Part shown: one piece after another, positions 1 to 64,000 of the stretch
How the letters are laid out: each line of letters begins with the position of its first letter
Numbering within the stretch: the stretch's first letter is position 1
Source: Phaeosaccion multiseriatum
Taxonomy: Eukaryota; Protista; Ochrophyta, other classes
DNA length: 64,000 nucleotides
Assembly: GCA_965112735.1 (NCBI GenBank)
Contig: OZ218957.1
Coordinates: forward strand, 124,001-188,000
Reading direction: 5' to 3'
Position numbers and translations under genes: made by a program
The notes under the pieces: model-generated
Told to the model about the DNA's origin: nothing
The model's input: the letters and a program-made list of their open reading frames with translations, nothing else
Database searches by the model: none

Positions 1-413
1 AGTGGCAGCCGCTGCCCGAGGGGGCGGGGCGGGAGAGCAAAGAGCAGGGGCAAGAGCGGCATTGCATGGGGCAAGGGCCGCAGTCAGGAGAGGAGGAGCA
101 CCACCCAGAGCAGCCACCAGCAGAGCCGCATCGACAAGAGACAGAGCGAGAGCCGGCGGACCACGACAAGGCGCAGTCACGGTGCCAGGAAGAGGAACAA
201 GTAGACCAAGAAGAAGGCTTGGACGCACGCTCCAGCCCCAGCAGAACCCCCCCCCCCCAAAAGCCTCCAATGGTGCGGCAGCTCCTCACGGCACGCAAGG
301 GGCAGCGACCGAGCGCCTGGCTGGACTTTGACGAAGCTCGCGAGACAATGCTGGGCTGGGACGGTTACAAGATGCTGCTCCTCACCCGCCCATCGCCGAT
401 TCAATCCCTCTAA
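1..413 (+). CDS. 3' end of an unidentified gene (acidic low-complexity stretch ending ...WLDFDEARETMLGWDGYKMLLLTRPSPIQSL*)
   Basis: The frame of ORF 66..413 is open from the window edge to TAA at 411-413 and has protein-like composition; no recognisable family. Confidence 0.4.
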   Translation, partial: WQPLPEGAGRESKEQGQERHCMGQGPQSGEEEHHPEQPPAEPHRQETEREPADHDKAQSRCQEEEQVDQEEGLDARSSPSRTPPPQKPPMVRQLLTARKGQRPSAWLDFDEARETMLGWDGYKMLLLTRPSPIQSL

Positions 414-789
414 GAAGCGGCGCCACACACGCCAAATGAAGCAAACCCCAAGGCCACACGCTCAAGCACAGCCCCACGGAAGCGTTTCCAAGGAACAAGC
501 CCCACGGAAGCATTTCCAAGGAATAGCATCTCTGCGTGTTGCTTGTCAGCGGCAGTGTCCGTTTACTGCGCTGGCGTAACCAGCGGGCTTGTTTTGCAGG
601 ACCAGGGGGGGGGGGGGAACAGCGAAAGGGAGGCTTCTCCTCTCTCTCTCCCTCTCGATCGCTTGCAGTTTCTGTGCCGGGCTCGCAGCATGTCCTGCTG
701 CTGCTTCTGTACCACCAACCGCTCCAGCTGCACGGGCGGGGAGGCGCCTCGCCACGCCCTGAGTGTCACAGAAAGGGACGGAGCACTCC

Positions 790-1574
790 CTACCTCTTCC
801 CGCCCCGCTCCTCTTCCTCCTCTTCTTGTCCTCCTCCTCCTCTGCTCGGGCCGTTCCTCTGCCACGGAAACTCTACCCCGAGCCTGTGTTCAATGTCCAG
901 GGGCGTGGTGCTCGAGTCCAGCCATGGCGTGGCGGAGGGAGGAGTGGAGGACGATGGTGGGGCAGGACTGGGAGCTGCCCCCGCTGCACCTGCCGCATCA
1001 CGGACGGCACTCCCCTCCTTGCTCCTGCTGCTGGGGTTCACTGTGGTTGTTTTTGCTGCTTGCGTGGCAGAGGCTGTGAGCGTTTCGAGCTGACGCAGGC
1101 CATCGGTGGTGAGTACGCGTATTTGAAAGTCGTCGGTGATGAATTGGTATTGGCGGAATTGCCGTGTCACCTCTGCGCGCACCTCCTGGCCGGTGGCGTC
1201 TCCCGCCCTCTCCATGCCGCGTCCGCACTGAATGCGAGGTACGCGCAGGATGCACGCAGACAGGAGGAGGACAAGAATAAGGAAGAAGAAGGGAAGTTGG
1301 AATGATGAGGGTAGGAGGGCGTTCAGAGAAGGCTGTGAGTGAATCGTACTGAGCCAGACAGAAGCAGCAGTCCCTCTTAAATCCTCCTCCTCCTGCTGCT
1401 GCTGCTGCTGCCGCCGCTGCTGCCGCTGCTACCGCTGCTGCGTTTCTCTCTCAGTGTCCCTGCCGCGTCTTGCTCTCATCAGTGCCTCACCTTGAGAAAG
1501 TCTCTGTAGAGCTGTATCACCTGCATCCGCCTCATGAACTGCTTTAGGTCCATCGCATGCCTAACTGGCCTCAT
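790..1574 (-). CDS. LYRM2: LYR-motif (Complex1_LYR) mitochondrial protein, LYRM2-like; exons 1574-1491 and 1227-790
   Basis: Spliced translation MRPVRHAMDLKQFMRRMQVIQLYRDFLK|CGRGMERAGDATGQEVRAEVTRQFRQY...IRVLTTDGLRQLETL matches the LYRM2 pattern (LKQF.RR.QV..LYR...R..F..., G..QL..L). Phase-0 GT-AG intron at 1490-1228. Confidence 0.85.
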
Positions 1575-2350
1575 CTGCGCTCAATTCAAATGGAGTCCTC
1601 GTGTCTCCTTGGCCTTCTCGGGCCGTCTACGACGACTCTGTAGTGCTGTTGGTCGACCAGGCAGCGAAGATCATGTCGAGAAGAGAGAGGGAGAAAAGAG
1701 ATGGAGAAAGGATATCGAGAAAGGGTCAAACCTTCCAGCTGAAACTGAAACTGGGTAGGCGGGAACGAACGCGCGATAATCCGAACGCGGGAGACAACTT
1801 GGGAGCCTTGAGGAGGCGGGAGAGAGAGGGAGTGAGAGAGAGAGAGAGGAAGAGAGGAGGCGGGGGGAGGAAGAGCTGACAGGTGAAAGCGGCCGATGCG
1901 AAGAGAGGACCAGCACAACAACAAGTCTTGCCACGCCGATGGCTGCTGCGGAAGAGAACAGCAGCAGCGGTTGACAGTGACTCCGCACGGCAGCAGAAGC
2001 AGAAGCACTACCCCGACCACAAGCACCCAAGGCAGAAGAAGCAGAAGCAGCAGCAGTTGAAGTTGTAGCAGCGGTATCACTGAGAGGGAAAAGAGGAGCC
2101 GCACCCTCGCACTCAAGCTGCCCGGCTCTGTTGACTCCTGCCCATCAGACGAATGTGTGCCATTGCTAACGCTACTGAGGGCCGGAGTACATAGAAGCTC
2201 CATCTTCTGCCCGCGTCCTCCCCAGCTCCCCCTACGGCGGCGCTTCTGGAGGGAACAAAGAGCAACAAAGCCGGCAGGTTGTTGAGAGGAGCGCGGGAAC
2301 AACAAGGAGGCACGTATAGCTCTGTTCCTCGTCCTTCCAGGAGCAGCAGT

Positions 2351-4518
2351 ATGGAGGCAGAGCTTCTCAGAAGAGGGGTGCAGGTGCGAGAGCTGAAACT
2401 GCGCAACTCGCAGCTGGCGAAAGCGCTGGTAAGAGAGAAGAGAGAGGGAGAGGGATTCCCTTCGCTGCTAGATTCCTCCTGCTACGATGACAGCATCGCC
2501 CCTCCCATTCTCATTCTCTTGGACTGGTTGAAACTCTTCTTCTCGCTGTCCGCTTTGCTCAACCTGCCGCTGCCTGCTGCCCCGACCGTTGATCCTCACC
2601 CCCAATGTGCGCACAGAACGCTGAAAAGGAGCAAAAAACCGTGCTCTCGAGACAGTGCAAGGATCTCATGAGAGACCTGCTACGCATCCAGCGTGTTGCA
2701 CAGGCGGGCCTGGGGCGGAGTGCCAAGAAGCAGCAGCAGCAGCAGCAGCAGCAAGGCGAAGCGAGGCGGACCACCAGAACAGGCCGATCAATCTTCTTGT
2801 CCTCGCGGTCTGTGGCACCCTATTCCTCAGACTCTAAACACGCCCCCCCCATTTCTTGTGCCTCCGAGGAGTCAACAGTGGGAGCTGAAGAGGGAGCTGC
2901 AGAGGGAGCTACAGAGGGAGCTGCATCACAAAGTCAAGACATGATGCGCGGGCTTGCGGAGGCTGCGCACTTGAAATCGAGACTGGGCAGTGCTGGGGAG
3001 AAGAGGGTGCAGGAGGAGCAACAACAACAGCAGCAGCAGCAGCAGCAGGAGGAGGAGGAGGAGGAGGAGGAGGACCAGCAGCATTGCATGGGGCAGGGAC
3101 AGGAAGAAGACGGGCTCGACGAGGATGTGTACCAAGTCTCTCTGCCCGAGGAGGAGCAGCAGCGCGGGCGAGGGGGCAGCGAGTGCATCGACGAAGCCGG
3201 CATGGAAGCCTCCGACTTCAGTAGCAGCACAGCGCAAACTCAAACTCACGGCAGCGCTTCACGACCCCAAACCAGAGCAGCCACGAAACTGACTCTTCTG
3301 CTGCGACAAGTGGAATCAGAGCTGCGAGACTCCGAGAAGGGGCAGGGGTGCAAGGGTCAGCAGTTGGTGATACAGCAGGAGACTGCCATGGTGGTGACTC
3401 AGACGTCCGCAGCACCACGGCGGCCGGAGTCAGCAACATCAGCCGACTCGGAGTCCGAGGAGGCAGAGGCCAAGGGGGCGTCATCATCACCAGAGGCCGG
3501 CGGTCATCCTGAAGCAGTCTCTCGTGGCAGTCGTAGCAGCACCGGTCGGCCATCCGAGTGCGAGTCTGACGTCATCGCGGCCGGTACGACCGCGCCTGGG
3601 CCGGAAGTGTCAGGACGGGGGGGCTGGGGGAAGGCTGGCACTGTCCGCAGCAGGCGCCGCCTTGGCCGTCGACGGAGTCGGGGCTCTCTCGGCCTCGGCA
3701 GCGGTTACACTGACTCGGGGGGGCAGCGCGCGAAGCAGCGGCAGGAGGAGGACGAGGAGCAGGGGCAGAAGCCGGAGCAGGTTGAGAAGGAGAGTGAGCC
3801 GAGCGAGGAGAGTCGTCGTCAGCAGCAGCAGCAGCAGCAGTTGGCGATACAGCAGGGGGCTCGGGAGAAGGGCAGAGGGGCCCGGTTGAAGAGAGTGCCA
3901 CTTGAAGGGGCTCTGCCGGACGAGGGGCATGGTGGAGGGCCCCGGGGGGCGAGCAGTAGAGGAGTATCAGAGGGGAAACGAGCTGGAGTGAACAAGCGAG
4001 ACGAGGGAGAGGACGACCACGACGACGACGACGAGGAGGAAGAGGAGGAAGAGGAGGAAGAGGAGGAGGAGGAGAAGGAGGAGGAGGAGGAGGAAGAGGA
4101 GAAGGAGGAAGAGGAAGAGGGGGACGAGGAGGAGGACGAGGAGGAGGAAGAGAACGCCATGATTTCCTCGCTGCGAGGCAGGGGGAGGCGGATGGCAGTG
4201 GATGGGGAGGACAGAGAGAGAGTCCCGTTCACGGAGCTCTCCTCGCAGAGTCCCTCGACGGCGGCAGTAGTAGGCAGAGTAGTGCCCCGGCCCGTCGGTA
4301 GGGGTGGGGAGGGCGCGCGTTCGAGACTCGGTGGTGGCGACTCGGTGATCCCTGTGAGCCCCGTGAGCTCTGTGAGCACGAGGCAGGCGAGGAGGAGCAC
4401 CTCCCGTCCCGTTTCCTACAGGGAGCCCCCCCTGGGGAGCAAGATTCGACGGGGCTACACACCCTTCAGCTTCGACACCACGGTAAGTGAGGAAAGGCCT
4501 TCGTCCCGGCGTAAGTAG
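2351..4518 (+). CDS. SGO1: Shugoshin (centromeric cohesin protector); exons 2351-2428 and 2617-4518 (the extreme 3' end may be spliced at 4483)
   Basis: N-terminal coiled coil MEAELLRRGVQVRELKLRNSQLAKAL|NAEKEQK, a disordered middle, and the C-terminal SGO motif RRSTSRPVSYREPPLGSKIRRG. Confidence 0.85.
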
Positions 4519-5469
4519 ATCAAAGGTATGTTACGCACGCACACACGCACGCACATACATACATCAAGATCCCCCTTCTCCGCTCCTCCACTCTCACCCA
4601 TACGCTTCTACCCGTCCCATCGGCTCTGTGTATTGAACCCCTCCTGCCTGCCGCTCTTCTCCTCCTCCTCCGCAGCAGCCGCAGTCGGGTGCCTCGGGTC
4701 AAGACGGCTGAAACACACTTACCCAACCAACCAACCAACCTGCTTGCACAAAGAAGCAGAGTGCTCTCTCTGTTAGTTATATGGCGTCTTTCAAGGAGTA
4801 AGAGAGAACAAAAATATCACACTCTCCACTCTCCGCCGCTGCTTGTGGCGAGCGTGGCGATGACTCCGGCTTGAGTGGGAAAGGACAGACAGGCCCACTC
4901 CAACCCACCCACCCCTGCTACGAGGAGAGGAAACCGAGCCAAAGATGAGCAAGGAGAGCTTCTTCTCTCTCCTCCCCTCCCTGCCCTTCCTTCTTCACGT
5001 CAGTCCCCAGCTCCATCTCATACACTCGTCAAGACAAGTACCTCAGGCCCCTGGGGGAGGGGGGCTGCCGTCCACTGCCATCTATCGCACTATCACCTGC
5101 CGTCCACTGCCGTCCTTCGCTCGGCCGGCCACGCCCTGCCTGCGTTCAAAGGCGTTCGGTCCAATGAATGCCCTTATCAAATACTGAAGGAGTGAAAGAA
5201 CCCGACCCTGCCTATCACAGATGGCACGGGCCCCGCCGGCGAATTCTAACGCGCCAAGCACTCGTGCACGTCCGCCCGCTGTCAAGCTCGTGCCAAGGTG
5301 GAAACTCGAAACTGCTTGACTTATTGAGCTCGAGCTTTGACACCTTTCATGCCCACTGCCATGTCGAGCTTCTTCACCACCTGACGGGAAGTGCCCTTCT
5401 TGTTGGCTGCTTGCCGCACGCACAAGAGCAGGGCCTCGTGCGACCTCTGAAAAGTGTCACTACACATCG

Positions 5470-5592
5470 ACACGCTCGATACTGAGTATCGGGGTGGTCG
5501 ATACTGAGTATCGGTACATACCGATACTCAGTATCGACACGATCGATAGTGAGTTTCGGTATGCTCGATACTGAGTATCGGTATGCTCGATA
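5470..5592. repeat. Cluster of palindromic CGATACT(G/C)AGTATCG units forming a larger hairpin; possible transposon/MITE subterminal remnant
   Basis: Four intact copies (~5477, 5499, 5522 inverted, 5566) plus degenerate ones. Confidence 0.6.
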
Positions 5593-5927
5593 TACCTGGA
5601 TCTGAGGGTGGGTCTCCACTCCATGTCGCTCCCTCCTCTCTGCTCCTCTGGCATTCGTTGGCTCTATATCCCCCCTCCCCCTCTGCCAGGGTAGGACTCC
5701 ACGCTCTTCTCCCCCGCAGTCTCAGGCGGAGCAGAGAGAGAGGGAAGGAGAGAGCAAGAGAGGGAGGGAAGGAGAGAGAAGAGAGAGAGGGAAGGAGAGA
5801 GCAGAGAGAAAGAGAAGGAGAGAGAAGAGAGAGACAGAGCAAGCCTTGCTCGATGACGGACACCCTCCAACAGTGCCCTCCCTTCGCATCCTTGCCTGGG
5901 TCTGGGCCTTGGGCTGCAATTGTTGAC

Positions 5928-10262
<4,335 letters not shown>

Positions 10263-10605
10263 GGATAGAGGAGTACCGATAGCTATCTGAGGCTGAGGAG
10301 GAGGAGGAGGAGGAGGAGGAGATTATTATCACAGGAGGAGGAGGGGGGAAATTGGATAATCGAAATTGGAAGGAGGTCGACAGCCGTCCAGTGCCATCCT
10401 TTTGGCGTTTTATTGATTTCGATTCGTTCCCACACACACATCAATCCAAACTCTGCCCTGAAGTCACATCGGCCTTGCTTCTCCATGATGGGAAGAGAAT
10501 TCGCAGGGCAATGGAACGAGCTTGTGGAGGTTTAATGTTTCAAATGACAGGGGAGAGGGTGGTGATCCCCACACTAGACCGGGGAGGGTAAAACCGAGGC
10601 TCACC

Positions 10606-21371
<10,766 letters not shown>

Positions 21372-22377
21372 AGGTCGAAGGTCCGAAGGGGGAAACATAA
21401 TAAAGAACGTCTAACGTCTCTTCCTTTGGATCTTCCTTTGTCCAGTTTTTCTCCCTCCCCCCCTCCATCTGGACTGGCCAGGGATCCGACGACGGCCCCA
21501 ACTCCAAATTGCACTGATTTGGGTTTGGTGCCACTGCACTCCAGAAAAGCAGTGATAGCAACCGCTAAAAAAAAATATCAACAATAAAAGGAGGACTCAG
21601 AACACACTATGCTGCACACAGGGGAAGGAGCTGAGAGGAAAGTGTGAGAGATGTGACAGCAGCAAACAGAGGAGAGAAAGTAGCAGAGGGAGAAGGTGGG
21701 CTTCAAAATATACCAATACCAGAGCAGCACGGGGGTATAGGGCTGTGGTGCCGGCATTGAGCTCATAATTCTTCGCGTGATGGCACTGAAGAGCTTGAAG
21801 GTGTCGCAGCTGCTCCCTCTGTTGGTTGTGGCCATGTCTTCTGCGACCACCATGTATATATACACACTTTTCTTCAAGCTCCACTCACTTCCGCAGTTCG
21901 TTGCAGCATCTTCATCACGTGGGGCGATGCCGCTGCTGGGCGTTCTGATTCTGGCCGGGGCAGCACTGCTGGGCATCTTCGCTGCTGTGGACGGCTCAAA
22001 GAAGGTGGGGCTGCATTGGCTGAATGGCTGGCACTCTGACCCGCCCCTCTCCCTCCCTCCGCACCTCGTTCGGGCCTTGCACGCCATTTTTGCACCCCTC
22101 CCACCCCTCCCACACTTGCTGTGATGGCATCGCCCTCCACGCCATTCCTCTCTTTTTACCCTCCTGCTGACCCTCCTCCTTTCCTCCCCTCCGCTCCCTC
22201 CAGGCGCCAGGGTCTGCTCTGGATGAGGACGGCGGAAGAGGCGAGGACGGGCACCGGTGCTGCGGTGGGGGGGGGCGGGGGAAGAGCCCAGCAAGCAAAT
22301 CAGCTCCCCCCTTTTCTTCTTGGAGAAGGGGACCTTCTCCTTCCCGCAGTGGCATAAAGAGGGGGTACGGCATCAAC

Positions 22378-25300
22378 ATGAAGATAAGGCAGCTGCAGCT
22401 GCTAACCATGCTTTGCGCCCAGGGATGGTTCGCAGCTCTCGTCCAGGCACAATGTAAGAGACAGAAGCAGCAATGGCGCATGTGTTGGGCGTGGGGGTGA
22501 GTGCGAGCATGTGTTGAGATCGAGACACAGGCGAAAGGAGAACATGTGAGGGTGAATCGATCCATCATGTAGCGTGCCCGCAGAAGCACCCACCACACAC
22601 CCACAAGCGTACCCTAACTGATGCCAGCCGCACGTTTCGCTTCATCCCACGCCTCTCCCTCAACAGCACCCCCGCCCACGCCCCCCCCTGGCACGGTAAG
22701 CAAGGCCAGCCTCGTTTTATGTATTTGTTGCCTTGCAGTCAACCGCGTCGCTCCCATCTCTTCCTCTTTGCTCATCACAGCAGCCACCTTTATCACCAAC
22801 TGCTGTTACTGCTGCTGTATCACCACCTGCTGTTACTGCTGCTGTATCACCAACTGCTGTTACTGCTGCTGTATCACCACCTGCTGCTGCTCGGCGCTTG
22901 TGATTCCCACCCACCCATACCTCACCACGGCCCCTTCCACTGCCATCTATAACCCTCAGCCCTCTCGCCCCCTCGTGCCTCTCTCTCTCGTCCTCACACG
23001 GGCCCCTCCCCTCCCCTCAGGAGCCCGCAGCTCCCCCATCATGCGCAGAGAAAGACGAGGTTTGCAGGCCGAACTCGATTTTCTATGACGACTGCTGCCC
23101 GGGGCTGGAGTGTAGAAGTGATTTTGACATCTTGAACTTGACCACCCTGAGAACCAGCTCCTCCCGCCAGGGCTACGCATACACCTGCATAGTGAGTGTG
23201 TGTGTGCGTGTGTGCGTGTGTGCGTGTGTGCATGCGAAGATCCAGACACCGCGGCTGTATGACCAACTGCTGCTGTTGCTGCTGCTCCTGTTGCTGGTTT
23301 AGGGTTAGGAAATACCCCTCCCCTCCTCGAGGGGGGTCGGCCGCACCCACCCATACACCTCACCACGGCCCCTTCCACTGCCATCTTACCCTCAACCCTC
23401 TCGCCCGCTCTGTTCCTCTGTGCTCCTCGTGCCTCTCTCGCCCTTGAGGACCCCTTGGAGACCCCGGCACCGGCACCGGTAAGTAAAGGTGGAGTACCAA
23501 ACATACATTTTCATCAACATGTGTATTTGTTTATGTATATTTATGTATGTATGTGTGTGTGACTACGGGCATGGCAATCCATGGGTGGCTCATCAGCGGC
23601 ACCACCCCACCCCCACCCACCCAGTCTCTGCGTCTGTTGGAGATGTTCCATCTGGACTCTTGTGTACCCGCCTCGAATGCCCTCTCGCTGTCTCTTATTC
23701 TTATCCTCACTGCCGGCCACAGGAACCCACGCCAGTCCCCACTCCGCCCCCTACACCTGTCCCGACAACACCCGTTCCAACACCGGTGCGTACGGGAGTG
23801 CTTAACCTTGTCGCTCTCAGCGTCTCCCTCTTTGCTCACTTCAACACCTGCACCTGTGCCTCACCTCTTCTTCCGCCCGTCCTTCCCTTCAGGCGCCTTC
23901 GTGTCAAGCAGATGCGGACGCCTTCCTGAGCATGACTGACCAGGAGCTGTTCGACATGCAAGACTCCGACAACAGGATTGGCGAATACTGCTACAACCGA
24001 CAAATCTCTAGCAGCTCTGCTGCCTGCAACTACTACGTCCTGGCGGTACCGAGCGCCACTCATTCCGGCTGGCCCCGCACCACCCCAGGCGACGCAGGGA
24101 CCGGCTGTGTGTATGAGGGTGACGGGGGCCCGACCAGGTGCTTCTATGAGGACGCAGATTACGATCTCACCGAGGAGGAACGCGACTCCATGTGCACGCA
24201 GGACGTCGTGGCCAATGCGGCGGCTCAACTGCGTCATGCCATCACGAATGGAGCTTGCTGTGACGCGACTGAGGTATGTATGCATGTATGTATGTATGTA
24301 TGTATGAATGTTTGTGACCACGGGCAGGGATGGCAATCTATGGGTGTACATACGTGGACGGATGGTGGGCAGCTCATCAGCGGCACCACCCACCCAGTCT
24401 CTGCGTCTGTTGGGGATGTTCCATCTGGACTCTTGTGTACCGCCTCTAATACCCTCTCGCCCTATCCTCCCCTCCTCTTTCTGCTTCCTACCCTCACTGC
24501 CGGCCACAGGAACCCACGCCAGACCCCACTCCTGCTCCAACACCAGTACGTACCGGAGTGCTTAATCAGCATGGCCCCTTCCACTGCCATCCATAACCCT
24601 CAACCCTCTCGCCCCCTCTCTTCCTCTGTGCTCCTCGTGCCTCTCTCTCTCGTCCTCACACGGGCCCCTCCCCTCCCCTCAGGTGCCCGCAGCTCCCCCA
24701 TCATGCGCAGAGAAAAACGAGATTTGCAGGCCGAACTCGAGGTTCTACGACGACTGCTGCCCCGGGCTGGAGTGTCAGTTTCGTATTGTGAGGACCCCCT
24801 TGTATTACAGCAGCTCCTCCGCCTTGGCCTACTCATACGACTGCATAGTGAGTGTGTGTGTGTGTGCGTGTGTGCATGCGAAGATCCGGACACCGCGGCT
24901 GTATGACCAACTGCTGCTGCTGCTGCTCCTGTTGCTGGTTTAGGGTTAGGAAATACCCCTCCCCTCCTCGAGGGGGGTCGGCCGCAGCCACCCATATACC
25001 TCACCATGGCCCCTTCCACTGCCATCTAACCCTCAACCGTCTCGCCCCCTCTCTTCCTCTGTGCTCCTCGTGCCTCTCCCGCCCTTCAGGACCCCTTGGA
25101 GACCCCGGCACCGTCACCGGCACCGGTAAGTAAAGGTCACTAAAATGTATATTTATGTATGTGTGTGTGACTACGGGCAGGGATGGCAATCTATGGGTGT
25201 ACGTACGTAGACGGATGGCTCACACCCCACCAGCCCAGTCTCTGCGTCTGTTGGAGATGTTCCATCTGGACTCTTGTCGAATGCCCTCTCGCTCTCTCTT

Positions 25301-28300
25301 TTTCTTACCCTCACTACCGGCCCCTCCAACACCGGTACACACGGAAGTGCTTAACCTTCTTGTCTCTCTCAGAGAGTCCCTCTTTGCTCACTTCAACACC
25401 TGCACCTGTGCCCCACCCCTTCTTCCGCCCGTCCTCCCCTTCAGGCGCCTTCGTGTCAAGCAGATGCGGACGCCTTCCTGAGCATGACTGACCAGGAGCT
25501 GTTCGCCACGCGCATGATTGGCGACTACTGCTACAACCGAAACCTCAGGACCAGAGGAAATGCTTCCTGCAACTACTATGTCCTGGCGGTAGCGAGCGCC
25601 ACTCATTCCGGCTGGCCTCGCACCACAGACGACACAGGGACCGGCTGTGTGTATGAGGGTGACGGGGGCCCGACCACGTGCTTCTATGAGGACGCAGATT
25701 ACGATCTCACTGATGCGGAACGCAGCTCCATGTGCACGCAGGACGTCGTGGCCAATGCGGCGGCTCAACTGCGTCATGCCATCACGAATGGAGCTTGCTG
25801 TGACGCGACTGAGGTATGTATGCATGTATGTATGCATGTATGAATGTTTGTGACCACGGGCAGGGATGGCAATCTATGGGTGTAATCCGTGGGCAGCTCA
25901 TCAGCGGCACCACCCACCCAGTCTCTGCGTCTGTTGGGGACGTTCCATCTGGACTCTTGTGTACCCGCCTCGAATGCCCTCTCGCCGTCTCTTATTCTTA
26001 TCCTCACTGCCGGCCACAGGAACCCACGCCAGTCCCCACTCCTGCCCCTACAATGGTCTCCACCACGCTAGACCCCACTCCTGCCCCTACAATGGTTTCC
26101 ACCACGCTAGACCCCACTCCTGCCCCTACACCTGTCCCGACAACACCCGCTCCAACGCCCGCTCCAACACCCGTACGTACCGGATGGCTTAATCAGCACG
26201 GCCCCTTCCACTGCCATCTAACCATCAGCCCTCTCGCCCGCTCTGTTCCTCTGTGCTCCTCGTGCCTCTCTCGCCCTTCAGGAGCCGACGCTCGAGCCCA
26301 CGCCCTCCCCGACACCGGTACCAACAGGGACGCCAACAGCCACCCCCACAGCGACAACCACGGAAGCACCGACTCAAGCGCCCACTCTGGCTCCAACGGC
26401 CGCACCAACTGCAGCGCCGACGCTAGCCCCAACTCTGGCCCCGACTCAGGTGCTAACCCTAAGTGTCTTGATTGTCTGCCTCTCCTCTCTGCTCCTCTTT
26501 TCTAACCCTAGCCCACCCTTGTGTTCTCAGGCCCCAACGGCAACACCAACTGCAGCGCCGACTCGAGCTCCAACTACAGCACCCACGGAAGCCCCGGTAG
26601 CGGAAACGGAACCGCCAACTGTGGCCCCAACAGTGGCCCCAACAGTAGCACCAACAGCGATACCAACAGACACCCCCACAGCGACACCCACGGAAGCCCC
26701 GGTAGCGGAGACGGAACCGCCAACTGTGGCCCCAACAGTAGCACCAACAGGTACACCAACGGACACTCCCACAGCGACGCCCACGGAAGCGCCGGTAGCG
26801 GAAACGGAACCACCAACTGCGGCCCCAACAGTAGCACCGACAGGGACACCAACGGACACCCCCACAGCGACGCCCACGGAAGCGCCGGTAGCGGAAACGG
26901 AACCACCAACTGCGGCCCCAACAGTAGCACCGACAGGTACGCCCACAGAGGCGCCATCCGGAACCCCCACGGCATCGCCCACAGAAGCACCGATAGAGGC
27001 TTCTGCTCCTTCACCTGTTCCATCGACTCTCACCTCTCCTCCCACACCAGCCCCCATCCCTCTCACCCCTCCTCCCACACTGGCCCCCATCCCTCTCACT
27101 CCTCCTCCCACACCAGCCCTTCTCACTCCTCCTCCCACACCGGCCCCCATCCCCCTCACCCCTCCTCCCACACCAGCCCCCATCCCTCTCACCTCTCCTC
27201 CTACCCTACCTCCCACACCGGCCCCCACCCCTCTCACTCCTTCTCCCACACCGGCCCCCGCTCCAATCATTCTCACCACTCCCCCTATCGATCCGCCGAC
27301 TCCCAGCCCCGCACTACCCCCTAGCTTACCTTCGTTACCACCTCCCACTTCACCCCCTTCGTCGCCACCCACCCCTCCCCCGGTTGCTGAAGACACCGAT
27401 CCGCCTGTAGCTGTGGTGACACCTGCTCCTGTTATCGAGACATCACCTCCAACTGCGACGGACGCACCTGTGGCTGCGACTCTTCCGCCAACAGCGACAC
27501 CAACAGCACCTCCAACGCCAGCACCAATTCCAGGCACGGCTGCACCCACGTCCCCTCCAACGTCCCCTCCAACGTCCCCTCCCACGCCTTCTCCCATTCT
27601 TCTCACCTCTCCACCCACACCGGCCCCCATCCCTCTCACTCCTTCTCCCACACCGGCCCCCATCCCTCTAATCCCTCCTCCCACCTTCCCTCCCACACCA
27701 GCCCCCATCCTTCTCACTCCTCCTCCCACATCGGCCCCCATCACTCTCACCCCTCCTCCCACACCACCTCCCACACCAGCCCCCATCCCTCCTCCCACCC
27801 TAACTCCCACACCGGCCCCCATCCCTCTAATCCCTCCTCCCACCTTCCCTCCCACACCGGCCCCCATCCTTCTCACCCCTCCTCCCACACTACCTCCCAC
27901 ACCGGCCCCCATCCCTCTAATCCCTCCTCCCACCCCACCTCCCACACCGACCCCCATCCTTCTCACCCCTCCTCCCACACCGGCCCCCATCCCTCTCACT
28001 CCTTCTCCCACACCGGCCCCCATCCCTCTAATCCCTCCTCCCACCCTACCTCCCACACCGGCCCCCATCCCTCTAATCCCTCCTCCCACCCCACCTCCCA
28101 CACCGGCCCCCATCCTTCTCACCCCTCCTCCCACACCAGCCCCCATCCCTCTCACTCCTTCTCCCACACCGGCCCCCATCCTTCTCACCCCTCCTTCCAC
28201 CTTCCCTCCCACACCGGCCCCCATCCTTCTCACCCCTCCTCCCACACTACCTCCCACACCAGCCCCCATCCCTCCTCCCACCCTACCTCCCACATCGGCC

Positions 28301-31300
28301 CCCATCCCTCTCACCCCTCCTCCCACCCCACCTCCCACACCGGCCCCCATCCTTCTCACCCCTCCTTCCACCTTCCCTCCCACACCGGCCCCCATCCTTC
28401 TCACCCCTCCTCCCACACTACCTCCCACACCGGCCCCCATCCCTCCTCCCACCCTACCTCCCACACCGGCCCCCATCCTTCTCACCCCTCCTCCCACACT
28501 ACCTCCCACACCAGCCCCCATCCTTCTCACCCCTCCTTCCACCTTCCCTCCCACACCGGCCCCCATCCTTCTCACCCCTCCTCCCACACTACCTCCCACA
28601 CCGGCCCCCATCCTTCTAATCCCTCCTGCCACCCTACCTCCCACACCGGCCCCCATCCTTCTCACCCCTCCTTCCACCTTCCCTCCCACACCGGCCCCCA
28701 TCCTTCTCACCCCTCCTCCCACACTACCTCCCACACCAGCCCCCATCCCTCCTCCCACCCTACCTCTCACACCGGCCCCCATCCTTCTCACCCCTCCTCC
28801 CACACCAGCCCCCATCCCTCTCACTCCTTCTCCCACACCGGCCCCCATTCCTCTCACTCCTTCTCCCACACCGGCCCCCATCCTTCTCACCCCTCCTTCC
28901 ACCTTCCCTCCCACACCGGCCCCCATCCTTCTCACCCCTCCTCCCACACTACCTCCCACACCAGCCCCCATCCCTCCTCCCACCCTACCTCCCACATCGG
29001 CCCCCATCCCTCTCACCCCTCCTCCCACCCCACCTCCCACACCGGCCCCCATCCTTCTCACCCCTCCTTCCACCTTCCCTCCCACACCGGCCCCCATCCT
29101 TCTCACCCCTCCTCCCACACTACCTCCCACACCAGCCCCCATCCCTCCTCCCACCCTACCTCCCACACCGGCCCCCATCCCTCTCACTCCTTCTTCCACC
29201 CTCCCTCCCACACCGGCCCCCATCCCTCTCACCCCTCCTCCCGCCCCACCTCCCACACCGGCCCCCATCCCTCTCACTCCTTCTTCCACACCGGCCCCCA
29301 TCCTTCTCACCCCTCCTTCCACCTTCCCTCCCACACCGGCCCCCATCCTTCTCACCCCTCCTCCCACCCTACCTCCCACACCGGCCCCCATCCTTCTAAT
29401 CCCTCCTGCCACCCCACCTCCCACACCGGCCCCCATCCCTCTAATCCCTCCTTCCACCTCTCCTCCCACACCAGCCCCCATCCCTCTCACCCCTCCTCCC
29501 ACACCGGCCCCCATTCCTCTCACTCCTCCTCCCACACCGGCCCCCGCTCCAATCATTCTCACCACTCCCCCTATCGATCCGCCGACTCCCAGCCCCGCAC
29601 TACCCCCTAGCTTACCTTCGTTACCACCTCCCACTTCACCCCCTTCGTCGCCACCCACCCCTCCCCCGGTTGCTGAAGACACCGATCCGCCTGTAGCTGT
29701 GGTGACACCTGCTCCTGTTATCGAGACATCACCTCCAACTGCGACGGACGCACCTGTGGCTGCGACCCTTCCGCCAACAGCGACACCAACAGCACCTCCA
29801 ACGCCAGCACCAATTCCAGGCACGGCTGCACCCACGTCCCCTCCAACGTCCCCTCCAACGTCCTCTCCCACGCCCTCTCCCATTCTTCTCACCTCTCCAC
29901 CCACACCGGCCCCCATCCCTCTCACTCCTTCTCCCACACCGGCCCCCATCTCTCTAATCCCTCCTCCCACCTTCCCTCCCACACCGGCCCCCATCCCTCT
30001 CACTCCTTCTCCCACACCGGCCCCCATCCCTCTCACCCCTCCTTCTCCCACCTTCCCTCCCACACCGGCCCCCATCCCTCTCACTCCTTCTCCCACACCA
30101 GCCCCCATCCCTCTCACCTCTCCTCCTACCCTACCTCCCACACCAGCCCCCACCCCTCTCACTCCTTCTCCCACACCGGCCCCCATCCCTCTCACCCCTC
30201 CTTCTCCCACCTTCCTTCCCACACCGGCCCCCACCCCTCTCACTCCTTCTCCCACACCGGGCCCCATCCCTCTCACCCCTCCTTCCACCTTCCCTCCCAC
30301 ACCGGCCCCCACCCCTCTCACTCCTTCTCCCACACCGGCCCCCACCCCTCTCGAGACTGCTCCTCCTTCACCCACTCCATCGACACCTGAGACTGCTCCT
30401 CCTTCTCCCACTCCATCGACACCTGAGACTGCTCCTCCTTCTCCTGCTCCATCGACACCTGAGACTGCTCCTCCTTCACCCACTCCGTCGACACCGGAGA
30501 CTGCTCCTCCTTCTCCCACTCCATCGACACCTGAGACTGCTCCTCCTTCTCCTGCTCCTGCTCCCTTTGCAGAGACAGGGACGCCTCTGGGGACCCCTGC
30601 CCCTGCGGATGGGACAGAAGCTCCTCCTCCGTCTGATGGGACAGAAGCTCCTTCTCCGTCTGATGGTGGCGTGACTGAAGCTCCTTCTCCGGCTGATCGT
30701 GGCGTGACTGAAGCCCCTGCGGGCTGCACGGAGAAGACAGATTCCATCACTTCGCCAGATGGTGAGTGAGTGAGTGATTGAGTCTCTCTCTCTCTGTGTA
30801 TGTGTCCCCTGTCTGCCTACCTGCCTGGCTGCCTGCTTGCCTTCCTCCTTCCTCACGCTGTCACCCCCCCCCCCCCCCCCCCCCATCCACTGCCATCCCG
30901 TGCCGCCCCGTGTGCCTGTGAATGAATGTGAATGTGCAACACGTGTGGTTGTGGCACTCGCTCACAGAGGAGGACGAGGGCTTTATGTACGGCTGCTGCG
31001 GAACGGTGCTGGACCCGTCCACCGGCGAAGTGGTGCCCGTGAGGAGCAGCACCACCCTCATCCTCCGCAAGGTGCAGTTCTTAGACGCCGCTCAGACGGA
31101 GTACGACGTCTTGGCCGAGTATGACGCCACCGCTGCGGGTGTTTTCGGGTGTGCGGTGGATGCGGAGGTGGACAACGACGGCAACTTAGTCGTGCTGGGC
31201 GTGTCGGTGCCTGAGCCCGGGGTGCCCACTGTGGCGCCGACTGTGGAGACGACAACAGATGGAGAAGACGGAGGTGGAAGGCGGCGACGAGGCCTTCAGA

Positions 31301-34300
31301 CGGACGAAACAGACGAGACGGACGAAACAGACGAAACGGACGGAACCAAGACGTTCCTGCTGTACGTCAACCCTTCCAACTTCTCTGACACTTGCGAGGT
31401 AGAAGGCAGCGAAGGGGGCGGAGCGGGCGGAGGGGTCAGTATCGTGCAGCAGAGGGACGACGAACTCCTGGTGCGTGTCGTGTACAGCGACGCCCCAGCG
31501 CAAAACATCACTATAACTAAGGGTGGTTGTGCGGGCACGAGTTCCATTCCAACAGTAGACCTACGTGTGGACAAGCTCTACTTAGACGGACACGACTCCG
31601 GGATGGTCGTGGGCTCCGTGGTGGCGGTGGGGGTGGTACTGGTGGCCCTGGCGGGCGTGTTTGGCGTCGTGGGAGCTACGGCCACCTCGAGAGGGCCGCA
31701 GCCGTCAGCGAAGAGCCCCAGCTCGGCGAGGTGAGTGTGTGTGCGTGCGTGTGAGTATATGTGTATGTGGTGTGTGTGTGCGTGTGTGTGCCTACCTGTT
31801 TGTGCTTGTGTGTGCGCATGTGCGTTCTTCCTGACCCTGCCCCTACCTCCCGTCCTCTTGCCTATCCTTCCCCTCTCCCCATATGCTTCTAACTCCTCCC
31901 CTCCCTTCAGTGCCAAGGTGATGATTCAGCACGTGCAGGGCCTTGCCCTCCTCGCCTTCGCCGTGCCCGCAGAGAGGAGGTTCTCCGAGTTCGCCAGGGC
32001 CCTCTCCTGGACCAATCTGTGGTGGACAGTGGACTTCCTGGACGACAACGAGGACGCGGGGATTGGAGCGGATGATGTGGATGATGGGTTGAGGGATGTC
32101 TCTGGGGAAGGGGAGGACTCGTGCGGCGGGCAAGAGACCGTGAAACGCTTCGTCGGAAACCTCCTCCTGGCGGGGGGGCTCGTGCTCATCATGGTGAGTG
32201 ATTGGTGTCAGGACAAAGAGAGAGAGAGAGAGAGAGTCAGAACAGGAGCCTAACCCTCCTCCTCCTCGTCCTCTTCGTCCTAGGTGCTGCTGAACCTCGT
32301 GCTGGGCAGTTACATTGAGGCCAAATGGCACGCTCGAGAGAGGGCCAAGCTCGAATGGCGAGTGGCGCAGAGGGTGGGCATCACACGCGGGGCTGACATT
32401 CGAATGCACCTGACCCCCAGCCCCAAGGCGGCGTCGAGGGAGGGAGACCCCACCGTTCCCTCCCCCCCTCGATCAGAGTCGCTCATCCACAGGCCCTCAG
32501 TCACCTCCCTCCCGGCAGCGAGGTCTGAGTCCCTCTCCCTATCCTCTCGAGCGGCGTCAGCGGCCCTCGGAGTGGCATATAGGGATGAGCTCCGAGCGGC
32601 GGCGGAGTGGGACAGGGCGCAATGGAAGGAAGACAAGGTAAGGTGATCCTGTGTGAACGAACCTGACCCTGACCCTGACCCTGACCCTTACCCTTACCCT
32701 TACTCTGACGGTCCTGACCCACACCCACACCCTGACCCTGACCCTGATCCGTAACCCCACCCTCAGGCCAATCGGGGGCTGCCTGCCAAGGTGCCAAGCT
32801 TCTACCGGGTCAGTGGCGTCATCGAGCAGCCGCAAAATCATCATCTGCAGCAGCAGTATCAGCAGCAGCATGGTCGCGGGCGTGGGATTGAGGCGTGTGA
32901 GAGCAACAGCAGTGTGGGTGGCATGGCGGACCCAATCGTGTTCAACACGGCGGCGTTTGGTGGGCAACCTGAACCGCCCGAGACCCCCAAGTTCTGGACG
33001 TACTACCCGCACGTGCTGCTCGTGGTGATGGTGTTTATCTTGGAGGGCACTTCGCTGGCAGAGATGGGGGTAATGACCTCAAACTGCGACTGGGCGGTGG
33101 CCGTGGGGGTGCTGACCTTCCTCCTGCTGCCCTGCCTCATTGCACTGTACTGTGGGGGGTTTGTGGTAAAGCTGCTCCGGCAGAAGAGCGACTCCGCCCA
33201 CCAACTCGTGTTTGTGCGGTACGAAGACGAAGAGGAGGAGGGGGAGGGGAACGACGCTGCAGAGGGCGACGGCTCTTCTCGCCAAGTGAAGAACCAAAAG
33301 GTGGGGGTGTGGGAAAAGGTGAAGAGGTCCATGTCGGCAACGTTCTTCGAGGAGGAGCGCTTCTTGTCCTGCTTCGACACGGGTGAGTGAGTGAGTCCGT
33401 GGGGGTGTGTGAGTGAGTGAGGCAGTCAGTGGAGGTGTGTGAGTGAGTGAGTCAGTGAAGGTGTGTGAGTGAGTGAGTCAGTGGGGGTGTGTCTGAGTGA
33501 AGAACGGAGATGGAGAGGTGTGGAGAGAAGCTTTTTCGCGGCTGTGTGAAAAAGAAAAGGAACGTGCTAATATGACACCCCTCCTCTCTCCCTGCCGCCC
33601 CTCAGGAGCTTGGATGACGGTGTACTGCAATGAACCGGGACTCCTCGCGGCCGCTTCCGAGCAGCACCAACATAATCTACGCCGTGAGCAAAGGGAGGGA
33701 AGCGCTTTGGAAGTGTCGGCCCAGCGCGCTCTGAAGGTCAGAAAGAGGGTGGCAGAGGCAGAGCTTCTGCGCATCGGCAACGAGCCCATATACGCGGACT
33801 TCACAGATACCGGCCTGTACTACGCACTCTTCCTCTACGCCGAGATCCTAGCCCTGGCATCTGTGGCGGCCTTCGTGCCCGACGAGACGACGCAGCTCAT
33901 CATCTTCCTTGCTTTCACGGCTGTGAACTTGCTGTTCGTGGTTTTTGTTCGGCCGTTCTGTAACTCGGAGCTGAACCTGGTGGCCGGTGTGGGCGCGGGT
34001 GTGAACCTGTTGATGCTGGCGCTGCTGCTGACCATGCAGTTCGACGGTTACGCGGGGGGCGAGTTCGAGAGGAGGGCCACAAACGCCATCTTCGTCATGC
34101 AGGTGGGTGTCAAGTCAGTACAGTACCTAGTGTCAGGCAGGCCTGGTGTCAGTCAGTGCCTTGTCTTAATCAGTCTCTGGTTTCAGTCAGTACCTGGTGT
34201 CAGTACAGTACCTGGTGTCACCCAGGTTGTCGGTGGGCTTTTCGGTGAGGAGGGAGGTGAAGGCCATGGTGCTGCTGCCTGAGTAGTGCAGGGAAGAGAA

Positions 34301-35109
34301 GAGTGGGGGCTCTGTCCCTGACTGTGCCCCCCTCCCTTCCCTTCCCCTCTCCCCTCCCTTCCCCTCCCTTCCCGTCCCCTCTCTCCTTCCCTTCCCTCTG
34401 TCTGCAGATCGTGTTCCTCGTGACGGTTTCGCTGCCCCTGTACTTCGACGCCCTCCTGGGGCTGTGGCAGGCCGCCCTCTCGGCCTGGAGGTCCGACGAC
34501 GACGAGGACGAGGCAGGAGTATCAATGACGGCCAAGAGCGGTAAGGACGTTGAGACGGTAGACAATCACGACGTGGCGACCCTCCGGCAGCTGCGCAGGG
34601 AGGACAGGCAGGTGTTCCTGAACAAGCGGACGAGGGAGAACTGGAAGGCAGTCTACGGCAAGATGTTTAGGAAAAACTTCCTCCACTTCAAGGAGTGCCT
34701 CCGCTTGCCTCTGAAGAACCCGAGCCTGGCCACGCGTGGAGAGGGAGCCGAGATGGCAGCAGATGCCTCCGCGGTAGGAAGCCTCATGAGCGAGTTGGAC
34801 CCTAGGCCTCTAAGCAGCATCGGCAGCCTCAGCAGCAGCGGGAGCGTCAGCAGCAGCACCAAGAGCAGCAAGTTCATAGAGAACAGCGAAGTGCAATACG
34901 ACTTTGGCGGTTCGATTCGCTCGAATGGAAGCATCGATTCGCAGGCCTGGCCGGTGTACCCGAGGGGGGCGGGGGAGGGGGACGTGCCAAACCCGAACCC
35001 TACCGCCGCCGCTGGAGCCGCTGCTGCCCCTGGAGTGACGGGGCAGGACATCCAACCTGCTTCAGGAGCGGTCACCTGGGAAAGCCTCATCACCGACCGC
35101 CGGGTGTAG
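22378..35109 (+). CDS. Modular cell-surface receptor A: signal peptide, [knottin-like + 8-Cys domain] x2, ~1500-aa Pro/Thr stalk, juxtamembrane domain, ~9-TM FLC/Pkd2 (fungal TRP-like) domain. Exons 22378-22453, 22667-22695, 23021-23191, 23449-23478, 23723-23785, 23893-24273, 24510-24545, 24683-24847, 25090-25125, 25445-25813, 26020-26172, 26282-26449, 26531-30761, 30968-31730, 31911-32193, 32284-32637, 32767-33382, 33606-34102, 34408-35109
   Basis: Signal peptide [24 protein letters not shown]; frame-consistent GT-AG exons; membrane motifs [11 protein letters not shown]...[10 protein letters not shown] and Q.IIFL...[13 protein letters not shown] typical of the PF06011-like family. Confidence 0.8.
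26531..30600 (+). repeat. Coding minisatellite array ([10 protein letters not shown]-type, PVAETEPPT-type and TPETAPPSP-type units) with an internal ~450-bp near-perfect duplication (~27245-27690 vs ~29530-29990)
   Basis: Direct reading of DNA and of ORF 26450..30769. Confidence 0.95.
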
Positions 35110-35248
35110 CGGTTGAAGCGGGTGTAGCGGGGCGGTGTGTGAACCCTGCGGTGTGTGTGTGTGTCCCGGGGAGGACGTGTGTGTGTGTTTCCCTCCCGGG
35201 TGTGTGTGTGTGTGTGTCCCCAGGGTGTGTGTGTGTGTGTGTATGTAT

Positions 35249-35645
35249 TCAGAGCAGCGTCGGCTCCTTCGCCTCGGCAGCGCTCTCCGACTCGCCTCAA
35301 ACGACGAGCAGCATCATCAGCACAGTAGTAGGAGCAGCAGTATCAGCAGCAGTGGTCACCCCGGGCCCACAATCGGCATCAGCGATGGGACCGACCGGCC
35401 AGCACCACTTCTACCCGCCCGCACTCGAGCGTGCCCGGGCCCGTGCTTACGCTCCTGCTGCTGACCTGAGCAGCTCGAGTACTGGTGCCGCTGCTGCCAG
35501 CGCTACTGGGCGCCACTTACCGACCACCTTTTCCATTCGGAGGGCGGCGAGGAGAGCACACGTCAAGCGGCCGGTTACCCACTCCAGCCCCACTCGGACT
35601 AGAGGACGGCAGCAGCGGCAGCGGGGAGGGTGCCCGAATAGCTGG
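35249..35645 (+). pseudogene. Degenerate duplicated fragment of the last exon of the cNMP gene (homologous to ~20493-21200)
   Basis: Shared blocks cggctccttcgcctcgg...ccgactcgcctca...acgacgagcagcatca and gctgctgacctgagcagctcga.tactggtgccgctgctgccag, with deletions and frameshifts. Confidence 0.8.
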
Positions 35646-35783
35646 TAAGGTCAGCGACCAGCCCATATCATTTTTGGAGCGATGGGACTAGAGTGAGATA
35701 GAGATAGAGGTGTATAGGTAGAGAGATGGTTCTTGTTGGTAGGGGGAGGAATGTTCGTGTTACGTTGCTTGGAAGTGTCGTAC

Positions 35784-35903
35784 TCGACCCCTGACACGCT
35801 ATCCGCTGTCCGCTATCCGCTATCGGCCGATAGCGCGCTGTCGGGGGCGGGGGGGGGGGATAGCGCGCTATCGCGAATGTGGGCGATAGCGCGTCAGGGG
35901 TCG
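35784..35903. mobile_element. ~120-bp inverted-repeat element (MITE-like); arms TCGACCCCTGACRCGCTATC / GATAGCGCGTCAGGGGTCGA
   Basis: 20-bp inverted repeats with one mismatch and internal GCTATC/GATAGC repeats; a related sequence lies at 58713-58806. Confidence 0.55.
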
Positions 35904-36886
35904 ATATCGTACTGTAGCAGTTTTTCACTTGGGAGTTGAAAGTTGAAAGTTTTGCTGCAACACAGCCTGTTTCCCAATCCCCGCTCCTCACCTCACGGCA
36001 CCGCTCCACGGGCCCTTCTCGAATCATTCGGATCGTTCTTGGCCCCTCCTCGCGGAAATCTGATTGAGGATCATGATCCGACGGCGACAAGAAAATTGCT
36101 CCCGTTGCTGGTGGATCGCCACTAAAAAAAGTGAAAAAGCGACTGCCCAAGCCCCCCTTGAAGCAATGAGGGCAACTTCAGAGCCTCACATACAGAAGGG
36201 CATATCTCTGAGAGGAAGGAGTGAGAGAAGGAACAGCAGCAACCACAGAGGAGGAGAGCAAAGTAGCAGAGAAGGGCAGAACGAAGAGGGGAGGGTGGGC
36301 GATGGCGATGGATGGCAATGGAGCAGCACGGGGTTAGGGCAAGAAGGATTGTTTCCCTGTTGCCGGCACCGAAAAGCTTTAAGATACCCCAGCTGCTCCC
36401 CCTGTTCGTTGTGGCCTTGTCTTCTGCGGCCACCATGATCTCTTTCTTCAAGCTGCACTCACTTGGCAGTGCGGTTGTGGTGCCTCTGGTCATTGCGGCA
36501 TCCTCATCACGTGGGGATACGCCGCTGCCACTCGTTGTGGCGGTGGGCATGCTGGCGCTAGCCGGGGCAGCACTGCTGGGCGTCGTGGCTGCTGTGCGCG
36601 ACCCAAAGAAGGTGGGGCTGTGTGGAATGCCTGACACTCTGACCTGGTTGCGCCTCTCTCTCCGTAGCTCGGGCCTTGCTTGACGCGGTTGTTGCACCCC
36701 TCCCACCCGCTATCATTGCATGGCCCCACATGCCATTCCTCTCTTGTTCGCGGCCAACAGGCTTGGCTGTGCTCCTCCTAACTCTCCGCTGACCTTCCTC
36801 TTTTCCTCTCGGCCGCACCTCGTCCTCAGGGGCCTGGGTCTGCTCTGGAGGATGACTGCAGTTCTCCGTTCCACATTAGTAGAAAG

Positions 36887-39800
36887 ATGAAGGTGCAGCT
36901 GCTCTCCATGCTTTGTGCCTTACTACTACCTGCGCATCTCGTCCAGGGACAAGGTAAGAGAGTACTAAGATGGCAACCCATGGCGGACAAGCCAAGGAGC
37001 GCATTGAACAGGAACGGAAGGGTACAGTGGGAGTGGAGGAGGAGGAGGAGGAGTAGTAGTAGTAGCAGCAGCAGCAGCAGCGATGGTCCGTGTGCTTCGT
37101 CGGTGTTTCACTCTGTTTTGGGGAGCGAGGGGCGGGGGTGGAATTCGAATGCAAGTCTAGCAGACTATGAGGTGAGGGTGGATCGATCCATCATGTAGCG
37201 TGCCCGCAGGAGCACCCACCACACACGCACAAGCGTACCCTAACTGATGCCAGCCCCACGTTTCGCTTCATGGCACGCCTTCCCCACACCGGCACCGGCA
37301 CCGGCACCCACACAATAGGGAGTCCGACACCCACCCCAGCCGCGGTAAGGAATGGTACAAGCAGTTGGTGGTACAAGCAGTTGCATTGATTCTAGCTACT
37401 TTCTTGCACCTTCCTTGTAATGGCTTCTCACACTCGTCCACGTCCCTGCGTATTACTTGTGTATTTCGTTGGCTCATGCCGTATGCCATCTGTGCCCTAC
37501 CTGCTCCTCCCGTCCCTACCTGCAGGCAGCTACATGTGCAATAATCGACAACTTCCTTTACTTGTCGGACGAGGAGCTGTTCAACGTGTTCGAAGGTCCC
37601 GACAGCAGGATTGGCGACTACTGCCATATCCGGTACATCCCAGGCCGCGTGGCTGCTTGCAACTACTATGTCGTCGCTGCCCCGAGCACCATCACTGACT
37701 TCGTCGGCTGGCCCCGTACTAGCCTTGGCGACGCAGGGACCGGCTGTGTGTATGAGGGTGTGGAGGGCCCGACCAAGTGCTTCGTCAACGAGCCGAGCTA
37801 CGATCTCTCGCCAGAGCAGCGCTTGGACATGTGCTCGGAAGATGTCGTGGGTAATGCCGCGGCTCAGTTGCGCCATGCCATTAACAGTGGGGCGTGCTGT
37901 GCCTCGACTTACGTACGTGCATGCATCTTTGTATGTTTGTGTGTATGTACGTGTGTATGTGCGTGTATGTGTGTATGTGTGTGTATGTGTGTTTGTGTGC
38001 ATGTGTGTATGTGTACGTGCCTGTGTCCACGGCGTCCACTCAGCTAACGTCCGTGTGTGTGTGTGTGTGCTTCGACTCAAGCACCAAGTGTCAGAGCTGC
38101 TGTGGGGCTTCGGACGGCACTGCTCAACGGCGCCACGGCCACCATTCCTATGCCCATCCACTGCCATCTGTGCCCCTCTTGACTAGGGCCTTTACCGCCC
38201 CCCCTCTGTCTCTTGCTCTCCTCGTGCTTCCTCACTACCTCAGACGCCTCCGCCCACCCCCCCACCCGCGCCCACAGCTGAGGTGTGTGGGGTGATCGGC
38301 AGCAGGTGCGAGAATACCTTTGACACAGGCTGCTGCCCGGGGCTGGAGTGCATGAATACCGATTTTGATGTCTCCAGTGATAACGAGGGGGACGATTTCT
38401 TTCTTCATCACTGCCAGGTAGGTGTGTGTGTGCGGAGCCGCAGACCCCGAGGATGTATCACCAACTGCTGCTGCTGTATCACCAACTGCTGTTGCTGCTC
38501 GGCGCTTATGAGTCCCACCCACCCATACCTCACCACGGCCCCTTCCACTGCCATCTAACCCTCAACCCTCTCGCCCCCTCTCTTCCTCTGTGCTCCTCGT
38601 GCCTCTCTTCCCGACTCACACTGGACCTTCAGGAGCCCACACCGACGGATGCGTGTAGGGACTTGGACAGTTTCTGCCGCGGTCAGAACGACTGCTGCCC
38701 GGGGCTGGAGTGCGTGCCTTTGCCGGGGGATGCTTTCTATTTTAGTTACGGTGATTTGGACGCCTACGGGTACTTTCATAATCACATCTGCGAGGTAGGT
38801 GTGTGTGAGTGTGTGTGTGTGTGCGGAGCCGCAGACACCGAGGATGTATCAACAACTGCTGGCGTTTGTGATTCCCACCCACCCATACCTCACCACGCCC
38901 CCTTCCACAGCCATCTATTAGCTCAACCCTCTCGCCCCCTCTCTTCCTCTGTGCTCCTCGTGCCTCTCTCTCTCTGCCTCACACAGGCCCCTCAGGAGCC
39001 CACACCGACGGATGCGTGTGGGGTCTTGGACAGTTTCTGCGACCCTCAGAACGACTGCTGCACGGGGCTGGAGTGCGTGCCTTTGCCGGGAAATTATTAC
39101 CATACTGGTAGTGATTTTGGTGATTTCGAGGGGTTATACTACGGGGAATACTACTATTACTTTAGTCATATCTGCCAGGTGTGTGTGTGTGCGGAGCCGC
39201 AGACACAGAGGATGTATCACCAACTGCTGCTGCTGCTACTGATGCTTGTGATTCCCACCCACCCATACCTCACCACGGCCCCTTCCACTGCCATCTATAA
39301 GCCTCAACCCTCTCGCCCCCTCTCTTCCTCTGTGCTCCTCGTGCCTCTCTCTCTCCAACTCACACTGGACCTTCAGGAGCCCACACCGACGGATGCGTGT
39401 GGGGACTTGGACAGTTTCTGCCGCGGTCAGGACGACTGCTGCACGGGGCTGGAGTGCGTGCCTTTGCCGGGGGATGATTACTATTTTAGTTATGGTGATT
39501 TGGACGGCTACGGGTGCTGTAATCATATGTGCCAGGTGTGTGTGTGTGTGAGTGGGTGTGTGTGGATGATGCTCGCCTTGGGCTGATGGGCCCCTTCTTC
39601 CTCTTAAATGTAGTGTAACTCACTCACTCACCTACACACTCATTCACTCGCTCGTTCGCGCACACAATCACTCACTCACGCACTCACTCGCTCGCTCGCT
39701 CGCTGACTCACTTCACTCACTCACTCACTCCACTCACTCACTCCCTCACTCACTCCGCCTTGAAGTGGTGATTCACGGGTTCGAGCTCTGCTGCCACTCC

Positions 39801-42800
39801 TCCTCCTCTCTCTCTCATCCTGTTCTGTTACGTCACGTCTTCGCCTTCTCCCCTCTTCCCCCCCTTCGCCAGGCGCCATCCGGAACCCCCACGGCAGCGC
39901 CCACAGAAGCACCGACAGAGACTGCTGCTCCTTCACTTGCCCCTTCGACACCAGCGACTGCTGCTCCTTCACCTGCCCCTTCGACACCAGCGACTGCTGC
40001 TCCTTCACCTGCCCCTTCGACACCAGCGACTGCTGCTCCTTCGCCTGCCCCTTTGACACCAGCGACTGCTGCTCCTTCGCCTGCCCCTTTGACACCAGCG
40101 ACTGCTGCTCCTTCACCTGCCCCTTCGACACCAGCGACTGCTGCTCCTTCACCTGCCCCTTCGACACCAGCGACTGCTGCTCCTTCGCCTGCCCCTTTGA
40201 CACCAGCGACTGCTGCTCCTTCGCCTGCCCCTTTGACACCAGCGACTGCTGCTCCTTCACCTGCCCCTTCGACACCAGCGACTGCTGCTCCTTCGCCTGC
40301 CCCTTTGACACCAGCGACTGCTGCTCCTTCACCTGCCCCTTCGACACCAGCGACTGCTGCTCCTTCGCCTGCCCCTTTGACACCAGCGACTGCTGCTCCT
40401 TCGCCTGCCCCTTTGACACCAGCGACTGCTGCTCCTTCACCTGCCCCTTCGACACCAGCGACTGCTGCTCCTTCACCTGCCCCTTCGACACCAGCGACTG
40501 CTGCTCCTTCACCTGCCCCTTCGACACCAGCGACTGCTGCTCCTTCACCTGCAGAGGCATTCGACGCTCCAGCGGTGAACCCATCGAACCCCTCTCTCCC
40601 GCGATCACTCGCGCCGGCTACGGACCCCTCCGACACAGGAGACGCTTCTCCGAGTGATGGTGGCGTGACAGAAACTCATTCTGCTTCTGACGCTACTCAA
40701 ACGTATTACTATCATCATTCTTCTTATTCTTCTCATGATTTAGAGGGGGGTACAACGGGGCATGCAAACTGCAGGACAGATTCCGTCACTTCGCCAGACG
40801 GTGAGTGAGTGAGTGAGTGAGTGAGTGCGTGAGCCGGTTCGCTCTCTCAAAGTCTCTGTCTCTGTGTGTGCGTGTCGTGCCTTCCTGTCTGCCTGCCCGC
40901 CTGGCCCCCTCTCTTCCCTCCTCACGCCCTCACCGCTTCCCTTCCGATCCACTGCCATCCTGTGCCGCCCCGTGTGCCTGTGAATGAATGTGAATGTGCA
41001 ACACGTGTGGTTGTGGCACTCACAGGCGAGGACTTTGTGTACGGCTGCTGCGGAACGGTGCTGGACCCGTCCACCGGCGAAGTGGTGCCCGTGAGGAGCA
41101 GCACCACCCTCATCCTCCTCAAGGTGCAGTTCCTTGACACCATTCGGACGGAGTACACCGTCTTGGCCGAGTATGACGCCGCCGCTGCGGGGGTGAGCGG
41201 GTGTGCGGTGGATGTGGAGGTGGACAACGACGGCAACTTGCTCGTGCTGGGCGTGTCTCAGCGGCTGGCGGTCCTCGGGCCTGAACCCGTGCAACCGAAC
41301 GTGGAGACGACAGCAGACGGAGGCCGCGGACTTGAAAGGTTGTTGGAAGGCCTTCAGACGGTCGACGGAGCGGACATGGACAGCGGAAGCGAGACGTTCC
41401 TGCTGTACGTCAACCCTTCCAACTTCGCTGACCTCTGCGGCGTGGTACAAGGCATCGGAGGGGGCGGAGCGGGCCGAGGGGTCAGTATCGTGCGGCAGAC
41501 GGTCGACGAGCTCGTGGTGCGTGTCCACTACATCGACGGCCCCTCGCAGGACATCAGTATGCTTGACGAAGCATCTTGTGCGGGGTATGCGACGCAGCTG
41601 GGCATAGGAACTGACGTGCCGGTGGACAAGCTCTACATAGACGGGCACGACTCCGGAGTATTCGTGAGCACCTTTCTGGCGGTGGGTGTGGTACTGGTGG
41701 CCCTGGCGGGCGTGTTTGGTGTCGTGGGGGCTACGTCCACCTCGAGAGGGCCGCAGCCGTCAGCGAAGAGCCCCAGCTCGGCGAGGTGAGTGTGTGTGCG
41801 TGTGTGTGTGTGTGAGGTGTGTGTGTGTGTATGTGTGTGTATGTGTGTGTGTGTGTGAGGTGTGTGTGTGTGTGTGTGTGCGTGTCTACGTTTGCGTGTG
41901 TGTGCGTGCGTGTGCGTGTGCGTGTGAGAGGTGTGTGAGGTGTATGTGAGTGTGTTTGTGGGTGCGTGCGTGTCTACGTCTACGTGTGTGTGCGTGCGTG
42001 TCTACTGTGCAGAGGTGTGCGTGTGTGCGCATGTGCGTTCTTCCTGACCCTGCCCCTACCTCCCGTCCTCTTGCCTATCCTTCCCCTCTCCCCATATGCT
42101 TCTAACCCCTCCCCTCCCTTCAGTGCCAAGGTGATGATTCAGCACGTGCAGGGCCTTGCTCTCCTCGCCTTCGCCGTGCCCGCAGAGAGGAGATTCTCCG
42201 ACTTCGCCAGGGCCCTCTCCTGGACCAATCTGTGGTGGACAGTGGACTTCCTGGACAACAACGAGGAGGAGGGGATTGCAACGGATGGGTCGAGGCAGTT
42301 GTCTGGGGAAGGGGAGGACTCGTGCGGCGGGCAAGAGACCGTGAAACGCTTCGTCGGAAACCTCCTCCTGGCGGGGGGGCTCGTGCTCATCATGGTGAGT
42401 GATTGGTGTCAGGACAAAGAGAGAGAGAGAGAGAGAGAGAGTCAGAACAGGAGCCTAACCCTCCTCCTCCTTGTCCTCTTCGTCCTAGGTGCTGCTGAAC
42501 CTCGTGCTGGGCAGTTACATTGAGGCCAAATGGCAGGCCCGAGAGAAGGCCAAGCTCGAATGGCGAGTGGCACAGAGGGTGGGCATCACACGCGGGGCTG
42601 ACATTCGAATGCACCTGACCCCCAGCCCCAAGGCGGCGTCAAGGAAGGGAGACCCCGCCCTCCCCTCCCCCCCCCGACCAGAGTCGCTCAAGGGCAGGCC
42701 CTCAGTGACCGCCCTCCCGGCAGCGAGGTCTGAGTCCCTCTCACTTTCCTCTCGAGCGGCGTCAGCGGCCCTCGGAGTGGCGTATAGGGATGAGCTCCGA

Positions 42801-45095
42801 GCGGCGGCGGAGTGGGACAGGGCGCAGTGGAAGGAAGACAAGGTAAGGTGATCCTGTGTGAACGAACCTGACCCTGACCCTGACCCTTACCCTTACTCTG
42901 ACGGTCCTGACCCACACCCACACCCTAACCCTAAGCGTGACCCTGACCCTGACCCTGACCCATAACCCAACCCTCAGGCCAATCGGGGGCTGCCTGCCAA
43001 GGTGCCAAGCTTCTACCGGGTCAGTGGCGTCATCGAGCAGCCGCAAAATCATCATCTGCAGCAGCATTGGAGCCGCGGGCGTGGGATTGAGGCGTGTGAG
43101 AGCAACAGCAGTGTGGGTGGCATGGCGGACCCAATCGTGTTCAACACGACGGCGTTTGATGGGTACCCTGAACCGCCCGAGACCCCCAAGTTCTGGACGT
43201 ACTACCCGCACGTGCTGCTCGTGGTGATGGTGTTTATCTTGGAGGGCACTTCGCTGGCAGAGATGGGGGTAATGACCTCAAACTGCGACTGGGCGGTGGC
43301 CGTGGGGGTGCTGACCTTCCTCCTGCTGCCCTGCCTCATTGCGCTGTACTGCGGGGGGTTTGTGGTGAAGCTGCTCCGGCAGAAGAGCGACTCCGCCCAC
43401 CAACTCGTGTTTGTGCGGTACGAAGACGAAGAGGAGGAGGAGGAGGGGAACGACGCTGCAGATGGCGACGGCTCTTCTCGCCAAGTGAAGAACCAAAAGG
43501 TGGGGGTGTGGGAAAAGGTGAAGAGGTCCATGTCGGCAACGTTCTTCGAGGAGGAGCGCTTCTTGTCCTGCTTCGACACGGGTGAGTGAGTGAGTCAGTG
43601 GGGGTGTGTGAGTGAGTGAGGCAGTCAGTGGAGGTGTGTGAGTGAGTGAGTCAGTGAAGGTGTGTGAGTGAGTGAGTCAGTGGGGGTGTGTCTGAGTGAA
43701 GAACGGAGATGGAGAGGTGTGGAGAGAAGCTTTTTCGCGGCTGTGTGAAAAAGAAAAGGAACGTGCTAATATGACACCCCTCCTCTCTCCCTGCCGCCCC
43801 TCAGGAGCTTGGATGACGGTGTACTGCAATGAACCGGGACTCCTCGCGGCCGCTTCCGAGCAGCACCAACATAATCTACGCCGTGAGCAAAGGGAGGGAA
43901 GCGCTTTGGAAGTGTCGGCCCAGCGCGCTCTGAAGGTCAGAAAGAGGGTGGCAGAGGCAGAGCTTCTGCGCATCGGCAACGAGCCCATATACGCGGACTT
44001 CACAGATACCGGCCTGTACTACGCACTCTTCCTCTACGTCGAGATCCTAGCCCTGGCATCTGTGGCGGCCTTCGTGCCCGACGAGACGACGCAGCTCATC
44101 ATCTTCCTTGCTTTCACGGCTGTGAACTTGCTGTTCGTGGTGATGCTTCGGCCGTTCTGTAACTCGGAGCTGAACCTGGTGGCCGGTGTGGGCGCGGGCG
44201 TGAACCTGTTGATGCTGGCGCTGCTGCTGACCATGCAGTTCGACGGTTACGCGGGGGGCGAGTTCGAGAGGAGGGGCACAAACGCCATCTACGTCATGCA
44301 GGTGGGTGTCAAGTCAGTACAGTACCTAGTGTCAGGCAGGCCTGGTGTCAGTCAGTGCCTTGTCTTGATCATTGCCTGGTTTCAGTCAGTGCCTGGTGTC
44401 AGTCAGTGCCTGGCGTCAGCCCGGTGGGTGGGCTGGGGTGGGGTGGGCTTTTCGGCGAGGATGGGGGTAAGGGCCCGGAAACCCCCTCCCCCTCACCTCG
44501 TGCTGAGCCTGAGTAGTGCGAAGAAGAGAGAGAAACTCTGTCCCTGACATTGCCCCCTCCCCTCTCCCCTCTCCCCTCTCCCCTCTGTCTGCAGGTCGTG
44601 TTCCTCGTGACGGTTTCGCTGCCCCTGTACTTCGACGCCCTCCTGGGGCTGTGGCAGGCCGCCCTCTCGGCCTGGAGGTCCGACGACGACGAGGACGAGG
44701 CAGGAGTAACCACATCCATGAAGACCAAGGGCGGTAAGGACGTTGACACGGTAGACAATCACGACGTGGCGACCCTCCGGCAGCTGCGCAGGGAGGACAG
44801 GCAGGTGTTCCTGAACACGCGGACGAGGGAGAACTGGAAGGCAGTCTACGGCAAGATGTTGAGGAAGAACTTCCGCCACTTTAGGGAGTGCCTGCGCTTG
44901 CCTCTGAAGAACCCGAGCCTGGCCACGCGTGGAGAGGGAGCCGAGATGGCAGCAGATGCCTCCGCGGTAGGCTCGCTTGGAAGCCTTAGGAGCGAGTTGG
45001 GCGCAGAAGAGACTGGGCAGGACACCCGAGCTGCTCCACAAGAGAACACCTGGGAGAACCTCCTCTCCGGCCGCCGGTTTAGCGGGGTGGCGTGA
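36887..45095 (+). CDS. Modular cell-surface receptor B (paralog of A): signal peptide, one 8-Cys domain, four knottin-like modules, ~300-aa Pro/Thr/Ala stalk, juxtamembrane domain, ~9-TM FLC/Pkd2-like domain. Ectodomain exons 36887-36953, 37318-37343, 37526-37912, 38244-38417, 38633-38794, 38996-39178, 39377-39535, 39873-40800, then six exons from 41026 to 45095
   Basis: Signal peptide MKVQLLSMLCALLLPAHLVQG; the 3' half has the same exon structure as A and near-identical TM exons. Confidence 0.8.
39921..40552 (+). repeat. 33-bp coding tandem repeat (TAAPSPAP[S/L]TPA), about 19 copies
   Basis: Direct reading. Confidence 0.95.
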
Positions 45096-45304
45096 ACCCT
45101 GCAGTGTGTGTGTGTGTGTGTGCGTGTGTGTGTTTCCACTCAGTTGGACGGGCTCTGACTTGACGGGTCAGTGCCCGGTGGCTGGGTTGAGAAGGATAGA
45201 CAAAATGTGCCCCTCCTCTGTCAAACACGACAGAGAGATAAAGTGCGTAAGTGTGTGATACGGTACACATTTGTTTCTGCGCGGGCTTGTGATGATGGGA
45301 CGGC

Positions 45305-45457
45305 TGAGTGAGTGGGTGAGTGAGTGAGTGAGTGAGTGGGTGGGTGAGTGAGCGAGTGAGTGGGTGTGTGAGTGAGTGAGTGGATGAGTGAGTGAGTGGG
45401 TGGGTGAGTGAGTGAGGGAGTGAGTGAGTGAGTGAGTGAGCGAGTGAGTGAGTGAGT
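45305..45457. repeat. (GAGT)n-type microsatellite
   Basis: Direct reading. Confidence 0.9.
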
Positions 45458-46148
45458 GTTTTCTGGGGCGTGACGAAGCAGGGCAGGACGCCAACGATGT
45501 ACTTGTACTTGACCATCGACGTAAAATAGACTTGACGCATGAGAGAATTAAGCATCTTTTTCACACTGCAATGTTTCCCTCCTGCTTTCTGTTGAGGCGG
45601 TGGGTCTAGTCTTCTAGTGCTGTCAGTCAACAGAGGCGGGTTTTCAGCGTTCTAGTGCTGTAAGAACAGAGACGTCTCAAACTTAACGCCGTCCGCACCA
45701 CCCTCGCTTGTCCACACACATTTTGTGGCCAAGTAGGTGTACAACCAACTGCTCAGTAGGGGCGCTTTAGCTTGCCCTCCTGATTTGCGCTTGGTCCTCG
45801 GCCCTCACCGCACAGCCACACACGTCGGTGCCGTCAACCTTTGCTTCCCTCCAGTACAACAATGGCACAACAGGGCTGGTGAATGCCATCGTCTGTACAC
45901 TCTATACCCTGCGAGGAGCAATTCAGAGGGAGGCCCCTCGGACAGGCTCTCTCCCTCTGTCCGCTTAGTTTGATGGACGGCCCAGCCGTAAGCAGAGTCC
46001 ATCGCGGAGAGAAGGATGTATTCCCCCCTTCCATGCCTTCCTACTAGCTAAACCCCCTTCAAGTCAGTAAGTAGAGAAGCACAGTCGAAAAGCCTTCCAT
46101 GTCGACCCCTGTCGGTGGCAGGTGGAGATGGCTGCCCTGGGTAGCGGC

Positions 46149-46179
<31 letters not shown>

Positions 46180-46334
46180 GATGCAGGAGAGCCCCTCCCT
46201 CCCCCCCTCCCTCTGCCAGCCTCGCTCCCTCGCTCGCTATCCACACCTTCGTGGCCGCTTCGCGCCGCTCGTCTCCGGCGCTGCCCCGCTCTGTCATCTC
46301 ATCTTTGTCTGATCTCGCACGTCTTCTCTCCATC

Positions 46335-46976
46335 TCATCTCCGGCGCTCCTGCTTCTGGGTGGAGCGAGCCTTCTTGGCCGCCTCTTTCTTGAGGCGGTC
46401 CCTCTCCAGTGCCAACTTGTCGCGTGACACCTTCTCCTCGTGCTCCTTCTTCATCTTAGCCCTCAGCGAAGCCTGCGCGTCCTTCACAGCCTCTCGGTTC
46501 CCATTCGCCCCCCCTCCAGGAGCATCAGCGCCCTCGTCCTCCTCGTCCTCCACCATCTCTTCCTCCCAGCCAAAGCTCTCGAGAATGCGCTGCTTCTCCC
46601 GTAGCGCGTCCGGGTCGTTCTCCCTCTCCGCCTGCTCCTTCTTGAGCTGTTGCTCGTGCCTTAGTGCCTCATCCAGCTCCTCCTGGTGCTGCTCCTTGGC
46701 CCTCGCCTGCTCCCTCACCCTCTGCCGCTGCTCCTCGGCCACCCGCTCGTCCTCCACCGCCGAGTGCTCCTCCCACTTGGCCCTCAGCCCCTGCATCAGC
46801 TCCCCCAGCGGCTCCTCTGTGGCGCCACTCAGGAGCTCCTTGATGGCCTCCATCCTCTCCCCCAAGTCGCTCGTATCCTCCTCATCTTGCAGAATGCTGA
46901 GGGCGTAGGTGGAGTACACCTCCCCGTCCAGCTGCAGCTCCTCCAGTCGAGCGCCCAGCCACTCCTCCAACGCCAT
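46335..46976 (-). CDS. CCDC43: Coiled-coil domain-containing protein 43 homolog (single exon)
   Basis: MALEEWLGARLEELQLDGEVYSTYALSILQDEE N-terminus and C-terminal N.N...V...R...K...RDK...TQKQERRR, characteristic of CCDC43. Confidence 0.85.
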   Translation of the reverse strand: MALEEWLGARLEELQLDGEVYSTYALSILQDEEDTSDLGERMEAIKELLSGATEEPLGELMQGLRAKWEEHSAVEDERVAEEQRQRVREQARAKEQHQEELDEALRHEQQLKKEQAERENDPDALREKQRILESFGWEEEMVEDEEDEGADAPGGGANGNREAVKDAQASLRAKMKKEHEEKVSRDKLALERDRLKKEAAKKARSTQKQERRR

Positions 46977-47104
46977 GCTTTCCTGATATTGATGCAGACA
47001 GGTATCCCAGGTATACCTGCCCATATGCCTGTGGCGATGAATCGCTCAACAGTGTGAACCTGAGGAGGCGTTGAAAGGCGGCAACCCACCCTCACAAGAG
47101 ACGT

Positions 47105-48849
47105 ATGAAGAGACAAAGAAGCTCTTCTTGGGATACTTCCAGCGGGAGGGGGGCTGCGAGGCTCAGACTACTTTGTCTTTGGCTGGCAGGAGGAGCAGCA
47201 GCCTGCACCAGGGGAGGAGCCGCGCGGACCACAAGCGGCCAGGAGAGGAGAGCGAACAGCGGCTTTTTGGCCCTGGTCCTGCCCAGCAATGGCATATCGT
47301 CGCAAAGATTTCAGAGTTGTAGCAGGAGCAGCAGTAGAAGACCTAGAGGGTGTCACGAGAGTGGAGAGGTACCACGGTGTCGTGGGCGTAATGGAAGGCA
47401 AGTTCTGTTTGCAGGAGAGCGTGGAGGAGGAGAGGGAGGACAGACGAATGCAAAGAGAAGGAGTGGGGGTCGGGGCCGGGGGCGAGGCGGGGGCAAGGGA
47501 AGGAGAAGAGGAGCGCGCGGCAGAGGAGGAGGACAGGAATCGGGGAGAGGGAGGGGGTCAGCAGCTCGTGGCGCCACCGATGCTGCCGGAGTGGTGGAGG
47601 GATCCTGGAGAGTGTTCGGGGTGGAGCTCCCAATCGGAGACGACCCTGGTAAGGACATTGTGACGCTGCCCAAGAGCCTGCTGCCCAGGGTGGCAGCCAA
47701 GCTGGCCTCTCCCGCCAAGTGGGAGGCCTCCGGGGTCACTCTGGATGCCTCCGAGGTGACGGTGGTGAGGAAGAGCTTCGACGCGCGGACCAAGGGGAGG
47801 GACGGCGAACCCAAGGTAGAGAAGGGGAGAGGAGGTATTGACGATGGCTTCGGCTCTCTTTTTTCTGTTTGACTCTCTCTCATGTCTCTCTTTCTCTCTC
47901 TCTCTCTCTCTCTGGCCCTCAGTTTGTGTACACTGTCGACGTCAAGCTGAATCCCTCGCTGTTCTCGAAGCTCCGCCTCCGCCCCACTCCGGGCAAGCTG
48001 GAGCCCTCCCCGGTGGTGCAGTACCCGACCAAAACCCTGCTATACCCCCTCCCGAGCACCGCAGCGACTGAAAACAGCAGTACCGACGAGGGGGAGGCAG
48101 CCGAGCCTAGCACCGCAGGTGTCGATGAGAGCAGCAGCACTGATAACAGCAACGGCAGCAGCGAGGGAGGAGCCGCTGGCCAGCCTTATCAGCAGCAACC
48201 TCTGCACCACAGCATCCCTCGGGTCGTGGTGGTGGGCAGCGGTCCAGCGGGTCTCTTCGCGGCTCTGACGTTGGCAGAGGCAGGACTCCGCCCCGTCATT
48301 CTCGAGCGGGGGCAGCCTGTCGAGCGGCGCGGGAGGGACATTGGAGCCCTCTTCGCTCGCAGCGTTCTCAACCCGGACAGCAACTTGTGCTACGGAGAGG
48401 GAGGCGCGGGCACGTGGAGGTGAGCAGTCGGGGCGCAAGGCGGCGGAGGGGAAGCGAAGGAGGGGGGGGGGTAAAAGTCTGCGAAGCTCACTCGAGGCAG
48501 ACCGGTGCTTGGGCTTGGGCTGTCGTTCTCCTGGTGGACTGGTGGTATGACACTGTGTCTTACTTCGTTCGGCTGGCCTCTTGAGATTGGAACTCACTCC
48601 CTCTGTGCGCAACGCTTCCCCGCGTTTTTTCGCTGTACCCGAATGGTGGTACGTGTGTGTGCATGTCATGTCGGCTCCTGTCCTCTTCCAGTGATGGAAA
48701 GCTTACTACACGGATAGGCCGCAACAGTGGGGACGTGAGGAGAGTGCTGGAAACCCTCGTCACGCACGGTAAGTGGGGCTGAAAGAGCGCACATACACAC
48801 ACGCGCGCACACACACACATACACACACGCGCGCACACACACATACACA

Positions 48850-48893
<44 letters not shown>

Positions 48894-50342
48894 CACTCTG
48901 AGCCTTCCTCGTGAATAACGTCCCGTATCATGTTCTCTGTGCGACTTGACGAAGCCTGCTGTCTGTGCGTACTGGGTTAATTCAGCGACTCCGTCACGTG
49001 ACTCTCATCCCACCCTGCGCTGCCCTTTCCCTGCCCGTATGCCGCTGATTATGCCCTACTCCCTCTCCCAGGGGCCCCTGAGCGCATCCTGGTGGACGGC
49101 AAGCCCCACCTGGGCACCGACCGCCTCGTGCGCATCCTGCAGGACCTGAGGGGGCTGCTCACCGCCCTCGGAGCCACCTTCCGCTTCGGCTCCAAAGTCA
49201 AGGACATCACGCTTAGAGGAGATGGCAGCGGCGGCAGCAGGGTGAGGAAGGGTGGGGAGGGAGGGGAGGGGAGGGAGGGAGGGAGGGAACGAGGGAGGGA
49301 GGGAGGGAGGGAAGGAAGGAGGGAGGGAGGGAGGGAGGGAGGGAGGGGAGGGAGCGAGGGAGGGACGGACGGACGGGAGAGAAGGGGAATCAAGTGTCAC
49401 GTCGTGAAGCCTACTGTCCACACACCAAATGAATGCCTTTCCCCTGTACTTTGATCCACCCGCCCCACCCCCCTCCTTGCCTTTCCTCTGACGACCTTCT
49501 CCTACTCTGCTCTTCTCTGCTCTGTGCATGCACGCCTCCCCTCTGCAGGTGACGGGTGTGGAGCTGGAGGGCGGGGAGCATCTGCCGGCAGACGTGGTGG
49601 TGCTAGCGGTGGGGCACAGCGCTCGACCCCTCTACTCGCGTCTCGTCGAGCACGGCGTGCGGGTGGAGCCCAAGGGGATTGCCGTGGGTTTCCGAGTCGA
49701 GCACCCGCAGCACCTCATCAACGAGATCCAGCTGGGGGCGGAGTACAGTTCGCTGGTGGACAGGGGGAGGGGTAAGGTGCCCGTTGCGGACTACCGACTC
49801 GTGACTCAGCTGCAGCAGCAGCAGAGAGGGGATAGCACTGCGCCGCCGCCGCCTGGAGCCGAGGTACCAGGAACAGCAGGAGCAGCAGGGGCAGCGGCGG
49901 GGGCAGCAGCAGCAGGAGTAGGAGGAGGAGGAGGAGGAGGAGGAGGAGGAGGAGGGGCCCAATCATCGGGCGCGGAGGACCCAAGCGTGTCCAGCTGCTA
50001 CAGCTTCTGCATGTGCCCGGGGGGGCAGATTGTGCCCACCTCCGTGGACCCGTCCGAGGTGTGTGTGAATGGGATGAGCTTCAGTCGGCGCCAGTCCCGC
50101 TGGGCCAATGCCGCATTGGTCGTCAACATTTCCCCAGCGGACATGCGGCGGGACCTTAACGAGAGGGGTGTGGCCTTTGAGCCCTCGTTGGTGGGGGTGG
50201 AGTGGCAGCGGGCCATGGAGAGAGAGGCCGCGCAGAGGGGCGGTGGAGACCTCGTTGTGCCTGTCCAGGTGAGGGGTGGAGGTATTGGAGATGGGAGTAA
50301 CGAAGTGGAGCTGGGACAGTTTCAGACCTTTTTTTGGCCAAG

Positions 50343-50398
<56 letters not shown>

Positions 50399-51144
50399 CA
50401 CACACAACACCTCGTCCTCCTCTCTCTGCGCTCTCCTACTATCCTGCTTGACTCGCCCCTCCCCTCTCACCCCCCTCTCTTCTGCCCGCCCCCCGCACCT
50501 GCGCTCCTCTCGCCTCATTCGGCCGTGTGGTGTGCAGAGGGTGACAGACTTCCTGTCAGAGGTGCCAGGACTTGCCACCGACCTGCCCTCCTCCAGCTAC
50601 CGCCTAGGCGTGCGTGCGGCGAGCTGCCACTCCATCTACCCGTCCTATGTCACGAGTGCGCTGCAGGAGGCGCTGCAGAGCTTCGATCGGACTATGCCGG
50701 GCTTCATCACGCACCAGGTACGTGAGGATACGTAAGGATTCCCATGTTCTAGTGCGCACATTTGCCCCGTGATCCTGACCCTTTTCCGAGATGCATATGA
50801 AGTGCAGTCTTATGGGAAAGAGGAGGAGGAGGAGGAGGAGAGAGAGAGGGAGAGAGAGGGTCTGACGGAGAGGGCCTCAAGCAAGAGCTCAGAAGCTGAC
50901 ACGTCACGTGCCCCCCCTACCTCTCCTCATGTGTCCTTAGGCCCTGCTGCACGGCGTGGAGAGCCGGACCTCTGCGCCTGTGCAGATCACGCGCGACCCC
51001 GTCTCGCTGGAGTGCCTAAGCGTGCAGGGGCTGTACCCTGGGGGGGAGGGCGCGGGCTACGCGGGAGGCATTATGAGTGCGGCGGTGGACGGGGGGAAGG
51101 TGGGCACCGCCATCGTTGCGCGCTTGCTCGCGGAGAGAGGATAA
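47105..51144 (+). CDS. FAD-dependent oxidoreductase, COG2509 / Arabidopsis PDE327-like, with an N-terminal extension (possible organellar targeting). Exons ~47105-47814, 47922-48419, 48691-48768, 49072-~49241, 49549-50268, 50539-50717, 50941-51144
   Basis: RKSFDAR, VVVVGSGPAGLFAAL...ILERG, NLCYGEGGAGTWSDGKL, KPHLGTDRL, VLAVGHSAR, AVGFRVEHPQ, YSFCMCPGG, VNGMS, GVESRTSAPV, GLYPGGEGAGYAGGIMSAAVDG. Confidence 0.9.
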
Positions 51145-52366
51145 GGGAAGGTGGGGTGGGCGACAGTCTTTGCGTGGACAAGGAGTCGGCGAGGTACTGA
51201 GTCTTCTTCTTGTTAGGGACAAGCGACAGCGACAGCCTCTGCTTTCGGCGGAGGAGAGCTCGCGGCGGGGATCGTTGAAAGGGGCCACACTGCGTCTGCG
51301 ACTGTCCCTCGCACGTGCGTCGCGTTTGGTGCTGGTGCGGTGGTACGGCTGCCACGCCTGTGCATACCCCAGTAAGCTCGAGGGTGGGCTGGGGGGGTGT
51401 ATTTGTCATGTATCAATTCGCTTCCATCGTCGCACAAGTGCTGCAGGGCTCGCTCACCGCTGTTGATACCCCTTCGGTGTTGTGTTTGTATGACTGTTTC
51501 GGGCGGGAGAGTCAGTACAAATGGCGTTCCCCATTCCCGAGAAAGTATGTCTGAATGTACCGCCACTCTCACATGGCTGAGGGGTATGAACATCTGGACA
51601 TGAGGGCTTATGCGAGGGCTGTTTGCGTCATTCGTGCGATTGGCCGTAGCGCTCCAGCGGGCCGACACGAACGGTCGATTCGCCACAGGATCATAGTCAT
51701 ACGACCTCGGGGGCTGCTTTCCCCTTCCTTTACTTTTATACGCCCTTAAGAGTAAAACCTGGATGAACGGACAGCTAATCGGTTTTGCTGCTAACTCTGA
51801 AGGATACAGGTTGTTTGAGGTTCCGATGGCTTTATTGTGCCTCCCTTACCTATGGCTACTCTGGACGCTGAGCAGAAATTCACACGCACCTCTGGAAAGT
51901 GGAAAAAGGGGGGGGGGGGGGCGAGGGGGGGGCCATTTCCCCAGCGGACAGACACCCAATTCCCTTACGTGCCGTACTTATGTAAGGATGTGACGTACTT
52001 ACGTAAGTATGCGACGCACTTACGTAAGTTTCTAAAAGTAATATCTTTTCCAATTTCTATGATTCTATGATCCCTTAGTAACTTACTCCCGACTTCTAAA
52101 GGTGGCAATGTGTTCGTAAGAGGCAGGGCCAAGACAGGGAGGCAAGTACGGCGCCAGTAGTGGCTAAAGAAGAAAAAGGGGGGGGGGGGGTGGGGGGGGG
52201 GTAGGCCCTGTCCGCAAAACGGGTGTGTCCGCCCATCCAGGTTTTACTCTTACTTTCTTCTTCTTTTTTTGCAACACACACTACAAACTAGGAGATGAAG
52301 TGCACAAGGGAGGGATTGTAAGGGGGAGGCCGCTGCAGCAGCAGCAGCAACAAAGGAAGGAGGAGA

Positions 52367-53305
52367 ATGACCCCTCAATTTGTCGCTTGCGAGAAGGCAT
52401 TGGCGCAGGCTCTGGTGCTCGACAGAGTCATGAACTGTATTGGCGAAGGTCATGACGCCTTCATAGCGACGGTGAGCAAGGAGTGGAAGGACCACTACAG
52501 ATGTGCACATCCCGCCATCAGGACATCTGAGCTGAGCGTGGTGGAGTCCGTGGAGCGTGTGCACTGGGCCAAGAGCGTCGGGTGTAATCTGAGTGCGGAG
52601 ACTTTCAGAACTGCTGCTAAGCATGGGGATGGCGAAGTGTGCAAGGCCCTTTACGAGCAGGACTGTCCCTGGAACGAGAGTGTGTGTTACGGAGCTGTTG
52701 AAAATGAACGGCATGGCCTGCGTATTCTCCAATGGCTGCGATCCGAACATCTCCCCGAGAAGGAGAGGTGTCCATGGCATGAAGACATTTGTGGATGGGC
52801 TGGCAGTCGGGGGAACCTCGAGATACTTAATTGGCTGCTCTCGGAGGAAGGAAATGCTCCATTTGGAAGCTACTGTTGGTACTGCGCATGTGATGGAGGG
52901 CTCATTCCCGTGGTGGAGTGCCTGCTCAAGCATCCTCGCACGAGAGCCTTGCTGGAAGAGAATAGAGACGACGAACGTTGGCGTAGTGGGGCTGCGGGGG
53001 CTGCGATGGAGGGACACCTCGGGGTGCTGCAGCTCCTCCACGCCAATGCTCACGACGTTTGCGACTGGGATGCGGTGGTCTGTAAGTATGCAGTCATGAG
53101 GGCCAAGAGTCTCGCAATGCTCAAGTGGCTCCGGTCAGAGGCTGTGCAGTGTGAGTGGGACGAATGGTCGTGCCCGCAGGTCATCAGGGACAATAGACTT
53201 CATGAAGACTTTTTCGGCGTCAGTTGGGATATTACTGAAGAGACCTTTGAGGAGATCAAGCAGTGGGTCCATGCCAATGGGCACCCTTGCAACTGCCAGG
53301 ACTGA
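52367..53305 (+). CDS. Intronless ankyrin-like repeat protein (CPW..../GHL.VLQ.L type) with an F-box-like N-terminus
   Basis: CPWNESVC, CPWHEDICGWAGSRGNLEILNWL, AAMEGHLGVLQLLH, DWDAVVC. Confidence 0.75.
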   Translation: MTPQFVACEKALAQALVLDRVMNCIGEGHDAFIATVSKEWKDHYRCAHPAIRTSELSVVESVERVHWAKSVGCNLSAETFRTAAKHGDGEVCKALYEQDCPWNESVCYGAVENERHGLRILQWLRSEHLPEKERCPWHEDICGWAGSRGNLEILNWLLSEEGNAPFGSYCWYCACDGGLIPVVECLLKHPRTRALLEENRDDERWRSGAAGAAMEGHLGVLQLLHANAHDVCDWDAVVCKYAVMRAKSLAMLKWLRSEAVQCEWDEWSCPQVIRDNRLHEDFFGVSWDITEETFEEIKQWVHANGHPCNCQD

Positions 53306-54120
53306 AGAGAGCTGTATTTGACACGGGGCCAGGTCAGACACTGAAGGTATTGGTAATTGATGACGCTTCACTCAACAGCTGGAAGGGCACACTTTCCGGC
53401 AGATATAGAGATAGGAGAGCTTGAAGCAGGCAAATCTTGGGGGAGAAGAGAAGGGGTTCGATGTAAGGCACGCAGAGCAGAGAGGTGAGGGGAAGCTTCA
53501 GGGAGGTCATTGTCGTGCTACGAGGGGGAATGAGCCCTTCAGGAAGGGCGGGGGCGAGAAGACTCGATGAAGACTCAGTCGATTCCATACGCCAGAATGG
53601 ACAGGAAGGTTTCCTTAGGGCAACGGAACTTACACTTTTTTTTATTTTGTATCGCAGGTGAAAGAAATGTTTGTGCAGATTACGCTCTCCACGAAAATCA
53701 AAGGACTTGACACATTGAGAAAGTCTGGCCGAGGTATGGTACGGTGCGAGTCAACTTCCCAGTCTTACTGCCGCCACGCCAAGGGGAGTCCTCAGCTTGA
53801 TGCTCTGCAGCGGAGAGGGGGACGCCGCTATTCCTCGTCCATCTTGAGTAAAACCTAGTCCTTCATCCTTAGCCTTTAGTCCTTAGTCCTTGGCACAACG
53901 CAGGGCATCTCACAACGAAGGCGCTTCAGCAGCCCGGGATCAAGCAACGACGGAGCAAGCAGAGCTTCTTTCCCACTCGCCTCCGGCGTCTGCTCCCCCT
54001 CCCCCTCCCCCGCCCTTCTCGGCTGCCCGCCATCTGCAAGCAGGGCAGGCCTGGCTAGGCACGCCCCCCCCCCACACACACTCGATCGATCTGTCCTCCG
54101 CGCCCGCGTGAGCAAAAAGT

Positions 54121-55254
54121 TCAGTCCTCGCAGTCGCAGGGGTGCCCGTTAGCGTGTACCCACCGCTTAATCTCCCCAAAGGTCTGCCCGCTGATGTCCC
54201 ACTTCCGGCCAAAATGTTCCTCATACACCTCTTTGTCCCTGAGGACCTGCGGGCATGACATTTCGTCCCACGCACACTGCACTTCCTCTGACCGGAGCCA
54301 CTGGAGCACCGCGAGGCTGTTGGCCCTCATGACTGCATTCCTACATACCCTCGCATCCCAATCGCAGAGGTGGCGGGCCTTGGCGTGGAGGAGCTGCAGC
54401 ACCCCGAGGTGTCCCTTCATTGCAGCGCATGCAGCCCCACTGCGCCATTCTCCGCCTAGGTTCTCGTCCAGCAAGGCTCTCGTGCCAGGTTCACTCAGCA
54501 GGTACACCACGACGGGTGCGTGCCCCCCCTGACAAGCGCTATTCCAACTGGAGCTGCTAAAGGGAGCATTCCCTTCCTCTGATAGCAGCCACTTCACCAT
54601 CTCCAGATTCCCTTCATATCCAGCAGCTCCACAAACATGTCCATTCATTGGACATCTCTCCTTCCCGGGCAGATGTTCGGATCGCAGCCATTGGAGAATA
54701 CTCAGGCCATATTGCTTGTTGAGTACTGTTGCACGGCACACCCATTCACGCCAGGGGCAGGCCTTGCCATGGAGGGCCTTACACACTTCGACATCTCCAT
54801 GCCTCGCAGCAGCGCCAAACACCTTCACAGTTAGCGCAAGACCCCGACTTGTCGCCCATCTCATGCTCTCCACAGAGCGGACCACAGACGACAAGTTCGT
54901 CTTCAAGGCTGGGTAGAAATGGCCATAGCGGGCCCTCCACTCCTTGCTCGTACCCGCCATAAAGAGGAAGTGCCCATCTCCAACGTACTCCATCACGACT
55001 TGTAGCAGCTCGAACTTCGCCAACACCTCGTGGCAAGCTTCGAATCTGTCCTCGTTCCCTCCTCGTTCAGACACTGCAGACCCCCCGTCCTCGCTGGCTT
55101 CGGTATCACCAGAGTTTGAGGGTGGCGCGTTCGTATCCTTATGCCCAGCACCAGCACCCTCCTCGCCCCCTGCTCCAGACTTGTATCGCTTCGTCATGCC
55201 CTGGTCTTCCCCCTTCACCTGTCCCCCCCCCTCATCCTCCGTAGCGTGCTGCAT
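54121..55254 (-). CDS. Intronless ankyrin-like repeat protein, inverted paralog of 52367-53305
   Basis: Collinear with the + copy (LQWLRSEHLP.KERCP, WLLSEEGNAPF, WVHANGHPC.C.D*); N-terminal LQVVMEYVGDGHFLFMAGTSKEWR. Confidence 0.8.
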   Translation of the reverse strand: MQHATEDEGGGQVKGEDQGMTKRYKSGAGGEEGAGAGHKDTNAPPSNSGDTEASEDGGSAVSERGGNEDRFEACHEVLAKFELLQVVMEYVGDGHFLFMAGTSKEWRARYGHFYPALKTNLSSVVRSVESMRWATSRGLALTVKVFGAAARHGDVEVCKALHGKACPWREWVCRATVLNKQYGLSILQWLRSEHLPGKERCPMNGHVCGAAGYEGNLEMVKWLLSEEGNAPFSSSSWNSACQGGHAPVVVYLLSEPGTRALLDENLGGEWRSGAACAAMKGHLGVLQLLHAKARHLCDWDARVCRNAVMRANSLAVLQWLRSEEVQCAWDEMSCPQVLRDKEVYEEHFGRKWDISGQTFGEIKRWVHANGHPCDCED

Positions 55255-55550
55255 GGCTTAGCTTAGGAGAATATGCCGCCCTCCTTTGGTTCATTTGGTA
55301 CTTGGTTGGGGGGTGAGAGTGAGACGTTACTTTTAGACAACCATGTTTTTGTACTCTGATGATCATCATGTTGATAAAGAAAGCATCAAGCACCACGCAG
55401 GAAGTTAAAGAAATCCGCCCTTCAAATCCTCTTCATTTCACATTTATTCAAATTAAAGTTAAGCCCTCAGTGACAGCCAAACGATTGTTAAACCCTCGGT
55501 GGCAGCCATGCGATTGATCGAGAGGCATGGGCAATTGTTGTGATGTTGCC

Positions 55551-57350
55551 ATGCACATACGCCGAGCAACGTTATGGGCTTGCTTAGCATCCTCAACGCT
55601 GGCAGCCCCTCCTCATGCGTTTGAGGGAGGCGAGCAGGAGGAGATTGTGCAGAGAAGGGTGGGGGGTTGGGAGGAAGCGAAGGAGCAGCAGTCCCAGCAC
55701 CGCACGCTAGAGGGTTTGGGGGGGAAATACGAGAAGCACCATCAGCAGCAGCCACCGCAGAGGGACGATGGAGCGAAGGCGAGGAGGGACTTGGTGGCTT
55801 CCCCTCCTGGTACTGGCGCCTTCAACGGGAGCGCTGTGCAGAGCTTCGACTCTCTGGTGGCGTGGACGGAGTGGAGCAGAGCCTCGGGCAAGCACTTGCC
55901 CCTGCCCATCGTGCGCCTGTCCAGGGACGCCATCCTCACCAGCGGCGCCCAAGAGGAGGTGGCCACTGTGCCTTTGTTCCTCGTGATTGGGGCGCAGAAG
56001 GGCGGCACCACGAACCTGAGGTATCATAGATGCTGCTAGACTTGAGTTTGCTTGGCTTGCGGTGAGCGAGGGCAGCCACCTGGCGCCTCCCCTTGCATAG
56101 CTCCCCACGGGTTGTTAATACTTTGAGCACTGCGATAAGAAGATTGCCACACGCCTCCTTCCACGGCCCCTCTTTTCGCTGTGTTGGTCCTCAACCCCCC
56201 GCCAGGAACAACTTACTGGGGCACCCGCAGCTCGAGGGTGCAAGAGAAGAGGTGGCCGCTTTGGTGAGCGGCCCAGCAGCGCTAGATTTCGAGTTCAGTA
56301 TAGGCGCTGCCACGTGGGTGCCTCGGCAGCAGCAGCAGCACCAGCGGTGGCTCCGGATGGCAGCAGAGGGCAGAGGGCTGGAGGAGGAGGATGAGGAGGA
56401 TGAGGAGGATGAGGCACACCACCGCCATCAGCCTTACCGTCTCACCTCACCTTCCGAACAGCCCGCAGAGGAGGACGTGTGGGGGGGGGGGAGGAGGAGT
56501 CTGCAGATCGCTGAGAAGCGATTCGAGGCCCCACCGGCACGAGCCGACCCTGGACCCGTGCTGAAGGAGCTCTCGCACTCCATGTTCAATCGGACGGTCT
56601 TTCCCTTCCCGAAGAGGCCCAAGACCCGCCTCAGCAAGGAGGAGGCCCTGAAGGTTCAGGAGTCCGTTACCAGGGGCGACAGCTTCCTCTTTGTGGCGTG
56701 CCCGAAGATGGCTTGGAGGCCGGCCACGCCATACACGGTCAAGTCACTCTTCCCCAACATCAAGATGGTCTTGGTGGTGCGCGATCCAGTGGAGCGCTAC
56801 TTTAGCGCTTTTCGCATGGCCGTTTGCAAGCTCAATTTCAAGTACATTGATAAGCGCTTCCACCGCCCAGGTGAGTCAAGTGCTTGGCATAGCATAGCTA
56901 CACGCATGATGGAATGTCACGACGGAGCGAGTAGGCAGGGAGGGAGCGAAAGAGGGACAGAGAGAGGGAGAGGGACATGCAGGGAGAGAGAGAGAGGGGG
57001 GGGGGGGGGGAGAGTGCGCGTGCGCGAGAGGCAGAGGGGAACAGCGAGAGACAGACAGAGATGGAGAGAGAGACAGAGCCAGGTGGACAGTGATGCAGCG
57101 CGTGCAGCAGCGGAGGCCCACCGCTCGCTCACTCCCAGGCAGAGGACAGCGGAGGAGAGAGATAGGCCCACGAGGCGAGAAGCGGCAGGCGCGGAGGGCG
57201 GGGGAGCGAGAGTGAGTGTGAGACCTACACGAGTTTGAGTTTGAGTTTGGCAATGTCCCCACCGCACCCCCCTCTCACGCCAGGCTTCTTTGTCTCTGCC
57301 CCTCGGCTTTTGTCCCCCCCCCCCTGCCTCTGTTCCCTGCCCACCCCACT

Positions 57351-57403
<53 letters not shown>

Positions 57404-57784
57404 TTGCTGCTGTTGCTGCTGCTGGTGGTGGTGGTGGTGTTGGTGGTCTCTCCCCTCGTCGCGTGCCTCGCTCGAGAAGGCAACGTGGGCGAGTACATTA
57501 GTAAGGCGCTGGACCAGTACCTCCCTTACCACCCCTCCTGCGTGGGACCGGTGAGGGAGGGAGGGAGGGAGGGAGTGCCATAGGGTGCAGTCGGTTGAGG
57601 CATATGATTGTGGGGGTGGGAGGGGGTTTGCTTGCTTACGTTTGCTTGGGCTTGGGCTGCTGTCGAGGCTTGGGCCTGTGCCTGACACACCGTTGGGGTC
57701 CGTTGACGGCGGTCAGTGTTGGGGTCGGCCCTTCTTTCCTTCCTTCCCTTCCCCTCTGCCCTTGGCGGGTCCTTGCCCGCGTCT

Positions 57785-57816
<32 letters not shown>

Positions 57817-58532
57817 GACGGTCATTCCCGAAACATTCCCGAGGCGGGGAGGGAGGAAGCCCCCCTTATGGAGGGAGAAGCGAGAAGCATTGCTGCAATA
57901 GTATCTGTCAACTGAGTCATTGCCCATTCCCTCCCTTGCTTTGCCTCCCTGTGACTGTCCATCCGTCTACACGGTGCGTGCGTGCGTGCGTGCGTGCGTG
58001 CGTGTGTGCGTGTGTGTGCGTGCGTGTGTGTTTGCGTGCGTGTGTGTGTGTGTGAGCACAGAGCGCCACGGCCAGCGACTTGAAGCGATGCTGGCGCAGA
58101 GCTGAGAAGTTCGATCCACTGACGAGAGGCCTCTACGCAGAGCAGCTCGAGCGCTACTTCTCGCTGTTCGAACCCAGCCAGGTGCTCGTTGTGGACTCGG
58201 ATCGGCTCTTTTCGCACTTCGAGCAGGAGCTAAGTGCCGTGGCCGCTTTCCTGGGCCTTGAGGAGTTCGACTTTCAATACGTGGAACAGAAGCACCAAGC
58301 AGGAGGCGACGGCAAGTCCTGCGAAAAGAGGCTGCGCGAAAGAGCGCGTGCCGTGGAGGAGATGACCTCTCACGACGCCCGATGTGCTCTGTGGGACTAC
58401 TACCGCCCGCACAACGAACGCTTCTTCGCGCTGCTGGGGGTGGACTTTGGCTGGAACGACACGCCCCCGCACGGAGAGGAGGAGGAGCAGGGGGAGGGAC
58501 CCAATTGGTGGGGTTGGAGCGATGTTGATTGA
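55551..58532 (+). CDS. Secretory-pathway PAPS sulfotransferase (heparan-sulfate 3-O/N-sulfotransferase-like); exons 55551-56020, 56206-56870, 57480-57550, 58062-58532 (alternative ATG at 55527)
   Basis: 5'-PSB FLVIGAQKGGTTNLR; 3'-PB KMVLVVRDPVERYFS; RGLYAEQLERYFSLF; DYYRPHNERFFALLG.DFGW; signal peptide. Confidence 0.85.
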
Positions 58533-58712
58533 GTGAGGGGGAGGGACCGCAGGTACGCGGGGACTCACACTTGTGCGTGTGTGGGTGCGTGGGTAGGTGT
58601 GTGTGTGTGTGTGGGTGCGTGGGTAGGTGTGTGTGTGTGTGGACAAGGCCCATACGGGGCTAGTAGTGAAAATGACCTCAAGAAGGGGGGGGGGTGAATA
58701 AAGTACATAATG

Positions 58713-58806
58713 TACTCGACCCCTGTATTGAGCTACAATGCAATGTATCGCCACGGGGCTGCACTTGTCGACCCCCTGACGCGCTATCGCCCACATTCTC
58801 GATAGC
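58713..58806. mobile_element. Partial copy related to the 35784-35903 element
   Basis: TACTCGACCCCTG plus TCGACCCCCTGACGCGCTATCGCCCACATTC, the reverse complement of ~35875-35903. Confidence 0.45.
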
Positions 58807-59076
58807 ACCCCCGCAAAGCCGGCTGAGCTGGCGACAGCAGATAGGACGCCCCGCAGGGGAAATGAGAGAATTGAAATTCAAAAATCGTAACGGAAAAATA
58901 CCCTCACGAACCAACCACGGCGAGTTGATTCTCGGCGCCTGATTCTCCCCTCAGAAAGAAAGAAGCTAAAGACGTGTGCTGCTTTGCCTTGCCTTCTGCC
59001 TCCCTTCTCCATCGCACATCATCACAAAGTCTCTATACACGGAGTGTCGAGCAATACTACTGGACTGTCTTGAAGG

Positions 59077-62000
59077 ATGGAGCGACGGCCCCACGTCGCC
59101 GCGCTGGGCGTGTGTGCCGCCTTTCTGCTGAGCGTATCGGCCCTTCCCGCTGCTGCTGCTGAGAGCAGAGGCTGGGTGGAGGACGAGAGCAGAGGTGTGA
59201 ACGAACCTGAGCTCGGAGCATGGCCTCCCGCCGCTGGAGGGGGCAGATCGCTGGTGAGTGACGTGCAAAGAGAAGACTTCAGCCATGCTCTGCGAAGAGG
59301 TGGGATGCTTGCTCGGAGCCTCAGGACTCGGCCCTCTCCCCCCCCCCCCGCTCTCTCTCTCTCTACCCCTCGTTTTCCTTCTCTCCCCCCCCCCCCTCTC
59401 TCTCTCTAACCCTCGTTCTCCTTCTCTCCATCTAGCGCTGCCTAACGCCCTCTCTTTCCCTCTCCTTTCCCTCTCTCCTTTACACTGTCTCCCAGTCGTT
59501 CTCGCTTCTTCTTTCATCATAGCCCGACTTTCTTCTGACCCCCCCTCCCTTGTATCAAACACCCAACCGCCTTCCCCTCCTCCCCCTCGAACCCTCTGCA
59601 GAAGCAGACGCCCATTCCTCCCAATATTCGTTACATGAGCAAGCAGTACAACAAGAAGCGCCCACTGGCTTCGAGCCGCCACCCGCGGCCCGTCTTAGAT
59701 GCAGCTGTGGCGTCAGCGAAGGCCAACGGCGCGAAGACGCAGAGGGACATAAATACGAACAAGTACAACAACAATAACAGAACCATGACGATCGATGGCG
59801 GTTCTCAGGACTCCGTGCGGGGGTTTGAGTCTCTGCAGGCCTGGGTAGAGCACACCAGGGCCTCTGGGCAGCACCTCCCCCTGCCCGTTGTCCGGCTCCA
59901 GCCCGAGGAGGTGCGTGAGGGGGGAGGAGGAGGGGGACATGAAGAGGAGAAGGGAGGAGGAGGAGGACGACGAGGGGAGAAGCTTGCTTCAGCTCTCGGT
60001 GTACTTTCAATCGCCAAGTCGGGAGTCAAACGTTGCTCCAGCACCGCCGTCTGCTCTCTCCTCCCCCTCATGTGGATGGAAGCTCATATACATGTATCTC
60101 GACCCGTCCTGTGCCTTCCACATGCCTCTACACACTGCCTCAGATGGGGCCGGCCAAGGAGCGTATCGCCACTGTTCCGCGGTTCCTCATGATCGGTGCA
60201 CAGAAGGGCGGCACCACCAACCTTAGGTAGGGCCGGCGGGATGGGGAGGGAGAAGATGTTTCAGTTTCAGCTCCAATCCCAGACCAAAGTTCTCCCCCCC
60301 GTGCTGAGAGAGAGGGACACCTTTCCCTTGTGAGGAGAGGCCCAGACCCCTCCACTCCCATCCGCTCTCTGATCTCTGATCTCACAAGTCAACGAAGCCT
60401 CTGTCCATTCCGGCTCTCCCGCGATTCGCCTCCCAGCCTTTGCCTGACGACGCACCTCCCTACCTCACTCACTCACTCACTCACTCACTCACTCACTCAC
60501 TCACTCCCTCCCTCCCTCCCTCCCTCCTACTGATCTACGCCACAGATACAACCTACTGCAGCACCCTCAGCTTGATGGAGCTATCAACGAAGTCCGGACA
60601 CTTGTGCTGAACAGTGCCGAGCTGCAACGGTCAGAGCGAGCTATCAGGCCCCCGCTGGAGGGGAAGGAGGGAGGGGAGGATGACAGTGAATGGAGACACG
60701 CACAGAAGGAGCTGCAGCAGCGGCTCTCGCACGAGTTATTCGAGAAGACGTACACTCCCTACCTTGGCACTCCATCCACCTACCTCAGCCCTACCGAGGC
60801 GAAGCGGAGAGAGGCCTCCGTTTTCAAAGGGGAGACCTTTCTGTTCGCGTCCTCCCCCGAGATGGTGTGGAAATCGCAGGTGCCGTATCTCATCAAAGAC
60901 ATGATGCCCAACATTAAGATGCTCTTTGTGGTGAGGGACCCCGTGGAGCGCTACTTCAGCTCCCATCGCATGCATATCTGCAGGGGTGGCCAGAAGCACA
61001 TTGAGAGGGCATACCACAAGGCTGGTGAGTGCGTGGAGAGAGTGGGTGTAGGTGGGTGAGGGGAGGGAGAGGAGTGAGTGAATGAGGGAGAGGAAAGGAG
61101 AGGAGTGAGTAAATGATGGAGAGGGAGGAAGGGGGTGATAAAGGACGTGTTTATGAGTGGGTGTTGGTGGGTGAGTGTATTATAGAGCGAACTTGCTCGG
61201 TAGGTACATAGGTTGTGAAGAACTATCAAATGACTACTCCTGGCGCAATAGGATGCACCATGGTACTCGATGTGGAGTAAAGGACTAGCAAGTGCTATGG
61301 GCAGTGCCATGCACATGGGAAGGGTGAGGGGTGGGCGAGTGAGTGGGTGCATGCGTGCGTGCGTTCGTGCGTTTGAAGTAAGATAGTCAGTACTGAGTGT
61401 CAGGACGGCTTGTTGCCGTAAGAAGCCGGACTGAGAAGGCCAAGAAGAGCTTTAGGTGGGACTATAGGGCCAATATTGATGCTTCCTTGCTTTTCTTCCT
61501 TCCTTTCTTCCTTCTTTCTTTCCTTCCTTCCTTCTTTCTTTCCTTCCTCCCTTCCTTACTTGCTTCCCTCCTTCTTTCCTTCCTCCCTCCCTTTCTTCCT
61601 TCCTCCGTCCCTCCCTTCCTTCCCTCCCTCCTTACTCACCTAGTTACTTAATTCCTCCCTCCCTCCCTCCCTCCCTTCCTTCCTTCCTTCCTTCCTTCCT
61701 TCCTCCAGGCGAGCATGACGTGTACCTGTCCACAGTATCGACGGAGTACGAGCCCTACCAAGAAAAGTGCAAGGGACAAGTAAGTCACTACTGACCTTGG
61801 ACCCTGACCGTGACCCTGACCCTGACCCTGACCCTGACCATTCCCCTGACCCTGACCCTGACTCTGACCCTGCCCCTACCCCTTCTCCACTCCGTTGCCC
61901 TTTACCCGACTCAGAACGCGACTGCGGCGGACTTGGGTGCCTGCTGGAAGGCTGCCCAGCAATTCAGTCCCGTCACAAGGGGCATATACGCGGAGCAGCT

Positions 62001-62334
62001 CGAGCGCTACTACAGCATCTTTGACCGCAGCCAGATCCTCGTCGTCAACTCGGACCGACTCTTTACGCACTTTCTTGAGGAGCTCGACATTGTCGTCGAC
62101 TTTCTGGGGCTGCAACCGTTCGACTTCTCCTACGTCAGTAAGAAAGAGCCGGGTGGGGGGGACGGCAAGAGGTGCGAGCAGATACTGCACCGCCAGAGCG
62201 ATTATGTGGACGCCATGTCGACTCGGAGTACCAAGGAGGCCCTGAGGGAGTTTTACAGACCGCACAACGAGCGCTTCTTTGCACTCACAGGGGTGGACTA
62301 CGGCTGGAACGACTCTCCGGCCGAGGAAAGGTAG
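59077..62334 (+). CDS. Second HS3ST-like sulfotransferase, tandem paralog; exons ~59077-59253, 59600-59910, 60144-60226, 60546-61024, 61709-61779, 61915-62334
   Basis: Signal peptide MERRPHVAALGVCAAFLLSVSA; FLMIGAQKGGTTNLR; KMLFVVRDPVERYFS; RGIYAEQLERYY; FYRPHNERFFALTGVDYGW. Confidence 0.85.
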
Positions 62335-62994
62335 AGGACTACGGGCATGGAGCGAAGTGAGCAGAGGAGAAGGAGGAGGGGATGATCGAGGATAGACGAT
62401 GGAAGATCGGTGCACAAACAAGCTGACAAGCAGACAGGCAGGCAGGTAGGCAGGGAGGCAGATGCTGGTGGGGTTGAACCTCCCCGGGGCACACTCTGAG
62501 TCTTCTTCCGACTCGGAGACCCGATGCACGGGAGTTGTGCAATGCGGTCACTTTTGATTGTAAATAAAATGGGGGCGGTGCGAAAGGCTTTTTTTTTCCC
62601 TTGACGTGCCATCTATGGTTATGCGAAGGCTTTTTTTGTTCGCATGTGTGTATTACTTCACACCCCTTCCTTCCGCTACAGTGATTGATGCACCGGTGAA
62701 TAGCTATATACCCACCCACCCTTCCATTTAGTCGTACACCCAACTTGCCTACTAATCGAATCAACCCTTCCCTCTTTGGGTTGATTCCGATAATTCAATA
62801 AACAAAGAAGGCATGGACAGTATTAAAATAAATACCCCTCCCTTCTTTGGAAAGAAGAATCGAATGAGGAGTGGCAGAGCCAGCACTGCCCTTATCGCAC
62901 CTCACTACCTTTGATTGAGCCCAAGTTGTAGCACATTCCTTCAACGATACAACAACAGTCTATATAGAGAGTAATGCCATCCCCCCTACCCTCC

Positions 62995-64000
62995 TCAATC
63001 CACGAACAGGCCTTCCGAGAGCATGTCCTTCGCCTTCTTCGGTAGCATTCCCTTCGCCCAATCGAGTGGAGAGTCTGAGAGGATGCTCTTGCTGCTGCTG
63101 CGGCTGCTGCTGATGCTAGCGCGCGGGGGGGTGGGAGGGGCTGGGCAGAGGTGGCACTTGTGCCCTGCCTGTATCCAGTCCTCCAGGCGGGCAGAGGCCT
63201 CCCACTGACTGGCCAGGCGAGTCTCTCCGTCAGGAGGGTTCTGGGCCTGGGTGGGTGGAGGCGTATGGGGAGAGAATTCAGAGGAGAAAGGGGAGGGAAG
63301 ATTTGAGCTAACATTTCATGGGATCTGGGATCCGCTTTTTTCTGCAGTAGGGAGAAGAGACTACACATACACACGTCGCTGCCTGCAGACGCAACACGTG
63401 ACGAAACGTTATGTACGCCCACCCACCCAGCCAGCATGTCATCACCTCAAGCAAGAAACTAATTGAAACTCAAACCCACCCAACCAAACCTACCCACCTG
63501 TACATAGACCGGGCAGGACCACTTGTCCATGGGGCACTTGATCTGTGACGAGCGAAGGACCTCAAAGCATCTTCGGTGCCCTCCTGCCACGGCAGCCGCG
63601 CAACACTGAGCGTCGAACACACAGCGCTCAGAGGCGTGGCGTCGCAACCAGTAGATGACAGTGTGCTGGCCTGTGTCGGTGGGGGGAGGGGGGGAGGGGT
63701 GAGACGGGGTGAGACGGGGCTTGACTGACGCGGGGGGCGTGGAGAGAGAGAAAGAGAGGAGAAAGGAGAGAGATGCAAGAGACAAGAGAGGGAGGAGGAG
63801 GAGAGAGAGATGGGGCACTATTGCTCCACCTCCCAGCCGCAGCGGCCCGCCAACCCCCCGGACCAATCCCCTCCTCTTCCCTTCCTTAACTCACCGCTCC
63901 CCGCCGCGCTCTTGACGGCCCCTCTCCAGAGATCGTCGGGCACAGATCCATGCCCGCAGAGCCACTCCAGCACATCGAAATGGCCCCTCTCGCAGGCACA
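62995..64000 (-). CDS. 3' part of a third, intron-containing ankyrin-like gene; exons (>64000)-63895, 63670-63498, 63246-62995
   Basis: CACERGHFDVLEWL...AAGS|GQHTVIYWLR...CVFDAQCCAAAVAGGH...KCPMDKWSCP|...EDWIQAGHKCHLC; frame-consistent GT-AG introns. Confidence 0.75.

Follow-up and report, generated by a model that had tools for sequence, protein, structure and literature searches.

Predicted genes and knottin-like exons

The window, a stretch of 64,000 nucleotides from the Phaeosaccion multiseriatum genome, contained six knottin-like exons (K1 to K6). They are predicted from the sequence to supply the head modules of a tandem pair of paralogous genes, A and B. Both predicted products begin with a signal peptide, continue through knottin and 8-Cys modules and a mucin stalk rich in Pro and Thr, and include a multipass membrane part that resembles TRP (PF06011). 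Signal peptides and exon phases were consistent in both genes, giving a coherent gene context within which exon splicing and gene expression are predicted. The features were as follows (positions in the window).

22378 to 22453, forward strand: gene A exon 1, with a start codon and a signal-peptide-like hydrophobic N terminus, ending in phase 1
22667 to 22695: gene A exon 2, a Pro/Thr linker that brings the phase back to 0 ahead of K1
23021 to 23191, forward strand: K1 exon, gene A, AG/GT, 57 codons, phase 0/0; loop after Cys V at 23114 to 23191
24683 to 24847, forward strand: K2 exon, gene A, AG/GT, 55 codons; loop at 24776 to 24847; within a 1.65-kb cassette that is a duplicate of the K1 cassette
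26222 to 30766, forward strand: Pro/Thr-rich mucin-like stalk of gene A, stop-free for ~1,500 codons, with APT-type repeats
31900 to 34280, forward strand: TRP/PF06011-like multipass membrane part of gene A
36887 to 36953, forward strand: gene B exon 1, with a start codon and a signal-peptide-like N terminus, ending in phase 1
37319 to 37344: gene B exon 2, which brings the phase back to 0
23893 to 24273 and 25445 to 25813 (gene A) and 37526 to 37912 (gene B), forward strand: 8-Cys domain exons, from alignment
38244 to 38417, forward strand: K3 exon, gene B, AG/GT, 58 codons; loop at 38352 to 38417
38418 to 38632, forward strand: intron between K3 and K4, type copy of the shared intron
38633 to 38794, forward strand: K4 exon, gene B, 54 codons; loop at 38714 to 38794; AlphaFold model with inhibitor cystine knot (ICK) matches
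38996 to 39178, forward strand: K5 exon, gene B, 61 codons; longest loop (32 residues, Tyr-rich) at 39077 to 39178
39377 to 39535, forward strand: K6 exon, gene B, 53 codons, 8 Cys; loop with an extra adjacent Cys pair at 39458 to 39535
About 39900 to 40800, forward strand: mucin-like stalk of gene B
About 42100 to 44480, forward strand: multipass membrane part of gene B

All six K exons were preceded by AG and followed by GT, had lengths that were multiples of three, and were in phase 0/0. Each fitted the pattern C-x6-C-x5..9-CC-[PT]GLE-C-x20..32-C, and a six-frame scan found this cysteine framework only at K1 to K6, always on the forward strand (6 matches versus 0.01 expected from 100 local shuffles, with a maximum of 1). 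The last loops were 24, 22, 20, 25, 32, and 24 residues long in K1 to K6. These exon limits, the fixed cysteine scaffold, the loop lengths, and the additional CC in the loop of the exon at 39377 were exactly as an earlier note on this DNA had described them. All 36 framework cysteines were kept despite 35 to 65% residue divergence, and no frameshift or stop was present in any K module.

The K exons of gene A were interspersed with other modules; no Pfam family matched the 8-Cys domain exon. The membrane part matched Pfam TRP below the cutoff (E = 0.0018, 17.6 bits versus a cutoff of 28.5, profile positions 282 to 365). Other loci of the genome matched PF06011 around profile positions 276 to 397, two of them above the cutoff, and the membrane part had an Atlas feature score of 0.92 to PF06011 and DGF-1_C clusters. 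A third paralogue on contig 13 had the same architecture with a compact last loop of 11 residues. Profile searching found seven knottin-like modules in the genome, six here and the one on contig 13. Neither JGI metagenomes nor 1.84 billion representative proteins yielded a close relative (for the proteins, the best E was 4e-6, and no match reached 1e-10); the nearest sequences in the protein set were the tandem ICK-like repeat proteins P0001, P0003, P0005, and P0007 (E = 4e-6 to 7e-4).

Predicted knottin-like fold of the modules

Knottins are defined by disulfides I-IV, II-V, and III-VI, with III-VI threading the ring (KNOTTIN database, PMC5753296). The C-C-CC-C-C order with short loops 1 to 3 was found in all six exons and in the contig-13 module. 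Compared to PDB sequences, a K-module profile matched knottins only, with the double-knot toxin Hi1a as the best match (E = 4e-5). Sub-threshold Pfam matches to Toxin_12, Atracotoxin, and Toxin_22 were distributed across all six modules. Toxin_12 (PF07740) scored 15.4 to 19.0 bits in five modules, under the 21-bit gathering cutoff (E = 0.017 for K1, also below the cutoff, and 0.016 for K3), and K6 matched Atracotoxin only (16.4 bits versus a cutoff of 25). The nearest neighbors of the K modules by Atlas language-model features were ICK clusters.

The AlphaFold model of K4 had a pLDDT of 87 to 89 in the scaffold and below 50 in residues 31 to 40, indicating a disordered loop. Its backbone superposed on ICK toxin structures over 29 to 37 residues (rmsd, 1.1 to 2.0 Å) with Z of 3 to 4.1; a core of ~35 residues can hardly score above the highest VIA Z obtained, 4.1. 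The 50 best Foldseek matches to this model were nearly all knottins, but with E of at least 0.45. The profile, the language-model features, and the structural model agree and point to knottin-like (ICK-type) miniproteins, and the framework, the PDB profile matches, and the superposition uphold the earlier description of the modules as ICK-like. A C-C-CC-C-C array can also pair in another disulfide topology (PMC4558851) and does not by itself guarantee a knot, so that knot threading in the K modules is a prediction.

Divergence of the last loop and its flanks

The last loop was the fastest-changing part of the K modules. Between K1 and K2, mismatches occurred at 11 of 329 positions in the flanking introns (3.3%), 7 of 93 in the linker and scaffold (7.5%), and 32 of 72 in the loop (44%), together with a 6-nt indel (loop versus introns, Fisher P = 2e-18). 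Directly downstream of the LEC codons, the two copies resembled each other over ~40 nt no better than shuffled sequences did (427 of 2,000 shuffles). This island of divergence was only about 70 nt wide, and the surrounding DNA was 96 to 98% identical. The loop excess among K4, K5, and K6 was modest (2- to 3-fold); in K4-K5, the loop was 21% diverged versus 4 to 10% for introns and 8.6% for the scaffold (P = 0.004), and in K4-K6 and K5-K6 the excess was not significant. The earlier claim that the loops diverge more than the introns held clearly for K1/K2 and, with significance, only for K4-K5 among the K4/K5/K6 pairs. Indels were present in every loop pair, and the K5 loop contained short direct repeats (GTGATTT and ATACTAC, each twice).

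The loop DNA was AT-richer, as had been noted from inspection (GC of 0.41 to 0.51 versus 0.57 to 0.65 in the scaffold and 0.52 to 0.64 in flanking introns). Pooled loop residues comprised Tyr (15%), Asp (12%), Ser (10%), Gly (9.5%), and Phe (8%), with Lys absent, matching the Tyr/Gly/Asp richness reported earlier. Gene B loops preferred NNT codons (47:36 versus 96:291, P = 6e-8).

Positive selection on a paratope-like loop, following a recent cassette duplication with neutral introns and adaptive replacements in the loop, is unlikely to be the main cause of this pattern. The loop dN/dS was 1.5 for K1-K2, and 25 of 29 changes in confidently aligned loop codons were nonsynonymous; the pooled omega over these codons was 1.7 but was not significantly greater than 1 (P = 0.23; few sites, with part of the loop unalignable), and dN/dS was below 1 in three of the four loop pairs (0.58, 0.56, and 0.77 for the K4/K5/K6 pairs). 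The K4/K5/K6 scaffolds differed by 3 to 7 nonsynonymous and no synonymous changes, the K1/K2 island is narrow, the loops are rich in Tyr, Asp, Gly, and Ser, and K6 gained two adjacent Cys together, so that their number stays even, all of which would suit such selection. Against it, both dS and dN were raised in the loops, and loop dS (0.15 to 0.58) was far above intron divergence; amino acid selection alone does not explain raised synonymous divergence. The genome, moreover, contains only seven modules. Diversifying selection, as proposed in the earlier note, was therefore not established.

Introns at this locus are also a flawed neutral yardstick, demonstrably not neutral clocks, because they are closer than neighboring synonymous sites, contain an element that also precedes unrelated exons, and accompany membrane halves of near identity. 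The intron upstream of K1 was ~9 to 11% diverged from those of K4 and K6, against a scaffold dS of 1.27, and the K3-K4 downstream intron was 6% diverged, against a dS of 0.63; intron divergence was as little as one-tenth of that at synonymous sites in adjacent exons. The 3' element of the K3-K4 intron recurred at 22920, 23358, 24999, 26191, 38528, 38888, and 39268 and also preceded nonhomologous, nonknottin exons, and full-length copies of the shared intron were found at this locus only. Genes A and B were 96 to 100% identical across their membrane halves, introns included, versus 73 to 88% across the ectodomain. The K-module flanks have very probably been homogenized by gene conversion, and their lower AT content fits GC-biased conversion. 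Islands of divergence that persist under interlocus gene conversion are known from models and cases (PMC3924837, PMC3728101, and bioRxiv 10.1101/2025.10.29.685298).

We favor, with somewhat more confidence than doubt, germline-encoded knottin-like heads with a permissive, indel-prone loop, flanks homogenized by concerted evolution, and loops that serve as putative contact faces. Copy homogenization around a loosely constrained loop fits the data better than an antibody-like diversity system. Exon-duplicated six-cysteine mini-domains would form the outermost heads of two tandem paralogous cell-surface proteins, joined by Pro/Thr linkers and followed by a long mucin stalk, a juxtamembrane domain, and the TRP (PF06011)-like membrane part. 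The cysteines and the CC-x-GLE-C core would hold the scaffold, and the stretch from Cys V to Cys VI would be a structurally permissive surface loop, which may have grown from about 11 residues, as in the contig-13 paralogue, to 20 to 32. Selection on this loop would be relaxed or mildly diversifying; indels, substitutions, and short duplications in tandem would change it rapidly, and its diversity would be inherited rather than somatically generated.

Shared introns and scaffold halves would stay alike through exchange of sequence among the repeated phase-0 cassettes, by gene conversion or unequal crossing-over. The sharp contrast between loop and flank would arise largely because of this concerted evolution, with the loops left behind as islands of divergence. 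The acidic, Tyr/Phe-rich loops may act as ligand- or matrix-contacting faces; if so, the several heads per stalk would equip a surface sensor or adhesin with a set of fixed specificities that differ from head to head. Pure conversion could leave the ~70-nt K1/K2 island only if tracts were very short or if selection opposed homogenization of the loop, and a complex replacement mutation after recent duplication is an equally good explanation for this pair. Homogenization does not predict in detail why gene B loops prefer NNT codons.

Other readings of the modules

The modules might instead be related to CBM1, a small disulfide-knotted module that has an aromatic binding face and is marked by QCGG and aromatic Y/W-Y-x-Q-C motifs, with the Tyr/Phe-rich loop as the sugar-binding surface and loop differences reflecting different polysaccharide targets. 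CBM_1 triplets are also encoded in this genome (Pfam E = 1.5e-23), including a six-Cys variant with the same framework (C-x6-C-x9-CC-x4-C-x9-C), and the K-module profile matched these copies weakly (E = 0.005 to 0.2). The loops are aromatic-rich, and the layout of a mucin stalk topped by a cysteine-rich head is similar to that of wall sensors such as yeast Wsc1 and Mid2. However, no K module matched CBM_1 (PF00734) at E of 1 or below, whereas genuine genomic copies scored 82.8 bits; the QCGG and WYSxC signatures were absent from the K modules, and no CBM1 structure was among the 50 best fold matches. A carbohydrate- or wall-binding CBM1 origin is accordingly rather improbable.

That the exons are nonfunctional, belonging to a decaying or never-expressed gene whose frames are open merely through GC-rich DNA, is very doubtful. 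Long stop-free stretches were common here on both strands, and no product or close relative was among the representative proteins searched, but the framework cysteines were retained through extensive divergence, splice sites, phases, and signal peptides were intact, the modules were free of frameshifts and stops, and a third paralogue retained the architecture.

There is a similarly slight chance that a dedicated process, either localized germline mutation sparing introns and scaffold or combinatorial or mutually exclusive use of K3 to K6, diversifies the loops along with similar loop patches in the neighboring 8-Cys exons and in other Cys-repeat genes of this genome; if true, a unicellular alga would have a small variable surface-receptor repertoire on a knottin scaffold. 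Programmed diversification, either by the targeted process on loop DNA (mutational or templated) that the earlier note suggested, which found no support, or by use of K3 to K6 as alternative or mutually exclusive exons giving several heads per gene, is most improbable: the symmetric phase-0 cassettes would permit any subset in frame, a conserved intron element precedes each, 5' intronic GT runs are complementary to a CA/CTCA-rich stretch after K6 (39625 to 39683), and the T-ending codon bias in gene B loops could reflect a C-to-T-biased process, but this complementarity is low-complexity microsatellite sequence, the element also precedes nonknottin exons, other modules lie between the K exons in gene A, and the K1, K2, and K5 loops, the three searched against the 67-Mb genome, each matched only themselves.

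Comparison with known systems

Dscam-type exon arrays and antibody/VLR loops share with the K array tandem symmetric exons, conserved intron elements, and Tyr/Gly/Asp/Ser-rich loops, but the K repertoire is tiny, has no donor cassettes for the three loops searched, and gives no sign of mutually exclusive splicing or somatic change. Conotoxins and mussel MgCRP-I (PMC4558851) likewise combine invariant cysteines with fast-changing sequence, conserved flanks, and the same cysteine array. Such hypervariable Cys-rich peptides belong to large families in which positive selection was significant (P = 1.7e-8; PMC4558851), whereas the K modules number seven, have one strongly variable loop and a nonsignificant omega, and very probably owe their conserved flanks to conversion.

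Toxin_12/huwentoxin-type ICK toxins and double-knot toxins (Hi1a, DkTx, and Xt3a) have in common with the K modules the C-C-CC-C-C framework with x6/x5-9/0/x4 spacing, the CC-x-GL-x-C core, and modules in tandem. The last loop is 20 to 32 residues in the K modules versus 4 to 13 in ICK toxins, which are small, processed, secreted peptides, whereas the K modules, each encoded by an exon, are built into a giant algal membrane protein with a mucin stalk; there is no evidence that the toxin-like fold signifies toxicity. The metagenomic and bacterial proteins P0001, P0003, P0005, and P0007 contain consecutive CC-x-GL-x-C modules, several per protein, and have Toxin_12 or Toxin_7 matches, a likeness at the motif level only, as their last loops are 4 to 12 residues and they are without a mucin stalk or membrane domain.

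The predicted membrane part resembles those of fungal TRP-like PF06011 proteins (fission yeast Pkd2 and the FLC family) and trypanosome DGF-1, with which a large extracellular N-terminal part is also shared. To our knowledge, knottin heads on a ~1,500-residue mucin stalk have not been described for the PF06011 family. Pkd2 is a plasma membrane, stretch-activated putative channel (PMC9727806).

Exon anatomy and setting

Six exons at the places named in the earlier note were recovered as clean cassette exons, all of them in phase 0/0 because their lengths are multiples of three. The window, taken from contig 8 (positions 124001 to 188000; assembly of 67 Mb in 22 contigs), is intron-rich eukaryotic DNA with a GC content of ~0.59.

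Module exons
K1 exon, 23021-23191, AG before and GT after, phase 0/0
K2 exon, 24683-24847, AG before and GT after, phase 0/0
K3 exon, 38244-38417, AG before and GT after, phase 0/0
K4 exon, 38633-38794, AG before and GT after, phase 0/0
K5 exon, 38996-39178, AG before and GT after, phase 0/0
K6 exon, 39377-39535, AG before and GT after, phase 0/0

All six exons (6/6) encode the pattern C-x6-C-x5..9-CC-[PT]GLE-C-xN-C. This cysteine framework occurred six times in the six-frame translation, solely at K1 to K6, against 0.01 expected from local shuffles. The last loop, between Cys V and Cys VI, measured 24, 22, 20, 25, 32, and 24 residues in K1 to K6, exactly the variation that had been claimed. 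The extra cysteine pair of K6 corresponds to two single-base differences relative to K4, and the K5 loop contains short direct repeats of the kind that slippage produces. The minus strand also has stop-free stretches, at the level that this base composition yields everywhere.

The modules fall within two tandem paralogous genes, whose starts were read from the sequence at 22378 (gene A) and 36887 (gene B). A search for sequencing runs returned four DNA-like runs of a single study and no RNA run. In both genes, exon 1 is signal-peptide-like and ends in phase 1, and the short Pro/Thr exon that follows brings the frame back to phase 0. Gene A continues with K1, Pro/Thr exons, an 8-Cys domain (23893-24273), K2, and a second 8-Cys copy (25445-25813); gene B contains a single 8-Cys exon (37526-37912) followed by K3, K4, K5, and K6. 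Downstream, both genes encode a Pro/Thr mucin-like stretch, then a juxtamembrane domain, and finally a multipass membrane part; in gene A the mucin-like stretch is ~1500 codons long. The membrane part showed a weak likeness to Pfam TRP/PF06011 (E = 0.0018, below the cut-off) and an Atlas feature score of 0.92 to the PF06011 and DGF-1_C clusters. The 8-Cys domain matched no family in a Pfam search, and its AlphaFold model (pLDDT 44) was unusable. Directly upstream of gene A lie very long microsatellite-like arrays (18148-21368 and 19745-20127) made of tetranucleotide-type repeats of >1 kb and GAG/GGA-type triplet runs.

The K4|K5 (38795-38995, 201 nt) and K5|K6 (39179-39376, 198 nt) introns have lengths divisible by three and contain no stop codon when read in frame with the exons, so their retention would preserve the frame; a 386-codon open frame (38426-39586) spans K4, K5, and K6. 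This property is absent from the K3|K4 intron (215 nt) and from the introns after K1 and K2. A CA/CTCA-rich segment in the intron after K6 (39625-39683) is complementary to GT-runs at the 5' ends of the introns following K3, K4, and K5 (38422-38434, 38801-38825, and 39181-39193). Because the sequence is of low complexity, this complementarity is of doubtful significance, and docking/selector-type RNA pairing was rejected, the complementarity of intron starts being at microsatellite level only.

Fold and relatives of the modules

Exons were used as queries individually. Pfam returned sub-threshold matches only, all of them to spider knottin families or Dickkopf_N. A profile of seven modules (K1 to K6 and the module of a third paralogue on contig 13) matched 26 sequences among all PDB chains, every one a knottin (26/26), the best being the double-knot toxin Hi1a (4e-5). 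An Atlas feature search placed inhibitor cystine knot (ICK) clusters nearest, as a lead. An AlphaFold model built from the seven-row alignment gave a scaffold pLDDT of 87 to 89, falling below 50 in the middle of the long loop. Nearly all of the best 50 Foldseek matches were knottins, with nonsignificant E values, and VIA-align superposed the model on ICK structures over 29 to 37 residues (Z 3 to 4.1; rmsd 1.1 to 2.0 A). Mussel MgCRP-I carries the same cysteine array with a different disulfide pairing (PMC4558851). The modules are therefore termed knottin-like rather than proven knottins.

A genome search with this profile recovered the six K modules and the contig-13 module, plus weak matches to genuine CBM_1 triplets. 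The latter belong to two genes (L010, G000:C3:1611391-1614513, and L011, G000:C4:4284131-4287232), each with three tandem modules (Pfam E = 1.5e-23) of a six-cysteine variant with the cysteines spaced identically to those of the knottin-like modules. A CBM-like, sugar-binding role of the K modules is a live alternative to the role proposed below. The contig-13 paralogue (L020, G000:C13:2380000-2389999, minus strand; module exon L009:1465-1581:-) follows the plan of genes A and B, with a signal peptide, a single K module, a Pro/Thr mucin, and a juxtamembrane domain that resembles theirs; its module is compact, with a last loop of just 11 residues.

Among 1.84 billion representative proteins, eight matched at E <= 1e-3 and none at 1e-10 or better; the real matches among the eight were proteins of tandem ICK-like repeats whose loops are short. 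In the JGI metagenomes, 101 patterns matched and none was confirmed. Judged by sequence, the K-module family is lineage restricted.

Loop divergence and homogenized flanks

The earlier note held that the loop has diverged more than the introns around it. This was borne out for K1 and K2, which sit in a 1.65-kb duplicated cassette: they differed by 3.3% in the flanking introns, 7.5% in linker plus scaffold, and 44% plus an indel in the loop (loop against introns, P = 2e-18), and over their first 40 nt the two loops were no more alike than shuffled DNA. It held only in part for K4, K5, and K6, where pairwise alignment gave a loop divergence just 2 to 3 times that of scaffold and intron, significant for K4-K5 alone. 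Indel-bearing divergent patches also occur in the introns of the K1/K2 cassette and at two places in its 8-Cys exon, where the gene A copies (23956-24040 versus 25508-25585) contain two short patches inside near-identical sequence; patchiness is thus not peculiar to the knottin-like loop. A compensated frameshift relating the K1 loop to the K2 loop found no support, given stops in the other frames and a central piece at shuffled level.

The introns of the locus are a poor yardstick for neutral divergence, since they differ by just 6 to 11% beside modules with a scaffold dS of 0.6 to 1.3, share an element that may be constrained, and lie on a gradient of identity between genes A and B. The shared 3' intron element precedes not only K exons but also small Pro/Thr exons and the mucin exon.

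Copies of the 3' intron element
22920, element copy
23358, element copy
24999, element copy
26191, element copy
38528, element copy
38888, element copy
39268, element copy

Its core motif, CCC-N-TCCACTGCCATC, was found at 25 genome sites (<=2 mismatches), other introns included, versus none for the reversed control. At two of eight inspected sites (L015 and L016 of the loci L012-L019) it precedes an apparent 3' splice site by some tens of bases. This recurrence in introns across the genome suggests some constraint, and the motif may be a splicing-related element of Phaeosaccion multiseriatum. An introner, that is, a genome-wide mobile intron family, was rejected, full-length intron copies being present at the locus alone.

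Genes A and B were compared by blastn with 37933-38017, a TG-rich stretch in the gene B intron after the 8-Cys exon, masked with N. Between 30785-34800 and 40853-44990, the membrane half was 96 to 100% identical, introns included, and the juxtamembrane ectodomain 73 to 88%; the 8-Cys exon was ~75% identical. This gradient and the rearranged module order are the signature of an old duplication, parts of which are being homogenized by interlocus gene conversion or unequal crossing-over; the 3' halves are in concerted evolution. Such homogenization would leave diverged segments standing as islands, as described under interlocus gene conversion (PMC3924837, PMC3728101, and bioRxiv 10.1101/2025.10.29.685298).

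Positive selection on the loops is possible. Loop dN/dS was 1.5 for K1-K2, 0.58 for K4-K5, 0.56 for K5-K6, and 0.77 for K4-K6, with a loop dS of 0.15 to 0.58, far higher than in the flanks. The seven modules have ~50 codons each, and their loops are largely unalignable. In confidently aligned codons, 25 of 29 changes were nonsynonymous (omega 1.7, P = 0.23), so the noncysteine positions change at a rate near neutral or slightly above it. With this omega, and dN/dS of 0.56 to 0.77 in three of four pairs, the diversifying selection proposed earlier was not established. Gene B loops (K3 to K6, 38352-39535) favored T- over C-ending codons (47:36 versus 96:291 in the other exons of the locus; P = 6e-8), a preference absent from gene A loops (GC3 0.73 to 0.75). 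Targeted diversification, the other proposal, was not upheld: the K1, K2, and K5 loops were each unique in a genome search, with no second copy and therefore no donor archive, and the intron family is local.

Proposed role and comparison with known knottins

A TRP-like membrane protein with a mucin stalk would carry the modules at the stalk's tip, as disulfide-stabilized heads. The last loops, which are long, acidic, and aromatic, may make the contacts with ligands, wall, or matrix, and the differing loops would provide several fixed specificities on one protein. The locus is also a clean case in which two explanations of "exons diverge faster than introns," homogenized introns and accelerated exons, can be told apart.

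Almost all known knottins are toxins, inhibitors, or defense peptides, small and secreted, from animals, plants, or fungi. In this alga, the predicted ectodomain of giant TRP-like membrane proteins with a mucin stalk contains a knottin-like module as a shuffled exon unit of phase 0, and one loop of the module has grown to 2 to 3 times the usual length. If expressed, the modules would widen the taxonomic range and the architectural use of the knottin fold and provide scaffold engineers with a natural case of long-loop grafting onto a knottin core.

Follow-up and report, generated by a model that had tools for sequence, protein, structure and literature searches.

Two tandem genes of Phaeosaccion multiseriatum encode predicted stalked surface proteins with cassette-built ectodomains and a PF06011-related membrane module

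What kind of protein is specified by two neighboring genes that differ in their small cysteine-rich exons and share a membrane-spanning part, and what might such a protein do? The question arises in a window of 64,000 nucleotides (the whole stretch of DNA that was analysed; contig OZ218957.1, positions 124,001 to 188,000). Genes A and B form an adjacent tandem pair, and each very probably encodes a predicted giant stalked surface protein. Exon models, drawn by eye and then verified by script, place gene A at 22378-35109 (18 exons, 17 canonical introns, CDS of 9084 nt, 3027 aa) and gene B at 36887-45095 (13 exons, 12 canonical introns, CDS of 5043 nt, 1680 aa). Each gene has one frame without internal stop, all acceptors are AG, and all donors are GT. 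The outer limits given in an initial annotation, with A's ATG at 22378 and B's stop codon finishing at 45095, were right, as was its domain order: signal peptide (SP)-K-C8-K-C8-stalk in A and SP-C8-K-K-K-K-stalk in B, where K is a knottin-like cassette and C8 an 8-Cys cassette. The sequencing runs containing the stretch appear to be DNA of the assembly's own sample, and an RNA run was not found among them. The features of the two genes are as follows:

22378-22453, + strand: A exon 1, signal peptide; 25 codons plus 1 base, with ATG, basic n-region, hydrophobic core and VQA/Q; GT donor, phase 1
22911-23020, + strand: one copy of a conserved intron flank of ~100 nt found 5ʹ of K and linker exons; further copies end at ~23448, 24682, 25089, 26281, 38632, 38995 and 39376
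23021-23191, + strand: A cassette K1, knottin-like, 6 Cys; phase-0 acceptor at 23021, internal acceptor used after the signal-peptide exon at 23031
23449-23478 and 23723-23785, + strand: A linker exons of 10 aa and 21 aa (the latter Pro/Thr), phase 0-0, with an intron between
23893-24273, + strand: A cassette C8-1, 127 aa, 8 Cys, phase 0-0
24510-24545, + strand: A Pro/Thr linker exon, 12 aa, phase 0-0
24683-24847, + strand: A cassette K2, knottin-like, 55 aa, phase 0-0
25090-25125, + strand: A linker exon, 12 aa, phase 0-0
25445-25813, + strand: A cassette C8-2, 123 aa, phase 0-0
26020-26172 and 26282-26449, + strand: A Pro/Thr linker exons, phase 0-0
26531-30761, + strand: A stalk exon, 1410 aa; terminal conserved motif [13 protein letters not shown], phase-1 donor
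30968-31730, + strand: A juxtamembrane domain and TM1; beta-rich, 5 Cys; phase 1 in, phase 2 out
31911-32193 and 32284-32637, + strand: A exons E2 and E3; TM2, TM3 and a basic cytosolic loop
32767-33382, + strand: A exon E4; TM4, TM5 and a cytosolic loop
33606-34102, + strand: A exon E5; TM6-TM8, with the stretch matching PF06011 profile positions 282-365
34408-35109, + strand: A exon E6; TM9, cytosolic tail and stop codon
36887-36953, + strand: B exon 1, signal peptide; phase-1 donor
37530-37912, + strand: B C8 cassette; phase 1-0 via the internal acceptor gcag/ct
38244-38417, 38633-38794, 38996-39178 and 39377-39535, + strand: four B knottin-like cassettes, phase 0-0; last loop rich in Tyr, Asp, Gly, Ser and Phe
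39873-40800, + strand: B stalk exon, 309 aa; 17.7 copies of a 36-nt repeat; phase-1 donor after ...T-S-P-D-G
41026-45095, + strand: B membrane module; juxtamembrane domain and TM1 41026-41785, E2 42124-42394, E3 42489-42842, E4 42978-43581, E5 43805-44301, E6 with stop codon 44595-45095

One copy of the linker exon in gene A appears degraded.

As had been proposed, the two paralogues share one membrane module (dS ~0.02 in exons E4 and E5) and differ in their ectodomains. The stalks, first put at ~1500 and ~300 aa, are encoded by exons of 1410 aa in A and 309 aa in B. Stalk A is 42% Pro and 20% Thr, with tandem repeats of 33, 45 and 171 nt, and stalk B is 26% Pro, 16% Thr and 14% Ser, likewise with tandem repeats. 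Both are mucin-like in being long, extracellular, Pro/Thr/Ser-rich and repetitive; their O-glycosylation is a presumption. The initial annotation also placed every domain and linker on a phase 0-0 exon. This holds for the four K exons of B and for all ten exons that code internal cassettes and linkers in A, but not for the signal-peptide exon, which ends in phase 1 in both genes, nor for the first cassette, which is in phase 1-0 because it is joined to the signal-peptide exon through the internal acceptor gcag/ct. The stalk exon, which finishes in phase 1, and the membrane-module exons, whose phases are mixed, depart from the rule as well. The homologous intron sequence said to flank the cassettes is real and locus-specific. 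The 110 nt located 5ʹ of the K exons are near-identical, at 91-98% identity in five of the six cassettes, A-B pairs included (76-85% for the flank of the first B cassette, K_B1, against the others), whereas identity among the K exons is just 62-92%. Of the 11 copies of a 23-mer from this flank in the 67-Mb genome, eight lie within A or B.

The C8 cassette, an orphan domain, belongs to an exon-plus-intron unit of ~1 kb that is present in 18 copies in six secreted tandem genes on contig C16. The DNA of the unit is 76-89% identical to the 18 copies on C16, and the shared segment includes a linker exon and introns. At the protein level, C8-1 of A is 89-94% identical to 15 of the 18 copies and 74-77% identical to the other three. 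Because the unit recurs in a separate, secreted gene family, the cassette shuffling suggested at the outset is real: symmetrical phase is accompanied by occurrence of a module with its introns in unrelated gene contexts. The ectodomains arose as exon-plus-intron cassettes of symmetrical phase were duplicated, lost and exchanged.

The knottin-like character of the K cassettes was borne out by profile comparison with the PDB, in which all 43 matches were inhibitor cystine knot (ICK) peptides (best Xt3a, E = 5.5e-6); the Pfam family Toxin_22 reached only E = 0.059. Across 10 K cassettes the Cys columns are invariant, with ICK spacing, adjacent Cys3 and Cys4, and the core CC-x-G-L-x-C. ICK peptides, including spider toxins (among them the double-knot DkTx and Hi1a), gurmarin, asteropsins and conotoxins, share with the cassettes the six Cys in the arrangement C-x6-C-x5-9-CC-x4-C-xn-C, the same core, tandem knots in one chain, and variable loops between conserved flanks. 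Unlike these free secreted peptides, the K cassettes are modules of a predicted giant membrane protein and have a long last loop of 19-31 residues. The similarity may be convergent.

The membrane module of A and B has eight strong hydrophobic segments and a weak one (TM2), and the positive-inside pattern fits nine TM segments with the N-terminus outside, the C-terminus inside, and the basic loops inside. Scored exon by exon, A and B remain under the PF06011 gathering cut-off of 28.5 bits (16.9-17.6 bits, from exon E5 alone of a domain spread over five exons). However, two paralogue loci, C13:3316264 (31.5 bits) and C10:2614276 (29.1 bits), and the brown-alga homologue P0018 (36.3 bits) exceed this cut-off, in agreement with the relationship to PF06011 that had been claimed. 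The best PF06011 matches in this genome are loci of the A/B family. Moreover, the same region of the profile is matched by 21 of 44 family rows, and other Pfam families appear in at most two rows. On profile similarity, the module is a divergent relative of PF06011, listed in InterPro as "TRP, C-terminal", and distant kin of the fungal Flc/Pkd2 "TRP-like" proteins. The juxtamembrane exon and the 819-aa paralogue ORF of an intron-poor locus had no Pfam match, including to the ML-like TRP_N domain (PF14558). The module was modelled with AF2 at middling quality (pLDDT 61, pTM 0.51), and the model had no specific match in any of Foldseek PDB, VIA wide and the ESM Atlas; the best VIA/Foldseek Z of 9.1 was to generic helix bundles. 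A canonical TRP/polycystin six-TM fold with a pore loop was looked for and not seen: Ion_trans and PKD_channel were absent from the Pfam scans and no channel was among the Foldseek/VIA matches of the medium-quality model. To our knowledge, PF06011 proteins are putative channels only, and their structure has yet to be solved.

One point of comparison is S. pombe Pkd2, which consists of a signal peptide, an extracellular N-terminal part, about nine TM segments and a cytosolic C-terminal tail (PMC6727746). Pkd2 is located at the plasma membrane, is tied to wall integrity (PMC6727746, PMC9727806), and conducts Ca2+ upon membrane stretch (PMC9727806). The gene models of A and B have the same layout as Pkd2 and the S. 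cerevisiae proteins Flc1-3 and Yor365c, and the family resembles PF06011 at profile positions ~280-420, corresponding to TM6-TM9. Unlike Flc/Pkd2 proteins, A and B have a beta-rich juxtamembrane domain where TRP_N would be, a very long mucin-like stalk bearing knottin and C8 heads, and large inserted cytosolic loops.

Exon E5 is matched by 12 loci in this genome, and the A/B family in Phaeosaccion multiseriatum comprises at least 10 predicted genes with varied ectodomains. In the paralogues the long stalk is preceded by a single K-like cassette, by P-domains (PF01483, E = 7.6e-29) or by a different large ectodomain. A possible frameshift was seen in the C10 paralogue (L019). Homologues in brown algae, Chrysoparadoxa and Tribonema combine a PT-rich N-terminus with the membrane module. 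These uncharacterised proteins, such as Ectocarpus Esi_0451_0007 (D7G1L9), share with A and B the module motifs across TM2-TM9 and a Pro/Thr/Ala-rich N-terminal region, and one homologue, P0034, additionally has Cys-rich repeats between PT linkers. They differ in being just 25-41% identical to A and B across the matched stretch, and neither the juxtamembrane domain nor K or C8 cassettes were seen in them. Judging from its annotation line, the "TRP, C-terminal" orthogroup OG0000126, listed as expanded in the Phaeoexplorer preprint, probably corresponds to these homologues. A literature search found no published description of the K/C8-stalk-PF06011 architecture, consistent with the initial remark that it was not recognised as a described one.

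How such a protein would work can be proposed by analogy. At about even chances, A and B are stalked surface proteins whose head binds a partner outside the cell and whose PF06011-like module signals inward. The signal peptide would put the N-terminus outside the cell, with the small disulfide-rich heads at the tip, namely the conserved 8-Cys domain and the K cassettes, whose last loop varies. The Pro/Thr-rich stalk of 309 or 1410 residues, presumably O-glycosylated, would keep the head off the membrane, and the conserved beta-rich juxtamembrane domain would link the stalk to the nine-helix module and its cytosolic tail. The partner bound by the head might be matrix, the cell covering, another cell or a particle, and binding or a pull on the stalk may be transmitted to the membrane module as an inward signal. 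By analogy with the fission-yeast protein, the likeliest output would be stretch-dependent Ca2+ entry. Yeast Wsc1 and Mid2 and animal polycystin-1/polycystin-2 work on a similar principle: a long O-glycosylated rod, rich in Ser/Thr/Pro and tipped with a Cys-rich or glycan head, or else a large ectodomain, is connected to a membrane portion that signals mechanical load, a role that A and B may share. None of these proteins is homologous to A and B; Wsc1 and Mid2 are single-pass, whereas the A/B module has about nine TM segments. WSC, PKD, GPS/GAIN, PLAT and PKD_channel domains were all absent from Pfam scans of all exons and paralogue ORFs.

An unlikely alternative, although the best of those considered, is that A and B are diversified recognition receptors (for self/non-self, mating, prey or pathogen), with the knottin loops as paratopes and the membrane module as a ligand-gated channel. 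K-exon divergence is concentrated in the Cys5-Cys6 loop (dN 0.12-0.72, dS 0.15-0.66), while scaffold and flanking introns hardly differ; exon and intron differences between the A1 and A2 cassettes are unequal (Fisher p = 1e-5), and whole exons of recent copies have a dN/dS of ~1.0-1.2. However, a dN/dS of ~1 with equally raised loop dS could reflect positive selection but just as well relaxed constraint or patchy conversion. Like antibody paratopes, the loops have a high content of Tyr, Asp, Ser and Gly, and paralogues vary in cassette number, but the K repertoire is tiny, with six cassettes in A and B and one in each of four paralogues, far below immune size. Additionally, the C8 cassette is conserved: of eight pairs compared, seven have a dN/dS of 0.15-0.67, and the A1-A2 pair has 1.25. 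A precedent exists in the brown-alga LRR-ROCO and NB-ARC-TPR genes, candidate immune genes in which repeat modules on single symmetrical exons are duplicated and exchanged, as in A and B (PMC3341825, PMC11378527). The LRR or TPR repeats of those genes belong to cytosolic proteins, whereas the modules of A and B are extracellular, disulfide-rich, part of a membrane protein and few. Finally, many brown-alga homologues have a stalk without a Cys-rich head. The conserved core of the wider family, stalk plus membrane module, is no less suited to a tethered surface sensor than to a recognition receptor.

Rather improbable is a passive role as membrane-anchored mucin or adhesin that builds a glycocalyx or fixes the cell covering, with a module that only anchors or traffics the protein and does not signal. 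Such a role would agree with the huge, repeat-driven stalks and with the occurrence of the C8 cassette in the secreted, probably matrix, proteins of C16. Nine helices with conserved cytosolic loops and tail, however, far exceed the needs of an anchor, and the module, with its TM2-TM9 motifs, is also kept in brown algae, Chrysoparadoxa and Tribonema.

Very improbable is that the cassette-stalk and membrane parts are separate genes or that the loci are silent: an ATG at 30922, 5ʹ of the juxtamembrane exon, is in frame in A, and the degraded-looking linker exon of A and the possible frameshift in L019 could speak for decay, but in B this ATG does not share the frame and paralogues lack it, a Cys-rich juxtamembrane domain lacking a signal peptide would stay cytosolic, the CDS stay open for 9.1 kb and 5.0 kb across 17 and 12 canonical introns, and paralogues and brown-alga gene models repeat the head-stalk-module order. 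Furthermore, four predicted junctions of the membrane module are gapless against the uninterrupted ORF of the intron-poor paralogue L020:3869-6325, and the stalk-exon terminus C-T-E-x-T-...-S-P-x-G with its phase-1 donor is kept in A, B and the paralogues on C10 and C13.

The window corresponds to positions 124001-188000 of contig C8 (a contig name, distinct from the C8 cassette below) in a 67-Mb genome of 22 contigs with roughly 60% G+C. Two tandem paralogues, genes A and B, lie head-to-tail on its plus strand and are predicted to encode surface proteins:

22378-35109, plus strand, gene A: 18 exons, coding sequence of 9084 nt, 3027 aa
36887-45095, plus strand, gene B: 13 exons, coding sequence of 5043 nt, 1680 aa

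Both models were read from the DNA and checked by script; all acceptors are AG, all donors are GT, and there are zero internal stops. Joined spliced models were used for stop counts and hydrophobic segments only, and searches and fold predictions were run on single exons or uninterrupted open reading frames (ORFs). The exon reading agrees with the order given in the initial annotation. In A, a signal peptide (SP) is followed by K, C8, K and C8 cassettes and a stalk, with short Pro/Thr linker exons between, K being a knottin-like six-cysteine cassette and C8 an eight-cysteine cassette; B likewise reads SP-C8-K-K-K-K-stalk. The A stalk exon encodes 1410 aa (42% Pro, 20% Thr), and the B stalk is 309 aa encoded by 17.7 copies of a 36-nt repeat. 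In both genes, the stalk is followed by a juxtamembrane (JM) exon and five more exons, E2 to E6, of the membrane module.

Within the same genome, exon E5 of A identifies 12 loci, on contigs C8 (two), C10 (three), C13 (three), C5 and C6, plus two weak ones. Among 1.84 billion representative sequences, it found only 23 proteins (best E = 1.7e-11, 30% identity). All ten that were looked up belong to brown algae, Chrysoparadoxa or Tribonema, are unnamed or "hypothetical," and have in common a PT-rich N-terminus and motifs extending over transmembrane (TM) segments TM2-TM9. The C5 and C13 paralogues carry one K-like cassette and stalks about 800 to 3000 residues long. Other arrangements are found at the following loci:

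C13:3295063-3306000 (L027:5063-9997 and L028), K-like cassette, two P-domains, ~3000-residue stalk, same module
C10:2555500-2566900 (L019/L020), head-to-head pair, membrane module almost intron-free, only short PT linkers
C1:3364200-3369970 (L032), minus strand, more brown-alga-like member with a large repeat-rich ectodomain

The P-domains of the C13 paralogue are of the proprotein-convertase type (PF01483, E = 7.6e-29), and the C1 member aligns with the family profile at an hhalign probability of 99.85%. Upstream in the C1 member, a 718-aa open frame with no Pfam match contains repeated G-x-T-D-V/A-x-V motifs, which suggest a beta-propeller. The minus-strand copy of the C10 pair has overlapping reading frames at 6058-6909 and 6764-8587, explained by a frameshift or else by a short intron.

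The architecture and its mode of evolution are read directly from these genes, and from them we infer a function for the family. Because the stalk and module form a core conserved in the family and in brown algae while the heads vary, a tethered surface sensor fits best, and we give it an even chance of being correct. The head would bind something outside the cell, and the Pkd2-like module would report the load or occupancy of the head. To our knowledge, work on Flc/Pkd2-type proteins has been almost confined to fungi. The fungal proteins have one small lipid-binding ectodomain, whereas here a module of this kind is the base common to proteins whose heads are interchangeable (knottin, 8-Cys domain, P-domain and others) and whose stalks measure 300 to ~3000 residues, and unnamed relatives occur throughout brown algae. 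If expressed at the surface, these proteins would be testable candidates for touch, matrix or partner sensing in wall-less or scale-covered algae and in seaweeds.

The six cysteines and a CC-x-G-L-x-C core are invariant in all ten K cassettes, six of them in the window and four in paralogues. Against all PDB sequences, every one of the 43 matches to the K profile was an inhibitor-cystine-knot peptide (best E = 5.5e-6), including spider toxins (double-knot toxins among them), gurmarin, asteropsins and conotoxins. The family would extend membrane-tethered knottins beyond animals, plants and fungi. Homologous introns had been claimed to flank the cassettes, and this holds for K: over the 110 nt of intron sequence immediately upstream, five of the six cassettes agree at 91-98%, A versus B included, and pairs with K_B1, the first K cassette of B, agree at 76-85%. 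The K exons are 62-92% identical to one another, and for the two K cassettes of A the difference between exon and intron is significant (Fisher p = 1e-5). A genome-wide repeat as the source of the conserved flank was rejected, since 8 of the 11 genome-wide occurrences of a 23-mer from it lie within A or B. Divergence is concentrated in the Cys5-Cys6 loop (dN 0.12-0.72, dS 0.15-0.66), which is enriched in Tyr, Asp, Ser and Gly, and the scaffold is nearly unchanged; over whole exons, recent copies have a dN/dS of 1.0-1.2. Since dS is elevated as well, these values show local hypervariability and fall short of proof of positive selection. With near-identical introns and a strongly diverged loop, the K cassettes offer a compact system in which to study such hypervariability. 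The initial annotation had proposed a recognition role for the receptor family, self/non-self recognition included; for the K cassettes, we consider non-self recognition possible but unlikely.

PF06011, the Flc/Pkd2-type family, is the sole Pfam family recurring in more than two rows of the module alignment, 21 of whose 44 rows match profile positions ~280-420. The brown-alga homologue P0018 scores 36.3 bits (cut-off 28.5), and in a genome scan the top matches are the module family's own loci, two of them above the cut-off. The earlier description of the module as PF06011-like is therefore upheld at the level of the family, with A and B themselves reaching only 16.9-17.6 bits exon-wise against the same cut-off. 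A model of a paralogue's module (AF2; pLDDT 61, pTM 0.51) returned generic helix bundles or nothing in structure searches (Foldseek PDB, VIA wide, Atlas), and the module profile matched no PDB sequence. Protein homologue searches with an 806-aa paralogue ORF and family alignment A2 were blank, as was an Atlas feature search with the JM domain. Because fold searches were empty or generic, no fold is claimed for the module, the JM domain or the C8 cassette. On the PF06011 matches and the absence of a specific fold or PDB sequence match, the module is classed as a divergent PF06011-type domain, as opposed to a canonical TRP channel. The readings as a six-TM channel of the canonical TRP or polycystin type and as a homologue of WSC or PKD1-type sensors were both rejected. 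The Phaeoexplorer ion-channel table gave no link by identifier to proteins of the family.

The term "channel-like" would apply to the module by analogy with published fungal Pkd2, which has stretch-activated Ca2+ permeability and whose structure is unsolved (PMC9727806). Pkd2 consists of a signal peptide, an ML-like domain, a TM domain and a cytosolic tail (PMC6727746); in contrast, no ML-like domain is detectable in A or B. A passive mucin anchor, in which the module would not signal, is distinctly unlikely.

Indirect evidence, drawn from gene structure and comparison with paralogues, favours the cassette, stalk and membrane exons belonging to one gene. Frames are unbroken over 17 introns in A and 12 in B. 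Moreover, an intron-poor paralogue ORF (L020:3869-6325, 819 aa) aligns without a gap at four predicted junctions of A:

JM/E2
E2/E3
E3/E4
E4/E5

The stalk-exon end (C-T-E-x-T-...-S-P-x-G) and its phase-1 donor are kept in A, B and the C10 and C13 paralogues, and the order of head, stalk and module is repeated among the paralogues as well as in gene models of brown algae. The JM exon is without a conserved start codon; the ATG at 30922 is in frame with it in A but out of frame in B, and a separate gene starting there was rejected for that reason. The only public runs found to contain the stretch, four from one sample, include 72-84% of its words; because intron words are among them, these runs are probably DNA. 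A gene-model artefact or dead gene, to be weighed against these unbroken frames and shared junctions, is very unlikely.

The 3' 3 kb of A and B are 91% identical, introns included, and intron 1 and promoter-proximal DNA are likewise homologous. Synonymous divergence (dS) is 0.016-0.025 for E4 and E5, 0.23 for the JM exon and 0.64 for the C8 exons. This pattern fits a whole-gene tandem duplication after which the ectodomain may have been remodelled while conversion preserved the similarity of the 3' region; a recent duplication with ectodomain replacement would fit as well.

The C8 cassette (123-127 aa) has eight invariant cysteines and long invariant motifs. No relative was found in Pfam, PDB (profile), an Atlas feature search or a protein homologue search, and its AF2 model was poor (pLDDT 57) and gave no match in a structure search. 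The cassette is conserved, not diversified: of eight pairs tested, seven have a dN/dS of 0.15-0.67, and the eighth, formed by the two C8 cassettes of A, has 1.25. Eighteen further copies, spread over about six tandem genes, occupy C16:1913062-1944282:

C16:1912400-1945300 (L014-L017), tandem C8 genes, with 3, 2, 5, 2, 4 and 2 C8 units per gene

These genes encode a homologous, B-like SP, 2-5 C8 units, PT linkers and 3-4 other 6-Cys repeats (N-C-A-A-L-G-W-P-G-S-C-...-C-x-C-W-...-A-C-S-W-S-G-x-S-C) before the stop. No TM segment was seen in them and no Pfam match was obtained; they probably encode secreted matrix proteins. They have in common with A and B a unit of ~1 kb, comprising linker exon, introns and C8 exon, at 76-89% DNA identity. 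Furthermore, the first C8 cassette of A is 89-94% identical in protein to 15 of the 18 C16 copies, compared with 84% to the second and 60% to that of B. Together with the common unit, these identities are direct evidence for the transfer of cassettes from gene to gene across contigs, and they make a clean example of exon cassettes exchanged among genes of different chromosomes.

A hypervariable recognition system, in which K cassettes would be true variable binders with a hot patch, cassettes would be reshuffled between genes and capture would gate Ca2+, is highly improbable. A patch of ~60-90 nt on the fixed knottin scaffold would change ~10x faster than the exon and introns around it, driven by local hypermutation or micro-conversion, and a ligand caught at the stalk tip would gate a Pkd2-like Ca2+ pathway. 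If true, this would be algal surface recognition on a principle without earlier description.

The claim that every domain sits on a phase 0-0 exon is nearly correct and is accurate for internal cassettes and linkers: the ten such exons of A, like the four K exons of B, are all phase 0-0, and their lengths are multiples of three. It fails for the SP and stalk exons of both genes, which end in phase 1, and for the membrane exons, which are of mixed phase. Both K exons of A and the B C8 exon contain an internal acceptor (gcag|ct), and for the frame to stay intact the SP exon must be spliced to this site in the cassette that follows it. At 25260-25330, the place of the 21-aa Pro/Thr linker exon in the second K-C8 unit of A, the CAG acceptor context has been lost; this leaves the frame intact, since the linker is phase 0-0. 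Donors open tandem GTGAGT-containing repeats, in 26-30-nt units or GTGA runs (33383-33500, 43582-43699, 30762-30785 and 40801-40830), and several equivalent donors therefore occur in succession. A dispersed 15-mer, CAGTTGGTGATACAG, lies in A and B introns just downstream of K exons, with 16 copies in the window compared with 0 expected:

22788-22883, minus strand, 15-mer site
23255-23269, minus strand, 15-mer site
24899-24913, minus strand, 15-mer site
38453-38488, minus strand, 15-mer site
39212-39226, minus strand, 15-mer site

In the C5 paralogue (L025), the same 15-mer is part of the open frame and reads QQLVIQQ.
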